DNA of 64,000 nucleotides from positions 22,586-86,585 of the IMG/VR virus record IMGVR_UViG_2681813421_000002. One strand, given 5' to 3'. Source of the stretch: a virus (taxonomy: Duplodnaviria; Heunggongvirae; Uroviricota; Caudoviricetes). Each line of letters opens with the position of its first letter. Positions within the stretch are counted from its first letter, which is position 1. Position numbers and translations under genes: made by a program. Shown here piece after piece: positions 1 through 64,000 of this stretch. The notes beneath the pieces were generated by a model. The model saw nothing but the letters and a program-made list of their open reading frames with translations, was not told the DNA's origin and did no database searches.

Positions 1-775
1 CGTACAATTCGTCGCTGAACGACAAAGCCTTGATACTCATATCGTCATTCAGTCTGAAAAATGCACGGTCTTGCCAGTTAACCGCAACTGTGGTTGCAAC
101 CTTACCAGCTTCTATATGACTCATGATCTCGTCGGATAGCAGGTCCACTTTTTTGCAGCGGACCGCGCCGCCATCATCAAGCAATGCTTTTAAGGTCGCT
201 TCCTCACCGGCACGGAAACCGTTCGGGAAGCCATTTTTAATCCAGCCAGTGATGGTCAGTTCTAATGGGTCTTTCGGAGAGAAGGGGACAACGGGCAAGC
301 TGCCAAGCGATTTCCGTAACAAAGCCAGCTGATCCTCTGCTTTTTTAGCACTGCTGGCCTCGACAAAAACCAGATGATTGCTTCGGTCTATCAGGATTTT
401 AGCTACTGATTTTCTCGTGAAAGCGCGAGGAAGAAGAGAGTGAAGCACTTCATCCTTCAGCGAATCTTTTTCGGTCTTCTTCAGCTTTCTGTCTTGCTCT
501 TCTTCAAGTTTCAGGATTTTTTTCTGTAACTCTTCTTTGAGTACTTGAGAAGGTAGGATTTTTTCCTCTCGTTTATGCTGCATCAGAAGAAAACCCTGGT
601 ATTCATGGGTGAGGTTGTCGCCAAGAACGGGGGTCCAACCAGCTTTAGCCATATCCTGAGAACCGCATGGGGTAAACACAAACTTGCTAAGGGCTGCATT
701 TACTTCTGCAGTATCCCAGCTAACTTCGCGTGAAAGACGATAGATGAAGATATTTTTGAAAGCGACTGATCTCAT
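1..775 (-). CDS. rdgC: RdgC-like recombination-associated protein (partial; C-terminus lies beyond window start)
   Basis: Minus-strand frame open from ATG at 773-775 to position 2; translation [19 protein letters not shown]...[14 protein letters not shown]...REEKILPS closely matches the E. coli RdgC N-terminal region as I recall it. Confidence 0.75.
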
Positions 776-786
776 GTCTCACCATA

Positions 787-824
787 TGTGTTAGAAAATA
801 CATATTAATTATCTAACACAAATG
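787..824. promoter_or_regulatory. Operator-like dyad (TGTGTTAGA ... TCTAACACA) just upstream of rdgC-like start
   Basis: Two copies of the dispersed TTTCTAACA core in inverted orientation, 12 bp upstream of the start codon. Confidence 0.5.
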
Positions 825-834
825 GGTGCATTTT

Positions 835-1488
835 CTATCCTTTCTTGAAATCGAAGTTGCTAGCAGTGGCCTGAAAGGTTCCTCCTGCCTTGAAAGCTAT
901 GTCTCCGTTAGCGGTGACAGCAATATTTTCCCCTTTAACATTGATGTTGTTGGCTGATTTGACGTTAACACTCCCTCCTGCATTCACGATTACATCAGCC
1001 GGACCAATGATATATATCTGCCCGGACTCATTCATGCCAATCCTTGAGCCTGCAGCCGTATTGGCAATTTCATAGCCGCCACCAGCAGTTCGTACTTCAA
1101 GAATATTGTTGCGGTGAATAACGAAGTCTTTCGTTGCTGAGATTTGGGGGCGGGGAGGCGCTCCATCTACTTCCGGCGGCGTCCAGCCGTTGCCTTTGCC
1201 AGATGCTTCTGGTGCAACGTTTGGAATTCCTCCCGGTGCATCCTGAGCGGCACCAACTATCATTGGGCGTCTGGTGTCTATTCGACCGTTAACATCTAAA
1301 TAAGGAAACTCTACCCAGACCAGGTCACCTTTGACTGTGGGTACAAAAGCGTTTCCGATGGGTAACAGGTATTCCGCCCAGGGTAGATCGTCATCAGGAA
1401 CGCCATTCCAGTCAGGTAAAACACGGACTTGAGCACGCATAAGCCCTGCCGGGTGCACAGTTCCAACAATTTGCGCTCTACGCTTCAT
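835..1488 (-). CDS. Baseplate spike/hub-like protein (gpV/gp5-like)
   Basis: 217 aa; N-terminal motif GDLVWVEF...P.IVGAA typical of phage baseplate spike OB-fold, C-terminal short beta-strand repeats (VNVKSANNINVKGENIAVTANGDIAF). Confidence 0.45.
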   Translation of the reverse strand: MKRRAQIVGTVHPAGLMRAQVRVLPDWNGVPDDDLPWAEYLLPIGNAFVPTVKGDLVWVEFPYLDVNGRIDTRRPMIVGAAQDAPGGIPNVAPEASGKGNGWTPPEVDGAPPRPQISATKDFVIHRNNILEVRTAGGGYEIANTAAGSRIGMNESGQIYIIGPADVIVNAGGSVNVKSANNINVKGENIAVTANGDIAFKAGGTFQATASNFDFKKG

Positions 1489-2465
1489 TTGTTCGGCACT
1501 CCCAATATCATTCGTGTTGTGTAGCCTACGCGGTCTTCAAAGTGCGCAACATTTTTTACTATCAGCTTACGGGGCATTGATTCATCAATGCGGTTTTCCT
1601 GGTCATAGCGGTATACGATAATCTCTATCACCATCCCCGGTTTTATATCAGGATTGCCTGCGACTTCTATATCCATTTTGGGGACGAGAGACAGCTGCAT
1701 ATTGCGAAGAGTTTCCATATCAGAGTCGGATATATAACGCACTGGGAGTGAGCTATCGCCATATTCGACGTAGCCATCGGTCATGGAATACCCAACAAAA
1801 CGATATTGATTCTTTGCTGTTGTCGCATGTTCCTGTTGGAGTAGGCGCATTTTGGACAAAGTGTATTCTGCTTTAGGGTTATTCCCCTCGTAGGTAAATG
1901 ATGGCGTTTGCTTCATCAGATCAGCCAGGGTGTAAAAGTTAAATTCCCCCCGGCATACCCAACATAATGCACCTTTGTCTCGCGCTATCTCCGAAAGCAT
2001 TTTTGACGGTTTGTCACCGGCATTCAGATGATATGTAACTGCGCGTTTTAGCACGCTGCTGGTAATTTTAAGCTTGCCGGAATATGCCTTGAATATAGCG
2101 TCTGGTGTTTTGTTGGTATGTAAATTTGTGCGCGGGGAGGGGATCTTAAACCTGCGCACGTCTTCACTGACAGCAATAACGGTAACAACATCACCAGCCA
2201 GCATTGCAGACGTAACAAAGAAATCTGTTTTAAAAGTGCCTGCATTACCGTTTGGATCGCCCATTTCAGCCACCAGCGATGCACCGTATTTGGCTTTCCA
2301 GTCATCAATTACGGTGCCGGTAGCGTCATGAATTTCCAGTTTTAGCAAAGGGGCTTTGAGGCTGGTTTTTTCTACATATACTGCGGTAAAAATCCAGTCT
2401 CGTGGCACTTTGTTATCGTTAATGAGCACTGACTGTAGAAAATATTGTTGTAACTCCTGGGCCAC
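1485..2465 (-). CDS. Hypothetical phage protein, co-oriented with spike-like gene (possible virion/baseplate module)
   Basis: 326 aa ORF with 4-bp start/stop overlap with neighbours, typical of structural operons. Confidence 0.45.
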   Translation of the reverse strand: MAQELQQYFLQSVLINDNKVPRDWIFTAVYVEKTSLKAPLLKLEIHDATGTVIDDWKAKYGASLVAEMGDPNGNAGTFKTDFFVTSAMLAGDVVTVIAVSEDVRRFKIPSPRTNLHTNKTPDAIFKAYSGKLKITSSVLKRAVTYHLNAGDKPSKMLSEIARDKGALCWVCRGEFNFYTLADLMKQTPSFTYEGNNPKAEYTLSKMRLLQQEHATTAKNQYRFVGYSMTDGYVEYGDSSLPVRYISDSDMETLRNMQLSLVPKMDIEVAGNPDIKPGMVIEIIVYRYDQENRIDESMPRKLIVKNVAHFEDRVGYTTRMILGVPNK

Positions 2466-2468
2466 TTA

Positions 2469-3236
2469 TCACCCCATAGATATCGAGGTTTCGGTAATAA
2501 TACGTTTTGCGTCCAACTCCCATGCTGTGATCACGTCTGTAATCACACTTATCGGCGCTTGTGTGGCATAAATACGCTCTTCTCCAATTGGTGCTGAAAC
2601 ATCCGTAAAGCCGACTTCTTTGGCATCCTGTATCGAGCAAATCAGCGGGACCGGGACACGAACAAGGTGAGTGGTTGCTTCAAATTGTGTACCTGTCATC
2701 AGGCGAAGCCGTGCGCCCAGCGAATTACACATCAGACTCATGGTCGCTTTATCAGTTGCCATTAACGTAACGTCATACGTCAGAATGGCCTGGGTGTATT
2801 CCAGTTCTGCTAAAGGCATTCCGGTATCTGGTTCGCAAAAACTGGCTACTTTTTTGCGGTCAATCTGCTGATCATCGTTGATATAATTGATATCCATAGT
2901 GCGTGAGATATTGACCAGGGGGAGAGCATCCCGGTTAATGTTCTGGTTTTCAGGTTTTCTCCCTTGCCCGGCATTTGCGCGACGAACTGCTTTAAGAAAC
3001 TCGATCGCATTGTCGAAACGGGCCATATAGACACGCTCTGCTGGTGGACGATTCAGGAATGACGCAAAGCGTTTTTCTTCCGGCGCGGGGGCCACCAGTA
3101 AGATATCAGAAAAAATGTTGCTGATTAGCGTCGCAAACGCGTTATCCACGTTTTCAAAGCCCGTGGTCTGGAATTTTCCTGTGCGTAAGGTTTGCCATTC
3201 ACCGGTTCGCGCCAGGAGGGTTTTATTTGAAGTCAT
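2469..3236 (-). CDS. Hypothetical phage protein
   Basis: 255 aa ORF, tightly packed with flanking genes. Confidence 0.45.
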   Translation of the reverse strand: MTSNKTLLARTGEWQTLRTGKFQTTGFENVDNAFATLISNIFSDILLVAPAPEEKRFASFLNRPPAERVYMARFDNAIEFLKAVRRANAGQGRKPENQNINRDALPLVNISRTMDINYINDDQQIDRKKVASFCEPDTGMPLAELEYTQAILTYDVTLMATDKATMSLMCNSLGARLRLMTGTQFEATTHLVRVPVPLICSIQDAKEVGFTDVSAPIGEERIYATQAPISVITDVITAWELDAKRIITETSISMG

Positions 3237-4036
3237 TCGATCACTCCGTTTTGAGTCGTATCAAAATTTCTGGCAGGTATGCAGTAGTAAAGCGAACCAA
3301 CATGCTGTGTGCCGTAGCTAAAAATACGGTGCACGTACCACCAGCGGCGGGCTACGCCGTTTACCATCTCTTCATTCCATTCAAGAATTGAGCCGACGGG
3401 GACGTTATTTGCTGCAATACGCAGAATCAGAACATCATCGGTTAAGCCATCCTGCTCACCGTCTGCGTCAATCGCATGGAAAGAGTCACGCCCGTCAGGG
3501 TTATCCAGCACATAAACGATTTCAGGTTCCTGGTAAGTCAGTTCGCGTTGGTTGTTATCCAGTTCAGTGAATGACTCTTCTCCTGTTTCGTCGCTGACTA
3601 CCCCATATGTGCCAACATCTGGTCGATATAAGAGAGCCTGAAACGCGTCTGGGCTGGATTCAATAATCAGCATCCAGTCTGCGCGGATTTGGTCGTTAAA
3701 GGCTTTATGCCCGTTATAGCGTGCTTTTAACTGTGGAGTCGGTTCTCTCCCAGCCAGGGAAGATGGAAGTATGGCTATATCTGATTCGCCAGCATCCGAA
3801 GTAAGGCCACCGTTGCTATCAGCAAAATTATCATGGCTATCAGCTTTGGCGGCGGGTTGCTCTTCCAGAATGCTGAATGAATCCGAACCGGTATTGCCAT
3901 GTTCCGGCGCGCCTCCTGCATTCGCTTCAATCGGTGCTGGCGTTTCTCTCTGCGTGCTGTCATGTTCTGACTCCTTACTTGCCAGGTTTGCATCGTCAGC
4001 AAACCATTCGTCAAAACGGCCCATAAGCATCCTCAA
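3233..4036 (-). CDS. Hypothetical phage protein with acidic, low-complexity N-terminal half
   Basis: 267 aa ORF; N-terminal D/E/S/G-rich region. Confidence 0.45.
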   Translation of the reverse strand: MRMLMGRFDEWFADDANLASKESEHDSTQRETPAPIEANAGGAPEHGNTGSDSFSILEEQPAAKADSHDNFADSNGGLTSDAGESDIAILPSSLAGREPTPQLKARYNGHKAFNDQIRADWMLIIESSPDAFQALLYRPDVGTYGVVSDETGEESFTELDNNQRELTYQEPEIVYVLDNPDGRDSFHAIDADGEQDGLTDDVLILRIAANNVPVGSILEWNEEMVNGVARRWWYVHRIFSYGTQHVGSLYYCIPARNFDTTQNGVIE

Positions 4037-4186
4037 AGGTCGATCTGTCAGGTATCGAAAGGAAGATTTTCGGGAGATTGTGATTTTGGATGAAGGAGGG
4101 GGAATTCATAAAATGCACTTGCGCACAGTGCAACAGTGCGCTATAGTTATGGCATTCGGTAATCATCACGGAGGATCAAATGACTA

Positions 4187-4489
4187 ATGACCAAAAAAAT
4201 TAACATAAAGGATTTCAGGGATGCGTGGCTTGATGATTTTTTTGAATTTTCAACACCACATAGAAAGATACCTCCTGATATTCATATGACATTGTCACGG
4301 AAGTTGGACATTATCAATGCCGCAACTACCTGTAAGGATTTAAGATCACCACCAGGTAATCGGTATGAGGAACTGTCAGGGAAGCTAAATGGCTATTCAT
4401 CAGTAAGGGTGAATAAGCAATATAGGTTAATTTTTAAGTGGGTTAACGGAAAGGCCGAGGACTTGTATCTCGACCCTCACAAATACTAA
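4187..4489 (+). CDS. higB: HigB toxin (plasmid-maintenance killer family, Vibrio/Rts1 type)
   Basis: 100 aa; motifs RKL.I..AA....DLR.PPGNR.E.L.G.L.G..S.RVNKQYRLIF.WV.G...YLDPHKY match HigB-type RelE-fold toxins. Confidence 0.8.
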   Translation: MTKKINIKDFRDAWLDDFFEFSTPHRKIPPDIHMTLSRKLDIINAATTCKDLRSPPGNRYEELSGKLNGYSSVRVNKQYRLIFKWVNGKAEDLYLDPHKY

Positions 4490-4559
4490 AACAGATACCC
4501 GGTTACGGACCGGGTTCTGACCAGAGTCCACTTAATACGCACGCTAGTAAGGGCAAAAA

Positions 4560-4898
4560 ATGAAACAGGCAACCAGAAAACCGACGACCGTAGGTGATAT
4601 CCTGCTGTACGAATACCTGGAGCCGTTAGAGCTGAAGATCAACGAGTTAGCAGAAATACTTCATGTTCATCGTAACACCGTAAGTGCTCTTGTTAATAAT
4701 AATCGTAAGCTAACGATGGATATGGCATATCGCCTGGCAAAAGCATTCGATACTTCTGTAGATTTTTGGATTAATCTCCAGACCGCAGTAGACCTGTGGG
4801 AAGTCGAAAATGACATGCGCGTTCAGGAAGAGTTAAGTCGTATCAATACTGCTGAAAAATTTATTTCTCAGCGGAACCTGAATAAAAAAGCAGCCTGA
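4560..4898 (+). CDS. higA: HigA antitoxin (XRE-type HTH)
   Basis: 112 aa; VGDILLYEYLEPLEL...HVHRNTVSALVNN HTH region, toxin-first gene order characteristic of higBA. Confidence 0.8.
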   Translation: MKQATRKPTTVGDILLYEYLEPLELKINELAEILHVHRNTVSALVNNNRKLTMDMAYRLAKAFDTSVDFWINLQTAVDLWEVENDMRVQEELSRINTAEKFISQRNLNKKAA

Positions 4899-4918
4899 TA
4901 TAGTAAAACACATACAAA

Positions 4919-4948
4919 AAGCCCACTTAACAAGTGGGCTTTCCTTTG
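4919..4948 (+). terminator. Rho-independent terminator after higA
   Basis: Stem AAGCCCACTT/AAGTGGGCTT with 3-nt loop followed by a T-rich tract. Confidence 0.5.
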
Positions 4949-4954
4949 GAATTA

Positions 4955-5314
4955 ATGAACATTAAAACTATCCGTACAGAACAAGATTATGAGGCCGCAC
5001 TGCGTGCGGTAGAACCGATGTTCGATAACGAACCGGAAACGAACACCCCGGAAGGTAATTTCTTGGAGGTTATGTGTCTTCTCATTGAGGAGTACGAGAA
5101 AAAACATTACCCAATTGAGCCGCCATCACCTATTGAAGCCATTAAATCCCGTATGGAATAGCAAGGGTTGACCGTGAAGGATCTGGAACCGGCGATTGGT
5201 AAGTCAAATCGTGTTTACGAAGTGCTAAATGGGACACGAAATTTAACGTTACCTATGATTCGTCGTTTACATTCCCAGTTTGGCATTCCTCTTGAAAGCC
5301 TAGTTGGTGTTTAA
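4955..5314 (+). pseudogene. HigA-family (COG5499-like) antitoxin gene interrupted by in-frame TAG at 5159-5161
   Basis: Upstream part MNIKTIRTEQDYEAALRAVEPMFD...KHYPIEPPSPIEAIKSRME, then TAG, then in the same frame QGLTVKDLEPAIGKSNRVYEVLNGTRNLTLPMIRRLHSQFGIPLESLVGV; the two halves together resemble E. coli K-12 HigA (YgjM)-type antitoxins. Confidence 0.55.
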
Positions 5315-5374
5315 GTTTGGCAGTCTGGAGGGCCGATTTTACATAAAATCAAGGTTTAAATATTTGGTGATTAT

Positions 5375-6115
5375 ATGAGCACTGATTCATCAATAGAAAA
5401 GGAAAATGAAAAATCATCCGCCCAAAATCTGATAGAAGATGCTGTAAAAGATAAGTTGTTTAATAAGGTTTTTGCCTACATTTTTATTTCATTTTTAATT
5501 TCTAACTGGCGAGATATATTTATATTGTTGAAGTCAAAAGATGATGTTATGTATACATTATCTATGGTGTTTGTTGGGGAAAAGATTCCATTATTTGGGA
5601 ATGTTTTTGTACCCTCATTCGTAGCTCATTTTGTCTTGCCTTTTATTTATGGTGTTGTGGCTTCAATATTAGCCCCAATGTTAACTTTACTAATTTCTAT
5701 GGTGACTGGCACAATATACGCTAAATTGAGAGAGATAGATAAAATTGAAGACAAAAAAGAACAAGTAAGAAAAATTAACAGAGACATTAATGATCTTACT
5801 AAGAAACGGAAAGACGTTGAAGAGCGTCTTGAAAAAGAAAAAGAAGAACATGAATCATTAAAAAGAAAGGTAGAAGAAGTTAGGGAACAGATTGAATGTG
5901 TGGATAGCGATATCCGTCATGTTATTAAATTATATAGAGAGAAAGGTGAGAGCTTAAATTCGTTGGATGATTTTTATGAATTTTTTACTGCCGTGAAAAA
6001 CTCATCTTTTCGTTCGGGTGATACAAATGACAGGGAGACACTTGAGGAGATTCTCTCAAAGCTTTCTGATTCACTTGAAAAAATTAAATGCGATGCTAAT
6101 AAAAAGGTGGGATAA
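5375..6115 (+). CDS. Membrane protein with long C-terminal charged coiled-coil (unknown function; AT-rich gene)
   Basis: 246 aa; hydrophobic segments (FAYIFISFLISNW; FVPSFVAHFVLPFIYGVVASILAPMLTLLISMVTGTIY) followed by K/E-rich heptad-like region; visibly AT-rich versus flanks. Confidence 0.6.
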   Translation: MSTDSSIEKENEKSSAQNLIEDAVKDKLFNKVFAYIFISFLISNWRDIFILLKSKDDVMYTLSMVFVGEKIPLFGNVFVPSFVAHFVLPFIYGVVASILAPMLTLLISMVTGTIYAKLREIDKIEDKKEQVRKINRDINDLTKKRKDVEERLEKEKEEHESLKRKVEEVREQIECVDSDIRHVIKLYREKGESLNSLDDFYEFFTAVKNSSFRSGDTNDRETLEEILSKLSDSLEKIKCDANKKVG

Positions 6116-6126
6116 ACCCACCTTTG

Positions 6127-7317
6127 TTAATTTTTTATGTACTCCATGAACATTTTTTCAGCTTGTGCTGGTGGTGTTCCAGCCATGACAAGCGCATCAA
6201 TGAACGCCTGCTTCTTCAGTGCGAACTGATCGGCAAGGCGTTGCTGAAGTTCCTTATTTTTCTGTTTCTCACGTTGCAAGGCCGCTTCTTTTGCAGCCGC
6301 CCGTTTTTTCTGTGCGTCTGACAACTTTCTGGCCCTGGTCAATTGGTCACGTAGCTTGTCGATATTGCCGTTGTCCTTTGCCAGTTTTGTACTTAAAGCT
6401 GCCTGGCGCTTCTGATAGAGCCTCCATTCGCGTTTGGCGGCTTCAACGTTTGTTTTACTGCTTCGATTGCGATTAAACTCCTTCTCGTCTTCTTTTGAGA
6501 AGTGTTTGGTTGTACGGCGGCGATCGTCACCAAATGCAATTTGCGTTGCAGCCTTTTGTAGCGCACGAGCAATACTCATTTGCCAACTGGCGGACTGTAA
6601 CCGCGTCATTGAGTGGATCACGTGTTTACAGGCGACGCCTTGCAGCTTCGGGTTGCGAACTTTTGGATAGGCGTATTCTTTTGGCGGGGCCAGGGCAAAG
6701 TTACCCGCAGTAGCGATGTAACGATACCAGTATTGATGACGACCACAGTCACAATCGAAAGACACTCGCCCGGCGCACAGTGATTTAGTGATTTTGAGAG
6801 CTGATTTATCGTCTTCTGCGATGTCATCGACCATCTGATCCCATTCTTCAAAGCGTATCCGGACGATATGGTGCTGGTGGACGGATATATCCGATGCTTC
6901 TACGCGGATATTAATCACGTTGTGGCGAAGAGATACGGGGGTAGCTCTTTTGATACCAGATCCGTCATCCACGGCGTTATTTGCACGCTTAATATCGATT
7001 GCCTGGCTGGATGCCACCAGCTGGGCGTATGTGATGCCAGCCGTCTTGCTGTCATATTTTTCGCGTGTTTTACTCCGTAGCTTTTCGAAACCTTTCAGGT
7101 CGTCTCGCGTGAAGAACGTGCCGCCTTTTTTCTTCCCTAACTTGAGAATATCTTCGGCGGATTTGTTCCTCAGTCCACCTGGCGTCAGCGTCCGGTGAGC
7201 TTGTCGGCGCTTACGGGTTTGTTCTTTCCTGATAATCTCGAATATACGCGTGAAGTCCTTAGAGGACAGACCGTCAGTGATATAGCGCCCGTCCTGGTTT
7301 TTCAGGAAATCAGGCAT
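6127..7317 (-). CDS. Hypothetical protein with SWIM-like zinc-finger motif and C-terminal basic coiled-coil
   Basis: 396 aa; CDCGRHQYWY...CKHVIHSM (CxC-x-C-x-H pattern), K/R/A/Q-rich C-terminus. Confidence 0.5.
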   Translation of the reverse strand: MPDFLKNQDGRYITDGLSSKDFTRIFEIIRKEQTRKRRQAHRTLTPGGLRNKSAEDILKLGKKKGGTFFTRDDLKGFEKLRSKTREKYDSKTAGITYAQLVASSQAIDIKRANNAVDDGSGIKRATPVSLRHNVINIRVEASDISVHQHHIVRIRFEEWDQMVDDIAEDDKSALKITKSLCAGRVSFDCDCGRHQYWYRYIATAGNFALAPPKEYAYPKVRNPKLQGVACKHVIHSMTRLQSASWQMSIARALQKAATQIAFGDDRRRTTKHFSKEDEKEFNRNRSSKTNVEAAKREWRLYQKRQAALSTKLAKDNGNIDKLRDQLTRARKLSDAQKKRAAAKEAALQREKQKNKELQQRLADQFALKKQAFIDALVMAGTPPAQAEKMFMEYIKN

Positions 7318-7639
7318 TTTCTATCTCCGGTTCCGCGCTTGCGTAATCACGGATCTTGTTCCTCAGCCATGCCACATCAGGAAGAGTTAACGTGGTCCCT
7401 GCGGGCATTTCTTCCATTTCTGACTCATGGCCCACCAGCACCCGGAATACCCAGCGCAAATCTGCATTGCCATACGCCCTGTAGGCTGCAAGGTCTGAAC
7501 GATATACTTCATCAATCTTTATCGTGTACTGGAAATTATCAGAGTGATACTCCGATACCCGCTTAATCATTTCCTGGTGAAACAGCGCACGAAAAATATC
7601 GTCTTCAATGTACCTATCGTCGAGTCTGCTATAGCCCAT
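7310..7639 (-). CDS. Hypothetical protein
   Basis: 109 aa ORF overlapping start of downstream gene by 8 bp. Confidence 0.4.
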   Translation of the reverse strand: MGYSRLDDRYIEDDIFRALFHQEMIKRVSEYHSDNFQYTIKIDEVYRSDLAAYRAYGNADLRWVFRVLVGHESEMEEMPAGTTLTLPDVAWLRNKIRDYASAEPEIENA

Positions 7640-7822
7640 AACAAAGCCTCTCAGTCATAACCTGGTGGAAACTGTATGCAGGGTGTGAAATGCGAGAAAC
7701 AGACAGGCCACCAGTTCAGGGGGATGTGGTTCATAAATCCCCTCACTGGTGACAAGTGACTTTCATTAATCTTTATGCGGGGGCCAGCTTCATTTGCTGG
7801 CATTAGATTAAAAATTAAACGG

Positions 7823-7957
7823 AGTGAATGACATGGATGTTATCTTCGAATTATTAATGCTAATTGATCTGTTTATGAACGCTTCATTGACCACGCAAAT
7901 ACTGGCGTCAATATTTTTGTTACTCTTCTACCTGGTATTGAGGGAGTTAACAAAGCT
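7823..7957 (+). CDS. Small hydrophobic peptide (44 aa), possible membrane-active small protein
   Basis: ATG preceded by GGAG at about 8 nt; MDVIFELLMLIDLFMNASLTTQILASIFLLLFYLVLRELTKLLM; not in the supplied ORF track (below its size cut-off). Confidence 0.25.
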
Positions 7958-7967
7958 ACTAATGTGA

Positions 7968-8621
7968 TCAAAGTATCACGGTATCTTCATCAACTTCTTT
8001 CCCAGCCAGTGACTTTGGCTGGGAGGTGCCTGCTTTAACTTTTTCATGCCCAATAATGGACAGGAACGAAGCGAGTATGCCTGTTTTTTGCTCTTTCTCG
8101 ACTGTACCGATCATCTGCTCTACGTAATCCGCACTGGCAACGTTGTGGTATACGGTCGCGTAGCAACACAGGACCATCAGAATATGTTCCGGCCTGATAT
8201 CCTGCCAGTTCACCCGGTAGACTTCTTCTCCGTTACCGTTGTATTCGGTGTCAACGATGGAGTCAGGGATTTCGAAAGCACCTTTGTTATTTTGCGGCAG
8301 GGATAATAGCTTCTGGAGTTTTAACTCTCTGTATCTTTCCATCCCGACGATGATTGCTGCTCTGCCATCGGCATGACGGGTCTTGAGAGTCACCTGGCTT
8401 GCTCCGGTGCCAGCGGAGATCGTTGGCGTTATTTCGTCTACCAGTACCTTAAATTTGCTTTTCCGCAGGGCTGCTATAGCTGGAGGAATTTTTTGCTTTT
8501 GCTCCAATGCTGACGCGGGAAGGGGTTTTACTTCGTTAATAATGAGAGCACCGTCTTTCAGTATTGCAGTGAGCATTTGAGGCTTGCTGGTGGTCAGGCT
8601 GAATATTGCGATCTTTTCCAT
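7968..8621 (-). CDS. Hypothetical protein
   Basis: ATG at 8619-8621 preceded by GGAGG; the longer track ORF (to 8663) would start on a GTG inside an upstream terminator hairpin. Confidence 0.5.
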   Translation of the reverse strand: MEKIAIFSLTTSKPQMLTAILKDGALIINEVKPLPASALEQKQKIPPAIAALRKSKFKVLVDEITPTISAGTGASQVTLKTRHADGRAAIIVGMERYRELKLQKLLSLPQNNKGAFEIPDSIVDTEYNGNGEEVYRVNWQDIRPEHILMVLCCYATVYHNVASADYVEQMIGTVEKEQKTGILASFLSIIGHEKVKAGTSQPKSLAGKEVDEDTVIL

Positions 8622-8648
8622 TGTCCTTCCTCCACGGATGACGGATAC

Positions 8649-8672
8649 AAAAAAAGGCCGCACATGGCGGCC
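8649..8672 (-). terminator. Rho-independent terminator (minus strand)
   Basis: GGCCGC-ACAT-GCGGCC hairpin followed on minus strand by a 7-T run. Confidence 0.45.
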
Positions 8673-8889
8673 TGCTTTGGCGTTATGACTCCCTACCGCG
8701 CTTCGGCTGAAAGTTAATCGTCAAAAGAACCTTCAACGGGAGCCGTTAGCGCGATGGATTATGTGCAGTTTGTGATTTCCAAAATAGTGTCAACCACTTT
8801 TTGTGGATTTTATTTTTTGACCGAAATTTGGCCTAAATCATGTTGATGTAGTTGATTGTTTTTGTAACATAAAACTTCATTTTGTTTAC

Positions 8890-9513
8890 ATGAAGGACGG
8901 TGTAGTGAAGTTAAGGGTTTTAGGGACCGCGCTCGCGGCTATGTTGGGATGCGTATCTGTTAATACAGCCAATGCAACTGCGTTACCTGCACAATTCAGG
9001 GCAGGGCAGCAGGTTATGAATAACGCTGGTGGGGATCATTCACAAGCGGCAATTATGGACTTTTGCAAGAGAGAGGGCATTCCATTACGGCCTGTTGGAA
9101 CTCAGTTTATTGGTAAAACTGACTTTTGCGTTTTTGCATATACAGCATATCTGACGGACAAAGCTATAACAAAAACAGGTTATTCAACCAAAGATACTCT
9201 TTCCAGATTAAGTCAGGGATGGCAGCAATTCGAAGTGTATCGCCAGCAAGGATTAGGTGAGTTATTACAACCACTTTTTATGCTTGCGTTGGTGCCCGAG
9301 GGGCAGCAATTTTTGGTTAAAAAGGGAATGCTTCGCCAAAGTGATATTGCCGGGTTCGATAGCATGATGGCTTATGAGCGCAAACTAACCGAGCAGCGAA
9401 ATAAAAAACCATCTGCTTCATGTGTGCAAAGTAAAACAGCAGAATACAGTGCAGTAGCCGGGCCTTTAGCCAAACAAATGGCAGAGCAATGGTGTAAAAA
9501 ATACGGGCAATAA
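8890..9513 (+). CDS. Secreted protein with N-terminal signal peptide
   Basis: 207 aa; LRVLGTALAAMLGCVSVNTANA signal-like N-terminus. Confidence 0.5.
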   Translation: MKDGVVKLRVLGTALAAMLGCVSVNTANATALPAQFRAGQQVMNNAGGDHSQAAIMDFCKREGIPLRPVGTQFIGKTDFCVFAYTAYLTDKAITKTGYSTKDTLSRLSQGWQQFEVYRQQGLGELLQPLFMLALVPEGQQFLVKKGMLRQSDIAGFDSMMAYERKLTEQRNKKPSASCVQSKTAEYSAVAGPLAKQMAEQWCKKYGQ

Positions 9514-9533
9514 GTTACGCAGCGGAGGCAGAA

Positions 9534-9926
9534 TTGAAAAGATTGGCTATTGCTTTACTGGCGTCTTTCCCTTTGATCGCGAGCGCCGGAAATTTACAAG
9601 TTAAGTGCGGTCGGTTTGATATAAAAATCTATCCAGATGCCATATTTCTGAATGGGAATAAGGTTGATAACGCACACCGAAAAACTGAATCTGACGTAAT
9701 GAGCTATGTGTTCCAGGAGTATGCGGAGATGGGGGGAACTTACACGCTGTACTCGCTGGATGTTCCTTCTCGCGGTGATATGACATTATCCCATCAATGG
9801 CAGAACGCCGATGGCGAAGCTCTGCGCGAGGTTAAAACAGAAAAATGTGGCACTTTCCATTCTTTTAAAGGGAAAGCGCCAAATGTTAAATCTGTGCTTG
9901 AAAAACAGCGCGCAGGTGAGCTTTAA
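9534..9926 (+). CDS. Secreted/periplasmic small protein with signal peptide
   Basis: 130 aa; MKRLAIALLASFPLIASAGNLQ signal peptide. Confidence 0.5.
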   Translation: MKRLAIALLASFPLIASAGNLQVKCGRFDIKIYPDAIFLNGNKVDNAHRKTESDVMSYVFQEYAEMGGTYTLYSLDVPSRGDMTLSHQWQNADGEALREVKTEKCGTFHSFKGKAPNVKSVLEKQRAGEL

Positions 9927-10234
9927 ACACCTTTAACCACGGAGATGCCGTTTCCTGCACGATAGCGGCGGGGAACGGAATTCTCCATCAGGTCACGAAT
10001 TACTCCCGCCTCATGTAGTTCCTCTGTTTCCCAGTATCTGTTTGTCACCAGATCGAGGCTGGCTATGACCTTGTGCCGGTCATTCGGCATAGCCAATTTT
10101 TCTGCTATAACCATCAGTGAAAACTCTTCATCCAGTAGGATTTGATACCAGACTTTTGACAGTTCCAACTCTCTAATGAGGGTGAAGCGCCGCTCAAGTG
10201 TGGCGGCAGAATAAGTGAAATCTATTTTTTTCAT
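9923..10234 (-). CDS. Hypothetical protein downstream of antirepressor gene
   Basis: 103 aa ORF co-oriented with the ant-like gene. Confidence 0.4.
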   Translation of the reverse strand: MKKIDFTYSAATLERRFTLIRELELSKVWYQILLDEEFSLMVIAEKLAMPNDRHKVIASLDLVTNRYWETEELHEAGVIRDLMENSVPRRYRAGNGISVVKGV

Positions 10235-10293
10235 CGTGCGGATAATCCGATTATTTGGCAGTTAAATCCCCGGCGTCGCCGGGGATGCAGCAT

Positions 10294-11235
10294 TTAACTA
10301 ACAATCCAGTCCATAGCAATAACATCCTCTGGAGCTAAATCAATAGCATGGATTTTCCCGTCACGGATGGTGCGCCAGTGCTTTCGTGATCCACCTTCGG
10401 GCCACACCCATATACCTTCAGGCCAGGAAGAACGACGACACACTGTTGCGTATCCAGTCCTGATCTTCTCTCTGACGGTATGTAGTGACAGATTATCCTT
10501 TGGGCTTTCAGGCACAGGATGGTGGATTGCCTGAAACATCCCCATCTTTGGATGATACCAGCGTTTATTGCGTGGTTCTGCCTCCGACATCACCTGCTTA
10601 AAGGCTTTCCGGAAGGGGGCCAGGGCCACAATGGAGCGTCGCGCAAGCAAACCATCTGGAGTTAAAAACTCATGCGTATCGGTGGGAATCCGGAAAGCGT
10701 TAACCAGGTTGCGACATTTGGCTTCAGTCAGGCCACATTTCGCCGCCAGCTGGCGGTAGCCAATGTAGCCTTCCGGAATATTGCCTTTCTTTATTTGCTC
10801 GAGTGTTTCAGCGACCATCGATACTTGTGCTGATACCTCGGCTACCTGGGCATTTACGGCGTTGATCCGGCGTTCATGCTCAAGATGCATTTGCGCCATT
10901 TCAGCCAGGATTTCGGCTTTTGATTTTAACTGTACCCGGGCATTCTCCAGTTCGCGCCAGCGGTCCACCAGCCGGGCGGTGAATTCCGGAGAGAGCTGCG
11001 CGACGACAATGATGCTGTCTCGTTTTCCTTGTTCGCCTTCAAATATGTAAGCCTTGGAAAATCGACGAGGGCCAACTGATTGTTTATTTTCAATTTCCAC
11101 AGATTGTGGAAATTGGATCACACTCTTTTTAGCCAGTGTTTCGATAGTTCTCTTCACACTATCTTGGCGACTTCCTACCAGTTCCGCGATCTCAATGCTG
11201 GTCATTGTCGCTTTTTGAGAGATGGACAGATTCAT
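10294..11235 (-). CDS. ant: Antirepressor-like protein (Rha-type N-terminal domain) with C-terminal DUF2829-like extension
   Basis: 313 aa; N-terminus MTSIEIAELVGSRQDSVKRTIETL (Rha/antirepressor family), paralog of 49975-50682; last ~65 aa (VCRRSSW...WVWPEGG...DVIAMDWIVS) resemble DUF2829. Confidence 0.6.
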   Translation of the reverse strand: MNLSISQKATMTSIEIAELVGSRQDSVKRTIETLAKKSVIQFPQSVEIENKQSVGPRRFSKAYIFEGEQGKRDSIIVVAQLSPEFTARLVDRWRELENARVQLKSKAEILAEMAQMHLEHERRINAVNAQVAEVSAQVSMVAETLEQIKKGNIPEGYIGYRQLAAKCGLTEAKCRNLVNAFRIPTDTHEFLTPDGLLARRSIVALAPFRKAFKQVMSEAEPRNKRWYHPKMGMFQAIHHPVPESPKDNLSLHTVREKIRTGYATVCRRSSWPEGIWVWPEGGSRKHWRTIRDGKIHAIDLAPEDVIAMDWIVS

Positions 11236-11450
11236 CAGTGCACCTCCACGCAGTTCATTGGCAGATTCCAGTAATTGAGGATCTCCATCGCATCAAGAGT
11301 GAAGCGTGCGGCAAAAATGCAGGGTTCTTCAGGAAGGTATGAACGAGCTTCTGCTTCGGTTGCAGCCATGACGCAGATATACAGGTGTTTTTGGCAGGAA
11401 TAGAAACGCCAGATAAATTCAGAATGAGTTGGGGTAGGGATAGTAGCCAT
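11235..11450 (-). CDS. icd: Icd-like (Ash family) small protein
   Basis: 71 aa; EFIWRF...KH...AATEAEAR motif as in P1 Icd-like proteins; sits between c4-like RNA region and ant, as in P1 immI. Confidence 0.5.
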   Translation of the reverse strand: MATIPTPTHSEFIWRFYSCQKHLYICVMAATEAEARSYLPEEPCIFAARFTLDAMEILNYWNLPMNCVEVH

Positions 11451-11454
11451 ATTG

Positions 11455-11700
11455 GCAGCCTCCTTTTGCTAATTTAAGGAGCTACCGCGTGAGGTTCCAA
11501 TCTCAATGGCGGTAGCACTGACTGGGTTGGAACTACCGGCGCAAAAGGGAACCGGCCTGCCTTTCGGCAGCCCAGCCAGCACTACCATTGATCTCTGAGC
11601 TAAACGCTACGTATGGCTGTGCGATGGCATGACACAAGAAAAGACGCTTTCGGCGTCTGTGTCGCCTTTTGCATTATCCGGGGTTCCAATCCCGGCACCC
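11455..11700 (-). ncRNA. c4: c4-like antisense RNA region (immI-type) with repeated target elements
   Basis: Two hairpins whose loops carry GGTTCCAATC (plus-strand reading, near 11490-11520 and 11678-11695) and an intervening complementary element GGTTGGAACTACC; layout matches P1 c4 with a1/b1 and a2/b2 sites ahead of icd. Confidence 0.4.
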
Positions 11701-11763
11701 GTTTTTCTAAGGTGCCGTAGAAATATACCCCACGATAATGCCAGGGCGCAACAGTCAGTATTT

Positions 11764-11930
11764 TATGCTTTGGCGGATTTCTTCCGGGCTTGCTTGCAGG
11801 CGTAGGCCATTGCTTTAGCTTTCACTTCATCCAGCTTCCCGGTAATCACTTCTTTTCCGAGAGTGACAAACCAGTCATAGCAACCGCCAGTAATGTTCTT
11901 GATTTGAAAGTTGAGGTAGCGAACAGTCAT
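11764..11930 (-). CDS. Small ORF (55 aa), translationally coupled to a 29-codon ORF upstream
   Basis: MTVRYLNFQIKNITGGCYDWFVTLGKEVITGK...; upstream ORF stop overlaps its ATG (ATGA). Confidence 0.25.
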
Positions 11931-12249
11931 TTTGACTCCCCCAGCGCGAATAAAGAATGCAGATTATCGCGTGAGTGGTGGACGACGAGTGATGGGAAAA
12001 GACTGTAGTTGTTCATAGTGTAGTGACTCCTTGCTTTCGGAGCCGCCATCGACTGTTCCACGGTCTGGTGGCGGCGCAATAAAGGCTGGAACACCGTGAG
12101 TCAACGGGGGCTTTTCAGCCACCTATATTGCACCGCCATAGGTATGGCGGGGGCAATAATACGAAAAACTAAACAGTTTGTCTCAAAAAGTTGACCGGTG
12201 TGCCAATCGGTAGTGAATGTACATCGGAGAAATTTACAATTCAACTTAA

Positions 12250-12269
12250 AATGTTAGAAAACTAATTTA
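12250..12269 (-). promoter_or_regulatory. Operator-like motif (AATTAGTTTTCTAACAT on minus strand)
   Basis: Member of dispersed operator family; lies at 3-prime end of ref-like gene, upstream of the small-ORF/c4-like region. Confidence 0.45.
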
Positions 12270-12840
12270 TTAATTCAATCGCCATCTGATACAACGCCAT
12301 TTCATCGGCATTGTGCCGTATGAAATCTGCTTTTCCGCCTATTTTTCCATCAGCATGAACAGGGACCAGCCAGGGATATTGTTCTCGGACCTCGGCTGGC
12401 GCTGCGTACTGGTGGTGCCATTTACACAAAGGGAGGACATATTTATGTGCGTTCTCTGCCGTTCTCCCGAAGATATGGTGCAGGGATACCACTGGGCTAT
12501 GTTGCCCGTGAATATGGCAGGCAATGCAGGGGAGAGTACCGATAGCGGTCTGTATCCGGCGTTCATCGGCTGTGAGTGATCTGCCCTTCAGGCCGCGTGA
12601 CGTGCGTGTTTTTTTGGGCGGAGCGGATACAGCTTTATCTTTTCTCCGCTGTTCATATTGCTTTGCTTTTTCAATTTTCTTTTGCCGATATTCAGGCGAT
12701 GCGGCTTTTTCTCTCGCTCGCTGCTGCTGGCGTTGAGCTTGTTGAAGGCGCTTTGCCCTTTGTTCCTCTCGCCAGGCTGGGTCAGCCAATTTTTGCATGG
12801 CTTTTTGTCTCTGTTTCTCCCAATAGCTCTGTTTCTGCAT
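12262..12840 (-). CDS. ref: Ref-like HNH-type endonuclease (recombination enhancement function)
   Basis: 192 aa; basic K/R/Q-rich N-terminus, RGLKGR, Cys/His cluster (CIACHIHGQHSPVVSLHHI...CKWHH) consistent with P1 Ref architecture. Confidence 0.55.
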   Translation of the reverse strand: MQKQSYWEKQRQKAMQKLADPAWREEQRAKRLQQAQRQQQRAREKAASPEYRQKKIEKAKQYEQRRKDKAVSAPPKKTRTSRGLKGRSLTADERRIQTAIGTLPCIACHIHGQHSPVVSLHHIFGRTAENAHKYVLPLCKWHHQYAAPAEVREQYPWLVPVHADGKIGGKADFIRHNADEMALYQMAIELIN

Positions 12841-12904
12841 GATGGCTGCCTCTTACTTTTCAGCTATTTTTCTATGATTGATCAAAACAGTTAGATATTC
12901 AAAA

Positions 12905-12922
12905 TTGATTTTCTAACACAAA
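12905..12922 (+). promoter_or_regulatory. Operator-like motif (TTGATTTTCTAACACAAA) in divergent promoter region
   Basis: Between ref-like start (12840) and plus-strand operon start (13113). Confidence 0.5.
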
Positions 12923-13112
12923 ACATTAATATCATTCCTGATAACTGTTTGGAGGACATGATGCTTATAGCTTTAAGTGCGATCCACCAGCCATCTGTGA
13001 ATGAGATTGGCCTGTTCTATGTGTTGTTTTTCGGGGCGTTGGCGCTACTTGAACTTGGTATTGAGCTTTTCGCAGTGCTTATGTTTTGCGTCACGATTTT
13101 GGGGAAATTTTG

Positions 13113-13724
13113 ATGGTGAAACGTGTTTTGAAAATTTACATCGCGGGGCCGATGACTGGTTATCCAGATTACAACCGTGCGGCGTTTAATGCGAAAGCGA
13201 GCGAGCTGATGGCTGAAGGGCATATCGTTCTGAATCCAGCGGTGTTACCTGGTGGCCTTTGCCAGAGTGAATACATGGATATTTGCCTGGCAATGGTGCG
13301 TTCTGCTGATGCGATTTATTTGCTCAATCGATGGGAAGAATCGGTTGGTGCTCGTGCAGAGCACGCGCTGGCTGAAAAGCTGGGGCTGACTGTAATTTAT
13401 GAGTCACCAACCAACATTGAATGCCAGGTTGCTCCGCATATTTACCGGGAACTGGTCAATGCACTGCGTGATATCGCTGCTGTATATCACGGCACAGAAC
13501 AGCTTCGTGAGCGTTTAGCCCATACCATTTCCTATTACCTTTCTTTATCTCATGAGCACAAGCTCCGCCAGAAGGTAATGATCAAATTTATCATGAGGTT
13601 ATCGAAATCCCTGGCAAACGCCGATCCAAAGAATCCATTACCGAAAGAGGCAATGAATTACCTGAAGTCCTGCAACGTTGTTTCTGAAGATGGCGTTCTT
13701 TTGGTTAGAAGGAGTTCTGCGTGA
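13113..13724 (+). CDS. Nucleoside 2-deoxyribosyltransferase-like/DUF4406-like protein
   Basis: Start chosen at MVKRVLKIYIAGPMTGYPDYNRAAFN (IYIAGPM.G motif); C-terminal region shares YRELVN.L.D.A....GT.QLRER motif with 21255-22661. Confidence 0.45.
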   Translation: MVKRVLKIYIAGPMTGYPDYNRAAFNAKASELMAEGHIVLNPAVLPGGLCQSEYMDICLAMVRSADAIYLLNRWEESVGARAEHALAEKLGLTVIYESPTNIECQVAPHIYRELVNALRDIAAVYHGTEQLRERLAHTISYYLSLSHEHKLRQKVMIKFIMRLSKSLANADPKNPLPKEAMNYLKSCNVVSEDGVLLVRRSSA

Positions 13725-14038
13725 GCTGGCGGGGATGGGGAAGGGCAGAAATCATGATACTCCGCCAGTGCGCCGGAACTATGACGGTCGAGAGTATTGG
13801 GAAGCTGATCGGTCGTACCGGTGATGCCGTCAGGACTAAAGCGCGGGAGTTGGGGATCAGCATGATTCTGAAAGGAGACTTTCATCCGTCAGTCAAATAC
13901 CGGCAGAGCGATATAGAACTGGCACGGCAGCTTCATCAGTGTGGTGTTCCCCGCCGTGAGATCGCGGAAAAACTCGAAATGCCCCTGGGCATGATTAATC
14001 AGTACGTTTATTTCGAAAGGAGAGTGTATGAAGTCTGA
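13721..14038 (+). CDS. Hypothetical protein
   Basis: 105 aa ORF overlapping neighbours. Confidence 0.4.
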   Translation: MSWRGWGRAEIMILRQCAGTMTVESIGKLIGRTGDAVRTKARELGISMILKGDFHPSVKYRQSDIELARQLHQCGVPRREIAEKLEMPLGMINQYVYFERRVYEV

Positions 14039-14531
14039 AGGTTTAACGCCCGCACAACTGGCAGAGCGTAACGCTGAGTATGTAACGGAAATTTCCCGAC
14101 TTGAGAAAGCGTGTGCTGCGCTGGCGGCGGAGAATGCACTTGCTCGTAAAGCAGTTCAGGCATTCTGCGATGTTGTTGGCGACAACACCGAGGTTATCTG
14201 CGAGGTGGCAGGGAGAGATGGCGTTCTGGTTATTTTGGAGGCCATGAAGGCAACAGGAAATATGCCAGTCACCGATGCTTTCCTGGCTGAAATTCGTGCG
14301 GAGGCTCGCAACGAGGGGATTAACTATACCGCAAGCCGTCTTGCTGCTGCTTTCAACCACGGATTTATCAATAAGTCTTTACGTGAAGTTTTCGACGTTA
14401 CGCGCATGATTCTGTCAGCGAAAGAAGAGTTGGCTAATGAACCGCACCCGATTGATGGCCTGTCCGGTGAATATGCGGAGAAATCCCTTGAAGAATGGGC
14501 GGAACAGATTCGCAAAGGAGCTGACAAGTGA
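14028..14531 (+). CDS. Ead/Ea22-like protein
   Basis: 167 aa; paralogous to 18811-19449 over a near-identical ~180 bp DNA block. Confidence 0.5.
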   Translation: MKSEGLTPAQLAERNAEYVTEISRLEKACAALAAENALARKAVQAFCDVVGDNTEVICEVAGRDGVLVILEAMKATGNMPVTDAFLAEIRAEARNEGINYTASRLAAAFNHGFINKSLREVFDVTRMILSAKEELANEPHPIDGLSGEYAEKSLEEWAEQIRKGADK

Positions 14532-14938
14532 AGAGGATGATTTTTGTGGCGGCATTGCTGACCATTACCCAACAGGCGCAGGCTTCAGCAGTTATTGTGG
14601 CATCTACCGCCGCGACCACGGCTGCTGTAGCTGCTGCGAACTCTGCGAATATCGCAAACCAACAGTCACAGCGTGCTGCCAATGCATCAGCTAGTGTTCA
14701 CCCAATCGCCATTAAGACCGGCAAGAAAAATATAGGTTTCATAACATGCGGCAAACGTTCTGACGAGGCTGTAGGTTCACTTGGATGTACGGTATATGGG
14801 GATAGTGAGAGTAGAGAAATTCCATGGAAAACGTGGCCCGGATACGTTCTCGGCTCGAAGCTTCCTGCCAGCTATGAAGTAAACGCCGTATCGTTTGATC
14901 ACTATAACGGTGTGGCAACTGTCTATTTTGCATATTGA
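14528..14938 (+). CDS. Secreted protein with signal peptide
   Basis: 136 aa; MKRMIFVAALLTITQQAQA signal peptide, Ala/Thr-rich linker. Confidence 0.45.
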   Translation: MKRMIFVAALLTITQQAQASAVIVASTAATTAAVAAANSANIANQQSQRAANASASVHPIAIKTGKKNIGFITCGKRSDEAVGSLGCTVYGDSESREIPWKTWPGYVLGSKLPASYEVNAVSFDHYNGVATVYFAY

Positions 14939-15699
14939 GGCTCCGCATGAAATTCTCCAAATTTTCTGAGTTGGTGAATCGTATTTTGTCCAATAACCAC
15001 AGCCATCGTCGCGATATGGATGTAACGATCGTTGTTCATTCGCCTGGCAGCATTGGTTCAACACCCTCAGTTGAGGTTCAGTCAATTCACGCTGGTTTTG
15101 ATTGGGATTCCGGGAAAGTGCTGATTTTCCCAGCACAGCCACTGACCACGCTAACACCAGAACAGATTACTGATATTACTGATAGTGTGCGCAAAGGTCA
15201 GTCCTGGCACGCATATCAGGAATACAAGAAGCATAAAGAGCAGTTGGAAAAATTATCGATTGAACTTGATGCCGCAAAACAGCGCATTGCAGAGCTGGAG
15301 GGTAATCGCGCGGCGCTGGCGGCGGAGAATGCAGGGCTGAATAAATTTATCGCACAGAGTTGCTACGTGTTTGATGGCGAGCAGGATGAAATATCTGATG
15401 CGTATATCTGCGCAACAGATGGAGGGATGCCGCAAACACCAGCCACCGATGCTTTTCTGGCTGAAGTGAAGACTGAAGCACGCAAGGAGGGCGCTTACTT
15501 TGTGGCGAACAGAATGCTGGCTGCCTGGGAAGCTGGTTTTATTGATGATACTGCGAAGAACGCCGCGGATATTGCCCGGATGATTCTTACCTCTACTGAG
15601 TTTATGGCTAATGCGCCGGAAGGCGATTTTGACCGCTCATTCTCTGATGGCGTTCTCGAAGATATCGCCGCCCAGCTTGGAAAAGGAGGCAAACAGTGA
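14935..15699 (+). CDS. Ead/Ea22-like protein
   Basis: 254 aa; coiled-coil centre and C-terminus ending QLGKGGKQ, as in 18811-19449. Confidence 0.5.
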   Translation: MRLRMKFSKFSELVNRILSNNHSHRRDMDVTIVVHSPGSIGSTPSVEVQSIHAGFDWDSGKVLIFPAQPLTTLTPEQITDITDSVRKGQSWHAYQEYKKHKEQLEKLSIELDAAKQRIAELEGNRAALAAENAGLNKFIAQSCYVFDGEQDEISDAYICATDGGMPQTPATDAFLAEVKTEARKEGAYFVANRMLAAWEAGFIDDTAKNAADIARMILTSTEFMANAPEGDFDRSFSDGVLEDIAAQLGKGGKQ

Positions 15700-15944
15700 G
15701 CAATTCAGCACGACTACAGCTTGGTTTTTCACCGCTATCAAAAACAATCGTGTTGGCAAAAATGCGTGACTTAGGGGATGGAACAAAACGTCGTGTCGGC
15801 AATGATCGCGGTCGCGATGTAACCAACGAGGCCGCACAACTCGTTTGGCATCTAGTCATGGCTGAAGGCGGTGAAATTAATTGGGAGCTGGATGATGGTT
15901 CTCGCATGGTATTAAAGGCAGAAAAGCAGGAGCCACCACAGTGA
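15696..15944 (+). CDS. Hypothetical protein
   Basis: 82 aa ORF in overlapping series. Confidence 0.35.
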   Translation: MSNSARLQLGFSPLSKTIVLAKMRDLGDGTKRRVGNDRGRDVTNEAAQLVWHLVMAEGGEINWELDDGSRMVLKAEKQEPPQ

Positions 15945-16234
15945 ATATCGACACCACGATAACGATTGATACGGCCCTAAATACCGGTCTGGCACTTCTC
16001 GGTTGGCTTTACATCATGTCCAGTACATGGCGATGGCTGGGTTCCATTTTCCTGAAACAGTGGAAAAAACGGCGCAAACAGGAATTACGCCAGAAGGCAT
16101 TAGAAGCGTTCTATGACGCATTTGAACTTAGCCGCATTGAACCAGGCACAACAGCCAGGATAGCGACAAAAGGCGACCTGATGATAGTGATGTTCCGACA
16201 GGAGAAAGCAAATGGCAGCAAAGCGAATGACTAA
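15941..16234 (+). CDS. Hypothetical small membrane protein
   Basis: 97 aa; hydrophobic stretch LALLGWLYIMSS. Confidence 0.35.
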   Translation: MNIDTTITIDTALNTGLALLGWLYIMSSTWRWLGSIFLKQWKKRRKQELRQKALEAFYDAFELSRIEPGTTARIATKGDLMIVMFRQEKANGSKAND

Positions 16235-16436
16235 TCGCGAACTTGTTGATGCCGCGATTGAACTTGCTGGCGATTTTTATTCCATGATGGGGTACACGCA
16301 TCGCCCAGGCTTCAAATATTGGGAGTCTCCGCACCCGCAAGAGCAACGGGTATTTCAAATGGCCTGTCGCGCTTTTGAAGTTATTCGCGGTTCTGATGTG
16401 ATGGACGCGGTTGCTGATTTGGAGGATGAAGAGTGA
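16212..16436 (+). CDS. Hypothetical protein
   Basis: 74 aa ORF. Confidence 0.35.
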   Translation: MAAKRMTNRELVDAAIELAGDFYSMMGYTHRPGFKYWESPHPQEQRVFQMACRAFEVIRGSDVMDAVADLEDEE

Positions 16437-16744
16437 ACACAATTAAAGAAATGCCGGTAGAACGTGATGAATATGGCTGCTGGACACATCCGGAGTATGA
16501 AAAGTTTTGCGCAGGTCGTGAATATATATCCACTGAGGAATTTGACGCCTGGATGAAGGAAAATAATCTTCAGTGGACTATTCGCAGTATGGATGAAGAT
16601 GATTTTGGTCTGGACGCAGCTGGTCCCGATATTGCCGCCTGGGAACCGGAGCGACCAGAGGGTGAAGGCTGGTTTGTTGGCTCTATTCATGACACTGAAG
16701 ATGGTCCAGTTTGTATCTGGCTGCGGGAGAAGGTTGCCGCATGA
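16433..16744 (+). CDS. Hypothetical protein
   Basis: 103 aa acidic protein. Confidence 0.4.
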
Positions 16745-17433
16745 TCCAGGCTATGCATGAAATGAATTTATATAGCCGTATTGATGGTTCTGGCTACAGA
16801 AACATATGGGTTGTTGGTGATCTGCATGGTTGCTACACCAGACTGATGTCCGAACTCCATCGTGTGGATTTTGACCCGACGCAGGATTTACTGATATCGG
16901 TTGGCGACCTTATCGATCGCGGTACTGAAAATGTCGAATGTCTGGAACTATTGCAGATGCCCTGGTTCAGGGCAGTAATGGGGAACCATGAGCGGTTGAT
17001 GCTTGATGCGTTAAGTCCTGATGGCAACGTGAATAACTGGCTAATGAATGGCGGACAATGGTTCTTCATGCTGGACACTGATCAGGAAATATTAGCCAAG
17101 GCGCTGGTGGAGCTGGTAAAGCGTCTGCCATATATCATTGAGTTGAACACCGGGCATGAAACTATCGTTATAGCCCATGCCGACTATCCAGGTGGAGAGT
17201 ACCAGTTCGGTAAGGATGTGTCGCTTTTTGATGTTGTCTGGTCGCGCAGTCGCGTCGGTGATTCGATAGATGGCATTGGTGGAGAAATCACAGGCGCAGA
17301 TCGCTTTATCTTTGGGCACACACCGGTACGAAGACCAAAAGCATACTGGAATCAGCACTACATAGACACGGGCGCGGTTTTTTGCGGAAATCTGACGCTA
17401 ATGCAGGTGAAGGGAGGGCAGCTTAAAGTCTGA
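16741..17433 (+). CDS. Ser/Thr protein phosphatase (metallophosphoesterase, lambda-phosphatase type)
   Basis: Motifs GDLHG, GDLIDRG, GNHE and downstream His residues; start taken at MIQAMHEM. Confidence 0.75.
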
Positions 17434-17473
17434 TCAAATCATTTACGCACTCAAAATCACATTAGAACATTGA

Positions 17474-17493
17474 TTTTAGTTTTCTAACATATT
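17474..17493 (+). promoter_or_regulatory. Operator-like motif (TTTTAGTTTTCTAACATATT)
   Basis: About 40 bp upstream of 17532 start. Confidence 0.5.
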
Positions 17494-17531
17494 ATTTTAC
17501 CGATCGGAACAAAACAGAGTCGGTATGCATT

Positions 17532-18527
17532 ATGAGTGCAATAATCACCCCATATGTCGTAAATGAAACTGGTGTGGCTGTCTTTCCTGTAGATAAGCCC
17601 ACCAGCAATTACATCGGCGCAGGACGCCGTTTTCTTATATCCCCATTGCCGCGTGAACAGGCTGAAAACACCCCTGATGGTGTCGTTGACCTGAATTATT
17701 CACTGGTTGCCAACCAGTCACTGGCACCCTTTTTTCAAAGTGAGCGCGTATTTAACGCGTTAGGTGGTGAGGATTCTCTCGTTCACTGGGTTAGCACCAA
17801 CATTCACGATTGCCAGGCGCATGATAAGCGCGATTGCAGCCACCAGCTAACCACCCATTTCTATAACGGTTCTGCCGTTCGCCTGTGCTGGAAGCATGAT
17901 GCGGAATACATGATGAAGGGATACGGCAAGCTGGAAGACCAACTGTCACTGAATCGCGCCAACTGGATTATGAACTGGGCTGCCAGCGAGTTAAAACTTC
18001 CGCCAGATCGCGATCTGAGCATGGTTGAACTCACCTTTTGGGCCATTCGCCGGAATCTTAAAGACGAACTGCCTGATGAAGCTGGTCGCATTGCATTTTG
18101 TCAGCCAAAAACTGAAATCCCTACCGGTACGCTGAAAGAATCAGATATCACTTGGGAGCACAGTACCCGCGAGCTGGTGGACATAACCGCAGAGCAGATC
18201 GTCAACCTGTCTGTAGATGAGGATTCCGGCCTGCTTTATATGCGCCGACCAAAAGCGGTCCTCGGTAAAAGCCCGGCTTATCTCCGGTTTGTGGTTTCTC
18301 GTCCGTGCATCGGATGCGGTGGCAAAGTTAACCACCCGTTCATGTACCGCGCCCGCTCGTTAAACGAACACGACCGCTGGGCTGTTCCTCTTTGCGATGA
18401 CTGCGCCAGAAGCGCAGAAAACGATGTCCGGGCATGGGAAAAAGCACATGGCATACGCCTTTACGTAGCCGCTAACCAGCTTTTTGACTTCGCCATCGAG
18501 CGCGGAGTAATCACGTTTAATAACTGA
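17532..18527 (+). CDS. Hypothetical protein with C-terminal Cys cluster (possible zinc ribbon)
   Basis: 331 aa; CIGCGG...CDDC near C-terminus; operator-like motif in its promoter. Confidence 0.5.
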   Translation: MSAIITPYVVNETGVAVFPVDKPTSNYIGAGRRFLISPLPREQAENTPDGVVDLNYSLVANQSLAPFFQSERVFNALGGEDSLVHWVSTNIHDCQAHDKRDCSHQLTTHFYNGSAVRLCWKHDAEYMMKGYGKLEDQLSLNRANWIMNWAASELKLPPDRDLSMVELTFWAIRRNLKDELPDEAGRIAFCQPKTEIPTGTLKESDITWEHSTRELVDITAEQIVNLSVDEDSGLLYMRRPKAVLGKSPAYLRFVVSRPCIGCGGKVNHPFMYRARSLNEHDRWAVPLCDDCARSAENDVRAWEKAHGIRLYVAANQLFDFAIERGVITFNN

Positions 18528-18623
18528 TTGGGATAAAGGCATGAGCATGGAGCCAGGCAGCACCATCCGCATTACTACAAAGGGAGGCCTGATAATCATG
18601 ATGTATCGGAAGGAGGAAGCCAA

Positions 18624-18818
18624 ATGAATAAAGCCTCACCAGCAGAGTTAAGAGCAAGTCTAGAGATGGCGCATAGCCTTGCTCAAATTGGAGTCAGGTT
18701 TGTACCAATTCCAGTTGAAACAGATGAAGAATTTCAAATGTTAGCGGCATCAGCAGCACAAAAGCTGGAAATCATGGCGAATAAAGCAGAGAAAGCGGAA
18801 GGAGCAGATAGTGAGTGA
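18624..18818 (+). CDS. Hypothetical protein
   Basis: 64 aa ORF. Confidence 0.35.
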   Translation: MNKASPAELRASLEMAHSLAQIGVRFVPIPVETDEEFQMLAASAAQKLEIMANKAEKAEGADSE

Positions 18819-19449
18819 AACTAACTATCAGGAGTTGCGCGAGGCAGCGGAGCAGGCAACGCAAGATGAATGGGTAGCATATATTTTGCCGGGTCATAAC
18901 GGCATTTATCCTGCGCGCACGTCTGAGGGTAGGCATTGCGGATACTTTATTGACTGGCCTGGCGTCTGTCAGGGGCGGGAGAGCATCAGCATCAGAACCT
19001 ACGCAGTGAATTGCAATGACGCATGGCTAAACACCGAAGGTGATGACATCTCCGGCTCATACGTTAAGTACAAAGACCATCAGGAAGTGGTTGCCGCTCT
19101 TGAGGCCAAGTGCGCGGCGCTGGCAGTGGAGAATGAGCTGGCTCGTAAGGCAGTTCAGGCATTCTGCGATGTTGTTGGCGACAACACTGAGGTTATCGCT
19201 GAGGTGGTTGGGCGAGATGGCGTTCTGGTTATTTTGAAGGCCATGAAGGCAACAGGAAATATGTCAGCCACCGACGCTTTCCTGTCTGAAGTACGGGCGC
19301 AGGGTGTGGAGATGTTTGCACAGTGGTGTAGAGGTGAGCGCGATTTTACTCTCATTGATGAGGATGTTGCTGATGCAGCGGCTTATGAAGAATGCGTAAA
19401 AAGAGCTGAATATTTCGCCGCCCAGCTTCGCAAAGGAGGCAAACAGTGA
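18811..19449 (+). CDS. Ead/Ea22-like protein
   Basis: 212 aa; shares near-identical block with 14028-14531. Confidence 0.5.
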   Translation: MSETNYQELREAAEQATQDEWVAYILPGHNGIYPARTSEGRHCGYFIDWPGVCQGRESISIRTYAVNCNDAWLNTEGDDISGSYVKYKDHQEVVAALEAKCAALAVENELARKAVQAFCDVVGDNTEVIAEVVGRDGVLVILKAMKATGNMSATDAFLSEVRAQGVEMFAQWCRGERDFTLIDEDVADAAAYEECVKRAEYFAAQLRKGGKQ

Positions 19450-20207
19450 GCAAGATTGACTATCAGGCACTGCGTGAGGCGGCAGAGAAGGCTACGAAAG
19501 GTAAGTGGGCTGTTGAATTCGACGATGAGATTTACTCCACTGACGGCATAAACCATGAGCAAATAGCTATGGTGTTCAGTGAAAACGAATCTCGTGATGC
19601 TGAATTCATCGCCGCAGCCAATCCGGCTACCGTCTTGGCGCTTCTGGATGAACGGGAAAGAAACCAGCAATACATAAAACGCCGCGATCAGGAGAACGAG
19701 GATATTGCGCTAACGGTAGGGAAGCTGAGAGTTGAGCTTGAGGAAGTAAAACAACACGCTGAAGAATTATCCGAAACCAAGGCTGTTCGTAACCAATGGC
19801 GGCCAGATATTTGCCCAATAACCGGACGTGCATTTTTCATGTGGATTGAGCATCCAACATTGGGAAATGTGCCGACATATGGTGGCCCATTAGATAGTTA
19901 CACCATTCCAACAAAGGACGGTGACGGTGAGTTTTCATGTGAGCGTTACGATCATGATTTTGGCGGTTGGGTAGAAAGCGAATGTCTTGGGTTATATCTG
20001 ATTGATGATAGAGAACAATGCAGGGTCTACGAACTGGAGGAACGCGTTAAGGAACTGGATGCTCGGGAAATATCGCTCCCGGAACGTAGCAGCATGCTTC
20101 ATCGAACAGATTTTCACGATGATTACCAAACGGTAATGGCATACAAAGTTTCTGAAGTCATCGCTGCAATCCGCGCCGCAGGCATTCGCATCAAAGGAGG
20201 TGAGTAA
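19446..20207 (+). CDS. Ea22-like N-terminal paralog with distinct C-terminal domain
   Basis: 253 aa; N-terminus YQALREAAEKAT parallels 18811-19449 N-terminus. Confidence 0.45.
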   Translation: MSKIDYQALREAAEKATKGKWAVEFDDEIYSTDGINHEQIAMVFSENESRDAEFIAAANPATVLALLDERERNQQYIKRRDQENEDIALTVGKLRVELEEVKQHAEELSETKAVRNQWRPDICPITGRAFFMWIEHPTLGNVPTYGGPLDSYTIPTKDGDGEFSCERYDHDFGGWVESECLGLYLIDDREQCRVYELEERVKELDAREISLPERSSMLHRTDFHDDYQTVMAYKVSEVIAAIRAAGIRIKGGE

Positions 20208-20382
20208 TGCGTGTGGCATGTATCGGCTTGTTACCGTACCCGACTCGTTTTTGGGCTTCTGCGCTAATTGCAAAGCCGTATGTCCTGATGGCTGACAACA
20301 TCATCCCGGCACCAAAGCGCCGCCATACCGGTATTGCAGCGGCACGACGAGCAGCAAAGAGACGCAGGAGAGCAAAGCGATG

Positions 20383-20559
20383 AAAAACCGTAAGGCAAAA
20401 CGACTTTTTTTACAGCGACCTGTGCGTGTGGTGGAGCTGGTTATTAGCAACCATAAGATAGCGGTACTCCATCCATTTGGTCAGGTGGCTTTTGCCGCAA
20501 AGCGTAAGCCTACTGCGTCACAGAACAGGCGGAAGAAAGGGAACGCTGTAAGATGAAAA
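20383..20559 (+). CDS. Small basic protein (tandem paralog 1)
   Basis: MKNRKAK... 58 aa; stop overlaps next ATG. Confidence 0.3.
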
Positions 20560-20741
20560 ACCGTAAAGCAAAGATTCTGTTAGTTCGTAGAAACGCTCCT
20601 GGCGTCTGGCAGTGGGTGAGACTCAGCAACCGACGGATGGGGTTGATGAAATATTACGGGATGATGGATTGTGGTTTTTGCAAAAAGCCCAGCGCGGCGC
20701 AAAACCGCTGGAAAAACCACTTGCGCACTAAAGGAGAGTGA
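20553..20741 (+). CDS. Small basic protein (tandem paralog 2)
   Basis: MKNRKAK... 62 aa with Cys pair. Confidence 0.35.
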   Translation: MKNRKAKILLVRRNAPGVWQWVRLSNRRMGLMKYYGMMDCGFCKKPSAAQNRWKNHLRTKGE

Positions 20742-20742
20742 T

Positions 20743-21258
20743 ATGGCGTTAACACACCGCGAACTCTGTCAGATTGCGTATAAGTTCCTTAAGCGCAACG
20801 GGTTCAAGGTTTGTTTTCATGACCGCTTTATAGCTGTAACCAGTACCGGAGAACAGCCAGATGCTATGGGATTCAGAAATTCAGCATCATGCCTGATAGA
20901 GGCGAAGTGTTCTCGTGCTGACTTGTTGGCAGATAGAAAAAAGCGTTTTCGTAAAAATCCATCTCTTGGAATGGGCGACTGGCGATTCTTTATTAGTGAG
21001 CCGGGAATTATTTCAGTTGAGGATTTACCACCTGGCTGGGGATTACTTCACGTTGTTAACGGAAGAGTACGGAAAGTACATGGGTGGCCCAAGGGTAATT
21101 GCTGTTGGGGTAATCCTGACGATAAGCCATTTACTGGAAATAAGCAGGTTGAATGCGATTACATGTTATCTGCATTAAGGCGCATGGAGTTGAGAGGGCA
21201 CCTTAATGAAATATATGACGGTGTAATTGTTAATAAGAAAGAAGGAAACGCAGCATGA
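20743..21258 (+). CDS. Hypothetical protein (possible PD-(D/E)XK-type nuclease fold)
   Basis: Start taken at MALTHREL; D...IEAK arrangement is suggestive only. Confidence 0.4.
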   Translation: MALTHRELCQIAYKFLKRNGFKVCFHDRFIAVTSTGEQPDAMGFRNSASCLIEAKCSRADLLADRKKRFRKNPSLGMGDWRFFISEPGIISVEDLPPGWGLLHVVNGRVRKVHGWPKGNCCWGNPDDKPFTGNKQVECDYMLSALRRMELRGHLNEIYDGVIVNKKEGNAA

Positions 21259-22661
21259 TCACTATTACCAAAGAACGCCTGCTGACAATCCAGCAGTGGC
21301 GCGAAACATACGGACCTGGTAGCAACGTTGTACTGCCAGCAGAAGAAGCGGAAGAACTGGCACGAATTGCTCTGGCATCGCTGGAAGCAAAACCAGTTGC
21401 TTATATTTTCAAACATCCGGCCGGGAAATTATTCTGGGCTTTAACGGATGAAAGCAATAAAGAGCAAGCGGACGTTATTCCTGTTTATGCTGCCGCGCCT
21501 GCGTCGGTTGTGCCGGATAATGCATCAGAGCCTCTTGCTTATGCTTACAAAGAGCTTACGCCTGAGATTATGCGCAACCATTTAGCTGTATTCGAGCGAT
21601 ATGGAATAGCCCCAAACGATAGCTCTACCACAATTCAGGCACTGCGAATCGCGCTGGATGGTATAGAGCGGAGCGACGCCATGCTTCAGTCCGGAAACTT
21701 TCGGGAAAACAAGAATTCGTCAACCAATAATTTTCGGGAAATCGCGGAAACGTCAACCAACTATCCGGTAATTCCTAGTGAGCTGTTGTCCGCAATCCTG
21801 AAGGTTGCCAAGATTCGTGCCGATTTCGATGATTTTGACGGTGACAGGCGAGGTATCGATGATTGTCTGGATGAGGCTGAGCAAGAGCTTATCGTTACCA
21901 TTAACAAATATGCCAGTCAGTTGGCAGCAGAACCGATAGCGACTAATGACGTTCGAGAGCAAACAGCCGTTCCGCCAGTTCCGGTAATGCAGGCTGATGT
22001 CGCGCAGGCAATTGAAAAACTCAAACGGAAATTAGTGGAATGCAATCGCTATAACTACTGTGCAGATGCAGTTAAAGGCGTAGAGGATGCCTGCCGTGCT
22101 GTTAGCTATAGCCAAGCCGACAATCAGCCAGCATCTGGCAACCAGGCTGCCGAATCCAATCGCGGTAATGAGTGGACCGGCAATCCTGATATTGATAACG
22201 CCATCATCATGCTCGATCGCATAGATACGCTGGAAAGTTGCGATGATGACCGTATTGAGGCTGTTAAGGCTGTTTTGCGTAGACTGGCTGGCAACTATCC
22301 GGATATTCCGGATAGTTCGGTGCCAGCGCCAGGAAAGGGCGTCACCGGTGAACGTATCCGCATTAAGCCGCATGTTTATCGCGAACTGGTTAACCGTCTC
22401 CACGATACAGCGATCAAGTGTGCTGGCACCCAGCAATTACGAGAAAGAATTAGCCGTGTTTTGGGCGACGTTATTACACCAGATCATCATAAACAAGCCG
22501 AGAAAAGTGACCTGGAAAGGTGTCACCTTGAGGCGGCATTAAACATTAAGCCGGGGCATACGCTTGGCATTATTGATGCACTATTGGTTCATAAGATGGC
22601 CAGGGCTTTATTGCCGCTGGTGGCTGAAAAGCATGAGGTGGACCATGCCAACGAAAGCTGA
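21255..22661 (+). CDS. Hypothetical protein with internal tandem repeat and C-terminal motif shared with 13113-13724
   Basis: 468 aa; repeated FRENK/FREIAE segment; YRELVNRLHD...GTQQLRER. Confidence 0.5.
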   Translation: MITITKERLLTIQQWRETYGPGSNVVLPAEEAEELARIALASLEAKPVAYIFKHPAGKLFWALTDESNKEQADVIPVYAAAPASVVPDNASEPLAYAYKELTPEIMRNHLAVFERYGIAPNDSSTTIQALRIALDGIERSDAMLQSGNFRENKNSSTNNFREIAETSTNYPVIPSELLSAILKVAKIRADFDDFDGDRRGIDDCLDEAEQELIVTINKYASQLAAEPIATNDVREQTAVPPVPVMQADVAQAIEKLKRKLVECNRYNYCADAVKGVEDACRAVSYSQADNQPASGNQAAESNRGNEWTGNPDIDNAIIMLDRIDTLESCDDDRIEAVKAVLRRLAGNYPDIPDSSVPAPGKGVTGERIRIKPHVYRELVNRLHDTAIKCAGTQQLRERISRVLGDVITPDHHKQAEKSDLERCHLEAALNIKPGHTLGIIDALLVHKMARALLPLVAEKHEVDHANES

Positions 22662-22929
22662 ATTACAGGTGCGCGTAGATGAGCTTGAAAAAGAGAACGC
22701 GAGCCTCAAAAAAATGCTGTCGCGGGCGGAAAGGGAATTATCAGGCAAATTATTGCCTGAAGAACTGCCACCAGCAGATATACCTGATCGAGTGTCCTGG
22801 TGGATGAAGTATTTCCGTGCACCGTGGGAGGCGTTTTGGTGCTACGACCATCGCAGATGGTGTGATGAACTTGATAGCAATTTTCCCTACTTTGCGGAAG
22901 GGAACACCTGCCCTCAATGCAGGGGATAG
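22645..22929 (+). CDS. Hypothetical protein with C-terminal zinc-ribbon-like motif
   Basis: Start MPTKAELQ; C-terminus CYDHRRWC...CPQC. Confidence 0.4.
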   Translation: MPTKAELQVRVDELEKENASLKKMLSRAERELSGKLLPEELPPADIPDRVSWWMKYFRAPWEAFWCYDHRRWCDELDSNFPYFAEGNTCPQCRG

Positions 22930-23252
22930 CATTTGACGAAATCGATCACCCTATCCTGAACTTCAGAAAGAAGGTCTTTTTCACGCGCCAGGACGTCAGG
23001 ATATTGACGTTCTGGCCTTACCAGATGCCGGAGCAGAATGGCCTCAGAAAACACTTTTACGCTGTGCTTTATCCCCTCTGTTTCACTTTTCAGCGTCAAA
23101 ATAAAGCGCAATTGCTTATTAGCCTGATTCGGATTCAATACACGAATTTGCAGTTCGTCTATGCTGTTCCGCAATGGGATTGATGCCACCACACTGGTGC
23201 AGTCTCTGATTGTCTGAATTGAACGGCTAACATTGAGAACGTTATTGTGCAT
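22914..23252 (-). CDS. Hypothetical protein
   Basis: 112 aa ORF divergent from hot. Confidence 0.4.
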   Translation of the reverse strand: MHNNVLNVSRSIQTIRDCTSVVASIPLRNSIDELQIRVLNPNQANKQLRFILTLKSETEGIKHSVKVFSEAILLRHLVRPERQYPDVLAREKDLLSEVQDRVIDFVKCYPLH

Positions 23253-23284
23253 GTGCCTGATCCACTAACTCCTGGAGGTTTCTT

Positions 23285-23536
23285 GTGTCAGATCGAAATA
23301 TAGCAGCTAAAAGCCAGGAAGAGCGAGACAAGGTGAACGTAGACCTTGCCGCCAGCGGCGTTGCTTACAAAGAACGGCTGAATATACCTGTGATTGCAGA
23401 GCAGGTGGCCCGTGAGCAACCGGAAAACCTGCGCGCCTATTTCATGGAACGGCTACGGCACTACCGGCAGTTAAGCCTCCAGTTGCCAAAAGGGAGCGAT
23501 CCGGTGTATCAGAACGAGGATGCACCAAAAAAATAA
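23285..23536 (+). CDS. hot: Hot, homolog of DNA polymerase III theta subunit (HolE)
   Basis: 83 aa; [43 protein letters not shown] closely parallels E. coli theta. Confidence 0.75.
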
Positions 23537-23623
23537 CGGCAAGATGGGGGAGAAATGTGATTAGCCCCCAGCGTGGCGCGCCTACAAACCCCGCTTTCAC
23601 AAACTATGCCTTTTCAATGTATA

Positions 23624-23639
23624 CTGTATGAATAAACAG
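23624..23639 (+). promoter_or_regulatory. LexA (SOS) box CTGT-N8-ACAG upstream of humD
   Basis: CTGTATGAATAAACAG, 20 bp upstream of the humD start codon. Confidence 0.6.
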
Positions 23640-23659
23640 CATTATTGAGGTAAAACGCT

Positions 23660-24049
23660 ATGGGCTTCCCTTCTCCTGCGGCGGATTATGTTGAAAGCCG
23701 AATTTCTCTTGATCAGCAGATAATTAGACATCCTTCAGCGACCTACTTCATGCGGGCAGCTGATAGCCATCACCGTGAGGGAATATTGCAGGGAGCTTTG
23801 CTGGTGGTTGATTCCTCGCTTACTCCGGTTGATGGTTCTCTGCTTGTGTGCGCTATGGAGGGTGAATATTGCATAAAGAGATACAGGAAGTATCCGCGCC
23901 AGCACCTGGAGGACTTAAGCACCGGGAAGAAAGAGGCGTTACCAGTAGATGACGATGGATACACGGGCAGTAATGCTGTTTTTGGTGTGATCACTCATGT
24001 CATCAATGATGCCCGAAGTGGGGAATTTGATGATTGTCCGGTTATTTAA
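23660..24049 (+). CDS. humD: HumD, UmuD-prime homolog (S24 LexA-like peptidase fold)
   Basis: 129 aa; FPSPAADYVE.RI.L.Q..I.HPSATYF motif of UmuD, lacking the N-terminal pro-segment. Confidence 0.8.
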   Translation: MGFPSPAADYVESRISLDQQIIRHPSATYFMRAADSHHREGILQGALLVVDSSLTPVDGSLLVCAMEGEYCIKRYRKYPRQHLEDLSTGKKEALPVDDDGYTGSNAVFGVITHVINDARSGEFDDCPVI

Positions 24050-24121
24050 GCTGCAAAGTGCTGGTGCTTTATGCCTGTGAAGTTTATAATTGTGTACACA
24101 TAACGAGTACACGAGGTGTTT

Positions 24122-24343
24122 ATGCAATCCATTAACTTCCGTACCGCGCGTGGCAACCTTTCTGAAGTGCTCAACAATGTTGAAGCCGGGGAAGAGGTTG
24201 AAATCACCCGCAGAGGCCGTGAGCCAGCAGTAATTGTCAGCAAGGCTACTTTTGAAGCCTACAAAAAAGCGGCGCTGGATGCCGAATTTGCATCCCTGTT
24301 TGACACCCTGGACTCCACCAACAAGGAACTGGTTAACCGATAA
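24122..24343 (+). CDS. phd: Phd antitoxin
   Basis: [73 protein letters not shown] matches P1 Phd as I recall it. Confidence 0.9.
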
Positions 24344-24723
24344 TGAGGCATATATCACCGGAAGAACTTATTGCGCTTCATGATGCGAATATAAGCCGCT
24401 ACGGCGGCCTGCCGGGAATGTCAGATCCGGGCAGGGCAGAGGCCATTATCGGGAGAGTTCAGGCCAGAGTTGCCTACGAAGAGATCACCGACCTTTTCGA
24501 AGTCTCCGCCACCTACCTGGTGGCTACGGCGAGAGGGCATATATTCAATGATGCCAATAAGCGTACCGCGCTAAACAGTGCGCTGCTATTTCTACGCCGT
24601 AACGGTATACAGGTATATGATGATCCCGTGCTGGTGGAGCTTGCAGTGGGGGCTGCAACTGGTGAAATCCCCGTATCTTCAGTAGCGAAAAAACTACGTG
24701 AACTATATGGTTCCAATATTTGA
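24343..24723 (+). CDS. doc: Doc toxin (Fic-fold kinase)
   Basis: 126 aa, start overlaps phd stop; matches P1 Doc in sequence, length and gene arrangement. Confidence 0.9.
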
Positions 24724-24755
24724 AAAGAAGCCCGCTCAACCAGGCGGGCTTCTTA
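24724..24755. terminator. Hairpin between convergent doc and terminase-like genes (weak bidirectional terminator)
   Basis: GAAGCCCGC...GCGGGCTTC stem; flanking A/T runs are short. Confidence 0.35.
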
Positions 24756-24758
24756 CTA

Positions 24759-25853
24759 TCACTCAATGATTTTTTCTGCTGTCAGCCAGCTAATTTCTTG
24801 CCTGTCTTTCGGCGGTTTTAGCATGTGGGCGTATTCAGCGACATTCTCCCACGGAATTGTTTTTGCCCACTCAACGATAGCATTGTGATCTGCAGTGAAG
24901 AGTGGAATGGTGTGCGATTTCAACCATTCTAATGTCGTGACGCCATGTTTTTTGGCGTGGTGCTGCGCATGATGCCGGGCTATCACTCGTAATGGTATTG
25001 TCCATTCACTACCATCAGGCATCGAAAAGCGCATTGTCTTCGGCATATCTGATTCAAGAACAGCCTCCCTAATACCAGGGAACTCACCAAGAATCATACG
25101 ACGATAGTCATCACTATTTCGCCCGCCATACCTTTCGGCAAAATGATCAAGATATTCTTGGGTAATAAATGGTGAATCCTCCGCACTCAGCTTAATGGCT
25201 TTATATACACCACTCGGATTATCTTCAGCTAAAGCACGTCCATGATGTGAATCATAAAAAAAGCCTATTTCCTCTGGTGACGGAATTGAAGTGAGCAATA
25301 TGCGTGAATCACCACTAGTCATGCTTGCCCACACAATGCTGTATGCCCGATCGCTGATATGTGCGGAATCCACAATAATGAATAAAAGATGGTCGGCGTA
25401 GTGACCTGCAATGCTATCTTCATAGTTAAGGCGGAAGTTACAAAAGCACATTCCCCAAAATTCATTGAACATCAGACCGCTATCACCGACCTTAAAATAC
25501 TCAATGATAAAAGGTTGTTTTTTCAGCAATGCCTCCCAACATTGCCACACATATGCAACAATTCCTCTTTTGCAAACATTTGATTTTGGATAAACAATTA
25601 CTGTCCGGGAATCAGGATACATAATCGTATAAAGGGTACTAATAACAGCAAGCACTTGCGGTCGTCCGATCCCATACGGAGTGGTGACAGTAGCTTTTGC
25701 ATTATTGGGCTGTATAGCTTCAACAATTTGTTGTTGCTGGTGGCTTAAATCAATATCAAACAATTCTTTTGCTGCCAGTACCCAATTGTCTTTATATTTC
25801 TCCACCAGCGACAGCCAGCGCGGATCTTTATAAATATTGCTCTTAGTCGCCAT
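24759..25853 (-). CDS. Terminase large-subunit-like ATPase paralog with degenerate Walker A/B motifs
   Basis: Aligns with PacB-like N-terminal domain (SHQQQQI..., FYDSHH..., NPxG) but Walker A GHGTGKS is replaced by PYGIGRP and Walker B ILDEASGIS by IIVDSAHIS; start taken at MATKSNIYKD. Confidence 0.6.
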   Translation of the reverse strand: MATKSNIYKDPRWLSLVEKYKDNWVLAAKELFDIDLSHQQQQIVEAIQPNNAKATVTTPYGIGRPQVLAVISTLYTIMYPDSRTVIVYPKSNVCKRGIVAYVWQCWEALLKKQPFIIEYFKVGDSGLMFNEFWGMCFCNFRLNYEDSIAGHYADHLLFIIVDSAHISDRAYSIVWASMTSGDSRILLTSIPSPEEIGFFYDSHHGRALAEDNPSGVYKAIKLSAEDSPFITQEYLDHFAERYGGRNSDDYRRMILGEFPGIREAVLESDMPKTMRFSMPDGSEWTIPLRVIARHHAQHHAKKHGVTTLEWLKSHTIPLFTADHNAIVEWAKTIPWENVAEYAHMLKPPKDRQEISWLTAEKIIE

Positions 25854-26610
25854 CTGCCACTTCCTTAACTTCTTCTTTGGCCTGTTCTGCAATCGCCGCA
25901 CGGCATTTCGCCCTGGCTGTAGCGATTGCTTCAGCTCGCACATCGTCTGGAATCGTTGACGTGATATACATATCCAGTTCTTCGGCACGGAATACTGTTT
26001 GGTCCAGATATTCGCGTAGCATCCAGGTAAATTCGAAATCACACGCGATAATCTCTGCGCCACCTTCTGCACCATTTGGGAAATGAATAAATGCCTGTTT
26101 AGCCAAACCGATAACACGACATGCGGTTGCCAAAACAGCGACAACCAGGTTTACATTTTCACACGCTACGGGCTGGTTAACGCCGGAGATTACTCCATTT
26201 AACTGTCGGTTATATGGAAGGTAGTTTGAGATGCGTTCTACGCGCCATGTGCCAGTCAGGCTGCCATTTTTAAATATAATTGGTGTAACGGATAGCCCAA
26301 GCTCGCGTATAAGTCGTTGCGCTATAGCAGGATCATTAAACAGGTCTAATGCTACACATTCGAAAGACTGCGCAAGGGCAAACAGTTCTTCCAGAGAGTA
26401 GTCTTTGCCCCTGGCGGTGATGTAACGACGAACGCCGCTGTCTGCATCACTCCATATAGCTACGCCATGCTCTTCATTCAGCTCTTCATTAAAGCCGAGA
26501 TACGTCATGATAGTGCGTTCAATCGTGTCAAACGGCAGTGACATGTCGGCGTTAACAGCCACCAGCAGGCCATTACGCAAGCGGTATTGAATTGTTTTAG
26601 TGCTTTCCAT
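25843..26610 (-). CDS. Hypothetical protein
   Basis: 255 aa; stop overlaps start of the terminase-like paralog. Confidence 0.45.
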   Translation of the reverse strand: MESTKTIQYRLRNGLLVAVNADMSLPFDTIERTIMTYLGFNEELNEEHGVAIWSDADSGVRRYITARGKDYSLEELFALAQSFECVALDLFNDPAIAQRLIRELGLSVTPIIFKNGSLTGTWRVERISNYLPYNRQLNGVISGVNQPVACENVNLVVAVLATACRVIGLAKQAFIHFPNGAEGGAEIIACDFEFTWMLREYLDQTVFRAEELDMYITSTIPDDVRAEAIATARAKCRAAIAEQAKEEVKEVADGD

Positions 26611-26616
26611 GTCAAA

Positions 26617-27057
26617 TCACTCCACAACAAACCAGTCACAGGCCAGCAGGTCGCCAACTGAAGGCACCCACGGAACAACTACACCTTGTGCATTTTTTAA
26701 GGCGAAATAAGCACCATACGGAACGAGGTCGCCGGGGAAATATCCCTTAATGGCTTCCATTCGTGCCGGGTACTGTCCTTCAGGAACCAGCCAGCAGAAT
26801 TGGTTTTCGCCGTTCCACCCGCGTCGAGCAACTTTCTTGCCTTCCTTCAGCCACATCAGCGCGTCTGAAAAGTCGGCTGCTTCAAGGTCGATTTCTTCTT
26901 GCTGGGTGGTGATGCCACCAGCAGAAATAGTTACGCTCCCGGTAAGATTAATCATCACGCCGTTGTCATCCGTAATGATGACCGTGGTTCCATTTTTTTT
27001 GTGAGCTTTGTATTTGGGACGGAACTTAAAAAGCTCTTTCGTTGCCATGTTATTCAT
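26617..27057 (-). CDS. DUF2829-family protein (Tad2-like fold) with N-terminal extension
   Basis: 146 aa; FSDALMWLKEGKKVARRGWNG ... VGDLLACDWFVVE signature. Confidence 0.55.
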   Translation of the reverse strand: MNNMATKELFKFRPKYKAHKKNGTTVIITDDNGVMINLTGSVTISAGGITTQQEEIDLEAADFSDALMWLKEGKKVARRGWNGENQFCWLVPEGQYPARMEAIKGYFPGDLVPYGAYFALKNAQGVVVPWVPSVGDLLACDWFVVE

Positions 27058-27071
27058 AGTCTTTTCTCTGC

Positions 27072-27566
27072 TTATAACTTTTCGTACTGAAGCGGTGAAC
27101 GCTTAATTTCAAAGTGGCCTTCCGATGTGCTACCAAAGCCACCAGCACCACGCTCCGTTTCGTTGAGTTCCTCAACCTCGACTAGTGAGACTTGTTCAAC
27201 ACGCTCAAAAATTCCTTGCATGACAGCCATTCCAGGCTTGAGACAAACGCCTTCCCCGCCGGGATCAGTAATCAGTTTTGCCATGATTTCGCCGCGATAA
27301 TCGGAGTCGATAATTCCTACGCAGTTAGCCAGGCGAGTATGTTTTTTGCAGCCCAATCCTGATCGCGGATAGAGTTTCAGACACCAGCCGGGCGGGATCT
27401 CCATAGCCAGTCCGGTATACACCCACCAGCTTGAGGAAATTGCACCATTGCTATCGACGCATGGTTTTATTTCAACAGCCTCAAAATCCATCGCCGCCGA
27501 TCCGGAGGTGGCATAAGCTGGAAGTTTTGCTGCCGGATGTAGGCGTTTCACTTTTACGTAAATCAT
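27072..27566 (-). CDS. dut: dUTP diphosphatase (dUTPase)
   Basis: 164 aa; motifs PRSGLG, GIIDSDYRGEI, RGAGGFGSTS. Confidence 0.8.
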   Translation of the reverse strand: MIYVKVKRLHPAAKLPAYATSGSAAMDFEAVEIKPCVDSNGAISSSWWVYTGLAMEIPPGWCLKLYPRSGLGCKKHTRLANCVGIIDSDYRGEIMAKLITDPGGEGVCLKPGMAVMQGIFERVEQVSLVEVEELNETERGAGGFGSTSEGHFEIKRSPLQYEKL

Positions 27567-28039
27567 TGTTTTTTAGCTCTCTGCGTGAAGGTGTAAACCC
27601 GACGTTTGATATGTGGAACGGTAGGAACAGGAAGACAGGAACTTTCAATAACTCCTTGCTCATCCAGCGATCGCACCGCCCGCAAGAACTGCGACGTGTC
27701 GCCGCCAAACTGGCGGGCATAGGTGCTGCCGTTATGAAGTATTTGAGCTATTACCCGAGTTTTTGTCTGGCTGTCACGATATGCGAATAGCCGCACGGCC
27801 TCTTCTGGCGCAATCGCTAACTGATAGCCTTTCCCGGCACGGTGTCGAATGAATCCATGCGCCAGTAGGTTTTTGAGTTCGTTACGAGTGCGAACAGATC
27901 CGTAACCCAGGAAGTGTGGATTGATAACGACTGGCTTAAACCATTCCGTAGGTGCTTTAGCTAATAGAGCTAACAGCTTCCCGGATAATTCTGGATAGGA
28001 AGACGGGTAACAATTCAGAGATGGGTAATAAGTTTTCAC
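27563..28039 (-). CDS. Hypothetical protein
   Basis: 158 aa ORF in operon. Confidence 0.45.
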   Translation of the reverse strand: MKTYYPSLNCYPSSYPELSGKLLALLAKAPTEWFKPVVINPHFLGYGSVRTRNELKNLLAHGFIRHRAGKGYQLAIAPEEAVRLFAYRDSQTKTRVIAQILHNGSTYARQFGGDTSQFLRAVRSLDEQGVIESSCLPVPTVPHIKRRVYTFTQRAKKQ

Positions 28040-28380
28040 CGACGCCCCCTTGCAGGATATCGACCTGCATTAGTATCCGGTGCAATAAAGCCGGTAGTGG
28101 GGCGAGTGAAAGCGAGATTAATCTTCTCGACCATAGTGCGATAATTTTCCTGATAGTGGGCCAGGAGTTTTTCGGCGGCAATGATGGTTACTTTCCGGAC
28201 GTAGCTTTCTGCTTCCTCCAGATTTCGCCAGTTTTTTTCGAGGGTAAACACAGGGACGGCCTCAAGCCCGGTCATGATGCCGAACACAACGACAGCATGA
28301 CTGTTCTTAACACCAGCGGCGAAGGTTACGGTGTAACCATCCACCTTGAAGCGTCTTGATTCCGTGATTTGACTCTGCAA
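28036..28380 (-). CDS. Hypothetical protein (first gene of operon downstream of cre)
   Basis: 114 aa ORF immediately downstream of operator-like motif. Confidence 0.45.
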   Translation of the reverse strand: MQSQITESRRFKVDGYTVTFAAGVKNSHAVVVFGIMTGLEAVPVFTLEKNWRNLEEAESYVRKVTIIAAEKLLAHYQENYRTMVEKINLAFTRPTTGFIAPDTNAGRYPARGRR

Positions 28381-28435
28381 AGCACCCTCCTAAATAGGCG
28401 AGGGTACTTTACAGCAAAGATGTTAATCTAAAAAG

Positions 28436-28455
28436 ATGTGTTAGAAATTTAATTT
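28436..28455 (-). promoter_or_regulatory. Operator-like motif (AATTAAATTTCTAACACATC on minus strand)
   Basis: Between cre stop and start of the 114-aa gene. Confidence 0.5.
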
Positions 28456-29482
28456 ATAAATCCATCAGGCGGCTATTAGCCCCCACAGACACGCCGCCAC
28501 GGCGCAGATACCGCATAAGTGTTTCCGGTTTCTTCCAGGTTCCTTCCTGCATAATCTCCACCATAGAGACCTGCTTTTCAGCCATATCGATAGCGGCCCC
28601 GACGCGTGCACTATGCCCGGTCCACGTCCGGTATCTTCCTTTGTTTGGCGTAGCATCTCCTTTATTCAGCAACACCCAGGCGTCGCTGAATATTTTCTCC
28701 ATTGCAGGTGCAGTAAGGGGCGTTATCGTGATCCTGGCCTTATTGCTACGGTGTATCGGCGGGAACAGCACTGCGTCAGGATGTTCGCGAAGCCCGGAAA
28801 CATCCAGCCAGTCATTCAGCACAGCGGTAGTGCGACGGGAAAGCACCTTATCAAGCCCGGCGGCGGTCGTTATTGTCTTCGTGTGTGAAATATGTAGCGT
28901 GACAGTGTCACCTGTTTGGTCCAGATCTCCTACACGAATACGCGAGATTTCCGACATACGCATCAGCGTATTGTATGCAACAAAGAGAAAAGCCCGGTTG
29001 CGCAGGTCCACCAGCCGTTCAGACCTGGACAACAGGACGTCGAGCAGTTTCAGATCGTCCCACCGCAGCGGTATAGCCTGGCCTGTTCGTTCGCCTTTTT
29101 CAGTTGCCGCTTCGCGCCGGATGCGCCGCATAGCCAGAGAAACACTTTTATCATCCGAAAGTGGTGGAAGGCCACAATGCGAAAGCAGCATGTTCAGCAT
29201 GGCGTAGTGCTTATCAATGGTGGTCGAAGCCAGATCGGCATCATGCAGCTGAAGAAAATACTCGCGGGCCATTTCTGGTGAGATCGGAAACCAGGCAAGC
29301 TGGCGAGCGTGACACCAGCGCGCCCAGGAATGAAACACCAAACGGAGGTCGCGCAGAGTATTCGGCGCATAAGCTCCCTGGTCATTCATGAACCGCATAA
29401 AGTTTTCTGCGGCTTCCTGGTACTCTTTGCCAATGTTGCGCAGAAAACCACCGGAACTGCCAGAGATAATTAATTCACCCAT
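28454..29482 (-). CDS. cre: Cre-family tyrosine recombinase (diverged from P1 Cre)
   Basis: 342 aa; colinear with P1 Cre including catalytic-region motifs (AYNTLMRMSEISRIRVGDL; WTGHSARVGAA; GTW; MRYLR) but many substitutions. Confidence 0.85.
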   Translation of the reverse strand: MGELIISGSSGGFLRNIGKEYQEAAENFMRFMNDQGAYAPNTLRDLRLVFHSWARWCHARQLAWFPISPEMAREYFLQLHDADLASTTIDKHYAMLNMLLSHCGLPPLSDDKSVSLAMRRIRREAATEKGERTGQAIPLRWDDLKLLDVLLSRSERLVDLRNRAFLFVAYNTLMRMSEISRIRVGDLDQTGDTVTLHISHTKTITTAAGLDKVLSRRTTAVLNDWLDVSGLREHPDAVLFPPIHRSNKARITITPLTAPAMEKIFSDAWVLLNKGDATPNKGRYRTWTGHSARVGAAIDMAEKQVSMVEIMQEGTWKKPETLMRYLRRGGVSVGANSRLMDL

Positions 29483-29633
29483 GAAACTATTTGACCTCTA
29501 TATACAGATGACGCTACGCGAAAAATATAAAAATGACAGGGTAGCTATAAGTTAATTTTCAAAATACAAGCCTTTGATTCGAGGCACGTATTTTCAGTGA
29601 TGTCAACACTGTTCATCTACACATGATTATAGC

Positions 29634-29667
29634 CTAACTTTAAATAATGCCAATTATTTAAAGTTAT
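29634..29667. other. lox-like recombination site (13-bp inverted arms, 8-bp spacer)
   Basis: CTAACTTTAAATA-ATGCCAAT-TATTTAAAGTTAT; same architecture and partial identity with loxP, located about 150 bp upstream of cre. Confidence 0.65.
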
Positions 29668-29762
29668 AAAATGCCGATTTTTTTTAATCCATCATAGATT
29701 GATGATGACCAGTAACACGTTGCCTTCATGGTCTTTAATTTGCGAAGTGTGGTTTCTACGGT

Positions 29763-29779
29763 TGGTTTTCTAAAATTGA
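29763..29779 (+). promoter_or_regulatory. Operator-like motif (TTGGTTTTCTAAAATTG)
   Basis: Variant core TTTCTAAAA upstream of repressor-candidate gene. Confidence 0.35.
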
Positions 29780-29845
29780 TGACAAAAAATCACAGTTCGA
29801 TCCTTTACTCACCCTGTTATTCGACATAAATTTGTCATAGTAATT

Positions 29846-29864
29846 TTATGTTAGAAAACTAAAT
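29846..29864 (-). promoter_or_regulatory. Operator-like motif (ATTTAGTTTTCTAACATAAA on minus strand)
   Basis: 13 bp upstream of the start codon of 29877-30914. Confidence 0.5.
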
Positions 29865-29876
29865 CGAGTAGGAATA

Positions 29877-30914
29877 ATGAGTAAGAAGTCGATCGAGAAA
29901 GAGTACAAACGGTTCCTGCAAACCGCTGAACGGTGGAAAGAGCTGGTGGTCGCAAACTCTGTTTTCCATGATACCAGTTATGCTGGCGAGGAATTCCGCC
30001 ATGTTGCATTAACGCATGACCAAAACATATTAGAAGAAGCTGAAAAATGTCTTGCTGAATGGAAAGCCTTCGTTGACATGTGCCGCGATGCCGACGGCAA
30101 AGCGTCGAACATTGTTGAGTCTGTATATTCTCCGATCCCATTCATCATTGAGGACACCAATCAAAGCACGCATGTCGTTGTGCAAAGCGCTACAACAACA
30201 CGTACATTTACACGTGAACAATTGCTAAAAAAATACGACAAAATCATAAAGAAAAGCCTGAAAAATAGGGTTTTTTCTCAAATCGTAGGTGCTCTTGAAG
30301 AAGAACAGCGCTTCTTTGAAGCTGAGCCTGAAGGCGAGATCTACCGGGCGCGTAAAGAGGCATATACAGATGTTGTGCTGACAACAAACATCGAAGGCAG
30401 CAATGCCCTTTCTCGCTTTAGAGTTGGCGCACATGGCGCATTGGTTTTCGCAAGACTACCGAAGACAACGATCCCCGTTGTCAATAATGTTGGTGAACGC
30501 CGGAGCATTACAATTTATTCTGGCGTCGAATCGGTACCATGCAGCCTTCTCGGCGATTTTAACTTATATCGTGTTCGTGACCTGGAAAAACACCAGCCAA
30601 GCTACGTTGCGAAGTCGTACATCTTAAGGAACATCGATATTCGCAATGAAAGCCTTAAGCAGAAATCCGCTAAGATGCTGGAGGATGCCGATCCGGCTAT
30701 TCGCCATATCATTGAACGTAAGATACGTACATCACGTGAAGCAATGGCAAGGTTGGATAAAATGGATCTGGAATTGTTAGACGTAATGATGGCCTCTGGA
30801 GACGACCTGACCGGCATTAAACTGAATGAAGCTCGTAAAAAATACGGCAAAGCAATCGAAGAACGTTACGGATACACATTCCCCCAAACGCAGTACGCCG
30901 CGAAGCTCTGGTAA
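29877..30914 (+). CDS. Candidate C1-type immunity repressor (positional analog of P1 c1)
   Basis: 345 aa; lies between lox/cre and pacB, convergent with pacB, flanked upstream by two operator-like motifs; I do not recognise the protein sequence itself. Confidence 0.4.
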   Translation: MSKKSIEKEYKRFLQTAERWKELVVANSVFHDTSYAGEEFRHVALTHDQNILEEAEKCLAEWKAFVDMCRDADGKASNIVESVYSPIPFIIEDTNQSTHVVVQSATTTRTFTREQLLKKYDKIIKKSLKNRVFSQIVGALEEEQRFFEAEPEGEIYRARKEAYTDVVLTTNIEGSNALSRFRVGAHGALVFARLPKTTIPVVNNVGERRSITIYSGVESVPCSLLGDFNLYRVRDLEKHQPSYVAKSYILRNIDIRNESLKQKSAKMLEDADPAIRHIIERKIRTSREAMARLDKMDLELLDVMMASGDDLTGIKLNEARKKYGKAIEERYGYTFPQTQYAAKLW

Positions 30915-30923
30915 TCACAACCG

Positions 30924-30946
30924 GCCCCGCATCGCGGGGCTTTTAT
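30924..30946 (+). terminator. Rho-independent terminator
   Basis: GCCCCGC-ATC-GCGGGGC followed by TTTTAT. Confidence 0.55.
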
Positions 30947-32451
30947 ATATCCAGATCCGGCATTTCGATATCCGCCAGAACCTGATCTCGGAAAGTTGCC
31001 ATTTCGGCACCAATATCTTCATTAGCAGGCACATAGTCCACCAGCATAGTGAAGCAGTAGGTATCCCATCGGTCAGGCGATTTGATGTTTAGCTTTTGCC
31101 GCATGTGCTCTTTGCGCATCATCGCCATTTTCCCTTCCTCATTCAGTAAAAAGGGGATTTTTGACGCTTGCTCTGCCGTTTTAGGGTCACTGTCTATCCG
31201 CATACGCCCTGACTTTATGGCATCACGCGCCATAATATTTGCGTAGGCACGCTGATTAACAAATCGCTCCCTGTCTTTGTTCGCAAACATGGGTTTTCCC
31301 CACCGAATACGTACCGGGTTCGCACCACGACGTACCAACTGCGCACACGTATCAGAACCAAAACCATCGGCATCAACCGCGATTGTTATATTCGGGTATT
31401 TTTCCGGCGTACATTCGTTATATATAAAGTCAGCAAAGGCCAATGGGTCCATAGTGCCAGGCATCTCCATTACCTTAAAGTTAACAACGCGCCGCTTATC
31501 CCTGTGACCAGATACCTTGCAGATGTTGAGGACCGACTTATCTCGCCCATTACCAACGTCAGCCGTTGCCACCCATCCCCAGTTTTTCTCCAACAACACC
31601 TTGCGGCGAGCAGCGCGATCGCATTCATCACGACCAAGCAAATAGCCGTTAATTTCTCGTGGGAACTGACCAAGCACCTTGACCATATACTCAATAGAAT
31701 CGCGCCCACCATATTCCAGAAGCTTCTGCCTGATGAATTGTGGTGTGACGAACGGTGATTCTTCCGAGTTAAGAACAATTGCTGTCCAGATCCCTTTCGG
31801 GTTGTCTGGGGTTTTTGCTTGAGAATGGTGCGAATCGTAGAAATAACCACTTGGCCTTGTTGGCTGGGATAGCATCAACATCCGGTTATCTTCTTCAGTA
31901 AGAGCACCGGTCATTACGCCGATCGCCTTATCAGATATACCAGATGCTTCATCCAGAATTAGAAGCAAATGTGCCGCATGTTCCCCCGCCAGCGCTTCTT
32001 CGTTGCCGAGTCGATAACCTTTGCAGAGAACTTCCCAAATCCCCTTACGGGAGCGCTCATAAAACATGGTGTCAGAGAGGACAAAATAGGTCTGCAACCA
32101 CCCATGACGCTTAACTGCATTCGCCCAATACTGTTTAACGTATTTGAATACGCCTGTTTTTACCTGGCCTATCTTGTTAGCAACAATGATGACACGGGCA
32201 TCGGGGAACAGGATCATAAAAATCAACAGCAACATCGCGGTAAGGGACGACTTCCCAGTTCCGTGTCCGGACGTGACGGTCGTCCTACTCCCCGTTTCCT
32301 GCACGGACTGAATGATCTGCTGCTGCTGGTGGGAGGGGAACATCCCAAAAATATCGACAACAGCCTGGGTAAAGTTGTAGCGGTATTTGATTACCATATC
32401 GCGCCAGCGTGGATCGCTGGTGACGCATTTAATCTTGCGCCCTCCAGCCAT
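30943..32451 (-). CDS. pacB: Terminase large subunit (PacB-like)
   Basis: 502 aa; Walker A GHGTGKSS, Walker B LLLILDEA, C-terminal nuclease-type acidic residues. Confidence 0.85.
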   Translation of the reverse strand: MAGGRKIKCVTSDPRWRDMVIKYRYNFTQAVVDIFGMFPSHQQQQIIQSVQETGSRTTVTSGHGTGKSSLTAMLLLIFMILFPDARVIIVANKIGQVKTGVFKYVKQYWANAVKRHGWLQTYFVLSDTMFYERSRKGIWEVLCKGYRLGNEEALAGEHAAHLLLILDEASGISDKAIGVMTGALTEEDNRMLMLSQPTRPSGYFYDSHHSQAKTPDNPKGIWTAIVLNSEESPFVTPQFIRQKLLEYGGRDSIEYMVKVLGQFPREINGYLLGRDECDRAARRKVLLEKNWGWVATADVGNGRDKSVLNICKVSGHRDKRRVVNFKVMEMPGTMDPLAFADFIYNECTPEKYPNITIAVDADGFGSDTCAQLVRRGANPVRIRWGKPMFANKDRERFVNQRAYANIMARDAIKSGRMRIDSDPKTAEQASKIPFLLNEEGKMAMMRKEHMRQKLNIKSPDRWDTYCFTMLVDYVPANEDIGAEMATFRDQVLADIEMPDLDI

Positions 32452-33815
32452 TAATCATCCTCCGGCGGTTCTATCGCGATATCTTCATCTCCGGCGTCAT
32501 ACCCTGCATCAGATGCATCATAATCACCGTAAATTTCAGCCGTTGCCGAAGGGTCAATATCCAGCTCTTCGTCGTTGGCCTCGAATTCTCCAGCTTTACG
32601 CTCGCCATTGCGGTCGTAATCTCCGCACCCCAATTCTTCAACAATGGTTGCCACATCCGCCCGGCGCTCTGCCAGCCATTGCGGATGGTTAGCCTGAAGC
32701 GTCGCAAACTCCCTTGCCTCTTTGTCCAGCTGTTCATCATCAACATCATTGACGTCAGAAACAGGTGGTTCGAGAAGAGTGATAGCTTTCGCCGCGCGCG
32801 CCGCGAGGATAGCCGGGACGCTGACCCCCTGGCGCTCGATGTATTCAGCAACACCGATATCATCCAGTTCCTCGCGCTCACGCATACGTATAGCGGCGGC
32901 GATAACTCTGGCTGCGCGTGCGTCAGCGCCAATGCGATATTCAATCTCTTTGCCACGCTGTTCGGCCTGTAGGCGTGCTAATTCGAGTTTTTCTCTGGCC
33001 TCAGCCTCTTTGAATGCTTGCTGGCGAGCGCTCTGACGAAGCTTTTCATCCCCCTGTCGCAGCTTTTGTTCGGACTGATATATAGCTGCCAACCTACTGA
33101 TAAAATCATTCATGTAGTAGGCAGCGTCACTGATTAGACCGAGAAGGCGCTGCCCAGGGTGCATTCCTTCTGGCTCTTTATCGCCCAAGGCGTCTATTTC
33201 CGCCTGTAGACGTTCGGCCTCCTGATCAACAATGCTTTGATACTGAAGTGCGCGCTCTTGCGCCATTTGAATTGCTAACCGCAGGTGTTCTTCTGCGCCG
33301 TTCTTCATCATATCGCGAGCCACATTCGTAGTGGGCAATGTGGCACGCTGCACAGCACCGCCAGGGATCATTGCTGAAGATCCCTCAATTTTTGGGGCGC
33401 TTTTATCTTCTTCGGGGATCATTTTCGCCATTTTTTCGCGCAATGATCTCCTGACAGATTCTTTTATCTCATTGTTATTATTTGCATTATTTTCATGATC
33501 CGAAGTTTTCTTTCTCGGCATACTTCGGAAAGAACCTGCGCCCTGCGAATTGTCAATTTCTGTAAATTTTGTTTTTTCTGCACCCTCTTCCAGCTTTTTT
33601 GTTGCTCTTCCCGCCCGTTTTTTTTCAGGTGATTTGGTGCTTTTTTTTGTTGTCTTTACCTGCGACCGCACCTCATTTTTTTTCATATTGAGATGCTTTC
33701 TGGCTGTATTGAAGCTAAGGCCATGCTCCTCACAGTATTCCTTTACAGTGATCCCTTTTTCTTCACGCAACGCTATAAAGCGGGCGCGGTGCTCCTCCCA
33801 ATTAACCAGACTCAT
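32451..33815 (-). CDS. pacA: Terminase small subunit/pac-recognition protein (PacA-like)
   Basis: 454 aa; N-terminal HTH-like region, acidic C-terminus, 1-bp stop/start overlap with pacB, internal GATC cluster. Confidence 0.7.
   Translation of the reverse strand: MSLVNWEEHRARFIALREEKGITVKEYCEEHGLSFNTARKHLNMKKNEVRSQVKTTKKSTKSPEKKRAGRATKKLEEGAEKTKFTEIDNSQGAGSFRSMPRKKTSDHENNANNNNEIKESVRRSLREKMAKMIPEEDKSAPKIEGSSAMIPGGAVQRATLPTTNVARDMMKNGAEEHLRLAIQMAQERALQYQSIVDQEAERLQAEIDALGDKEPEGMHPGQRLLGLISDAAYYMNDFISRLAAIYQSEQKLRQGDEKLRQSARQQAFKEAEAREKLELARLQAEQRGKEIEYRIGADARAARVIAAAIRMREREELDDIGVAEYIERQGVSVPAILAARAAKAITLLEPPVSDVNDVDDEQLDKEAREFATLQANHPQWLAERRADVATIVEELGCGDYDRNGERKAGEFEANDEELDIDPSATAEIYGDYDASDAGYDAGDEDIAIEPPEDD
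33360..33505. other. pac-like packaging site: cluster of five GATC-containing elements within pacA
   Basis: GATC at 33366, 33379, 33417, 33445 and 33497, several as TGATC(C/T) in both orientations; reminiscent of the P1 pac hexamer repeats. Confidence 0.4.
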
Positions 33816-34204
33816 AAAGCAACACCACGCTTTTTAACGGCGGCATTCCACAGCTTATTCGCCATGTCCACCAGCTCTCGTTGCTCTTTTCGCGCCTGTT
33901 CGACTGATTTCCTGCTACAGTTTTTAACCAGTAAGCTACCGTATTCAGGCGTGCGCCCGCGCACCTTGAACTGATATCCGTTCAGGCCATGCAACCAGTA
34001 TTTCCGTGGGTAAACACGATCATCAAGCTCACAAATAGCTCGGCTTGACCGCACAAAATGCCGAATGATGTTGGTTACACTTACGCGTGAAACATGAAGG
34101 TGAGGATATTTTTCTTTAGCTAGAGTGGTGATTTCGGTGACTGTCAGATAGCAGTCAGCCCTAATCATGATATCCGCAATTTCTGCGCTGCTGATATGCT
34201 CCAT
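33812..34204 (-). CDS. Lpa-like late promoter activator (positional call)
   Basis: 130 aa gene immediately upstream of pacA with an operator-like motif in its promoter, as for P1 lpa. Confidence 0.4.
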   Translation of the reverse strand: MEHISSAEIADIMIRADCYLTVTEITTLAKEKYPHLHVSRVSVTNIIRHFVRSSRAICELDDRVYPRKYWLHGLNGYQFKVRGRTPEYGSLLVKNCSRKSVEQARKEQRELVDMANKLWNAAVKKRGVAL

Positions 34205-34280
34205 TAATCCCCCAGGCAGGAAATGACCGAGGGGATGATAATGAGAATGTTATTTCTGTATAGACTGGCAAAAAGTTGGT

Positions 34281-34315
34281 TATATTAGAAAATTAATTCC
34301 ATTCATCTAACACTA
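34281..34315. promoter_or_regulatory. Operator-like dyad (TATTAGAAAATTAATT ... TCATCTAACACTA)
   Basis: Two core motifs in inverted orientation upstream of the lpa-like gene. Confidence 0.5.
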
Positions 34316-34705
34316 CCAGCGAGATAAGCGAACGACGTGTTTTACCTTAGCGATCCACTTACCACGTGAGTTATTAATTACGGCCTGCGCCACCTTTAAG
34401 CTGACTTCAAAATCAGCCTTACGACCATCAGAATCCACCAGCGTTGCACCGTCTATTTCCGGCAGGCTTAAATAATCCTGTTCTACCTCTAATGGCATTG
34501 ACGGCTCTCTGAATGGTGTCAATTGCCGAGCTTTCCAGATAAAGCGAACTCTCAATCCCCTATAAGCCATTACCATGTAGCCTGTTATCGTGCTCTTATG
34601 GCCTGCATCAGTACGCGCAGCATTACACGATACAATCTTACAGGTGACGATATTCCACTCCACATTGGATACTTCGTGAATGCTTAATTTTGTGGTCTCG
34701 TACAT
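34313..34705 (-). CDS. Hypothetical protein
   Basis: 130 aa ORF. Confidence 0.4.
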   Translation of the reverse strand: MYETTKLSIHEVSNVEWNIVTCKIVSCNAARTDAGHKSTITGYMVMAYRGLRVRFIWKARQLTPFREPSMPLEVEQDYLSLPEIDGATLVDSDGRKADFEVSLKVAQAVINNSRGKWIAKVKHVVRLSRW

Positions 34706-35280
34706 CAGAATGCCTCCCAGTCAGTCGCGATAATATCCACGCCAGTGGCGAACCAGTCTGTCTGTGCCTGTAAGTCTCCATTCATCATTACCAGCCGAGG
34801 CATAACCATCACATCGCACCCTTCCACAATATCGAATGCTTCTTCCGGCAGGAATTCGACGAGCTTTTCTTTGCTGCCTATACTGCCACGGAACATCGAC
34901 ATATAGCTCCCTTTAGGCCATGATGCCCGGCGGGCGTCAAGCCCCTTCATCATCCAGAACACGGCGGCAGAAAAATTGATGTTCTTTTTGGCGATGAAAA
35001 CATTATTGGCTTCTGTTTGCTTCAGAAACTTAATTAGCCTTGCCATCGACTCTGATAACGCTACGTATGGCTCATGATTGGCTGCGGACACGCTCACACC
35101 ATGTAATCCAACACTGACTACCGTCATATCGCCGCTTTGAGCGGTTTCAATGTTGACACCTTTGCGAACTAACGAGGCATAAAGTTCCTCTCGCTTTTGT
35201 GTCCAGCGTTCCCGCTGACCGATGAAGTCACTCAATATGAGATCTGCTTCTGCATACGCGTTATCGTTCGCCGTTAACAT
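34705..35280 (-). CDS. Hypothetical protein
   Basis: 191 aa ORF, 1-bp overlap with downstream gene. Confidence 0.45.
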   Translation of the reverse strand: MLTANDNAYAEADLILSDFIGQRERWTQKREELYASLVRKGVNIETAQSGDMTVVSVGLHGVSVSAANHEPYVALSESMARLIKFLKQTEANNVFIAKKNINFSAAVFWMMKGLDARRASWPKGSYMSMFRGSIGSKEKLVEFLPEEAFDIVEGCDVMVMPRLVMMNGDLQAQTDWFATGVDIIATDWEAF

Positions 35281-35733
35281 AACGTCTCCTTTTTACACGC
35301 GCGACCATCCCTCGGTTAAACCGATAGAGATGTCGAAACTTCGTATTAATTAAGGGTTACAGCCTGAGCGGCTATATGATGAATTGAAAGGAGTTGTGGC
35401 GGTGGTGCCTCCACCTGCCAGGTTAGCCACTCCTGGCGACGTCACTTATCAGAACGTAGTGAATGAAAATGGCTTCGTCACGAGCGCATAGCCGCAATTA
35501 CCACAACGGAAACGGCGCTCACGCTAATTAAACGCCTTTTCCTGTTGTGCGCCGTACTCTTCCGGCTGTCACACCGAATCGCCAGGATGGTGAGTCCTCG
35601 GTCCGACGATATGAACGGGGCTTGCACATTCCGGCTACCTGGTTTGTTGCCTGAGCTAGGGGAAAAGGTAACCCCTTTAACGTCACCAGACCGCTAACGA
35701 CGCATGTGCCAGACGCCGTGTTACAACCAAATA

Positions 35734-35809
35734 TGGTGGCCCCTACCGGACTTGAACCGGTGACCGTGCGATTATGAGTCGCCAGCTCTAACCACTGAGC
35801 TAAAGGGCC
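35734..35809 (-). tRNA. tRNA with CAU anticodon, Ile2 (lysidine) type
   Basis: 76 nt with encoded CCA; near-identical in acceptor, D and anticodon arms to E. coli ileX-type tRNA as I recall it. Confidence 0.75.
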
Positions 35810-35836
35810 GGATTACTGCCAATTTTGCTTACGCTT

Positions 35837-36664
35837 TTATTTCACCGGAACAAACGGAACAGCGGCATTACTGGTCATATACTGCGGTAATGTACCGTTC
35901 CATTTGTTGATCGCTTCCAACTCCATAACACCGGGGTTCTGGCGCAGAGCTTCACCACGTAAACGAATGGCATCAGCTTCGGCCTGGGCTTTTGTGCGAA
36001 TAGCATCAGCCTGTCCGGCAGCTTCCGCGCGCAGCATGTTGGCCTCTGCTTCACGTTGTTTGACCTCTTGCTCGCGTTGCAGGGTTTTTTGGTTTGCCGT
36101 AACTTTGGCGTTAATACTGTCAATAACTGTTGGCGGATATTCTGGCTTACCTACATAAGAGAGGCTCATCACCTGAATGCCGATTGGCGTCATTTCTTCC
36201 TGAATGTCTTTAAGGGCTGCATCAAGCAATTCAGATTTGCCACCGTCGATAAATTTGTCGGTGGTCATTTTGCTGGCTAACCGGTTCAGAGCATCTGCAA
36301 CCTTCTGGCGTAGATCGGTATCAGTAATATCATCTACACCTTTGCGATAGGTCTGAAATACCGTTGTGACTTTTGCTGGATCAACCTTGTAGGCTACGCC
36401 GATGTGGTAACCAATGGTTGTTCCGTCGCTCATCTGGAAGCTGAACGGCTCATCGTATGTCTTCATTTGCTTAAAGGTCGGGAAGATATAAACTTCAGTA
36501 TTCAAGCCTGTCCAGTAGCGACCAACACCAACTACTTCACCGATACCTTTATCATCCCCCAGCTTATTTACTTTGATCCCTACGTTACCTGGCTCTACCC
36601 GATCGCATCCGGTCAGACATAAAGAACCCAAAATAATCGCTGCACTAATCAACGTTTTTTTCAT
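35837..36664 (-). CDS. plp: Prohibitin-like SPFH/band-7 lipoprotein (Plp)
   Basis: 275 aa; lipoprotein signal LISAAIILGSLCLTGC, SPFH-like core and Ala/Glu-rich coiled-coil tail. Confidence 0.75.
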   Translation of the reverse strand: MKKTLISAAIILGSLCLTGCDRVEPGNVGIKVNKLGDDKGIGEVVGVGRYWTGLNTEVYIFPTFKQMKTYDEPFSFQMSDGTTIGYHIGVAYKVDPAKVTTVFQTYRKGVDDITDTDLRQKVADALNRLASKMTTDKFIDGGKSELLDAALKDIQEEMTPIGIQVMSLSYVGKPEYPPTVIDSINAKVTANQKTLQREQEVKQREAEANMLRAEAAGQADAIRTKAQAEADAIRLRGEALRQNPGVMELEAINKWNGTLPQYMTSNAAVPFVPVK

Positions 36665-36881
36665 TAATTAATTTCCTGGTTTTTTCACGAAAAAAGACTA
36701 CTGCGAAAGCCGGGTAAATGAGCGCGAGAAGGACTCCCAACAATACAAGTATTGTGCTGTTAGATGAGATCATATTTGGCAAAAGCCAAACATACAGAAC
36801 CAGTGACACAATCAAACAGAGGACGGCATAAATATATAACCGCACCCATAGCGTTCGACATTTGTTCGGATTGTTCTGCAT
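36645..36881 (-). CDS. upl: Small membrane protein upstream of plp (Upl-like)
   Basis: 78 aa with two hydrophobic helices; overlaps plp start. Confidence 0.5.
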   Translation of the reverse strand: MQNNPNKCRTLWVRLYIYAVLCLIVSLVLYVWLLPNMISSNSTILVLLGVLLALIYPAFAVVFFREKTRKLINEKNVD

Positions 36882-37144
36882 CCTCTCACTCCATTATTTA
36901 ACGAATAAAAAAGCTGCGGTGCCGGGTACCTCCCGGTGTCCTTTGGCTGGTTATCCACCGTGGACGGGGAAACAAGGAGAAATGAATGGACTGATATAAC
37001 CATTTCCCCGCGTGCGCTTAGCCGCATTCACCGCAATGGTAAGAGCACTTGGCTGGCTGGGCGGCGATGACGCCTGTACGCATTTGGTGATCCGGTTCTG
37101 CTTCCGGCATTCGCTTAATTAGCCAAATACTCTTAACGTTGCAC

Positions 37145-37231
37145 TGGCGGAGAGTAATGGAATCGAACCATCATCGCTTGCGCAATGGGACGGTTTTCAA
37201 GACCGCTTGAGCACCATGCTCCCTACTCTCC
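37145..37231 (-). tRNA. Type II tRNA with long variable arm, anticodon UGA (Ser-like)
   Basis: 87 nt; acceptor GGAGAGT/ACTCTCC, anticodon stem GCGGT/ACCGT with loop CUUGAAA, T-arm GATGG-TTCGATT-CCATT, G73 and CCA. Confidence 0.5.
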
Positions 37232-37365
37232 CGTTATTGTGGCGACCGGTGCTGATCTCCGGCTTGCGGTTATTTCAGACTCTCACGGGCGTTTAATTGC
37301 CCCGCCGAACAGCTCTTTTCCGCAATAGCTGCAATGTCTTTCGCGCATCAGCCTGCGCATTCACC

Positions 37366-37457
37366 ACAATGTTGAGAACACTGGTTGTCACGCTGCAACG
37401 CAACATTTATTCATAGATTGGGATATGACCCCGTTACGCCAGTGTTCTCAACGTTGT
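37366..37457. repeat. 19-bp inverted repeat (18/19 match) separated by 54 bp
   Basis: ACAATGTTGAGAACACTGG ... CCAGTGTTCTCAACGTTGT in the tRNA-cluster intergenic region. Confidence 0.55.
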
Positions 37458-37603
37458 AGTGCCGGTTACGGTTCCGGCCAGGCCTCTTCCTCAACGGGGT
37501 GTTCTCCATACGGACTACCGTTTATTGGTCGTTCCTGCGGTTTATGTTGTGAAGCCAGATGCTTATCTTCTGGTTGCTTCAAAGAGCTGCACTTCATCAC
37601 AAC

Positions 37604-37677
37604 GGTAAGGGTACTTCGTAGGGATTCGAACCCTCTGCCAAGCACGGCGATCTCCGACGTCGCAAAATACCCTTACC
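37604..37677 (-). other. tRNA-like element with T-arm motif but non-canonical secondary structure
   Basis: Contains AGGGTTCGAATCCCT and a 10-bp terminal pairing (GGTAAGGGTA/TACCCTTACC) but I could not fit a standard cloverleaf; directly abuts tRNA-Thr. Confidence 0.25.
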
Positions 37678-37685
37678 TGTTGTGT

Positions 37686-37761
37686 TGGTGCCGGTTAACG
37701 GACTCGAACCGCTGACATCCTGCTTACAAGGCAGGCGCTCTACCAACTGAGCTAAACCGGC
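37686..37761 (-). tRNA. tRNA-Thr (anticodon UGU)
   Basis: 76 nt; GCCGGTT acceptor, GCTCAGTTGGTAGAGC D-arm, loop CUUGUAA, T-arm GGTTCGAGTCC, CCA. Confidence 0.8.
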
Positions 37762-37763
37762 AT

Positions 37764-37840
37764 TGGCGATGGTGGGTGGATTCGAACCACCGACCGACAG
37801 CTTAGAAGGCTGCTGCTCTATCCTACTGAGCTACACCATC
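37764..37840 (-). tRNA. tRNA-Arg (anticodon UCU)
   Basis: 77 nt; loop CUUCUAA, T-arm GGTGGTTCGAATCCACC, CCA end. Confidence 0.75.
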
Positions 37841-38300
37841 ACTTGCCGGGTACGTCTCCGGCGAGGGCTTCCACCTCCGTATGCTTTTCGGCGCACCGCG
37901 CCCTGGCTGCAATTCGGTAACAGGGGATGCACAACCCTGGCTTCCAGCGTGATTAGCGCCTTCAGCATGACGGGATATACCCGTAGTAGGATGTTATCCC
38001 AGAAAGCCATTAATCAATGGCTGTTACGCGGGAGGGACGTAACAGGTAAGGGCGCTGACCAGAAAGACCTGACCCTTCTCATTCATCTGGTTAATCACAC
38101 CAGCACCCTTGCCTGTTATGCCTCCCCGTTCCCTAATACACAGACGGGGACACTCTGCGGTCGATTTTTTGACGGGGGACGACTCATACCCCGTGGCGTC
38201 AGGCTTCTTAGGCCGCTACCATCATCAGATCATCGTTTGCATTTACTTTAATGGTCGGGTTCTAAACCGCCGCAAAGTCGCTAACCATGACGAAAACCCT

Positions 38301-38324
38301 AAAAAAGCCCACCCGAAGATGGGC
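38301..38324 (-). terminator. Rho-independent terminator (minus strand)
   Basis: GCCCA-loop-TGGGC followed on minus strand by TTTTTT. Confidence 0.45.
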
Positions 38325-38344
38325 AAATACGCTACATCTCACAC

Positions 38345-38422
38345 AAGAAAGAAGCCGACTGCCTGAGCTGGATTCACTTTCAAATGCCCGCTGAAAGGGA
38401 TCACAAGTCGGCTTCTTTCTTG
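38345..38422. repeat. Perfect 17-bp inverted repeat with 45-nt spacer
   Basis: CAAGAAAGAAGCCGACT ... AGTCGGCTTCTTTCTTG. Confidence 0.55.
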
Positions 38423-38638
38423 ATGCGGCACTCTCTCCGCCCGTCACCGCTCTGTCTCGGTTGTCGCGTTTGCCACGCCAGCCGTAACGAGGTTTAAAGT
38501 CTTTGCACGTTTCCATCACTCGACTGCCGTCTGTGGCTGTTCGTTGCAGCGGGGGTGCCTCCCCCTGGGGATATCCCCGGCCTTACCCCATTCTTTCAAG
38601 ACACAATGCAAGGCCACATCCGCATAGGTGCATTACTG

Positions 38639-38703
38639 CAACATTAAGGAGACTCAGGGCAAAAGGTAACCGCCACAAAAATCCCTATGCCTCCTTAATG
38701 TTG
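38639..38703. repeat. Perfect 13-bp inverted repeat with 39-nt spacer containing an inner stem
   Basis: CAACATTAAGGAG ... CTCCTTAATGTTG. Confidence 0.55.
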
Positions 38704-38905
38704 AAGACGTGCATTGATGATTAGATGCAGCATGTACCGTTACTCTCTGCCGGACCATCATCAATGAACACCTTAAAAAGACCTTCCGTGGCTCAACATG
38801 TATTGTCGTTTACTCCGCAAAGTGCTCTCTCTGAAACCACTTTCCGCACTAAACCTGCTGAACTTTGGCCTGCACGGTGCCAAAGCGTGCTCTTGCGTTA
38901 CTACA

Positions 38906-38921
38906 CTTTTCTAACACTTTA
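38906..38921 (+). promoter_or_regulatory. Operator-like motif (TTTTCTAACACTTTAA)
   Basis: Core TTTCTAACAC inside the structured noncoding region. Confidence 0.4.
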
Positions 38922-39055
38922 ATTTGTTAAATGCTGGTGGGCAAACAATAACCAATAAGTGACTATCAAGCCCAGCAAGCGAAACGTGGGTACCGCCCAC
39001 CAGCAAGGAAAATTCTATGTTAAGTTACCTTCACAATCAATACATTCGAATTGTG

Positions 39056-39076
39056 AATTTAGTTTTCTAACATATT
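39056..39076 (+). promoter_or_regulatory. Operator-like motif (AATTTAGTTTTCTAACATATT)
   Basis: Overlaps the 3-prime end of gene 39075-40283; placed to control minus-strand transcription into the 38.3-39.0 kb noncoding region. Confidence 0.45.
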
Positions 39077-40283
39077 ATTTCCCGTAAAGATCTTCTACAC
39101 CCCCATTCTTCTTATCCCATTCGTTCGCCCATACCCGGCAAGCGTCAATGATTTCCTGACGACGATCTCCTTGCATGAACGGAATGCTTTCATGGAAACA
39201 GCTTGGAATGCAGGCCACACTGAATACAGTATCAAACTCCGTCTGCTTGATTGCCTCCAGCGTCTCCGGACGCATTTTTAATTCATCGATTGGCGCATCC
39301 TTAGAGTCCATAATCCGGCGATATAAGCGCGGAAAATCCGTCTCCAGGTACGCCATAATTTTATCTGCGAGACATTCGTCTATGTCGGTATTCCAGTCCT
39401 TTTCGAAGCCCGGCAGGCGATAGTAAAGCGGCGTTCCCCATACCGATGGGATCACATCCATCGTTAACAGGCGATTAGTTCTGATTTGTTGATGGTAATT
39501 AGCCGTCAGCAGTGCTTCGCCACGCTGCCCAGTTTCCGCAACCAGGCCGTGCGGATACTCATGGATGTAGGCAATGGCATCCCTTCCATCATACATAAGT
39601 GGAAATGTCTCTGGTCTTTGTCCCATGCCACAAGCACGGTTCAGATCGTGACCAAGCTGTGAGCACTCTCGCTTTAATGTTTCGATAATGCTCTGCGCTG
39701 TAGCCAACTTTTTACGCAGTGTGACGCCTTCGCCTTGATAATCAATGCATTGCTGATTGAGCTTGGTTAAACGCTCTTTTAGTTCCCGGCGCTCTCTTTT
39801 CAGCGTGCGGTTATCCTTCTCCGCAACATCCAGCCGCTTTGTCAGGCTTGGCGGATAGTCTTTTTTGTAACGGTTCAAATCGGCTTCGGCAGATTTACGC
39901 AGTGTATTTGCCTGTTCAAGACGCGCTTCCAGATTGCCGATCTCATTACGCATATTCGCGGCAAATTGATTAACTGCATCACCCAGGCTTTCAACTGTCG
40001 CTGATACGCCTGTGACTTGTGAAAAACGGATCAAGCCATCATTAACGGCTTGTTGGTATTCCTCAAACTGATCCACCAGCTTATTGTAATCAACTGCCCC
40101 ATCATCAAGCAGCTTGTTGATTTCCGCCACCAGGTTATCTGTAGTGGCAATGACACTCTCGTGCAGTCGCTTTGACAGGTCATCACCCGGATTCCGTTTC
40201 TGTATAAGAGCGATTTGTGTGCGCAGCGTTTCAATTGCTGTCGAGATAATTTCCAGATTAGAAGTATCAGTGTGTTGACTCAT
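39075..40283 (-). CDS. Hypothetical protein with N-terminal coiled-coil, operator-flanked
   Basis: 402 aa; long heptad-like N-terminal half, globular C-terminal half. Confidence 0.5.
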   Translation of the reverse strand: MSQHTDTSNLEIISTAIETLRTQIALIQKRNPGDDLSKRLHESVIATTDNLVAEINKLLDDGAVDYNKLVDQFEEYQQAVNDGLIRFSQVTGVSATVESLGDAVNQFAANMRNEIGNLEARLEQANTLRKSAEADLNRYKKDYPPSLTKRLDVAEKDNRTLKRERRELKERLTKLNQQCIDYQGEGVTLRKKLATAQSIIETLKRECSQLGHDLNRACGMGQRPETFPLMYDGRDAIAYIHEYPHGLVAETGQRGEALLTANYHQQIRTNRLLTMDVIPSVWGTPLYYRLPGFEKDWNTDIDECLADKIMAYLETDFPRLYRRIMDSKDAPIDELKMRPETLEAIKQTEFDTVFSVACIPSCFHESIPFMQGDRRQEIIDACRVWANEWDKKNGGVEDLYGK

Positions 40284-40304
40284 TGCTGTTCCCGTTACCT
40301 TGTT

Positions 40305-40325
40305 AAATTAGTTTTCTAACATATT
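40305..40325 (+). promoter_or_regulatory. Operator-like motif (AAATTAGTTTTCTAACATATT)
   Basis: 22 bp upstream of the start codon of 39075-40283. Confidence 0.5.
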
Positions 40326-40363
40326 TTATTAGTTTGATGACGGTATCGGAAGATGCAATAAAC

Positions 40364-40390
40364 AAAAAACCCGCTAATTGGCGGGTTTTT
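40364..40390. terminator. Bidirectional rho-independent terminator
   Basis: CCCGC-TAATTG-GCGGG with A-run before and T-run after. Confidence 0.55.
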
Positions 40391-40396
40391 ATGCAA

Positions 40397-40711
40397 TTAC
40401 TGTGTTGCAGCCTGATAAATAAGATACGCGATAAATACAGGTACGATGGCCCATTGCAGCAATGAAAGTAGCCTCATTACTGTTATTGGGGTAACTCCAT
40501 CCACGTATTGTTTCTCTGACATTTTCCCTAACCAACTAACCGACAACAGTGCCGAGTTTTCACCCAATTCCAGCTCTCTGAGAGCTTCACGGATTAACGG
40601 CGCTGTCACAGCCTTAACCGGTGTGCTCAACGTGATACTCCGCGTCCTCCCCGCATCGTCAGCGAACGCCAGACTCACATAATATTTTTTGCTCAATGTA
40701 CAAACTCCCAA
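40397..40711 (-). CDS. Hypothetical small membrane protein (possibly shorter than the track ORF)
   Basis: C-terminal hydrophobic helix LLSLLQWAIVPVFIAYLIY. Confidence 0.3.
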   Translation of the reverse strand: MGVCTLSKKYYVSLAFADDAGRTRSITLSTPVKAVTAPLIREALRELELGENSALLSVSWLGKMSEKQYVDGVTPITVMRLLSLLQWAIVPVFIAYLIYQAATQ

Positions 40712-40893
40712 TCATCAGCGCTTGCACTTTCCGGGGTTATGTGAACCTTATCGCCAGTAACAATATTGCGAGCTTCAAAACTTCCATTGATACGTTTCGA
40801 GATCTCAATACATAGAGCCTGCTGCCATGAGCGACGACGAGCGATAGCATTAGTTCCTGCAGGGATAAGTTCTGCCACGTTAAGTAAACGCAA
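40693..40893 (-). CDS. Hypothetical protein
   Basis: 66 aa ORF. Confidence 0.3.
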   Translation of the reverse strand: MRLLNVAELIPAGTNAIARRRSWQQALCIEISKRINGSFEARNIVTGDKVHITPESASADDWEFVH

Positions 40894-40907
40894 AACGATT
40901 TCTCCGT

Positions 40908-41402
40908 TTAATCAAGACAAACATACTCCGTGATAGCTTTTATGGCTTCAGCGGCACTGCGCGCCTCAAAGCAGTAGTAACCGGCTTCAGTGAGGCGAGT
41001 CATCCAGACGAGTTGTTCGGGAGTCAGGCGATTTCTCCCATGTTTCATCTCAATGCGCATTCCGTGGTATCCCCCACAAGCAAGGTCTATAGAAAGATCG
41101 GGGTATCCCTTCTTTTGGCCCTCTGCCACCATTTTTATTGCCGTCCTTATGCCTCGCAGGCCACCGTTTGGAGTGGCGTGAGTATGCTCATACACATAAC
41201 GCATATTGCGATACAACCAGTCCAGGACGCGAACCTGCTCGTAATGCTCATGGTTCCTTTTGATTAGATCTGGGTTTTTCTCCAGTTCTCTAAGAGCTGC
41301 GGCATGTGGGGATGTTTCAGAATATTCACTGCGACGCCTTCTCTTTTGCGCTATTTTTCTAACACACTCATTGATAGTAAATATGCGAAATAATAACAAC
41401 AA
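40908..41402 (-). CDS. VRR-NUC domain nuclease
   Basis: 164 aa; HATPNGG...GYPDLSIDLACGGYHGMRIEMKHG (PD-(D/E)XK core). Confidence 0.6.
   Translation of the reverse strand: MLLLFRIFTINECVRKIAQKRRRRSEYSETSPHAAALRELEKNPDLIKRNHEHYEQVRVLDWLYRNMRYVYEHTHATPNGGLRGIRTAIKMVAEGQKKGYPDLSIDLACGGYHGMRIEMKHGRNRLTPEQLVWMTRLTEAGYYCFEARSAAEAIKAITEYVCLD
41351..41368 (+). promoter_or_regulatory. Operator-like motif (CTATTTTTCTAACACACT) within 5-prime region of VRR-NUC ORF
   Basis: Exact core TTTCTAACAC; position inside the annotated ORF is unusual. Confidence 0.35.
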
Positions 41403-41538
41403 CGTTAGATTTGTAAAACAAGAGAGATACTACTCAAGGATGGTCTATATGCAACAGGTCGGATTTGCTTTTAGAGTAAAGAGTGACCTTAATCAACAAG
41501 GAGGGTAAATCGCATGGCATTTACCCAACCTGTTATTT

Positions 41539-41799
41539 TTAAAGGGTTATTTTATCCTGTTCGGATAATTCTTTGATTGTCTTGTCGATTGCGATCAACC
41601 AACCTTCATAGGTTAAATCATCAACAAGTTCTACCAACTTATCATCGGTGTGAGGAAAGTATATCCAGCTCCAGTTCGCAGGGTTTTCTGCTTTTCGCAG
41701 CGTAAAAACCTTCTTGTATCGGTGGAACTCAAGGATATACCCCTTCGATATGGAATATTCCTTTAGGTCTTCGACCGTAAACCTACGATTCTTTCGCAT
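41539..41799 (-). CDS. Hypothetical protein
   Basis: 86 aa ORF. Confidence 0.4.
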   Translation of the reverse strand: MRKNRRFTVEDLKEYSISKGYILEFHRYKKVFTLRKAENPANWSWIYFPHTDDKLVELVDDLTYEGWLIAIDKTIKELSEQDKITL

Positions 41800-41801
41800 G
41801 G

Positions 41802-42236
41802 CTACCCCATAATTCGATATTTCTCTATAGACTCGTCGTAACTTGTGTACACGTATGGCTCTGTATCATCGGCATAAGGTGCGACTTCCAGAGCATGAAC
41901 AGGATTGTATACCGCGTCATTTTCCAGGCGATCGCTCGAATACAGATGCCCAGCCAAAACCGTAAGCGCCGGGCGACTCATTTTGTAGATCTCTGCCACA
42001 TCACTATCTACAACTTGTCCAAATGATATGTCGCCGCGCTCCAGCAATAACGTTTTAAGCGCAGGCCACCACGGCCCATAAAGGTGATAAAGCTGTGGAT
42101 CTCGTTTCAGCCTTTCCACCATGCCATTCAGATATGCATCCAGAAACGCCTCTTCACTCCTGCCATTGAGCGCCTGCGGCAAAATGTCCTCAAGGTAGGA
42201 TTCCGTCGGTTTTACAGTGTCAATTAATGTCGTCAT
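41802..42236 (-). CDS. Hypothetical protein
   Basis: 144 aa ORF immediately downstream of darB-like gene. Confidence 0.4.
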   Translation of the reverse strand: MTTLIDTVKPTESYLEDILPQALNGRSEEAFLDAYLNGMVERLKRDPQLYHLYGPWWPALKTLLLERGDISFGQVVDSDVAEIYKMSRPALTVLAGHLYSSDRLENDAVYNPVHALEVAPYADDTEPYVYTSYDESIEKYRIMG

Positions 42237-42272
42237 TCAAATTCGGCCCCAGTTGGGGCCGCTCCTTATCTG

Positions 42273-45200
42273 TTAGGCCGCATCGGCGATTATTTTACGC
42301 AGTTCATCTACCGAGTAACGCGTAGATACCATCCATGCAGGACGGTCAAAGTTCACATCAGCAACCGGGTTTGCTTCAAAATTCCAGAAACGCCCGCCAA
42401 TCTTCTTAATCGCGTCTTTGGCGTTCCGTATTGTCGAGGAACCTGGTTGGTCGGCAATGAGATAAACCGCGCCAACGTCCTCGCTGACGCTCCACCAGCG
42501 CCCGCGAACACGCGCCTTAGCGCGAATCGGCTTATCATTAACCACAATGATATAGTCATCATTCGCCGCTTCATCAGCTCTGGCTTCAGCCACTGCCGCC
42601 TGCTCTTCTCTTTTGCTTTCAGCCTGCTCAAGCCTTTCCGCGATCTCTGATTCAGTGGCCCCGCCGTTTTTCAGCGATACATAGTCCTGCCACGTTGCCG
42701 ATTTGAGCGTATCCGGCAACTCATTCACATAGTCGCCGTCTTTCAACTCACGGGCGCGGCGGGTAGCCATTTCTACCAGGCGATTAACAGAAACAGCATC
42801 AGCAAAATCGTCCTTACTAATGTGTTTTTCATCAAATGCATTGATGACAGCCCCCACCTTAATCCACTGTGCTGCCGGTGATTCCAGGGGGTTATCAGCC
42901 TGAACAATGGCGAGTTTAGCTCCATCTACCCCATTATTCGCCAGCTGTTCCAATGCCGCCCATCCATCTGCATCACTGAGTGATTTATATTGCTCAAACA
43001 ATGCATCGCGCCAGGCCACCAGCGCAGAACGTGTTTTTTCGATCTTCGCCTTAATTTTCGCGATCTTGACCTGATTAAACATCCGTTCAATATCATCGAT
43101 ATTGCTAAAGGCTTTCATCCTGCCCTGGAATAAACGGTATGCCAGCACGGTCCTCCAGAATGATTCCAGACCTTCTCCGGACGGTTTGCGGAACAAGCTA
43201 AGAATATCTTCAGAAGTGACTTTATTAAGCGAACGACCTGACAGACCACGCCCAGCCATCCAGTTTTCGAACTCCTGGGCAACATCATCCATCGTTGCCT
43301 GTGCGCCCCATGCCTGCATTCCCTGGATGTAATCATACCCATACAATGCCTGGAGGAATCCCTCGCCGTCCACGATATTCAGCGGGTTATCACTGGCTTG
43401 TATTTTTGCTACTTCACGCTTCAGCGCCTCGTCGTTGCCATCAGGATATATCCATCGCTCAGGTGCTATATCCGATGCTCGCCCGATTTTTTGGCCTATC
43501 ACGCCATCATAGGCCGATGACAGCGCGATCTGACCATCATCTGTGCGATATGCCCAGTATTTAATAGCTGACCCACCGCCCCATGCATTACCAGGTTTAC
43601 CAGCAATAACATTCATTACCCCATTGCGAATAGCATCATAGAACTGATCGCGAGTAAGTATTGTTGATAGCTGGTGGCACTGAACACCTCGCGCAGCCGT
43701 TGCGCGCGATTCAGCTACCCCCTCTTCAAAAGTTACCGCTTCAATCACAGAGTCAAACGGCAATGTAACGATTGACCCCGGTGCTCGAGCGTAACGACTT
43801 GCTCTATCCAGCCAGGCGATACGGCAGAGGTATTGTGCTTTTTCACCGTCAATTTTTTCCACCCGGACAATCGCTGTTGTTTCGCGATCATCAATGACTG
43901 CACGGTAATAACTACCTTTATGCAACAGGATATTCTTGTCAGTGCGCATATATTCCTGTGGGTTCTGAATAACATCGATACTGATATCCAGCACACCAGA
44001 CTTAATAGCGCGCTCCACATCACCACGAGAGCGTTTCATTATGGTATCCGCGTCTTTTGCCCTGGTGATCGCAAACCGCAGCACCCGCGCACGTTTTCTG
44101 TAGCTACTCAACTGCTCAAGTGCGTATTTTTGCCCATTCCTGTTCGTACCCGCTTTTATCAGGTCGTCAAGATTTCGCTGGTAATACTCTATCTGTTCCA
44201 TCGCGCTTTTCAGTTCTGTCTCCATCATGCCGATATCTTTTCCGGCGGCGTTTGCCGCTTTCAGGTAGATATCGAGAGCATTGTTGGCCTCGCGCTGTGC
44301 TTTCAGTTTCAGACGTTCTTCACGCTCTTGCGCCTGGCGAGCCATGATTGCGCGGCGTTCTTCCGGGTTTGCCGCCAGCATAATGGCGCGTTCATCAGCA
44401 TCATCCGCATCACCATTGGCGATCTCTGACATGTCGGAGGTCATCACCATCTTGATCCAGTCTTTCTTACGTTTCAGCGTATCCAGACGGAAGTCATCGA
44501 ATGTGCCTTTGCCACAATAGTAGTGAACATTGACCTTCTCTTGCGGTGACCCTACGCGCGCACCGCGCCCATTTCGTTGGTCGATACTGGCTGGTGTCCA
44601 GGGTAGTGTCAGGTGGTGGATATCGGTTGTCCCGATGTGCAGGTTAATACCTACTTCAGCCTTCTTGTTACAGATTATGATGCGCGTGCGACCTTCGTTA
44701 TAGTCGGCGGCAATACCTTCCATGCCCTCAAGGCCAGCATCATTTTTAGCTGAGAGATAATCCTCATATTGGGCAAGTTTGCTGTAGTAGGTTTCCCATG
44801 CCCCTTCTTTGTATTCACCGTTTTTATTCGGAGTAGGTTCAGTCGGTTTATTCACCTTCTTCAGCTTGATGCCGCCAGCTTGGCTAACGGTCGTCGCATT
44901 GATAATGCCTATCTCCTGCTCCGGCATTTGCAGTGCACTGGCGATAATACGGCGCAGCTTCTGGTGCTGGGCTTTTTCATCAATGAAGACAATTTGTTTA
45001 CCGTTCTTCAGACCTTCACGAAGGTTTTCGATCAGCGCGGCATACTTCGGTGGGATGGGGTGTGATACCTGCTGCAGATCAATCCCGGCGGCAGCAATGG
45101 CCTTCAGTATTTCAGCTTCCAGTTCAATGCTGGCGCGTATTTCAACATGCGCCGGATGTTCACTAAAGGTGGTCTTCACTACCTTGCTGGTACGCGTACT

Positions 45201-48200
45201 GACCAGTCCACCAGCGCCGTCTTCTTCGGCCTCGTCTGCATCATCTGCCACTTTACCGCCTGCGACTTTTGGCAGGGCATCAGCAATAGCTTTTACCTTG
45301 TCTGCAAGCTCAACGGGGAACTGGAATGTAATCGCACTGGCATACAGATCCGGATCTATAGCAACCTTATCCATGTCGCGGATGATGGAGAAGATGAAAT
45401 CATCCGGTTTGTCGTTAGTGATATGCCCGTTTTCATCGACTGTCAGCTCATCATTGCGACTTAACTCCTGAGCACGCTTACGAAGCTCTTCATAAGCAGC
45501 CTCCTGCTCCCCTGTCATCGGGATCTGCAAGGTGTTCTCGATGATATCGGGAATTTTAACCGTCGCTCCGACATCTGCGGCAGTCTTCAGAGTGGTCCAA
45601 CGGTGGAAAATACCACGCAGACCATCAAGGTTCTGGAAGCCCACCAGCCCCTGCTTCTCTTCCACCTCACCGGAAATTTTCTGAACCTGAACTGTGGCTG
45701 TTTTGCCGAACACGCGAACGAAATCATCCGGCGTAACAATACCCATGCGCATCCACTCTTCCTGCGGAATGACAGTAGACAGCATGTTGAAGGCATCAAT
45801 CGGACTGTTCACCAGCGGAGTTGCCGTCAGCATGACTACACCACGCCCGTTGTTGCGTTTCATCATGTACGCAGCTTTTACAGCCATGTCGCGGGCCATC
45901 TTGGATACTGCCGGGTTAGGCAAATATGCCAGTTGTCCCGCTTCACGCCCGGCATTAAAGGAGTTGCGGTAATTATGCCCCTCGTCGGCAATCACGCTAT
46001 CGAAGTTCATATCCTCAAAGTACGGGATATTCTGCTTCTTCGTTGTACCGGTATTCGCGGCCTGATCCTTAATCTTGTTCTTCTTCTGCGCATCACGGTG
46101 TTTACCGGACGCCAGGTCAAGACGCCCCATTTCCACAGCATTAAAGACAGCTTGCTGTGAGTTCTCCTCGATGGTTTTTTCTCGTAGCGGGATAGACGCG
46201 AATTGTTCTTTTGTCATGATGACCGTTCGCCAATTTGACGACGGGATCATGTTCATACGCTGAACGATAACGGCGCTGGCGGACTCTTTCACAACATTTC
46301 TGGTAAGAGGCTGCCCGTTACTGTCGAGGCGTGGTTCGCCATTTTCATCAAGCACCGGCGCGGTCAGAATATTTCCGCTGTCATCACGAACTTCATCCAA
46401 ACCGATAAACATCATATTGGCGAAGGCATCAGCACTGTAGAAACTCTGTGCCTCGTGATACCAGTTCTGATAAACCGCCTTCGGAACAACAATACACGTG
46501 CGTTTAGTGCGACCTGTTTCGAAGTTATACGCCTCAAGCGCAAGCGCGGTCGTGGTTTTACCCAGCCCGGTACCAAATCCCATGATGCCGCGCCCATCTT
46601 CTGACAAGCGCCGAACTTCTTCATTCTGATAAGTAAGAGGAATGCGCTTTCCACTAAGCCCTTCCAGGCCAAGCGGTGCGTCAGAATGTGTGAACGGAAT
46701 GAAACCATTGAATGCGTCGTTATAGTCACGGGCTATCTGATCCGCCTGCGGGTGGGTGCGTAACCAGTCGTTAAAGCTAACTTCCAGTTGAGCAATTTTA
46801 TCCAGGTACTCGTTAGCGTTCTGCCCACGCGGTTTAACACCGTTCAGGTAGTTTTCTAACTGGTTCAGGAAGCCGTCTTTATTGTTGGCCTTCTTGAACT
46901 CATTCCCGTTTTTGCCGTTTACGGTTCGTAGCTGATAGCCGGTAAATACCCCGTCCTTACCTTCGTAATCGTCCGGAGATACCAGAATGCCATCGACGAC
47001 CTTCAGATCAGGTTCAGTGTACTTAAACTCGTCATAGCCCTGCTCTGCCAGGAACTCTTTTATCAAGCGGCGATCCAGCCAGCGGGCATTCAGATTAACG
47101 GTGACTTTATTTAGTGGCGTGAAAATGCGTTTCTCTTCGATTTTCGCCAACTGACGCTCAAAGTTCGCTTTCTGCTCACCTGTTGACGCATCACGCCAGC
47201 CCACCAGCAGTGCTGTTTTGGTTGCAACATCGCCGCTGGTGGCGCGGTCCATCGGCAGCAGACAGCCATACCCATCAATAGCGATATCATCAAATTTCGC
47301 CAGGTATTCAAGGGCCGCGTCGTCGTCCTCTGGCAGTTCACCAGCAAACGCCTCACGAAAGTCGCCCAGCGTTATAGGATTAAGGGCTACATCACTAAAA
47401 AGATGTGCTATCACTTGTTCAGGACGCGTAAAGTCAATACCGGCAGCGCCATCCGTTACATCAAGTCGCCCTGCCAGAAGGTCAGAAGTGGAACCATCCT
47501 GTTTCACATTGCCAGTGAACGTCATCCAGTTTTTAGCGCCAGCTTCAGCAAGCCCATTCAGCTTAATCGCGTGCGGTGGTCCATACTTCGCAACTTCTGC
47601 TGCCGCCAGGCGGGATGCATCTGCCAGTTTGTCATCAACGTTCACCCCCAGGTTACGCAAATCAAGTGCCTTGTTGATCAACTGACCTATCAGTGCACCG
47701 CGCATAACGCGCTCCCTGTCTTTTTCTCGCTGCTTGCCAGCAAAGCGAATCATTGCTGCCACTTCATCACTGACAACCGATGGATAGTCAGACGCGATCG
47801 CCGATATCTGGTCCCATGACAAAGCCAGAATGCCATTTGTTGACTGAAACGCGATCTGCAGATCGCCAAACGTCGAAACACCATATCGACTTACATCAAG
47901 CGCGGAGGATTTGGTTGTCGTGTCCTTAACCCATTTCAGACCATCAAACTCATGCCAGATACCGCCTACAAGGCGTTTATCGCCCACTTTCGCGCCCTGC
48001 CATGCCTGAGTAGTTACGCCGAGCAAATCCCAATTGATGCGACTATCAAAGCGACGAGATAGCGCGGTTTTCATCGACTCATTGGATACACGACCGTCTT
48101 TTTTCACCACCAGGGTATTGCGGAAGCTGGTACGTTCCATGTCGCCGTAAACAAATCGCTTCCCTTCGGTTGTAAACCATTTTCCTTTGAGGAAGGTATC

Positions 48201-49184
48201 CCAAAGGACGTTTGCCGATTTGAGTGTTGAATCATCCGTGTCGGGGATCATCTCCAGGAAGGTTTCCGGGTGTTTACGCAATACCCATACGTCCACCACG
48301 GTATCTGTACCGGATTCGCTGAACGTACCGGAAGGCATACGATGTGCGCCCAAAAATTCCGCTTTACGGCTGACTTTATCGCGCAATTTTTTATATTTCG
48401 TACCATCGGTCATGCCATTTGGCACCACCAATACGATAAGCCCACCAGGCTTAACCTTGTCGATCGTGCGCAGCACAAAGTAATTGCCAACGTTCTTCTC
48501 GTTTGCATATGCCGGATCAAGCCCGGCAACGCCGGAACGCCCTTCACCAAACGGTACGTTACCAACAGCGTGGTCATACATTGCATCTTTCGCCGCCAGC
48601 GCCTCAAACGCCCCGATATTCACATCGTCTTCCGGGTGCAAAAGCTGGTTTATTCGACCGGAAATCGGAGACAGTTCGGCGCTGGTCATTATCATGCCCT
48701 GTCGTTTTGTCTCCTGGAAAATACCTGTGCCCGCTGATGGTTCCAGTACGTGCCCGCCATCAATACCGTAGTCAGCAAACAGATCCCATATACCTTCAGC
48801 CATAAACTGTGGCGTGTAGTATTCGTATTGGCTGCCCTCTCCATCTGTCAGGCCGCCTTCACCGGTATACCCAGCAAGAATCTGACGTTGTTCGTCAGTT
48901 AATTTCGCCCCATCGAAGCCGGGCGGAAGGGAATTAAGAAGATTTACTGCGGCATTGTTTGCTGCCCGGCGTGTTTTCTGAATACTGACGCCATCGGCTT
49001 TCCTGACGCCAAAGGTCGCAACAGCTCGTAATTTATGCAACCGACTAACAATTTCAATCAGTTCGCCTAAGCTGGAGGCTTCACTGATTGAATGAAGTAG
49101 TTTGTCCAAAGGATTTCCCCCTCTAAACCGTAAAAATTCCGCTATGCGGTACGGTTGAGAGGGTATGGAGAATGTTATTTTCAC
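42273..49184 (-). CDS. darB: DarB-like antirestriction protein (N6-adenine methyltransferase domain plus SF2 helicase)
   Basis: 2303 aa; VLEPSAGTGIF (SAM-binding) and NVPFG near N-terminus; helicase motifs GTGLGKT, DEGHNYRN, TATP further on; size matches P1 DarB. Confidence 0.8.
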   Translation of the reverse strand: MKITFSIPSQPYRIAEFLRFRGGNPLDKLLHSISEASSLGELIEIVSRLHKLRAVATFGVRKADGVSIQKTRRAANNAAVNLLNSLPPGFDGAKLTDEQRQILAGYTGEGGLTDGEGSQYEYYTPQFMAEGIWDLFADYGIDGGHVLEPSAGTGIFQETKRQGMIMTSAELSPISGRINQLLHPEDDVNIGAFEALAAKDAMYDHAVGNVPFGEGRSGVAGLDPAYANEKNVGNYFVLRTIDKVKPGGLIVLVVPNGMTDGTKYKKLRDKVSRKAEFLGAHRMPSGTFSESGTDTVVDVWVLRKHPETFLEMIPDTDDSTLKSANVLWDTFLKGKWFTTEGKRFVYGDMERTSFRNTLVVKKDGRVSNESMKTALSRRFDSRINWDLLGVTTQAWQGAKVGDKRLVGGIWHEFDGLKWVKDTTTKSSALDVSRYGVSTFGDLQIAFQSTNGILALSWDQISAIASDYPSVVSDEVAAMIRFAGKQREKDRERVMRGALIGQLINKALDLRNLGVNVDDKLADASRLAAAEVAKYGPPHAIKLNGLAEAGAKNWMTFTGNVKQDGSTSDLLAGRLDVTDGAAGIDFTRPEQVIAHLFSDVALNPITLGDFREAFAGELPEDDDAALEYLAKFDDIAIDGYGCLLPMDRATSGDVATKTALLVGWRDASTGEQKANFERQLAKIEEKRIFTPLNKVTVNLNARWLDRRLIKEFLAEQGYDEFKYTEPDLKVVDGILVSPDDYEGKDGVFTGYQLRTVNGKNGNEFKKANNKDGFLNQLENYLNGVKPRGQNANEYLDKIAQLEVSFNDWLRTHPQADQIARDYNDAFNGFIPFTHSDAPLGLEGLSGKRIPLTYQNEEVRRLSEDGRGIMGFGTGLGKTTTALALEAYNFETGRTKRTCIVVPKAVYQNWYHEAQSFYSADAFANMMFIGLDEVRDDSGNILTAPVLDENGEPRLDSNGQPLTRNVVKESASAVIVQRMNMIPSSNWRTVIMTKEQFASIPLREKTIEENSQQAVFNAVEMGRLDLASGKHRDAQKKNKIKDQAANTGTTKKQNIPYFEDMNFDSVIADEGHNYRNSFNAGREAGQLAYLPNPAVSKMARDMAVKAAYMMKRNNGRGVVMLTATPLVNSPIDAFNMLSTVIPQEEWMRMGIVTPDDFVRVFGKTATVQVQKISGEVEEKQGLVGFQNLDGLRGIFHRWTTLKTAADVGATVKIPDIIENTLQIPMTGEQEAAYEELRKRAQELSRNDELTVDENGHITNDKPDDFIFSIIRDMDKVAIDPDLYASAITFQFPVELADKVKAIADALPKVAGGKVADDADEAEEDGAGGLVSTRTSKVVKTTFSEHPAHVEIRASIELEAEILKAIAAAGIDLQQVSHPIPPKYAALIENLREGLKNGKQIVFIDEKAQHQKLRRIIASALQMPEQEIGIINATTVSQAGGIKLKKVNKPTEPTPNKNGEYKEGAWETYYSKLAQYEDYLSAKNDAGLEGMEGIAADYNEGRTRIIICNKKAEVGINLHIGTTDIHHLTLPWTPASIDQRNGRGARVGSPQEKVNVHYYCGKGTFDDFRLDTLKRKKDWIKMVMTSDMSEIANGDADDADERAIMLAANPEERRAIMARQAQEREERLKLKAQREANNALDIYLKAANAAGKDIGMMETELKSAMEQIEYYQRNLDDLIKAGTNRNGQKYALEQLSSYRKRARVLRFAITRAKDADTIMKRSRGDVERAIKSGVLDISIDVIQNPQEYMRTDKNILLHKGSYYRAVIDDRETTAIVRVEKIDGEKAQYLCRIAWLDRASRYARAPGSIVTLPFDSVIEAVTFEEGVAESRATAARGVQCHQLSTILTRDQFYDAIRNGVMNVIAGKPGNAWGGGSAIKYWAYRTDDGQIALSSAYDGVIGQKIGRASDIAPERWIYPDGNDEALKREVAKIQASDNPLNIVDGEGFLQALYGYDYIQGMQAWGAQATMDDVAQEFENWMAGRGLSGRSLNKVTSEDILSLFRKPSGEGLESFWRTVLAYRLFQGRMKAFSNIDDIERMFNQVKIAKIKAKIEKTRSALVAWRDALFEQYKSLSDADGWAALEQLANNGVDGAKLAIVQADNPLESPAAQWIKVGAVINAFDEKHISKDDFADAVSVNRLVEMATRRARELKDGDYVNELPDTLKSATWQDYVSLKNGGATESEIAERLEQAESKREEQAAVAEARADEAANDDYIIVVNDKPIRAKARVRGRWWSVSEDVGAVYLIADQPGSSTIRNAKDAIKKIGGRFWNFEANPVADVNFDRPAWMVSTRYSVDELRKIIADAA

Positions 49185-49259
49185 GGGGACGATACTACCG
49201 TCAAAATCACATACTCCCCATAGTTTGCCTACTTATTAACCCATGACCGGGAGAAAAAT

Positions 49260-49745
49260 ATGGCAAACATTGAACCTCGCTGGCTAATTGAAGCCCGTAA
49301 GCACATTGGCCTGACTGAAATAAAAGGCGCTAAACACAACCCTGAAATCGTTCAGTTCTGGCGCGACATCAAGCGCGGCGGAATTAAAGACGATGAAACG
49401 CCGTGGTGCGCAGCATTTGTCGGTGCAATGCTGGAACGTGTAGGCATCCGCTCAACAAGATTTGAGTCGGCAAAATCCTATCTGGATTGGGGCGAGAAAT
49501 TAGATACACCGGCATACGGATGTATCGTTGTATTTACCCGCGTAGGCGGTGGGCACGTAGGCTTCGTTGTCGGACGCCGCGCCAATGGCGATCTGCTTGT
49601 CCTGGGTGGGAACCAGGGGGATGCGGTTAATATTCGCGCATTCCCAACATCAAGAGTGTCTGGCTATCGCTGGCCTGCTGGCGAACCACGCAATACCGCT
49701 TTGTTACCAGTCGGAGACGCAGCAACCTCAACTAATGAGGCATGA
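49260..49745 (+). CDS. Conserved phage protein with Cys/His pair (possible CHAP/NlpC-P60-like hydrolase; TIGR02594-like)
   Basis: 161 aa; ETPWCAAFV ... GGGHVGFVVG. Confidence 0.4.
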   Translation: MANIEPRWLIEARKHIGLTEIKGAKHNPEIVQFWRDIKRGGIKDDETPWCAAFVGAMLERVGIRSTRFESAKSYLDWGEKLDTPAYGCIVVFTRVGGGHVGFVVGRRANGDLLVLGGNQGDAVNIRAFPTSRVSGYRWPAGEPRNTALLPVGDAATSTNEA

Positions 49746-49769
49746 AAAAAGCCCCGGCCAGGCCGGGGC
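49745..49769 (-). terminator. Rho-independent terminator (minus strand)
   Basis: GCCCCGGCC-A-GGCCGGGGC followed on minus strand by a T-run. Confidence 0.5.
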
Positions 49770-49777
49770 ATCACGCT

Positions 49778-49978
49778 TCAAGTCACGATCCAATCATTAC
49801 CGACTATATCAGCCGTCGATAAATAAACTTCCCGGATCTTGAGTCCATTAATACAAAACCATCCGGTAGTAGAGTAATTATCAGGCCAGGCCCATACATC
49901 AATACTCCATGCTTTACGGCGGCACACTTCAGCCTGTCCTTCCCTGATTTTTTTTACCGCCTGCATGATGTCCATCAC
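49778..49978 (-). CDS. DUF2829-like small protein (free-standing counterpart of the ant C-terminal extension at 10294-10490)
   Basis: 66 aa; KIREGQAEVCRRKAWSIDVWAWPDN...DIVGNDWIVT aligns with C-terminus of the 313-aa antirepressor. Confidence 0.5.
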   Translation of the reverse strand: MMDIMQAVKKIREGQAEVCRRKAWSIDVWAWPDNYSTTGWFCINGLKIREVYLSTADIVGNDWIVT

Positions 49979-50682
49979 TCACCTCCCCAACCGATCACCT
50001 GGAATTGCCCCATTTTGGGGTGATACCAGCGTTTTCCTCGGTGTTCAGCCTCCGACATCATCCGGTTAAAAGCATTCATGAAGGGAGATAAGGCCACGAT
50101 GGAACGACGCGACAATACCCCCTCTGGAGTTAAAAACTCATGCGTATCGGTGGGAATCCGGTAAGCGTTGACAAGGTTGCGGCATTTGGCTTCGGTCAGG
50201 CCACATTTCGCAGCCAGCTGGCGGTAGCCAATGTAGCCATCTGGCATATTGCCTTTCTTGATTTGCTCAACGGTTTCAGCGACCTGGCTAACCTTTGACT
50301 CAACAGCATGAAGCCGCTTTTGCTGCTGAACTGCATTTGCAGCCATTGCGGCGATCATCTCTATTTCGGTCAACGGCTGGCGTACTTGTTCTTCCAGTTC
50401 GCGCCAGCGGTCCACCAGCCGGGCGGTGAATTCCGGAGAGAGCTGCGCAACGACAATAATGCTGTCTCGTTTGCCTTGCTCGCCTTCGAAGACGTAGTGT
50501 GAATTTTTAACTTTAAATCCTAAGTTATTGATATTTTCGGAAACCTCCATTGGAGGAAGTGGAATAACACCTGATTTACTCAAGCGTTCAATAGTGCGTT
50601 TAACGTTATCCGGGCGACTTCCCACCAGCTCCGCGATCTCAATGCTGGTCATTGATGGCTTTTCAAGAATGCAGATTTCCAT
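49975..50682 (-). CDS. ant: Antirepressor-like protein (Rha-type), paralog of 10294-11235
   Basis: 235 aa; shares N-terminal (MTSIEIAELVGSR...) and central (YIGYRQLAAKCGLTEAKCRNLVNA) blocks with the other copy. Confidence 0.6.
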   Translation of the reverse strand: MEICILEKPSMTSIEIAELVGSRPDNVKRTIERLSKSGVIPLPPMEVSENINNLGFKVKNSHYVFEGEQGKRDSIIVVAQLSPEFTARLVDRWRELEEQVRQPLTEIEMIAAMAANAVQQQKRLHAVESKVSQVAETVEQIKKGNMPDGYIGYRQLAAKCGLTEAKCRNLVNAYRIPTDTHEFLTPEGVLSRRSIVALSPFMNAFNRMMSEAEHRGKRWYHPKMGQFQVIGWGGE

Positions 50683-50906
50683 CAGTGTGCCTCCGCAATT
50701 CCGGGATTGGTAATATTGCGATACCAGGGATTAGTGTTTGGTTGTGGGGAAGTAGAGAAACGACCAGTAAGAACACCATACTGATCAGGGATCAGAGAAC
50801 GGGCTTCTTTTTCGGTTGCGGCAATTGCGAAGTGATCGCAGTGTTTTTGCAGGGAGTGGAAACGCCAGATAAATTCCGGGCGCGAGCAAGGATTGGCATT
50901 AACCAT
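50682..50906 (-). CDS. icd: Icd-like (Ash family) small protein, second copy
   Basis: EFIWRFHSLQKH...AATEKEAR; the track ORF extends further 5-prime into what I read as noncoding RNA sequence. Confidence 0.45.
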   Translation of the reverse strand: MVNANPCSRPEFIWRFHSLQKHCDHFAIAATEKEARSLIPDQYGVLTGRFSTSPQPNTNPWYRNITNPGIAEAH

Positions 50907-50929
50907 AGTTACGGCCTCATTCGTAGGTT

Positions 50930-51200
50930 TAACAACCTGCGCCCCGCTGCTAAACGGGTGGCAGGACGTGACGGGGTTAGCAGACTGGCACGAATGAAAC
51001 CAGCAGGCCGAAGCCTCCCCATCACGCCCCACCATAATTCGGGCGTAACGTGGTTTTACGGACACAAAAAACCGCAATATCGGATATCTGCGGTTGTCCG
51101 CATTCGTATTCAGGCTGCTAAACCCGGTCGCAGAATTTGCTACGACGACATGAATATAAGCCTGAAAACATGGAAGATCAACTAAAAATTTCAGCAATGG
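50930..51200 (-). ncRNA. Second c4-like antisense RNA region with a different target motif
   Basis: Repeated GCTGCTAAAC elements (near 50935 and 51113) and a partly complementary GGTTAGCAG element between them. Confidence 0.35.
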
Positions 51201-51248
51201 ATGACTTCAGTCGATGATGCAGATCATACATTCCGATTTAGAAACAGC

Positions 51249-51270
51249 AAATTAATTTTCTAACACAAAT
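51249..51270 (+). promoter_or_regulatory. Operator-like motif (AAATTAATTTTCTAACACAAAT)
   Basis: Upstream of the second c4/icd/ant-like module. Confidence 0.5.
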
Positions 51271-51319
51271 TATTGAGCGAGCATTTTCCGATCATTGGGA
51301 TGTTTTGTAGACGCACAGG

Positions 51320-52282
51320 TCATCCCCTAAAGCCAGCCGGGATTGACCAATCCTCACGGTCAAATTCAGACCGATAGCCACGCTGTTTCATCAGGTCAAA
51401 GGCTTCACCAATGGTTGCACACCCCTGGGAGCCAGAATAATCCATTGAGAAATCCAGGGCTCTGGATTGTTTAGGCTTATTCACTGCGGTAGCTGCACTA
51501 CGTATCCATGCAAATTTTTTTGCCAGCTTTTCAGCGGTACGATACAGAGCCTGCCGTTTTGCGTGCCCCTCGTCTGAACGACGCTTTGCAGCTCTCGCTT
51601 TTGCCGCCGCCAGGCAGTGGTTGGTATGTTCTTCCCTGATTACTGGTTTTTTATCCAGTACCCCATTATCCGCTTGAGAACTATCTGCTGGTGAAGCCTT
51701 TGGCTGAACCGCGCATGATCTTTCTCTTCTTTTGGCTATAGAGTGACTCTTATTTTCTATTGGCTGTTCATTTTGAACATGGGGGGACTTGTTCAATTTG
51801 AACAGGGGGGTCCCAGTTTCAAAAAAATAACGAACCTTTGAAATCAACTGCTTAACCAGTTTTGTGGCGTTGGCAAATTTGATGCCCTGCTTACCCCCTA
51901 TCTCCATTGCTACATGAATGAAGTGGAGAAATTGTGTCGTAAACCGATATACGTTACACACCTGGGCATTGTTATTCGCTACCTGATGTTGCTTAACAAG
52001 CATTCCGCACTTCGTCGCTTCAGCAAATGCCCGGCGCACAGTAGAAATACTGCGTCCTGTAATCTCGGACATATCAGCATATGAGCGACGGATCATGTAT
52101 TCATCGGTAGACCCTGCCAGGTTGGCGAACTCGGCAATAATGGCGCTATGTGAAGGGGAAAGAAGACCGCTATGACGAGCAAAAAAACTCAACTGATGAC
52201 CTTTGATTTTTTTGTGGTATTCAGTGTTGTTTTTATACTCAGAAGTGTTGAAAGTTACTGAAACTGAATTTAAAATACTCAC
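51320..52282 (-). CDS. RepL-like replication protein (HTH; tentative)
   Basis: 320 aa; HTH-like segment MSEITGRSISTVRRAFAEATKCGMLV; operator-controlled and adjacent to immI-like module, as for P1 repL. Confidence 0.4.
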   Translation of the reverse strand: MSILNSVSVTFNTSEYKNNTEYHKKIKGHQLSFFARHSGLLSPSHSAIIAEFANLAGSTDEYMIRRSYADMSEITGRSISTVRRAFAEATKCGMLVKQHQVANNNAQVCNVYRFTTQFLHFIHVAMEIGGKQGIKFANATKLVKQLISKVRYFFETGTPLFKLNKSPHVQNEQPIENKSHSIAKRRERSCAVQPKASPADSSQADNGVLDKKPVIREEHTNHCLAAAKARAAKRRSDEGHAKRQALYRTAEKLAKKFAWIRSAATAVNKPKQSRALDFSMDYSGSQGCATIGEAFDLMKQRGYRSEFDREDWSIPAGFRG

Positions 52283-52453
52283 CAGATAGTTCCGTGAAAA
52301 AATCTATCTACCGTATAAATCTATGGCAGTGGATTTATACACCCAAAAAGCCGCTTCTCAGCGGCTTTTGCTTTTTTGGCAGTCGCTACCGGAGCAGTGA
52401 CCGCGATCCTACTCGATCCCATCCACCAGGATCAACAGTGTATATAAATACAC

Positions 52454-52473
52454 TATGTTAGAAATTTAACTTA
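52454..52473 (-). promoter_or_regulatory. Operator-like motif (AGTTAAATTTCTAACATAG on minus strand)
   Basis: Overlaps a candidate promoter upstream of the RepL-like gene. Confidence 0.5.
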
Positions 52474-52482
52474 ACAAGGCGA

Positions 52483-53481
52483 TTACCCCCTTCTGGAAAC
52501 GAAGAGTAACGGGGTAGTGTTTTTGTTCTCCTTCGGTGATAACTCTGGTTCTTTCTTGCCTGATACCGGTAAGCCATAAGTAGCATTTGCCCCAAGAGAT
52601 TCAAGCATCGCAGCCACTATGCGGGCATCATCTTCAGACTGCATACGGCAGAGCGCCCGGCGCTGTTCTGCGCTGATAAAAACAGGCATTTCCTGGATAG
52701 CTTCACGCAAAATCCGGCGGCATTGCTTTGCATTTTCCCCCTGGCTTTCCATCATCGCTGTTTGAGCGCGCAGCTTATCTCGAAGCTGTATGTTTTCCAC
52801 TTCAAGGAGCATCAATTCTGATTCCAGGGCTTCACGATGTGCAGATTCGAGCATGGCTTGCTGATTTTTCATTGCTGAAAAGTGGTGAACCAGATCCGTA
52901 GCAGCGTTATCGGTAAAACCTTGTTCGATAAGTGCTGCATGAATAGCCGCATCGCGCTCTTCTGCTGATTCAAGCATCAGGCTTTTCTTGTCGAGGCTGA
53001 TATAGTTAGGCACAGTTACGTAATCAAAGCCGTGGAAAGACTTTACCAGGGATACCGATGAATCTGGACCAGATGTAGCCCACGACCAACCACCAGCACC
53101 AGAATTAATCATGCCCTGAACAATACGCCCGGTGTCTGTATCCAGTATTTCCTGCGTATGAGTAACAATGCCGTTGTCGTCAATCGAAATGTCGATAGTC
53201 CTGTTTGACGGCACGTTCTCCAATACAACAGGCTTCCCATCTACCATCACAACAGAGACTTCCGGCAAGTTCAGGCTTTTCGTTTTGTTATAGTGCATCG
53301 CCCGGCGACCATGACCGTAATAACCATACATCTCACCCAGCGCGATACGCTCTTTTGTTTCTGGCGAGTTGAATGTGTCTCGTACCGACTGAATGACGTA
53401 ATTTCGGTTGTTCTGCGGTGTGTGTTTGCGGATTTTCTCTACCAGGGAGAAGCGATCCGTAACAGTATTCAGTGATTGCAT
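52483..53481 (-). CDS. Head morphogenesis/prohead protease-like protein (positional call)
   Basis: 332 aa directly downstream of portal-like gene. Confidence 0.35.
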   Translation of the reverse strand: MQSLNTVTDRFSLVEKIRKHTPQNNRNYVIQSVRDTFNSPETKERIALGEMYGYYGHGRRAMHYNKTKSLNLPEVSVVMVDGKPVVLENVPSNRTIDISIDDNGIVTHTQEILDTDTGRIVQGMINSGAGGWSWATSGPDSSVSLVKSFHGFDYVTVPNYISLDKKSLMLESAEERDAAIHAALIEQGFTDNAATDLVHHFSAMKNQQAMLESAHREALESELMLLEVENIQLRDKLRAQTAMMESQGENAKQCRRILREAIQEMPVFISAEQRRALCRMQSEDDARIVAAMLESLGANATYGLPVSGKKEPELSPKENKNTTPLLFVSRRG

Positions 53482-53494
53482 TATTTCCCTCCGG

Positions 53495-55177
53495 TTAATT
53501 GCTCATCACAAATTTTGCAAAGTTTATTAACTGTTCTGGCGTCCAGTTTTCCGGATCGTCACCGGACGACAACGGCGCGGATTCGTACATACCATGCTCG
53601 TTGTTTTGCTCTGATTCATTCGCCTTAAACTCTTTGATCATGGTGTTGAGAGTGTCATCGTCGATGTGCAACTGCTCAGTGAACAGATAACGCATAAACG
53701 CGTCGCTACCAGCCAGTTTCGGGTTGTTCTGGATCTGGTCCATAATTTGGGAGATGACAGCAACAAAGTTGGCGCGTGCATCCAGTTCTCGGTTTTCCTC
53801 TTCCTGGATAGCTGTGTTCATTGAGTTGAATTGCACGTCATAAGGGCGATTTGTTTCGGTGTAAACCTTGCCGTATTTATAAGCGAGGTGAATGTCCAGA
53901 AGCCGATAAATAGTTCGCTGGGCGGCCTGTCTGATCCAGTTCGCACGCAATGCAGCCTGGATAGCAGTTTGCTGCCAGCCGCCTTCTCCAAGCCCTCCGC
54001 TCATCTGATCAGCCCAGCCAAGCATTGTTGCGTCAATGCCGAGGCTTGCAGCAAGCTGCCGGAGGTGAAACATAACGTCTTCGATACCACTGATATCTGC
54101 GGGTATGGATTGCGTATCAATGGTGATGCCGTTCTTCCCGTCTCCCATAACAGGTATCAGATGGTTAAGCACAGTCGGAATAGCGTTGGCATTAATCGAC
54201 CTTTGCGCCACCAGGTCACTATGACGCTTCAATGCCTGGCTGACGCCACGCGTATAGTTCGCCGCATTAACCGGGTCCAGTGTGTTCGTCGTAAGAGCAA
54301 TCAGGCGGTCAATTTTGGCTGCATTATTTCGCGTTGATTTCAGCGCGGCGAGCGAAGCACATAAATTAAGGTAAGGTTCATAGCTGTATTCCAGGAATGA
54401 AGTTCCGTAATTCTGCGTCTCCATTAACGGCTTATCAGCCTGATCACTTAACAGTGAGTACCCTTTTGTGCCGTAGCTAACCGGAATAACTTTATGCTGT
54501 GGCGTCCAATAGGGATTTTTCATGGAAACCAGATTCCACGGTTCGGTTATTACTCTGCGCAAACTATGCGTATCCAGAATGTAATCACCACTGAAACCTA
54601 CCAGCTGGCTACCACGATAAAACTCCTGGACGAAGTGTGGCAGAGTGTAATAACTGGACTCAATGCCTGTTATCCCCCTGCCCTGTTCAGCATAAGGTCG
54701 GACATAAGACACCCCAAAGATCGCCATAATCATGGCCCATGAAGGAAGTCCGTCATTAATCATCGTCCCCAAATCAGCGGTTAACTCTTCACATCTACTT
54801 ACTGCCTCGGCATCGGAACCATCCTTTGGCGAAAGGATGAATGCTTGTCCGGTTTTTTTTGAAGGCGCAAGCGCATGTGCAATGTGAATATTTAAAGCCG
54901 TCGAGATAGTCGGGCTTTTAGCCATCGTTTCCAGGATGTTGTACTTTTGCAGGCGGTCGCCGGGCAGTTCTGCCGAAATTGATACTGTATCTGCCGCGCT
55001 TGTCATGCCATCGCTATTGCCACCCAGTATCCCCGGACGTAAAGCGGACAGACCAGAACGCGCAACGACACTATGACCGCTCGTAAAAACGACCGGATCG
55101 GCAGGCGTGACATCGCCACTGTTGAAGGCTTTCTTCAATGCCGACAGAAAGCCTTTGTTTTTGTCTTTCGTTGCCAT
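53495..55177 (-). CDS. Portal-like protein (positional/size call)
   Basis: 560 aa in morphogenetic block downstream of the Dar operon. Confidence 0.45.
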   Translation of the reverse strand: MATKDKNKGFLSALKKAFNSGDVTPADPVVFTSGHSVVARSGLSALRPGILGGNSDGMTSAADTVSISAELPGDRLQKYNILETMAKSPTISTALNIHIAHALAPSKKTGQAFILSPKDGSDAEAVSRCEELTADLGTMINDGLPSWAMIMAIFGVSYVRPYAEQGRGITGIESSYYTLPHFVQEFYRGSQLVGFSGDYILDTHSLRRVITEPWNLVSMKNPYWTPQHKVIPVSYGTKGYSLLSDQADKPLMETQNYGTSFLEYSYEPYLNLCASLAALKSTRNNAAKIDRLIALTTNTLDPVNAANYTRGVSQALKRHSDLVAQRSINANAIPTVLNHLIPVMGDGKNGITIDTQSIPADISGIEDVMFHLRQLAASLGIDATMLGWADQMSGGLGEGGWQQTAIQAALRANWIRQAAQRTIYRLLDIHLAYKYGKVYTETNRPYDVQFNSMNTAIQEEENRELDARANFVAVISQIMDQIQNNPKLAGSDAFMRYLFTEQLHIDDDTLNTMIKEFKANESEQNNEHGMYESAPLSSGDDPENWTPEQLINFAKFVMSN

Positions 55178-55358
55178 GAGTCACCGCGAAATGTTTTCAG
55201 TTTGCGGCAGCATAATCAGTATGTGATTTTTGATGATGGATCTTTTCAACTAGAAATATTGGCTGGCCCCTCTCGTAACAAAGTGAAGAATAAAACTTGA
55301 ATATGCACATTGTGCGCATTAAGATTGAAAAAGTTGACCACTTTGCTGCGGAGAAATC

Positions 55359-55663
55359 CCATGAAAAGCTCTTTAATTAATTCCAAATTACACCAACTTG
55401 CTATCAAAAATCGAGTTCCTGCATGGTCGGTTTACATGCATATCAGCCGCGCATGTCTGAGCAATGAAAACATTTACAATCTGCAAATTCTAAGCCGGGA
55501 AGGCAGGACTTTGTTTAGCGTTGCAGAGGATTCCTATAAGGCCTGGGATATGCTGGATGACGCGTTAAGCCAATACGCGCAAACAGAAGAATGCCAAAAA
55601 GAATGGGCCAGGTACTGTGATGAAGGGATGCCATGCTGCGGTCTATTCGGCGCAGCTCTGTGA
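55359..55663 (+). CDS. Hypothetical protein (first gene of two-gene plus-strand cassette)
   Basis: Start taken at MKSSLINSK; Cys-rich C-terminus. Confidence 0.4.
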
Positions 55664-55675
55664 ATCGATTCAACG

Positions 55676-55939
55676 ATGATATACTTCGTTGCGAATCACA
55701 GCATTGGCAAAGGGCATATTGTGAAACAACTCCCACCAAACACCCCGGAAACTATAATTGAAATCCGCCAGCGAATGGGGCTAACGCAAACGGAGTTAGC
55801 CCACAAAATGGGGTATCAACTCCGGGCTTGGCAATTCAAAGAAGATAGAAATAAACCGAGACGCCTTATGGCTGGTGAATTTGAGTACCTGTTATTGCTT
55901 GCTGGAGAGCATCCTGAATTTATTCTTACACCACGCTAA
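55676..55939 (+). CDS. XRE-type HTH DNA-binding protein
   Basis: 87 aa; IRQRMGLTQTELAHKMG HTH. Confidence 0.5.
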   Translation: MIYFVANHSIGKGHIVKQLPPNTPETIIEIRQRMGLTQTELAHKMGYQLRAWQFKEDRNKPRRLMAGEFEYLLLLAGEHPEFILTPR

Positions 55940-55960
55940 AAAAACCCGCCTGACGGCGGG
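55938..55960 (-). terminator. Rho-independent terminator (strong on minus strand, weaker on plus)
   Basis: CCCGCC-TGAC-GGCGGG with a 7-T run on minus strand. Confidence 0.55.
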
Positions 55961-55973
55961 ATTATCAATCATA

Positions 55974-56267
55974 TCAATTCACATCAATGTCTTGATATGA
56001 TTCGCCAGTATCGTCTTCGTCGTCAGGATCTCCTTCCACCTCTGGCCACTCAACCTCCCAGCCAACAGTTTCCAGGCTCCGCAGAACAAACACCCCATCG
56101 GCATGAATGGTATTCACGATCCCCATTGCGGAATTTGTGTTGATAAAGCGTAAATCTTGCGCAATATTTTCTTCCGAAATATCGCCTTCAAATATACGCA
56201 ATGTGCCGTCATCAGAGCATTCAACAATCCCTCTAATCCCAGCGGGACTCACAATGCTATACTTCAT
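55974..56267 (-). CDS. Small acidic protein at distal end of Dar operon
   Basis: 97 aa, D/E-rich C-terminus. Confidence 0.35.
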   Translation of the reverse strand: MKYSIVSPAGIRGIVECSDDGTLRIFEGDISEENIAQDLRFINTNSAMGIVNTIHADGVFVLRSLETVGWEVEWPEVEGDPDDEDDTGESYQDIDVN

Positions 56268-59200
56268 TTTGCAACTCCTTCATACATCCCAAGAAAAATT
56301 CCAGCACGCCGTCATTGTTTAATACAGAGTTAGTCGCCTGCTCCGGATCGGCATACATCTGCAAGGCCATAGAAAAAATCTCAGTCGCCCTGCAATTGCT
56401 TAATGCAGGTGGCTTTGATATAAATCTGCCGCTGACAGAACTTACCGTATTTTCCATATAAATTTTAGACATATATCCATGACTTAGGTCGGTTCGCACC
56501 AAATACTCAGCACTGCCACGGCTACCAATATTATGATAAGAAACTTTACCGTTAGTTTTTGATTTAATGAAGGCTTTGGCCCTCTCCAATAGATGGGGAT
56601 TTGAATGTTCTATATGGTGACCTATTTCATGCCATAATACACGCTCGTGATCACTATTAGCATCAATTGTTATATTCCCATTTCGACTTGCAAAAGCACG
56701 AACATTGTTCTTGTGGTTAATATTTTTTAATGTAGATAAAGTCCCTCCTGAAATAATATAGGCTTTTTCAATCGTCTCGCGAATACTGTATGCTTTACGG
56801 GAGAAAGTTTCATTATCGTGACCACTTAACTGCTCTGCTTCATCAGAAATAGCAATCCCACGACTCCATTCCTTAGACTGGTCATGTGACACATTTGACG
56901 ATTCAAGAATCATGTCAAATGCGGCTCTGACTTTTTTATGTACTACATTTTCAAGCGCATTAGGATAGGCTTTTTGTCCACGTGTTAATGAAGCTATTTC
57001 ATATAGTTCTGCTTGCAAGTCTTCCGGTATGTCCAGATTAAAAACAAGCATTTTTTTCAGATCATATCCAATCCCATGATCATTCTGGTGCAAAACCTCA
57101 GCAAGGTAGTCAGTGAGTTTTTCCTTATTTGACCTAACTTTATTGATTTGTTCTATAGTAAAGTCAACACGCTCCTTGATTCCGTAATATGAGGAATGCT
57201 CTGCTAATTCCACTATCTCCTTAAGCCTGACAAGTGTCTCAATATACGCATCAGCGATCTCCTCTGCCGTTAGTTCAGAGCTAACTCCGACACTGGCTGT
57301 TATTTTCCTACCAGCCGCCATAATATCGTCGATATTATGCAAGCTCTTTTTGAATAACTTCAAAGTATTTTGGATTATGCACACCATCTCTTCTGCGCTT
57401 CCAGCTTTATTCATTTCCTTTCTAAATCTTAAAGCTGTTTTCTCTGCAATAGACGCTGGAGATTTTAAATAGTTACCTAACCAAACAAGACAACCATTGC
57501 GCAATTCATCAATACTAAAGTCATCAGGAATATGTTTTGCTGCATTATGTAAAACACGTATAAATTGTTCAGCGGGCACGCCTTCTTCTGATATGTTGCA
57601 AAACGTTTCAATATCACAATCAATATTTCTTTCATCTGCGAGCGAAGGAGCTTCATCTCCTTTTTCAATCGCGTCACGCAGTGCGTTAGCATAAAAATTG
57701 CTGCGTTGATAAGACAATAACATCGTTGTTAACACAGCGTCGCTGTATCCATAACGTTTAGCCCACTCCTTAATCTCATTAACGGTGACATTGCGAATAT
57801 AAAAACCAAGTTCCAAAAATACATTGCGCTTTATTTTTTTTGCGGACTCCTTAATTTTTTCTGACACCTTCACGATTCGGATCAAGTCCTCCACGCTGGT
57901 CGCATCAGCAATTAGCTTTGAAATGTATGGTTCGACATCTCCTGAAACCGATTCAAACATGGCGAAATTAAGCCCTTTACCTTCGCCATACTCAGCCTCA
58001 ATTTCATCAGAAACGGCAGATAAAATGCTACGCAGATCGACATCTCCGCCGCCGAACATATCGCCTAACGCTTGTTGCTGGTGAATAAGTTCATCGTTAA
58101 TTTTTTGCGCCAGTTTCTTGAAAGCTGCCCCCATTCGCTTAGCGCTTCGGTTGTTGGCAACAATAAACAGAGCAAGCGCTTCTGCTTCCGGAGTGCTATC
58201 TCCAAACAATCCACGCTGTGCGATCACCTCTTCTACTGCCTGACCGTTATCTTTTGCTTCACGAACAAGGTTAATTGCTTCCTGTAGCGCGGCAATAGCC
58301 TGTTTATCCAGACCATTCAATTGCTCTATACCGTCTACCAGTCCGGTTACCGTGTCATGGTGAACATCACCTGAAAGCGACTGCATTTGCGCAAAATCGC
58401 TGGCTGCCGTATTTAATGCGGTAAGAATGTTACGCATTTCCGGATCTGGCTCTTCCGCCACCAGCCGAACAAGCCTTTCATCCTTGTACGCTTTGGCAAA
58501 AATTGCATTCTGGATGCGGTCGATAAGTTGTTTCGTTGGACGCCCATCGGCAGTAAGCAAACCTGCCGTCGCCGTATCACCTATTTCGCGCAAAAACGCA
58601 CGAATAAACGCATCATTGGACCGCGCCAGTAGATTTCCATCATCTGAAGGATTAAATAGCGCCATGACGCTCTCAGTGAGAAATTGCGCATCCGCATACG
58701 CTTTTTCACTTGCAGCCATCTCTTGCAGATCGCTGATGTTTGAATCACGGGCAAATTGTGCGCGGTCTACATCTGTGAGTCTTTCTCGCACCAATACGGG
58801 CATAGACATTTGTGAAATGTCGTCAGGATTCAGACCAAACTCTTTTGCATGATCGATCAGGTACTGGCGATATTCATCCGCCTGCCCTTGCTCATAGGCA
58901 CGCCAGATACCCATGCTCCTTCCGTTGCCGGATTCAACAACGTTGTCCGGACCAACTATCGGCGCTCCGTGGCTGCTCATGCCGGAATCCGTTAATTGTG
59001 CCGGGCGTAAATTGGAGGCAATACGGTTAACCTGGAGTTTGCTTGATAGCCGTGTACGGTCACGTGGCTGGAGTTCTTCCGGGAAGGCCGGATTAATCGT
59101 ACCGTCAAGGTTGTTCGAAATGATCAGACTGCTGGCATCAACGACCTTAAAAGCCGTCTTTACCTCTGCCCCTTTACTGGTGACTACGTAACTACTGCGC

Positions 59201-59298
59201 CCCTGGCGTGTTTCTCGCCTCTCTAATGAAGAAACCAGCGCAATAACACTGTTAATGTCTGCTGCTTCGGATAGCGCGGAAGTAACTGACTTGTTCAA
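56257..59298 (-). CDS. ddrB: DdrB-like large virion-associated antirestriction component with C-terminal HExxH motif
   Basis: 1013 aa; position and size match P1 ddrB; WHEIGHHIEH near C-terminus. Confidence 0.5.
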   Translation of the reverse strand: MNKSVTSALSEAADINSVIALVSSLERRETRQGRSSYVVTSKGAEVKTAFKVVDASSLIISNNLDGTINPAFPEELQPRDRTRLSSKLQVNRIASNLRPAQLTDSGMSSHGAPIVGPDNVVESGNGRSMGIWRAYEQGQADEYRQYLIDHAKEFGLNPDDISQMSMPVLVRERLTDVDRAQFARDSNISDLQEMAASEKAYADAQFLTESVMALFNPSDDGNLLARSNDAFIRAFLREIGDTATAGLLTADGRPTKQLIDRIQNAIFAKAYKDERLVRLVAEEPDPEMRNILTALNTAASDFAQMQSLSGDVHHDTVTGLVDGIEQLNGLDKQAIAALQEAINLVREAKDNGQAVEEVIAQRGLFGDSTPEAEALALFIVANNRSAKRMGAAFKKLAQKINDELIHQQQALGDMFGGGDVDLRSILSAVSDEIEAEYGEGKGLNFAMFESVSGDVEPYISKLIADATSVEDLIRIVKVSEKIKESAKKIKRNVFLELGFYIRNVTVNEIKEWAKRYGYSDAVLTTMLLSYQRSNFYANALRDAIEKGDEAPSLADERNIDCDIETFCNISEEGVPAEQFIRVLHNAAKHIPDDFSIDELRNGCLVWLGNYLKSPASIAEKTALRFRKEMNKAGSAEEMVCIIQNTLKLFKKSLHNIDDIMAAGRKITASVGVSSELTAEEIADAYIETLVRLKEIVELAEHSSYYGIKERVDFTIEQINKVRSNKEKLTDYLAEVLHQNDHGIGYDLKKMLVFNLDIPEDLQAELYEIASLTRGQKAYPNALENVVHKKVRAAFDMILESSNVSHDQSKEWSRGIAISDEAEQLSGHDNETFSRKAYSIRETIEKAYIISGGTLSTLKNINHKNNVRAFASRNGNITIDANSDHERVLWHEIGHHIEHSNPHLLERAKAFIKSKTNGKVSYHNIGSRGSAEYLVRTDLSHGYMSKIYMENTVSSVSGRFISKPPALSNCRATEIFSMALQMYADPEQATNSVLNNDGVLEFFLGCMKELQNEV

Positions 59299-59391
59299 AA
59301 TACACTCCCCTTACATAGAAAGCAGGAAGTGTAAAAAGTGTGTGATTTATGGACTTACAGGAAAGTGAAAGGGGCATTTCAGCCCCTTTGA

Positions 59392-59766
59392 TTACCCTGC
59401 ATAACCGTTGGCTTTCACCCAGCTTATGGTCTGCTCTTTAGCCTGTTCCAACGTAAGGAACTCGCCAACATAGTTTGAGATCCCACGCAGCGCATCAATA
59501 AATTCCATTTGTGTGGACTTTGTGAACACACCGCCCAGGAAGTCAGTCACTATCTTAGGAACTTCATCTGCAACAGGATCAGACTGTGGGTGCGGTTGCG
59601 GTTCCGATATCGGTTGAGCGGCAGCACCCAGCCCCAGCTTAAGCATCAGATCAACAATCTGCTTACCAATTGCGACGCGTTGTAATACTGGCGCGGTTTT
59701 CTGCGCCTGCATTAAATCTGATAGCTCTTTACCCAATTTCAGACGGTCTAAAACAGAGATAGTCAT
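59392..59766 (-). CDS. ddrA: DdrA-like protein (positional call)
   Basis: 124 aa between darA-like and ddrB-like genes. Confidence 0.4.
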   Translation of the reverse strand: MTISVLDRLKLGKELSDLMQAQKTAPVLQRVAIGKQIVDLMLKLGLGAAAQPISEPQPHPQSDPVADEVPKIVTDFLGGVFTKSTQMEFIDALRGISNYVGEFLTLEQAKEQTISWVKANGYAG

Positions 59767-61709
59767 TAAGCACCTCCCTGCTGAATTTCAGCCAGGATGT
59801 TGATCAGGTAGTCAACTGCTGCGCCAACCGTTGATTCGTTCTCGTCGTATCGACCAGCACTGATAAGAGCGTTTGCAGCTTCCTGCACATGGTCAAGTTC
59901 GGCACTGATTACCGTCAGATCGCGGGATGTAAACTGCACCGGGACGGATTTAAGGTACTCCAACGCTTTATCTGCTTCCTGATCAGCTTCAGTTGCCGCT
60001 TCTCCAGCGTCTTCCGGCGTTGGCTGTTGCTCTGGTTCTGTTTGTGGGTGGGATTCTGGCTCAACTACAGGTGCTAATTCAGGCTCTGGCGTTGCTTCGT
60101 TTGAATGATTTTGAAGGGCGTTATATACGTCCATAATGAAAAGGTTCTCCCCATCACCAAGCGGATAAGCCACGTTTGGAAACGCTTTGCGGAAAAGAAT
60201 TTTCACTTGCGCCTTGAATGTTTTCAGGTCACTGCCAAACAGGTCTACATAGCCATCAATATGTTTCGACATGCTGGACACAACCAATTGGCCTGCAAAA
60301 TCTTTCAGCTCATCTTCATCAGGAAGATAGAGCAACTCGTACTGGCTGACTTCTTCATCTGTCAGTTTACGGTCATACGTAATGATACCGTGACGAGCAT
60401 ATTCATAATACTGATCAGCCTGGTCAGGACGATCAAGCACGGCTTTATTTCCATCCGGAACAGCACCAACACCAGCCGGACGAGATTGAAGTGCATAGTG
60501 GTATTTACCTACATCCTGGCTCTCTGGTTGTGATACTGGGTTCGTCTCGGGGTCTGTCTGTGGTGGTTCGGGGTCTTCCTGCTGGCCTGGTAACACATCA
60601 ACTTTATATTTATCTGCGTTATGCTCTCGGTAGGCTTTAAGTAATTTGGTTGCAGCATCTGCCAAACTGCCTCCTTTGACAGCACTGGCATCAATACTGA
60701 ATTTACCTTCAGGTGCTACTATCGTAACGAAATTATCACTGCCGGACGTGACATAATTAACTTCAGCGCCATTATCCAGCACTGTTTTTCCGTCAATGGC
60801 AAGATTATGTTTTACATGTCGCAGCTGGTCACTAAACGCTCGTTCTTTCGTTTTTTCACCTTTAGCAGACAACAATTTATCGCGTTTTGCTTGTAATTCC
60901 TCGTTGATGGCTTTCTGGGCATCAAGTTTTTTTTGCATCTCCGTAAGAGCAGCACGCTTTTCAGTCAGCCCACGTTGCGCAACTTCCACCTGATCAATCA
61001 TTATTGACCGTTCTTCTGCCAGTTTATCTGCTTCATTGAGATAACTCTCAATATCTGCCTTCATTTTGTCCTGGCGCTCTTTTGCTTTCTTAAATTTTTC
61101 GCTGTTACGCTCAATCAAATTAGATAGCGCCTGGCATACCTGGCTTAAAGAAACATCTCTCCCACCAATCGGGGCGACAACGTGAGTTACGTTACGTTTA
61201 TTAAGTAAAAACTGAAATGCAACAAGCTCGTCGTTACTCTTTATTTTTGCCCCGTCAGCTGTTGGAGAGTGGAAAATTATGCTTGTACTCTGCCCGTCAG
61301 TAAGCGGTATCTGCGCGGTCAAAACAGGGATATTAGCTACCCGACGTACACGACCGATAATCGCACCTCCAATACAATTACGTCCATTTTCATCGGTCCC
61401 AGCTTCATCAGTCCCTGCCATAATATTCGTACCATTCAGGCCACGATTCAGCGCACGGACGAAAGCTCGCATTGTTTGAGCTAACCGAATTCTGGTTGTA
61501 GTTATGGACTCAAACATAGCTTCGTCAGACACAACCAGAATTTCATTGCCCATATAGGCAAGCTCAATATCTTCTAAGGTCGCCGCCTCAAAAATCAGGT
61601 CATCTTCGCTTAATTCTTCTGAAGACCAGCGACTTGGCATATAGCCGGGGATCGTATCAGCAAAAGTAGACTGAATATTAATTCGTAAAGGATTGTTAAT
61701 CATGCTCAT
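59766..61709 (-). CDS. darA: DarA-like antirestriction/head protein
   Basis: About 647 aa; internal coiled-coil and Pro/Glu-rich linkers; operon position hdf-darA-ddrA-ddrB. Confidence 0.5.
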   Translation of the reverse strand: MSMINNPLRINIQSTFADTIPGYMPSRWSSEELSEDDLIFEAATLEDIELAYMGNEILVVSDEAMFESITTTRIRLAQTMRAFVRALNRGLNGTNIMAGTDEAGTDENGRNCIGGAIIGRVRRVANIPVLTAQIPLTDGQSTSIIFHSPTADGAKIKSNDELVAFQFLLNKRNVTHVVAPIGGRDVSLSQVCQALSNLIERNSEKFKKAKERQDKMKADIESYLNEADKLAEERSIMIDQVEVAQRGLTEKRAALTEMQKKLDAQKAINEELQAKRDKLLSAKGEKTKERAFSDQLRHVKHNLAIDGKTVLDNGAEVNYVTSGSDNFVTIVAPEGKFSIDASAVKGGSLADAATKLLKAYREHNADKYKVDVLPGQQEDPEPPQTDPETNPVSQPESQDVGKYHYALQSRPAGVGAVPDGNKAVLDRPDQADQYYEYARHGIITYDRKLTDEEVSQYELLYLPDEDELKDFAGQLVVSSMSKHIDGYVDLFGSDLKTFKAQVKILFRKAFPNVAYPLGDGENLFIMDVYNALQNHSNEATPEPELAPVVEPESHPQTEPEQQPTPEDAGEAATEADQEADKALEYLKSVPVQFTSRDLTVISAELDHVQEAANALISAGRYDENESTVGAAVDYLINILAEIQQGGA

Positions 61710-62316
61710 CCTCCAGGCGCGCGATTTCTTCTTTAAGAGCACGTGTCTTAGCTACTTCCTGAGACAAGGCAGCTTTAACGTTACCCGTATCTTGTATTAC
61801 TTTGTCTGACTTGCTCTGGAGTTTAGACAGTTTGTCGTTAGCATTAGCGATATCTTCACGGAGTGCATCACGTGATTCTTTCGCTTCAGCTAATTTCTGA
61901 GCGTTAGATTTAACTCCCTGCCGCTTCTTATTTCCGTCATCAATATTTTTTGCTGCACGAGCAAGTTTTCGAGCTAATGACTTCTGGAAAGAAGTTGCTC
62001 CGCGATTAAATAAAGCCGCAAGAGATTGCCCCAAAGCCGACATTGTTTTTACTGGCTTGAACGGTACTGTTTTACCATTCAGTTTGATCCCAGATATATC
62101 ACCGGTATCGTTAACCTGAACTTCCATTGTCTGTTCATCAATACCAATAAGGGTAAACGTGCGCGTCATGATCCCATCTTTCTTCCTGCCATTACTTGCA
62201 GGGATCACCCTCGCTATCTTGTAACCACCTTTGCTGATTTCTTTGACGAGTTTTGCCAGCCCCTTTTCGTTTAACTCATCATAATTAAGAAGAACATAAT
62301 TATTCTTATTTGACAT
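61696..62316 (-). CDS. hdf: Hdf-like protein (positional call)
   Basis: 206 aa between lydB-like and darA-like genes. Confidence 0.4.
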   Translation of the reverse strand: MSNKNNYVLLNYDELNEKGLAKLVKEISKGGYKIARVIPASNGRKKDGIMTRTFTLIGIDEQTMEVQVNDTGDISGIKLNGKTVPFKPVKTMSALGQSLAALFNRGATSFQKSLARKLARAAKNIDDGNKKRQGVKSNAQKLAEAKESRDALREDIANANDKLSKLQSKSDKVIQDTGNVKAALSQEVAKTRALKEEIARLEDEHD

Positions 62317-62752
62317 CCCAGTCTCCTTTACGCTTTTCGATCGTAAACTGGCGCTCTATGCAGTCATTGATAGGGAAAATGCGATAAAGCGGATTCAGTC
62401 GGCAGTTACCGTTAGTCAATGTGACTTTCAGATCCCACTTCGTTGGCTCAAGATATTTCGTATCGATGAGCAAATACTCTTCTCTCTCACCGCGTTTTGA
62501 GGCGTCAACTGGTCGCGTTTTCCCTGAAATAACCACAGATGGATTTTTCAGGTCTTGCAACCAATATTCGATTTGAGCATTGCTGACCCAGCTTCGCTTA
62601 ACACGTAGCGAAACAGGAAATGCTATAGCGGATTCTTTCACTACAGCGTCACCAATACTCAAAATCTCAACACTCTTGCGACGAAAAATGAAACGGTCAA
62701 TGATGGCAACAAATGCCATGATAAAAATGAAATAATTTCCAAAGTTACCCAT
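62306..62752 (-). CDS. lydB: LydB-like antiholin (positional call)
   Basis: 148 aa with N-terminal hydrophobic segment, downstream of holin-like gene. Confidence 0.45.
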   Translation of the reverse strand: MGNFGNYFIFIMAFVAIIDRFIFRRKSVEILSIGDAVVKESAIAFPVSLRVKRSWVSNAQIEYWLQDLKNPSVVISGKTRPVDASKRGEREEYLLIDTKYLEPTKWDLKVTLTNGNCRLNPLYRIFPINDCIERQFTIEKRKGDWDVK

Positions 62753-63078
62753 TATTTCTCTCCACCTTTTCCCCCATTCGCTATTACGCTTAAGAGATTC
62801 AAGACGTTACTAGCTCTGGACTTCAAGCCCTGTAAAATTTCACTACCGTTGTTACTGGCAATCAGAACAACGCAGAAAATGATACCTTCAGGCCATTCTT
62901 GGCTAACCGCCACCCCATACCCCGCAAGCCCGGCTGTTACCGCAGTAAACAATTCACTCGCAAGATTGAGCAGGGACGCAGAAATGCGCCCGTCTCTAAC
63001 TCCGAGAAGGAATACGCCGGTTCCACTTAGTAGGGATGTTATGACTACTACAGCCAGATTTTCATAATCTGCAAACAT
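62752..63078 (-). CDS. lydA: Holin-like membrane protein (LydA-like)
   Basis: 108 aa with three hydrophobic helices and charged C-terminus. Confidence 0.5.
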   Translation of the reverse strand: MFADYENLAVVVITSLLSGTGVFLLGVRDGRISASLLNLASELFTAVTAGLAGYGVAVSQEWPEGIIFCVVLIASNNGSEILQGLKSRASNVLNLLSVIANGGKGGEK

Positions 63079-63181
63079 ACCCCTCCAGAAATAACATCTA
63101 ATGCGCCACTAACTTAGTCAGTTTGTTATTTCCTTACAGGACATCTTCTAGGATCGTATCCTTAGCATACAAGGGAGACAT

Positions 63182-63220
63182 ATGCTTATTGGATACATTC
63201 GCATATCAACAAATGATGAT
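63182..63220 (+). pseudogene. Remnant 5-prime end of a second serine recombinase gene
   Basis: Encodes MLIGYIRISTND with its own AAGGGAG ribosome-binding site, then loses homology; the frame runs antisense into cin. Confidence 0.4.
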
Positions 63221-63294
63221 GCGCCGCGCGATAAATGCACTCTATCTTGTGCGATAAATGGCATCCACGCGGCGTTTCATTATTTGAAAAAGAA

Positions 63295-63867
63295 TTACAT
63301 TTCAGGTTGCGTTATGACAGTCCCAACAGGGTGATAGCGGTAGATCGTTGACAGTCCAATATCATAGATAATTGCCAGCCGCTTTCTGTCATACCCTTTC
63401 TGGAGCAATCTTGCGATCTGCTCATGCTGCTCCTTCGTCAGTTTCGGGCGACGTCCTCCAACTCTTCCTTGTGATCGCGCAGCAGCCAGTCCTGCCAGCG
63501 TGCGCTCAACTATCAGTTCACGCTCCATTTCTGCCAGTGCACCCATCATATGAAAAAAGAACCTTCCCATCGGAGTGCTGGTATCGATTGAATCCGTCAG
63601 ACTGCGAAAATTGACACCTTTTGCGCGTAGCTCTTCTGTGAGAGCAATGAGGTGTTTCATTCTTCTACCCAACCGATCCAGCTTCCAGACCACCAATGTA
63701 TCCCCTCTTTTAAGGCACTTTAAAGCGCGTTTCAGGCCTGGTCGTTCCGACTTGGTTCCGCTCATTTTGTCCTCAAAAATCTGTTCACATCCTGCGCACA
63801 TTAATGCATTGCGTTGCAAATCTGTGTTTTGGTCATTTGTTGACACACGTATGTAGCCAATCAGCAT
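63295..63867 (-). CDS. cin: Cin-type DNA invertase (serine recombinase)
   Basis: 190 aa; MLIGYIRVSTNDQNTDLQRNAL...GDTLVVWKLDRLGR...C-terminal HTH; closely matches P1 Cin/Gin/Hin family. Confidence 0.85.
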   Translation of the reverse strand: MLIGYIRVSTNDQNTDLQRNALMCAGCEQIFEDKMSGTKSERPGLKRALKCLKRGDTLVVWKLDRLGRRMKHLIALTEELRAKGVNFRSLTDSIDTSTPMGRFFFHMMGALAEMERELIVERTLAGLAAARSQGRVGGRRPKLTKEQHEQIARLLQKGYDRKRLAIIYDIGLSTIYRYHPVGTVITQPEM

Positions 63868-64000
63868 TAAAAATACTCCCTTTTGAGTGGTTAAAGTACT
63901 GAGATAATGTGGGGAGGATTTGAGAGATAAACGTTGGTTTGGGGGAAGGCTCGGCGCTGCCCGTTGGTGTACCGGTTCCATGGCCCACCGCCACACCGCC

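Follow-up and report, generated by a model that had tools for sequence, protein, structure and literature searches.

A 64-kb window of a probable D6-like phage-plasmid and its gene order relative to P1

Gene content of the window

The window, by which we mean the whole stretch of 64,000 nucleotides that was analysed, opens at the left with tail, maturation, immunity and plasmid-addiction genes, followed by the recombination, repressor and packaging region. Identities below are between amino acid sequences unless stated otherwise, and operator-like and late-promoter-like sites refer to two candidate motifs discussed in the last section.

2-775, minus strand: hrdC (RdgC-like), cut by the left window edge; 90% to D6 HrdC, 54% to P1 HrdC
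789-818: two copies of the candidate D6-type C1 operator 14-mer as an inverted pair, upstream of hrdC; in P1, uhr-hrdC-dmt is likewise preceded by an operator, Odmt
835-4036, minus: tail and baseplate genes 5, 6, 24 and 7, ordered as in D6 and P1; 98-100% to D6, 22-47% to P1; late-promoter-like box at 4075-4086
4187-4898, plus: D6 orf70/orf71 toxin-antitoxin pair (higA-higB in PMC6799933); 100% to D6; lies between genes 7 and 25, adjacent in P1
6127-7639, minus: tail genes 25 and 26; 98-100% to D6, 41-57% to P1
7968-8663, minus: mat (maturation control); 100% to D6, 32% to P1; late-promoter-like box at 8767-8778
10294-11592, minus: first immI-like locus, with C4 antisense RNA (11505-11592; Rfam C4, 76.7 bits), icd (97% to D6 orf83) and a Rha/Ant-like antirepressor (85% to D6 orf82)
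12262-12840, minus: ref (recombination enhancement); 97% to D6, 56% to P1; operator-like 14-mers on both sides, at 12252 and 12905
16711-18527, plus: ppp (98% to D6, 88% to P1) and pdcB (96% to D6, 39% to P1), with an operator-like 14-mer between them at 17476
23285-24723, plus: hot, humD, phd, doc; 90-100% to D6, 89-100% to P1
25843-28380, minus: operon of isaA, orf114 (DUF2829), dut, orf116 and orf117; 96-99% to D6; operator-like 14-mer at 28439
28454-29482, minus: dre, Cre-like tyrosine recombinase (Pfam Phage_integrase); 99% to D6 Dre, 41% to P1 Cre
29635-29666: rox, the 32-bp Dre target, exact match
29877-30914, plus: c1 prophage repressor of D6 type; 100% to D6, 21% to P1; operator-like 14-mers ahead of it at 29762 and 29849
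30943-34204, minus: pacB, pacA, lpa (terminase subunits, late activator); 99-100% to D6, and 56%, 21% and 31% to P1; late-promoter-like box at 34244, operator-like site at 34283

The recombinase and its target are those of D6, where the Cre-like enzyme is known as Dre (PMC3553980), and the rox sequence is identical to the rox halves annotated in the D6 record; loxP was not found in the window at up to 3 mismatches. The preliminary description had placed cre/lox beside a c1-like gene and pacAB as in P1. The adjacency holds, whereas the system itself is Dre/rox and not the Cre/loxP of P1.

The right-hand part carries a tRNA block, a second immI-like locus and the dar/lysis genes.

35734-37840, minus: tRNA block Met(CAT), Ser(TGA), Thr(TGT), Arg(TCT) (ARAGORN)
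35837-36664: SPFH-domain gene (Pfam Band_7) inside the tRNA block
37338-37712, plus: plp; 96% to P1
39075-41402, minus: pmgS, pmgR, orf11, pmgM; 98-100% to D6; pmgS 21% and pmgM 57% to P1; operator-like sites at 39059 and 40308
41802-49184, minus: ulx, darB (antirestriction); 99-100% to D6, 44-46% to P1; late-promoter-like box at 49169
49260-49745, plus: D6 orf16 (100%), whose product is named 'baseplate hub subunit and tail lysozyme' in the D6 record; late-promoter-like box ahead of it at 49204
49975-51159, minus: second immI-like locus, with ant, icd, C4 antisense RNA (50954-51039; Rfam C4, 71.9 bits) and a1/b1 C4 targets (51107-51159; c4-a1b1, 52.2 bits); 100% to D6 orf18/orf19
51320-52282, minus: repL (lytic replication); 98% to D6, 27% to P1; operator-like sites at 51252 and 52456
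52483-55177, minus: pro, prt (head processing, portal), inverted relative to darB compared with P1; 98-99% to D6, 43-51% to P1; late-promoter-like box at 55218
55974-63078, minus: dar/lysis operon of hxr, full-length ddrB, ddrA, darA, hdf, lydB and lydA; 97-100% to D6 wherever D6 has the gene; late-promoter-like box at 63120
63319-63867, minus: serine invertase of the Cin/Gin family (Pfam Resolvase and HTH_7); 72-73% to P1 and D6 Cin, 99% at the nucleotide level to a P88-like prophage

Relationship to D6 and related plasmids

By nucleotide alignment, 80.8% of the window is covered at 96.6% identity by phage D6 (Escherichia phage D6, MF356679 / NC_050154; Gilcrease & Casjens 2018, as cited in PMC6799933), along one colinear path that runs from 63.3 kb of the D6 record through its origin to 31.6 kb (window 9-24713 matches D6 63336-87098, 25870-29650 matches 87379-91159, and 29651-63216 matches 1-31618). 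The 73 D6 proteins that have a match in D6 order and on the D6 strand show a median identity of 98.5%, the exceptions being one weak paralogue match and the invertase, and all D6 homologues in the window are full-length ORFs. In addition to gene order and strands, the window shares with D6 the Dre/rox system, C1, PacA and PacB (these three 99-100% identical), Lpa, RepL, the Dar proteins, the higBA-like toxin-antitoxin pair between tail genes 7 and 25, and the lack of res/mod and IS, of which the complete D6 record has none either. Immunity is likewise of D6 type, with a C1 unlike that of P1, two C4-icd-ant loci and no lxc, in agreement with PMC6799933, in which two C4 RNAs are also reported for the D6-like plasmid pYU39_89.

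Judged from its sequence, the window most probably (at roughly 0.95) represents about two thirds, a 64-kb arc, of a D6-like plasmid prophage of the P1-g2 subgroup with the D6 gene order. This subgroup comprises the D6-like phage-plasmids, and the P1 group is made up of P1-g1 and P1-g2 (PMC7969092). The lineage has already been described as phage D6, a published sister lineage of P1, and published surveys cover D6-like elements of Salmonella and E. coli (PMC6799933; bioRxiv 10.1101/2025.09.12.675607). The whole element would measure roughly 90-96 kb, and the D6 interval 45.8-61.6 kb, which contains plasmid replication, partition and glnS, falls outside the window.

Under ICTV criteria, members of a species share at least 95% identity over their full length and members of a genus about 70% or more nucleotide similarity over the genome. 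Bases identical to D6 make up 78.0% of the window over the 64 kb compared, which is below the 95% same-species threshold, and 19% of the window, in about eight cassettes, does not align to D6; the element is therefore a relative of D6 and not D6 itself, and judged on these 64 kb only it is a genus-level relative.

The differences are limited to the replaced cassettes (5375-6115, 8947-9964, 14137-15939, 18545-22114, 24713-25870, 35809-37008, 55229-57953 and 63216-64000), a swapped and inverted invertase, and tRNA-Arg(TCT) in place of the D6 tRNA-Asn(GTT). D6 has tciA/tciB where the window carries the SPFH gene, its invertase shares 73% identity and is encoded on the opposite strand, as is P1 cin, and its hot ORF, shorter at 48 aa, matches no more than the N-terminal portion of the window gene, which has the full length seen in P1. 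Unlike D6, the window also carries hxr and a long ddrB; no D6 alignment was obtained for about 55229-57953, which holds hxr and the C-terminal two thirds of ddrB. Those differences that were looked up occur in other D6-like plasmids too.

The backbone is common to dozens of ~90-kb plasmids of E. coli and Salmonella. With the window divided into thirds, 36 to 88 plasmids reach 80% coverage or more for each of them, at identities of about 96-98%; for the middle third, 54 E. coli genomes also reach this coverage. The closest records found are the E. coli plasmid p95_MLI121 (NZ_CP117014.1) and NZ_CP035876.1, which differ from the window in several early-region cassettes within its first 45 kb; both fully cover the last third, including hxr, the long ddrB and the invertase. 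In p95_MLI121 the three thirds are covered to 85%, 87% and 100% at 95.8-98.3% identity and lie consecutively (18048-39860, 39861-64734 and 64735-83665), and its annotation, the only one checked for orientation, confirms the inverted invertase arrangement. An end-to-end match to the window was found in none of the three collections searched.

A recent hybrid of P1-type (P1-g1) and D6-type (P1-g2) phage-plasmids, as opposed to a plain member of the D6 lineage, would account for the 96% nucleotide identity of the tRNA-SPFH-plp segment (35548-38327) to RCS47-type P1-like phages, in which the SPFH gene is annotated, as well as for the full-length hot and the P1-like presence of hxr and long ddrB. 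We regard this origin as very unlikely. The P1-like patches total less than 9 kb, every gene of the backbone and of immunity, packaging, recombination and replication is of D6 type, and hxr and ddrB are just 42-44% identical to their P1 homologues, which excludes P1 itself as their source. Moreover, other D6-like plasmids contain the entire 45-64 kb third, in which hxr, long ddrB and the inverted invertase lie, and the tRNA-Arg allele occurs, among the matches listed, in at least 69 plasmids of about 75-97 kb.

Comparison with P1 and Punavirus

Searching the window with P1 proteins (tblastn) identified homologues of 41 of the 104, with E-values from 3e-6 down to 0. Compared with the P1 map, forty shared genes make up 19 blocks that alternate in orientation; there are 18 breakpoints, and 21 adjacencies are conserved. 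P1 adjacency is kept only in lpa-pacA-pacB-c1-site-recombinase, tail genes 5 to 26, pmgU/hot-humD-phd-doc, ulx-darB, prt-pro and hxr to lydA. The block analysis thereby bears out the preliminary description, according to which P1 hallmark genes are present in a non-P1 order, with phd-doc, humD-hot, ref, the Dar operon, cin and the tRNA-plp block displaced; all of the genes that it named are present. Its further statement that IS1 and res-mod genes are lacking agrees with our blastn and tblastx searches, in which IS1, IS5 and the res-mod region of P1 had no match in the window. Homologues of P1 lxc, c8, coi, sim, ban, ssb and lyz were also not found within the window. Absence from the window does not imply absence from the element, since the window comprises only about 64 of its roughly 90-96 kb. 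The P1 C1 operator ATTGCTCTAATAAATTT does not occur in the window at up to 3 mismatches, and the P1 late-promoter pattern occurs once, which is the level expected by chance.

A recently rearranged P1 or P7 (Punavirus) variant, altered by inversions, IS activity or deletions, would share many genes with P1, as the 41 homologues do, and a few stretches indeed encode proteins 88-100% identical to those of P1 (ppp, pmgU, hot, humD, phd, doc and plp), the hot-humD-phd-doc segment being among the few highly similar to P1. Such a variant is rejected by the alignment and has a negligible probability: the window is not colinear with P1, only 8.6 kb (13.5%) of it align to P1 in scattered, partly inverted pieces with 10.8% of bases identical, the coverage of each window segment by P7, RCS47 and SJ46 is 3-17% (3-15% for P7 alone), the median identity of shared proteins is 44% (Cre 41%, C1 21%), loxP and the P1 C1 operator are missing, and the window has no IS to mediate rearrangement. 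Because of these low coverages and protein identities, the proposal of a distinct P1-family lineage, as opposed to a variant of P1 or P7, stands. An assembly artefact, in which a chimeric contig joins P1-like fragments, is equally improbable, as nothing specific points to it, although the mosaic identity (94-98%, with gaps) might superficially suggest joins, whereas the order shows no true breakpoints against the complete D6 genome, which was sequenced independently, complete circular plasmids agree, NZ_CP117014.1 covering the three thirds consecutively, and every D6 homologue is intact.

The D6-like element thus identified lacks, in the window, the ~70% nucleotide similarity, the P1 gene order, and the Cre/loxP and P1 C1 operators that characterize Punavirus, and D6 itself is placed outside this genus in NCBI taxonomy. 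The core of the broad P1 group (P1-g1 and P1-g2; grouping of PMC7969092) is present in the form of morphogenesis, packaging, Dar, immunity and phd-doc genes. P1 and other Punavirus members (P1-g1) have the same lifestyle and functional repertoire, including C4 antisense RNA immunity, and a nearly identical phd-doc. The non-P1 gene order of the window is the normal, already described order of D6.

Candidate regulatory motifs and proposed workings

Two motifs recur in the window. The 14-mer TGTTAGAAAAYTAA, a candidate D6-type C1 operator, has 15 sites against 0.99 expected from shuffles, and AAATMACAWWCT, a candidate D6-type Lpa late-promoter box, has 7 exact sites against 0.19 expected; both statistics are optimistic, as the motifs were found in the same sequence. 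All 7 late boxes lie between genes and are directed towards gp7, mat, lpa-pac, darB, orf16, prt and lydA. A single late box is present on the D6 arc beyond the window; it lies between R and gene 16, the position of LPs in P1.

Most of the breakpoints between the P1 and D6 maps fall in intergenic regions with a candidate operator or late box. From this position of the breakpoints, we infer that each block may bring its own control element.

It is possible, but rather doubtful, that either the element is an unnamed species in a still unclassified D6-like genus, or the two motifs had gone undescribed before. The motif sites may already have been reported by Gilcrease and Casjens (2018).

By analogy with D6 and P1 homologues, from which every step is taken, the element would be a temperate myovirus maintained as a circular plasmid, a lifestyle proposed here from its genes. 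Dre acting on rox would cyclise injected DNA and resolve plasmid multimers, and the lytic genes would be held off by the D6-type C1 repressor, with immunity modulated by the two immI-like loci through C4 antisense RNA, icd and antirepressor. Lytic replication would be driven by RepL, late operons switched on by Lpa, and DNA packaged by the headful mechanism by PacA and PacB. The Dar proteins are predicted to be carried in the head and to block host restriction, phd-doc and the second toxin-antitoxin pair to kill plasmid-free cells, and the serine invertase to switch tail-fibre variants. That the map differs from that of P1 probably reflects old divergence together with the shuffling of self-contained transcription units, and not a recent rearrangement of P1.

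If the two candidate motifs are true, the P1 and D6 lineages would have come to differ in the DNA words of both regulators, yet would have retained the same genes behind them in spite of extensive block shuffling. The operator would have been kept before hrdC, ref, the isaA operon, lpa, pmgR/S, C4 and repL, and the late box before mat, prt, lydA, pac and R/gene 16.

Relation of the window to phages D6 and P1

Megablast of the window in three parts against the phage collection gave Escherichia phage D6 (MF356679 / NC_050154; 91,159 bp, circular) as the best match by far, with 70-76% coverage at 96-98% identity, compared with only 3-17% coverage for P1, P7, RCS47 and SJ46. Aligned directly by blastn with the complete records of D6 and P1, the window follows a single colinear path through D6:

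window 9-24713: D6 63336-87098
window 25870-29650: D6 87379-91159
window 29651-63216: D6 1-31618

The D6-aligning share amounts to 80.8% of the window at 96.6% identity, so that 78.0% of its bases are identical to D6, whereas 13.5% aligns to P1 (10.8% identical bases). The window belongs to the D6-like (P1-g2) lineage of phage-plasmids, which has been published. The preliminary description had proposed a distinct P1-family lineage rather than a P1 or P7 variant, a reading supported by the small P1-aligning share and the colinear path through D6; given the D6-like phage-plasmids already published, it is correct for a lineage that was known before.

The P1 group of phage-plasmids has been split into the subgroups P1-g1, which has P1, and P1-g2, which is D6-like, whose weighted gene-repertoire relatedness (wGRR) falls from about 0.75 inside either subgroup to 0.23 across the two, and colinear blocks in inverted orientation were noted (Pfeifer et al., PMC7969092). 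A detailed comparison of P1 and D6 accompanied the D6 genome (Gilcrease & Casjens 2018, as stated in PMC6799933), and D6 stands outside the genus Punavirus in the NCBI taxonomy.

Elements of this kind are widespread among plasmids. At least 80% of the first, middle and last third of the window is covered by 36, 63 and 88 plasmid records, respectively, at about 96-98% identity; the matches listed are E. coli or Salmonella plasmids, non-mobilizable and about 75-97 kb long. The middle third is also carried by 54 complete E. coli genomes. The closest record among the matches listed is p95_MLI121 (NZ_CP117014.1), to which the three thirds match consecutively, with 100% coverage and 98.3% identity for the last one; no record in the collections searched is identical to the window.

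Hallmark loci and gene order

A Cre-like recombinase does lie beside the c1/pac block, as had been described, but its identification as cre/lox did not hold and is replaced by Dre/rox, Dre being the Cre-like recombinase of phage D6 (PMC3553980). The recombinase of the window shares 99% identity with D6 Dre and 41% with Cre. An exact 32-bp rox site is located at 29635-29666; its sequence is that of the two annotated rox halves at either end of the D6 record. No loxP was found in the window with up to 3 mismatches. The C1 protein is 100% identical to that of D6 and 21% to that of P1, and PacB, PacA and Lpa share 99-100% identity with their D6 counterparts.

Two C4 antisense RNAs were detected by Rfam, each upstream of an icd-antirepressor pair:

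11505-11592: first C4 RNA
50954-51039: second C4 RNA

A duplication of C4 was also noted in the D6-like plasmid pYU39_89 (PMC6799933). Just upstream of the first C4 locus there is an Rfam match to the Hfq-binding sRNA isrK (11637-11715, minus strand; 59.4 bits against a gathering score of 50); the second locus has a c4-a1b1 target element instead. The reported lack of IS1 and res-mod genes was borne out, as neither blastn nor tblastx gave a match to IS1, IS5, res or mod within the window; the D6 record likewise lacks all four.

Homologues of P1 proteins were found by tblastn for 41 of 104 proteins, with a median identity of 44% and values above 85% only in ppp, pmgT/U, hot, humD, phd, doc and plp. 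We compared gene order as a signed permutation of 40 genes common to the window and P1. This gave 21 conserved adjacencies and 18 breakpoints, which divide the genes into 19 blocks that alternate in orientation. The blocks conserved with P1 are:

lpa-pacA-pacB-c1-site-recombinase
tail genes 5, 6, 24, 7, 25, 26
pmgU-hot-humD-phd-doc
ulx-darB
prt-pro
hxr-ddrB-ddrA-darA-hdf-lydB-lydA

The phd-doc, humD-hot, ref, cin and tRNA-plp groups and both Dar operons are all shifted relative to the recombinase-c1-pac block, which confirms the non-P1 arrangement noticed earlier. The homologues of D6 proteins (73 of 118; median identity 98.5%) keep D6 order and strand, the sole exceptions being a weak match to an Ead/Ea22 paralogue and the invertase. 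Three rival explanations were considered and rejected: rearrangement of a P1 or P7 genome, chimeric assembly, and recent hybridisation between P1 and D6.

Segments that differ from D6 and the tRNA block

Eight segments of the window have no blastn alignment with D6:

5375-6115: coiled-coil ORF, 39% identical to D6 orf73
8947-9964: two PHROG families of unknown function, replacing a simB-like gene and orf80
14137-15939 and 18545-22114: early-region ORFs, Ead/Ea22 proteins among them
24713-25870: phrog_5902 gene of ~360 aa, inserted after doc
35809-37008: SPFH-domain gene, replacing tciA/tciB, in a region with 96% identity to P1-like phages of the RCS47 type
55229-57953: hxr and the C-terminal two thirds of a P1-length ddrB
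63216-64000: invertase

Scanning of these cassettes with Pfam, PHROGs and PADLOC gave matches limited to Ead/Ea22, the SPFH domain, the ddrB-ParB domain, a resolvase and PHROG families of unknown function, with no defence system, resistance gene or transposase. Weak coiled-coil matches of the ORF at 5375-6115 to JetC and LmuB models (E about 1e-4) were judged non-specific. The phrog_5902 gene (24759-25841, minus strand), absent from D6, belongs to a family of unknown function; it weakly matches part of the large-terminase PHROG (E = 1e-8) and has no match in Pfam or PADLOC.

The region 55974-59298 (minus strand) encodes hxr and a full-length ddrB of 1013 aa with an N-terminal ddrB-ParB domain, as in P1, to which the two genes are 42-44% identical in amino acids. 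The ddrB ORF of D6 is shorter and matches the N-terminal part alone (window 57943-59298). NZ_CP035876.1 and NZ_CP117014.1 align unbroken across this region. The serine invertase at 63216-64000 lies on the strand opposite to cin of D6 and P1; it shares 72-73% protein identity with Cin and 99% DNA identity with a P88-like prophage record. In NZ_CP117014.1 two tail-fibre assembly genes in opposed orientation (84012-85017) come after the invertase, with the tail-fibre gene S next; the invertase and host-range module seems to have been exchanged in its entirety.

At 37764-37840 (minus strand) the first tRNA gene in the block encodes Arg(TCT), in place of the Asn(GTT) of D6 and P1. The two genes have the same acceptor stem and differ in the D-loop, anticodon arm and T-stem. 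The exact Arg allele occurs in 69 plasmid records (among those listed, E. coli or Salmonella plasmids of 75-97 kb) and is absent from the phage collection. Since Tyr is annotated at the same locus in other P1-like phages, the anticodon there seems to have been swapped repeatedly. The stretch 35548-38327 (tRNA-Met, SPFH gene, tRNA, plp) is 96% identical to the Punavirus members RCS47 and MH422554, whereas D6 has tciA/tciB in place of the SPFH gene; this similarity points to a recent exchange between P1-g1 and P1-g2. In the D6 record NC_050154 the tRNA genes at 7145-7850 are annotated on the plus strand, whereas ARAGORN puts them on the minus strand, which Rfam also assigns to the window's homologous Thr and Arg genes. 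Because the Asn and Thr genes of D6 are co-oriented with those of P1, the plus-strand annotation is probably an error. ARAGORN also identifies a tRNA-Met at D6 6084-6159 that is unannotated in the record.

Candidate regulatory motifs and biological meaning

The P1 C1 operator has 0 matches in the window and the P1 late-promoter pattern has one, at chance level; the regulatory words of P1 are not used here. Replacements for these control sites were sought by a mismatch-tolerant k-mer scan of intergenic regions, which identified two recurrent motifs:

TGTTAGAAAAYTAA (asymmetric 14-mer): 789-818, 12252, 12905, 17476, 28439, 29762, 29849, 34283, 39059, 40308, 51252, 52456
AAATMACAWWCT (box followed by a -10-like hexamer): 4075, 8767, 34244, 49169, 49204, 55218 and 63120 exact; 59337 with one mismatch

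For the first motif, 15 sites at no more than 2 mismatches compare with 0.99 expected, the motif being derived from the same sequence. They precede hrdC (as an inverted pair), ref, pdcB, the orf117-dut-isaA operon, c1 (two sites), lpa, pmgS/pmgR, the second C4 locus and repL, largely the genes that in P1 are under the operators Odmt, Oref, Ossb, Oc1, Olpa, OpmgR, Oc4 and OrepL, which makes TGTTAGAAAAYTAA a candidate D6-type C1 operator. The second motif has 7 exact sites against 0.19 expected, again in the sequence from which it was derived; all seven are intergenic and directed at gp7, mat, lpa-pacAB, darB, orf16, prt-pro and lydA, in parallel with LPmat, LPpac, LPpro and LPdar of P1. The D6 arc beyond the window has a single copy of the box, between R and gene 16, the position of LPs in P1. 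We tentatively regard AAATMACAWWCT with its hexamer as a candidate D6-type Lpa-dependent late promoter. By our count, one or other motif is present in the intergenic region at ~14 of the 18 breakpoints between P1 and D6. We offer the two motifs as a lead, not a result.

By homology to P1 and D6 genes, Dre/rox would serve cyclisation and multimer resolution, and immunity would be provided by C1 together with the two C4-icd-ant loci; the remaining functions are predicted to rest with RepL, Lpa, PacAB, the antirestriction proteins of the Dar operons, a tail-fibre invertase and two toxin-antitoxin pairs. From the location of the P1/D6 breakpoints, we interpret the difference in order as an old divergence in which self-regulated transcription units were shuffled.

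The proper label for the window is a D6-like (P1-g2) phage-plasmid with Dre/rox, not a P1/P7 variant with Cre/lox, and beyond correct labelling the finding has little significance. In a 2025 survey, D6-like phage-plasmids count as a recognised type among clinical Enterobacteriaceae; they are common but often overlooked plasmids in E. coli and Salmonella pathogens (bioRxiv 10.1101/2025.09.12.675607), which makes correct typing useful for surveillance. Finally, the comparison with P1 illustrates the evolution of phage-plasmids through shuffled self-regulated transcription units.

Follow-up and report, generated by a model that had tools for sequence, protein, structure and literature searches.

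The short motif repeated across the window (the whole stretch of 64,000 nucleotides that we analysed) most probably marks the operators bound by a C1-family repressor that the prophage itself encodes, a reading to which, judging from sequence, we assign a probability of about 0.88. We classify the element as a plasmid prophage of the D6 type (P1 subgroup 2): the window belongs to the P1 family, is 97% identical to phage D6 (94-98% over collinear blocks) and has the gene order dre-rox-c1-pacB-pacA-lpa. The gene at 29877..30914 (+), which an initial annotation of this DNA had put forward as the repressor candidate and whose 345-aa product is the presumed binder, encodes a C1 homologue (BLASTP, 21% identity to P1 C1 over 240 aa, E = 2e-8). 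The C1 protein cluster is recorded with Pfam PF27008 (Phage_P7_repressor_C1), and 149 plasmids in PLSDB encode a D6-type C1; a direct search of the Pfam copy used here matched neither this C1 nor that of P1 to a family. The earlier interpretation of the motifs as C1-type operators, with a P1-like regulon and a different recognition sequence, is supported in silico by the motif, its placement, the mutual exclusion between it and the P1 motif, and the homology of the repressor.

The core TTTCTAACA is present in 12 exact copies in the 64 kb, against 0.53 expected, and none of 100 shuffled sequences reached 12. The 18-mer AATTAGTTTTCTAACAYA, with up to three mismatches, was found in 11 copies in the 64 kb against 0.10 expected. 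An iterated position matrix reported 14 strong sites at 13 loci, with scores of 20-36, spread over 52 kb, and none scoring 8-20; weaker sites accompany these 14. The consensus, AATTAGT-TTTCTAACA-YA, is approximately 18 bp long, asymmetric and not palindromic. In the curated D6 genome there were 17 matrix matches, 16 of them within the 10.2% of the genome that is non-coding (binomial p = 2e-15); in the window, the site at 41349-41366 lies within the 5′ end of pmgM as annotated. The dispersed family described in the initial annotation is therefore real: 13 of its 14 loci were recovered to within 1-3 bp, the dyads that it had claimed at 787-824 and 34281-34315 were both confirmed, and the intergenic enrichment, the lack of which it had named as grounds for refutation, holds. 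Inverted partner half-sites in a fixed 21-bp register, a feature overlooked at that stage, are found at five loci. At one of these, the hrdC dyad, two strong sites partner each other, and among the remaining 12 sites 4 are accompanied by an inverted partner (p = 7e-6).

The five loci with paired sites are the following. Upstream of hrdC-dcm-dmt, the left arm of the dyad (787..804, -, TATGTATTTTCTAACACA) is the counterpart of P1 Odmt/Op68, and the right arm (803..820, +, TATTAATTATCTAACACA) has its core 21 bp away; a promoter-like site reported by the scan (837->808) overlaps the dyad. In the divergent region between ref and the orf88 early operon, the putative operator at 12903..12920 (+), counterpart of P1 Oref, has a weak inverted partner half-site facing ref at 12889..12897 (-, TATCTAACT, 7/9). 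The operator between ppp and pdcB (17474..17491, +) lies in the spacer of TTGATT-17-TATTTT, with a weak inverted partner half-site at 17460..17468 (-, GTTCTAATG, 6/9), the D6 equivalent of which has a matrix score of 15.4. Upstream of lpa there is an operator with core TTTCTAATA (34281..34298, -), counterpart of P1 Olpa/Op94, and an inverted partner half-site at 34304..34312 (+, CATCTAACA, 7/9). At the c4-icd-ant (immI) operon the upstream operator (51250..51267, +), counterpart of P1 Oc4/Op51, is accompanied by a partner half-site at 51236..51244 (-, TTTCTAAAT, 7/9) in the spacer of TTGCTG-16-TATGAT, a promoter-like sequence directed at c4-icd-ant.

The immI module is found twice in the window, and an operator is located upstream of both C4 RNA operons. 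In the first module, the C4 antisense RNA gene is at 50954..51039 (-; Rfam RF01695 and RF03163), with a1b1 targets at 51107-51159. In the second, immI-like module the C4 antisense RNA gene is at 11505..11592 (-; Rfam RF01695, 76.7 bits, E = 3e-13) and an isrK-like RNA was assigned by Rfam to 11637-11715. The operator upstream of this second operon (orf86/85, isrK-like RNA, C4 RNA, icd2, ant2) is at 12250..12267 (-) and was found by both core and matrix; directly downstream of it we identified by eye a TTGAAT-17-TACATT promoter. The operator upstream of repL (52454..52471, -), counterpart of P1 OrepL/Op53, is positioned in the spacer of TTGTTA-16-TAGTGT. One further operator (28437..28454, -) lies upstream of the orf117-orf116-dut operon, where the Dre recombinase gene has its stop codon; the relatives from Citrobacter, Leclercia and Pantoea have a class-specific motif at the syntenic position.

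Two sites lie in front of c1. The proximal operator (29847..29864, -), found by both core and matrix, ends 13 bp before the c1 start codon, and its TGTTAGAAAA is kept in all aligned D6-clade relatives but L016 and one control row, down to 44% C1 identity. Autoregulation of c1 through this site is likely. The distal site (29759..29776, +), listed in the initial annotation as 29763-29779, is not significant alone, with its core TTTCTAAAA and poor flank. It is nonetheless plausible as a degenerate operator, because in alignments it falls on an TTTTCTAA island that is conserved in front of c1 and reads as a perfect TTTCTAACA in the diverged relatives L014 and L015.

Four sites are clustered at 38.9-41.4 kb. 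The first, with core and weak flank, lies upstream of the tRNA operon on the minus strand, in a gap with no annotation (38901..38918, +); its core is kept in L007, L008 and L014, and an Rfam search of the 38.2-39.15 kb gap found no DicF-like RNA. The second (39057..39074, +), the likely counterpart of P1 Oban, adjoins the promoter-like site 39040->39012 (-) and lies inside TTGTGA-16-TATTAT (+). The top-scoring operator of all (40306..40323, +) lies between the pmgR terminator and pmgS and is the counterpart of P1 OpmgRa/b. The pmgM site (41349..41366, +) is 14-39 nt downstream of a strong promoter-like site (41417->41390), and in P1, O26/Op82 are located before pmgL-pmgM. Because the neighbouring genes run in the other direction at all four, it is uncertain which promoters these sites would control.

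Inspected by eye, the sites at repL, pdcB and immI lie in a -35/-10 spacer and those at c1 adjoin or cover promoter-like sites, and the promoter-like sites detected by the scan adjoin or overlap operators at hrdC, the tRNA operon and pmgM. The strict sigma-70 scan showed no enrichment overall, with fewer promoter-like sites than in shuffles and only some of the operators overlapped. At lpa the strong site is approximately 20 bp upstream of the best -35 and not over it. These two points count against the preferred reading, as does the orientation of the four sites at 38.9-41.4 kb.

Nearly all the sites are found at the same places in phage D6 (MF356679 / NC_050154; immC region AY753669), of which the window is a variant of mosaic structure in which several blocks have been replaced; the D6 repL operator has one mismatch (TTGCTAACA). 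The D6 GenBank records annotate c1 and not the operators, and among the papers available for full-text search none was relevant to D6 C1 operators or to the motif. Of 20 orthologous sites in relatives with flanks 69-86% identical, 19 still have the core intact. Relatives with a C1 44-100% identical keep TTTCTAACA, and those with a C1 approximately 30% identical have TCTAAGG (Citrobacter, Leclercia) or TTCTAAA (Pantoea) at syntenic positions; these motifs too are mostly intergenic (9/10, p = 3e-8; 5/6; 5/6). TCTAA is common to all the motif classes, P1 included, with class flanks of GC..T in P1, TT..CA in D6, AT..GG in Citrobacter/Leclercia and TT..AA in Pantoea. One further locus, L010, proved uninformative, being the remnant of a c1 gene on a resistance plasmid.

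The role of C1 as the binder, its binding in monomeric form and repression by promoter occlusion are inferred. In a lysogen, each asymmetric site of about 18 bp would be bound by C1, and the bound repressor would block RNA polymerase at the early promoters. This would repress lpa (the late-gene activator) and repL (lytic replication), the two c4/icd/antirepressor modules, ref, hrdC-dmt, the tRNA operon, pmgS and pmgM, and c1 would be autoregulated via its own operator. P1 C1 binds as a monomer, and we assume the same here; two inverted sites in the 21-bp register, as at the five loci, would constitute divalent operators.

It is quite unlikely that another phage regulator, either Lpa or an unrecognised second repressor in the early operons, binds the motif in place of C1. 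Lpa diverges about as fast as C1 (37% vs 29% to the Citrobacter relative) and so, between lineages, does PacA, and therefore co-variation alone cannot single out C1. However, the sites precede early and regulatory genes, lpa and c1 among them, and not the structural operons driven by late promoters, and in P1 the corresponding positions are occupied by C1 operators whose annotation has an experimental basis. Late promoters as the identity of the motif were ruled out because the P1 late box is different (AAGTGACTT-N4-TAnnAT), and the window contains a separate candidate late box, TGTGATTT. Less probable still is a promoter element shared for use by RNA polymerase or a host factor, such as an unusual spacer or an UP element. 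The extended consensus is indeed promoter-like at several sites (TTGTTA-aattagtTTTCTAACA-TATTWT), but the sites have no constant placement relative to the promoter hexamers (some are in the spacer, others upstream of the -35 or downstream of +1), both orientations are present, with inverted pairs in the fixed 21-bp register, the sigma-70 consensus does not include the invariant 9-mer, and the motif class changes between lineages that have the same hosts. Chance similarity in AT-rich intergenic DNA, where two-copy short repeats are frequent, or functionless remnants of small mobile repeats would be an extremely improbable source, already refuted by the shuffles and the intergenic bias, by the conservation of the core against diverged flanks and by the lack of extended flank similarity between copies.

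The structure of C1 was predicted as an AlphaFold2 model with a pLDDT of 84.7. The sole significant structural neighbour of this model was Tus, with similarity over both domains of the model and TM-scores of only ~0.4. Tus is a monomer that reads an asymmetric site, and a Tus-like neighbour of the modelled C1 fits the asymmetry of the operator. Profile-profile comparison of C1 with Tus (hhalign) gave non-significant probabilities of 9.8% and 1.6%, PF05472 (Tus) had no match in C1 at E <= 10, and a phmmer search of Tus against 129 C1-family proteins found nothing. No solved structures related to C1 by sequence were found, and the viral structure library BFVD contained no matches to the model. 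Among the papers available for full-text search, none was relevant to a link between Tus and C1 repressors or to Tus-like repressors in phages. The Tus-Ter fork trap of E. coli differs from the C1 system in this absence of significant sequence or profile similarity, and nothing points to fork arrest by C1. A tentative joint reading, which we regard as doubtful when taken as a whole, is that the C1 family has a predicted Tus fold, that each monomer would contact one asymmetric site through long interdomain beta-strands carrying the invariant Arg157 and Arg159, and that at least four immunity classes would have kept TCTAA and changed 2-4 flanking bases. The Tus-like model would be the first structural hypothesis for a repressor fold that has no solved relative, and if the joint reading were true, the enterobacterial Tus-Ter trap and the C1-operator system of phage-plasmids may share an origin, one being derived from the other.

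Plasmid prophages of the D6 type are frequently found in E. coli, Salmonella and Shigella. The operator consensus would predict co-immune P1-family elements, delimit the early regulon and flag unannotated early promoters, and the constant TCTAA core with its variable flanks offers a testable specificity code. The repressor and operator could also provide an orthogonal pair alongside the Dre/rox recombinase, which came from phage D6.

The closest known system is C1 of P1 and P7, with a homologous repressor (PF27008) and adjoining pacB and lox/rox site. Both have about 17-22 dispersed asymmetric operators of 17-18 bp, some of them divalent with AT-rich parts in the middle. Operators are found in both at c1, lpa, repL, c4-icd-ant, ref, dmt, the ban/tRNA operon and pmgR/S. 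The placement thus mirrors the P1 C1 regulon, as the initial annotation had proposed: Odmt, Oref, Oc4, OrepL, Oban, OpmgRa/b, O26 (pmgL/M) and Olpa all have counterparts here at orthologous genes, as do the P1 consensus matches beside c1 (P1 94177-94724), and 9 of 12 loci have a P1 counterpart when compared with the protein_bind features of AF234172. The comparison with operator sets of P1-like phage-plasmids that it had suggested gave a regulon largely matching that of P1 and a motif kept in the D6 clade.

The P1 operator consensus is ATTGCTCTAATAAATTT (PMC8546580), and the initial annotation had given it correctly, as the annotated operators of AF234172 also attest. It has no match in the window at <=3 mismatches. 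The P1 core TGC[T/A]CTAAT is present in 18 copies in P1 and in one, a chance occurrence, in the window, and the D6-type core has no copies in P1. The statement that the motif is unlike the P1 operator holds as regards these missing cross-matches (TTTCTAACA here, TGCTCTAAT in P1) but is only partly true, because the pentamer TCTAA and the layout of a core followed by an AT-rich tail are common to both. The two proteins are 21% identical, with a C-terminal extension of ~60 aa on the D6-type C1. At the divalent sites here, the TCTAA pentamers are 21 bp apart and face outward, whereas TCTAA and ACTAA, the corresponding pentamers of P1 Obanab, lie at a distance of 13 bp and face inward. The window has two immI modules and P1 has one. 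No homologues of the P1 co-regulators Lxc and Coi were found in the window, where the 86-aa ORF at the lxc position had no detectable similarity to Lxc and there is no room for coi because rox and c1 are only about 220 bp apart; the control circuit may for this reason not follow that of P1 in every detail. By sequence comparison, then, the element belongs to the P1-family C1 system but to a different specificity class, and the two phages would therefore not cross-repress each other. The implied heteroimmunity is not new, since that of D6 and P1 has long been known.

The D6-type system also resembles lambdoid CI/Cro in having a prophage master repressor, autoregulation and an immunity set by the repressor-operator pair. 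The operators themselves differ: those of lambdoid phages are palindromes to which HTH dimers bind, and they are grouped at two sites, OL and OR, whereas the D6-type sites are asymmetric and scattered genome-wide.

The recurrence of the motif reported in the initial annotation withstands shuffling: its 9-bp core, TTTCTAACA, occurs 12 times in the window where 0.53 copies are expected, a count reached in 0 of 100 shuffled sequences, and the annotated 18-mer occurs 11 times with up to three mismatches (0.10 expected). A position matrix, seeded with the exact cores and iterated to convergence, returned 14 sites in the window with scores of 20-36 and none between 8 and 20. Matrix positions 1-9 are almost invariant (T-T-T-C-T-A-A-C-A), with flank preferences of AATTA(G/A)T on the 5′ side and YA on the 3′ side. 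At least 14 loci had been claimed, and 13 of the 14 listed were recovered in place. Taken alone, the remaining one (29763-29779; TTTCTAAAA, poorly flanked) does not reach significance; when the regions upstream of c1 are aligned, it coincides with a conserved TTTTCTAA island, which is a perfect TTTCTAACA in two diverged relatives, and we keep it as a putative degenerate distal c1 site. The claimed intergenic placement holds in the D6 genome, where, by curated annotation, 16 of 17 matrix matches lie within the 10.2% that is non-coding (binomial p = 2e-15).

The motif forms a dyad upstream of hrdC-dcm-dmt (787-820). Sites with a partner lie in the divergent ref/early-operon region (12889-12920), between ppp and pdcB (17460-17491), upstream of lpa (34281-34312) and upstream of c4-icd-ant (51236-51267). 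Single sites were found upstream of the second immI-like operon (12250-12267), at the dre stop codon/next operon (28437-28454), upstream of pmgS (40306-40323), at the 5′ end of pmgM (41349-41366) and upstream of repL (52454-52471), and there are two sites each upstream of c1 (29759-29776 and 29847-29864) and of the tRNA operon (38901-38918 and 39057-39074). The motif is asymmetric, and the second, inverted and usually weaker copy present at five loci (hrdC, ref/orf88, pdcB, lpa and immI) keeps the fixed register TGTTAGAAA-N12-TTTCTAACA, with the cores 21 bp apart; the inverted-partner pattern was not seen at other offsets. With the hrdC dyad set aside, a partner that agrees at 6 or more of 9 positions accompanies four of 12 sites (per-position chance 0.011; p = 7e-6).

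By eye, the operator lies within the -35/-10 spacer at repL (TTGTTA-16-TAGTGT), pdcB (TTGATT-17-TATTTT) and immI (TTGCTG-16-TATGAT), the site in the spacer at immI being the weak partner, and at c1 and the second immI operon sites abut or overlap hexamers that resemble promoter elements. In a strict scan, promoter-like sites overlap or adjoin operators at hrdC, in the tRNA gap and at pmgM, with no overall enrichment of promoter-like sites, and at lpa the best -35 lies about 20 bp downstream of the operator. Because of this mixed placement, promoter occlusion has good support at some sites and is an assumption at the rest. At pmgM the operator formally falls within the gene (40908-41402), 14-39 nt downstream of a strong promoter-like site (41390-41417; TTTACA-16-TATTAT with TG, 10 of 12) that coincides with the TTG annotated as the start codon; only from residue 29 onward is the product homologous to P1 PmgM.

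Escherichia phage D6 (MF356679, 91,159 bp) aligns collinearly with the window, for the most part at 94-98% identity and with several blocks replaced, and in PLSDB about 90 plasmids from E. coli and Salmonella match a 14-kb test stretch over at least 80% of its length. D6 is a P1-related plasmid prophage and the source of the Dre/rox recombinase. It was assigned to P1 subgroup 2 by Pfeifer et al. (PMC10879196). At the position of window 29877-30914, GenBank records carry a 345-aa "prophage repressor, similar to P1 C1", and they contain no operator annotation. The best promoter-like site of the region (29626-29653; TTGGCA-16-TATAAT, 11 of 12) is on the minus strand toward dre and overlaps rox. 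The rox-c1 gap is only about 220 bp, leaving no room for coi. An 86-aa ORF at 41539-41799, directly after ulx, occupies the position of lxc (the C1 corepressor) in P1 and has no sequence similarity to Lxc.

Rfam identified two C4 antisense RNA genes (11505-11592 and 50954-51039), an a1b1 target element and an isrK-like RNA; given the site positions, each of the two antirepressor modules is thus preceded by a site. These separate immI-type modules (11505-11715 and 50954-51159) each consist of C4 antisense RNA, icd and antirepressor, one with the isrK-like RNA and the other with the a1b1 element. Both ARAGORN and Rfam assign the tRNA operon, with four tRNA genes in 35734-37840, to the minus strand; in the GenBank record of D6, the three tRNA genes have the same positions but are given as plus-strand. 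The last is tRNA-Arg(tct) here versus tRNA-Asn in that record, and tRNA-Met (35734-35809) lies within a block differing from D6. Between the operators at 38.9-39.07 kb and the tRNA genes, about 700 bp (38300-39050) carry no annotated gene and, in Rfam, no family match; a minus-strand promoter-like site (39040->39012) is followed by terminator-like hairpins (39000-38986 and 38324-38307), and the stretch could encode a small RNA or leader. Two other words recur. Chi (GCTGGTGG) is present in 46 copies (1.8 expected), and the most frequent 9-mers contain it in the window, P1 and all relatives except the c1 remnant in a resistance plasmid; Chi abundance is a known P1 trait. TGTGATTT has nine copies (seven by intergenic count; 4079, 8771, 49204, 55222, 59341 and others), often with a TAnnnT-like hexamer some 6 nt further on, and is a possible D6-type equivalent of AAGTGACTT, the late-promoter box of P1.

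Orthologous sites were compared among D6 and relatives with C1 90% (L007), 80% (L008), 70% (L009) and 51% (L014) identical; for L015 (44%) no alignment spanned a motif. In relatives with flanks only 69-86% identical, 19 of 20 sites retain the core intact, and at ~78% per-base identity the chance survival of a 9-mer is ~11%. In L007 (CP099081), flanking dre, pacB and lpa are 97-99% identical to the window versus 90% for C1, making c1 a local hotspot of divergence or exchange, yet with the operator core unchanged. A tblastn search of PLSDB with C1 returned 149 plasmids, in identity classes of >=99%, ~97, 90, 80, 70 and 30%, and a large protein collection yielded further variants at 60, 51, 48 and 44%. 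With Chi words left aside, TTTCTAACA ranks first in elements whose C1 is 90, 80, 70, 51 and 44% identical, and in the element with a 48% C1 the motif lies upstream of lpa. It is missing from Citrobacter (NZ_CP099368), Leclercia (NZ_CP042508) and Pantoea (CP009882) plasmids with C1 at ~30%, where the most enriched intergenic words are TCTAAGG (consensus AATTCTAAGGnTTT; Citrobacter and Leclercia) and TTCTAAA (ACAnAATTCTAAA; Pantoea), intergenic at 9/10 (p = 3e-8), 5/6 and 5/6 sites, respectively. The positions of these words are syntenic: the upstream regions of c1 and of rdgC/hrdC, the stop of the recombinase gene, the divergent region at ref, and the area of lpa/pmgS. P1-clade C1 variants (metagenome contigs L017 and L018; 53-58% identical to P1 C1) retain ATTGCTCTAAT but differ in the tail. 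Across these distant relatives (Citrobacter, Leclercia, Pantoea and the P1-clade contigs), the intergenic, syntenic motif classes read AATTCTAAGG, AATTCTAAA and ATTGCTCTAATCAAT. All four operator classes share TCTAA, on which the motifs are centred, suggesting a conserved core with specificity in the flanks. The comparison with operators of P1-like phage-plasmids, proposed in the initial annotation, found the motif kept at C1 identities of 44-100% and syntenic variants at ~30%; this pattern supports a co-evolving repressor-operator pair.

Since Lpa and PacA diverge between lineages at about the rate of C1, co-variation alone does not distinguish C1 from them; the P1 experimental record points to C1 as the probable binder. 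Binding by another regulator, such as Lpa, does not fit, as sites are placed at early genes and the P1 late-promoter box differs from the motif. A pure promoter element does not fit either: motif position and orientation vary, and the inverted pairs keep a fixed register. Chance origin is excluded by the motif statistics. With high probability, the family represents candidate C1 operators, a new specificity class of a known system.

Sequence searches found no solved relatives of the window or P1 C1. An AlphaFold2 model of the window C1 (19-sequence family alignment; mean pLDDT 84.7, pTM 0.52) contains two strands of unusual length (99-112 and 155-171); R157 and R159, invariant in the family, lie on the second. 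Tus, a monomer, contacts asymmetric Ter through interdomain beta-strands in the major groove. hhalign puts strand 155-171 on Tus 225-243, with non-significant probabilities of 9.8% and 1.6%, and no PF05472 signal was found for C1. A Tus-like fold of C1 is a moderately supported prediction; the open-access literature yielded no paper linking the two proteins.

The kind of system and phage D6 are already known. The operator consensus, site census and P1-like regulon are not in records or the searchable open literature, and neither are the TCTAA-core rule across immunity classes and the Tus-like C1 model; an earlier description of the consensus is possible.

Heteroimmunity of D6 and P1 we take to be already known. 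The candidate repressor gene is indeed a c1 homologue: its product is only 21% identical to P1 C1 (E = 2e-8), and both belong to Pfam PF27008, Phage_P7_repressor_C1. For P1, 22 dispersed operators with the asymmetric consensus ATTGCTCTAATAAATTT are reported, together with the modulators Coi, Lxc, Ant1/2 and c4 (PMC8546580). The P1 record (AF234172) annotates as protein_bind the C1 operators Oref, Omat, Ossb, Oc4, OrepL, Orlf, Odmt, Obanab, O26, Oppp, OpmgRa/b, OpmgT and Olpa, and further consensus matches lie next to c1. The suggested mirroring of this regulon is seen at 9 of the 12 window loci, for which the orthologous gene in P1 carries a counterpart (dmt/hrdC, ref, c4 (twice), c1, lpa, ban/tRNA operon, pmgR/S, pmgL/M and repL); P1 has one immI-type module, whereas the window has two. 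The motif had been described as unlike the P1 operator, and this stands for the full core, as TGC[T/A]CTAAT occurs 18 times in P1 and once each in the window and D6, and TTTCTAACA is absent from P1, but not for TCTAA, which both share. The P1 and D6 operator types are mutually exclusive.

Follow-up and report, generated by a model that had tools for sequence, protein, structure and literature searches.

A HigA-family antitoxin gene with an in-frame amber codon in a D6-like phage-plasmid is very probably the relic of a toxin-antitoxin module that lost its toxin

The stretch of DNA analysed here (the window, 64,000 nucleotides, positions 22,586 to 86,585 of IMG/VR record IMGVR_UViG_2681813421_000002) is a D6-like (P1-family) phage-plasmid. 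The locus under study is flanked by homologues of the P1 tail genes 7 and 25, and it matches phage D6 as well as 109 PLSDB plasmids of Escherichia, Salmonella and Shigella. The features of the locus are as follows.

4088-4950, + strand: putative replacement cassette with promoter region, PF05015 toxin, TIGR02607 antitoxin and terminator; bounds approximate, from alignment with plasmid pGF4-B
4187-4489, + strand: intact HigB-like toxin of the RelE family, belonging to the neighbouring module and not cognate (PF05015, E = 4e-35)
4560-4898, + strand: intact HigA antitoxin of the neighbouring module (TIGR02607, E = 8e-30)
4916-4944, no strand assigned: GC-rich hairpin, terminator-like on both strands, closing the neighbouring module (terminator scan)
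4955-5314, + strand: former higA frame (YgjM-type HigA antitoxin), now a presumed pseudogene (translation, homology and the annotation of pGF60-C)
4955-5161, + strand: residual ORF with a 68-aa product, predicted to comprise two N-terminal helices and most of HTH helix 1
5141-5299, + strand: Xre-type HTH_3 DNA-binding domain, codons 63-115 (Pfam HTH_3; model helices 74-81, 84-91 and 99-109)
5159-5161, + strand: amber codon 69, CAG (Gln) to TAG through C>T at 5159 (alignments with intact alleles)

The former higA frame starts with the ATG at 4955-4957 and is closed by the TAA at 5312-5314, comprising 120 codons (119 plus the stop). Its sole internal stop is the TAG at codon 69, and the in-frame amber that the original prediction had placed at 5159-5161 within a HigA-family gene was confirmed by translation and homology. 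In the ORF listing the frame appears as two pieces: one of 68 aa counted from the ATG, or 75 aa when an upstream GTG is taken as the start, and one of 48 aa initiated at a TTG. The residual ORF has the lineage-specific changes P5T, M29T, D35N, F37L and F65S, and the HTH_3 coding sequence from codon 69 onwards is no longer translated. An internal restart at the TTG (5168) appears implausible: AAGGG abuts the TTG, and the 48-aa product would be devoid of HTH helix 1.

Translation of the frame with codon 69 as Gln gives a read-through protein of 119 aa, residues 6-112 of which align with HigA of E. coli K-12 and Shigella (5ifg_B and 5ycl_A; phmmer E = 6e-9). Residues 63-115 match Pfam HTH_3 with 26.1 bits against a cutoff of 23, and the former higA frame is also matched by PHROG 1373 (E = 3e-41). 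A homologue (P0001) that is 90% identical to the read-through protein was modelled with AlphaFold2 from the 35-sequence alignment, and a mean pLDDT of 92 was obtained. The model consists of two long N-terminal helices (9-23 and 32-51) and a five-helix HTH domain (59-70, 74-81, 84-91, 99-109 and 113-117). When it was searched against the PDB with Foldseek, the best five matches were full-length E. coli or Shigella HigA chains, four of them from HigBA complexes. In E. coli HigA, two helices wrap HigB and the HTH lies at the C-terminus (PMC7984235). Judged from these comparisons, both sides of the TAG belong to one protein family, HigA of the YgjM type. The claim of antitoxin-like HTH sequence on either side of the TAG agrees with the alignment over residues 6-112 and with the HTH_3 match at 63-115, and the possibility that the two halves come from unrelated families does not apply, both being of the same family. 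In the model, the TAG comes at the end of helix 59-70, the first of the HTH domain; the 68-aa product would keep the presumed toxin-binding helices 9-23 and 32-51 and lose the HTH motif.

From 4100 to 6200 the window is 100% identical to plasmid pGF60-C of E. coli GF60 (NZ_CP172188.1). On the identical sequence, the PGAP/RefSeq annotation gives a 'type II toxin-antitoxin system HigA family antitoxin' marked as a pseudogene with 'internal stop'. Window and pGF60-C are different elements: identity in the flanks is about 96%, and the second RelE/ParE-HigA pair of pGF60-C is absent from the window. Across the complete E. coli genomes in the collection, matches to the first 24 kb of the window did not exceed about 97% identity or 80% coverage. 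The further RelE/ParE-HigA pair is located between the P1 gene-26-like baseplate gene and mat, at L003:8633-9204 in pGF60-C and at L005:6272-6843 in pGF4-B; the corresponding part of the window (7640-7968) is without it, and in a related locus of the same arrangement (L007) a 44-aa ORF was called instead. The tail-gene region has several independent insertion points for toxin-antitoxin (TA) modules.

The gene pair upstream of the broken frame is complete, as originally predicted, with both toxin and antitoxin intact. Its description as unrelated stands at the level of families and fails at a broader level, where both are HigBA-named modules of the RelE-superfamily/Xre-HTH kind. No similarity was detectable between the PF05015 toxin at 4187-4489 and the PF09907 toxin of pGF4-B, and the TIGR02607 antitoxin at 4560-4898 shows a weak HTH match to the broken gene and nothing more. 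In pGF4-B, a 100-aa HigB toxin of PF09907 (WP_021551810.1; E = 3e-34), which we take to be the toxin family of E. coli K-12 HigB, ends 4 nt before the same 119-aa antitoxin gene, and 17-19 related plasmids share this pairing. A tblastn search with this toxin found no PF09907-type toxin in the window or in the rest of pGF60-C, and the gene preceding the broken frame is the TIGR02607 HigA; the predicted lack of a cognate toxin gene before the antitoxin was thereby upheld. A toxin gene of the pGF4-B type is present in 19 of 5,426 complete E. coli genomes, plasmid-borne every time, and 17 of the 19 toxin plasmids fall among the 42 plasmids with a full-length antitoxin gene. Homology between the window and pGF4-B ends near 4087 and restarts at about the antitoxin ATG (4955). 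Between the two breaks, pGF4-B has about 390 bp containing the promoter region and higB, whereas the other TA cassette takes up about 860 bp in the window. The simplest reading of these junctions is a cassette exchange that would have taken the cognate toxin together with the control region and stranded the antitoxin.

The distance from the preceding stop to the ATG at 4955 is 56 nt, most of it terminator hairpin. RNA folding puts this hairpin at 4919-4941 (-15.7 kcal/mol, z = -3.9), 14 nt before the ATG, and the longer stem of the terminator scan extends to 4944, which leaves 10 nt to this ATG. The GGAG that precedes the ATG in pGF4-B is replaced by TGGAATTA in the window. As read from the sequence, the ribosome-binding site is weak in the window and there is no room for a promoter of its own; the upstream region of pGF4-B, with its promoter and operator, has been replaced, homology ending near 4087.

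Codon 69 is CAG in phage D6 orf72, CP031917, pGF4-B, pVTB432v-3 and pCUVET19-1396.3, and TAG in the window. A Gln codon (CAG) at this position is found in D6 and about 40 E. coli plasmids, and Gln69 is invariant in the alignment of 35 homologues (72-90% identity). The comparison with intact homologues, which had been proposed as a check, gave CAG at codon 69 in D6 orf72, CP031917 and others, and the alignments identify the amber as a lineage-specific C>T transition at 5159, that is, a CAG>TAG nonsense mutation. The nearest intact allele encodes WP_021551809.1 and is 96.3% identical; no intact (Q69) copy closer to the exact allele background of the window was found. Relative to this allele, the window has five missense changes, one nonsense change (Q69*) and eight synonymous changes. 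Within the 35 homologues D35 is invariant and P5, F37 and F65 are conserved at 90% or more, and four of the five missense changes (P5T, D35N, F37L and F65S) fall at these invariant or at least 90%-conserved columns. On the 3′ side of the TAG, comparison with intact alleles found no missense and about five synonymous changes. The stop is probably recent because there is no missense change 3′ of it; the alternative is that the changes are too few to reveal neutral decay in the C-terminal half. In the N-terminal half, the changes private to the window against four intact alleles are five missense and three synonymous, which gives a rough dN/dS of about 0.4 against about 0.06 between intact alleles; the latter is itself a rough estimate from the 3 missense and 16 synonymous changes that separate D6 from pGF4-B, and with such small numbers the comparison indicates a tendency only. 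These data suggest that constraint on the window allele is relaxed.

A different form of the broken gene prevails among the relatives. Only about the first 183 nt of the gene are kept in 51 of 93 E. coli plasmids and in 73 of 109 PLSDB plasmids. This remnant encodes a 66-aa product, found on at least 1000 contigs, and is the commonest state of the gene in D6-like plasmids (e.g. L004:3356-3550 in NZ_CP027309.1). The 3′ half was removed in this majority lineage by recombination that brought in a different allele of the downstream phrog_8191 gene. The 66-aa remnant represents a second route of decay, independent of the amber. Copies paired with a toxin are full-length in 17 of 17 cases and orphan copies are broken in 52 of 76, a contrast that goes back to only two underlying events and is suggestive, not statistical. 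As about 24 orphan copies in other plasmids remain full-length, loss of the toxin does not force rapid decay.

Downstream of the broken frame, a gene on the + strand (5375-6115) encodes a 246-aa protein whose N-terminal half is predicted to span the membrane and whose C-terminal half to form a coiled coil. Its sole match is phrog_8191 (function unknown), and it is 40% identical to D6 orf73. Another allele is found in plasmids such as CP027309; some plasmids lack the gene, and it seems to be a variable accessory element of the same hotspot. A hidden toxin or a PD-lambda-2 C gene was rejected here, since Pfam, NCBIfam and PADLOC gave coiled-coil noise and phrog_8191 was the only match, and an obligate partner was ruled out by the absence of the gene from some plasmids with the TAG allele. 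It is followed on the - strand (6127-7317) by a P1 gene-25-like tail protein, in which a stretch rich in Cys and His, CDCGRHQYWYRY...CKHVIH, resembles, as read from the sequence, a zinc finger of the SWIM type.

Phage D6 carries the same locus (orf72; MF356679; PMC6799933), with 94% nucleotide identity to the gene and the same gene order, namely a RelE-family toxin, a HigA, a second HigA and the phrog_8191 gene between the gene-7-like and gene-25-like tail genes. D6 orf72 is intact: codon 69 is CAG, and none of the five missense changes is present.

The antitoxin has the same architecture as HigA of the E. coli K-12 HigB-HigA system (YgjN-YgjM; PDB 5IFG, 6KML and 6JQ4; 5YCL for Shigella), with two toxin-wrapping helices at the N-terminus followed by an Xre-type HTH. 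Identity to E. coli K-12 HigA is 31-32% over the full length, and the protein is shorter (119 aa versus 138 aa). As in E. coli K-12 HigBA, the partner in the relatives is an upstream PF09907 HigB, in toxin-first order. Unlike that system, the locus in the window has neither toxin nor upstream control region, its frame is stopped by a nonsense codon ahead of the HTH motif, and it resides on a phage-plasmid and not on the chromosome. Homology to the HigA family was thus found in sequence and fold, whereas an adjacent cognate PF09907 toxin, an intact frame and an own control region were not.

PADLOC also revealed a relationship to the anti-phage defence system PD-lambda-2 (Vassallo et al. 2022). 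The pGF4-B toxin is a full-length match to PD-Lambda-2_A (E = 1e-41), and of the 402 profile positions of PD-Lambda-2_B the antitoxin covers the first 119 (E = 4e-42). The B protein of PD-lambda-2 has an ImmA/IrrE peptidase domain at its C-terminus, and the system needs a third gene, the P4 antitoxin-like C (PMC9519451). There, B is toxic and A rescues, which is not the classical HigBA logic. Neither PD-lambda-2 A, the peptidase domain nor C was found in the window, where the downstream gene has no PD-Lambda-2_C match; a PD-lambda-2 system at this locus is ruled out, only the HigA-like N-terminal part of B being matched. The HigB/HigA pair of the D6-like type (pGF4-B, L005:3195-3860) is nevertheless a close sequence relative of PD-lambda-2 A and of the N-terminal part of B, and this similarity suggests that PD-lambda-2 may have arisen from, or given rise to, a plain TA module of the D6 type.

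Antitoxins without a toxin are also found among chromosomal ccdA-like anti-addiction genes and among the phage orphans directed against DarTG1 (bioRxiv 10.1101/2024.07.11.602962). The broken gene resembles these orphan antitoxins in being on a mobile element that competes with relatives carrying the full module. The known functional orphans are intact and expressed, whereas the copy in the window is truncated, mutated at conserved residues and placed behind a terminator.

Taken together, we conclude that the frame at 4955-5314 is very probably a pseudogene, the antitoxin relic of a HigB(PF09907)-HigA(YgjM-type) type II TA module in a D6-like (P1-family) phage-plasmid. The reading as a decaying orphan antitoxin, one of the two offered originally, fits the HigA family of the gene, the lack of a cognate toxin, the lineage-specific CAG>TAG change and the missense changes at conserved positions. 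Established are the homology, the junctions, the nonsense change with its occurrence in each independent assembly examined, and the lack of a toxin and of a suppressor tRNA in the sequences searched; how the events succeeded one another, and that expression and function were lost, we infer as follows. The ancestor would have had higB-higA between the P1 gene-7-like and gene-25-like genes, an arrangement retained today by pGF4-B and some 17 further E. coli plasmids. Recombination would then have swapped the promoter/operator and toxin for the PF05015/TIGR02607/terminator cassette, with the right junction at the start codon of the antitoxin. The stranded antitoxin would have been left without toxin, operator or room for a promoter, with a weakened ribosome-binding site and a terminator upstream, and selection on it would have lapsed. 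The lineage of the window may subsequently have gained the missense changes at conserved residues and the CAG>TAG change at codon 69, removing the whole HTH DNA-binding motif, and a separate recombination in the majority lineage would have removed everything past about nt 183.

The fragments could alternatively have a use of their own. Two independent events left N-terminal products of 66 and 68 aa that retain the toxin-binding helices, and such products might neutralise, without binding DNA, the PF09907 HigB of rival, incompatible D6-like plasmids, as an anti-addiction function, or that of HigB-based host defences such as PD-lambda-2-like systems. The 66-aa form is present on at least 1000 contigs, and rival plasmids of the same family do carry the toxin (19 E. 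coli genomes). Both model helices (9-23 and 32-51) are predicted upstream of the TAG, in line with the two helices around HigB and the C-terminal HTH of E. coli HigA (PMC7984235), and in V. cholerae the N-terminal segment of HigA2 alone neutralises HigB2 (PMC5416850). The matches of toxin and antitoxin to PD-Lambda-2_A and to the N-terminal part of PD-Lambda-2_B point in the same direction. However, four of the five missense changes in the fragment (D35N, P5T, F37L and F65S) are at invariant or nearly invariant residues, which is the opposite of purifying selection on toxin binding; the ATG has a weak SD, a terminator hairpin 14 nt ahead of it and no room for a promoter; and two events are too few for convergence, as a deletion endpoint must fall somewhere. 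We therefore regard this explanation as unlikely. That the orphan HigA copies found in most D6-like phage-plasmids, the 66-aa and 68-aa fragments included, might act in trans against a rival HigB during plasmid displacement, or against PD-lambda-2-like host defences upon infection as a phage, is quite unlikely too. If it were true, the amber allele would be a 'toxin sponge' free of DNA binding and not junk, and if the fragments did neutralise HigB they would be a natural minimal anti-addiction or anti-defence peptide.

The other alternative offered in the original prediction was a functional gene that depends on amber suppression or on programmed UAG read-through for full-length HigA. In its favour, the frame after the TAG stays open, is HigA-like and has no missense changes. 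In E. coli, UAG is read through at a low level by near-cognate tRNA-Gln, which inserts Gln, and Gln would be the ancestral residue here. A trace of full-length protein may arise in this way, and nothing points to its use. The window has four tRNAs according to ARAGORN, namely Met(cat), Ser(tga), Thr(tgt) and Arg(tct), and the 34 kb of pGF60-C outside the homologous span of the window yielded none. With a CUA anticodon in neither of the two, a suppressor tRNA was rejected. The four tRNA genes form a cluster at 35734-37840 on the - strand. The published D6-like plasmid pYU39_89 reportedly carries Asn, Thr, Ser and Met tRNAs, and since this set differs from that of the window, the tRNA set varies among relatives. 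An alternative genetic code was likewise rejected, as TAG terminates 3 of the 38 long ORFs of the window and the element lives in E. coli and Salmonella. TAG at codon 69 is limited to one allele, all other homologues having Gln, which is invariant in the 35 homologues, and an Rfam scan of 3900-6300 gave sub-threshold, terminator-like matches only, with no Rfam family or special structure at the TAG site. The glutaminyl-tRNA synthetase gene (glnS) carried by D6-like plasmids, a backbone feature already described (PMC6799933), might seem to favour suppression and is a coincidence, nothing more: it is present in 117 PLSDB plasmids, including ones with an intact antitoxin gene (e.g. NZ_CP135715.1), and is thus general in D6-like plasmids, those with CAG included, and not linked to the TAG. 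The copy in pGF60-C (L017:1742-3403), outside the window, is full-length, and its product closely resembles E. coli GlnRS. A gene dependent on suppression is thus very improbable, and this half of the original prediction was not borne out.

The TAG itself is well documented. The exact 68-aa product is recorded on 28 contigs of public assemblies, and all ten loci fetched from different samples (Logan, NCBI and ENA) have TAG; in these the gene is identical to that of the window, except for three 3′-terminal differences in a subgroup with another downstream context. Loci with the TAG allele include ones that have the downstream 246-aa gene, ones that lack it and ones with an IS insertion; the allele therefore has been inherited through several rearrangements. 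A public protein collection does hold the exact Q69 revertant as an 'intact' 119-aa protein (P0125) from two ENA metagenome contigs (L018:268-627 and L019:145-504), but the DNA of both has TAG at codon 69 and the protein must stem from a translation in which TAG was taken for Gln. With TAG in 13 independent assemblies (the ten loci, the two ENA contigs and pGF60-C) and CAG in none on this allele background, no sense codon was seen in any independent assembly, and a sequencing or assembly error in a truly intact gene can be dismissed. Phantom intact proteins of this kind, made from short metagenomic contigs by reading TAG as Gln, are a database hazard and could mislead pseudogene checks.

As a discovery this ordinary broken gene matters little: orphan antitoxins with an inactivating nonsense mutation are common, and RefSeq already flags the identical sequence as a pseudogene. 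The locus nonetheless illustrates, in a clean and datable way, how TA cassettes are exchanged at a fixed hotspot within the tail-gene region of a phage-plasmid, where one module appears to have displaced the toxin of another and the stranded antitoxin would have decayed by at least two independent routes.
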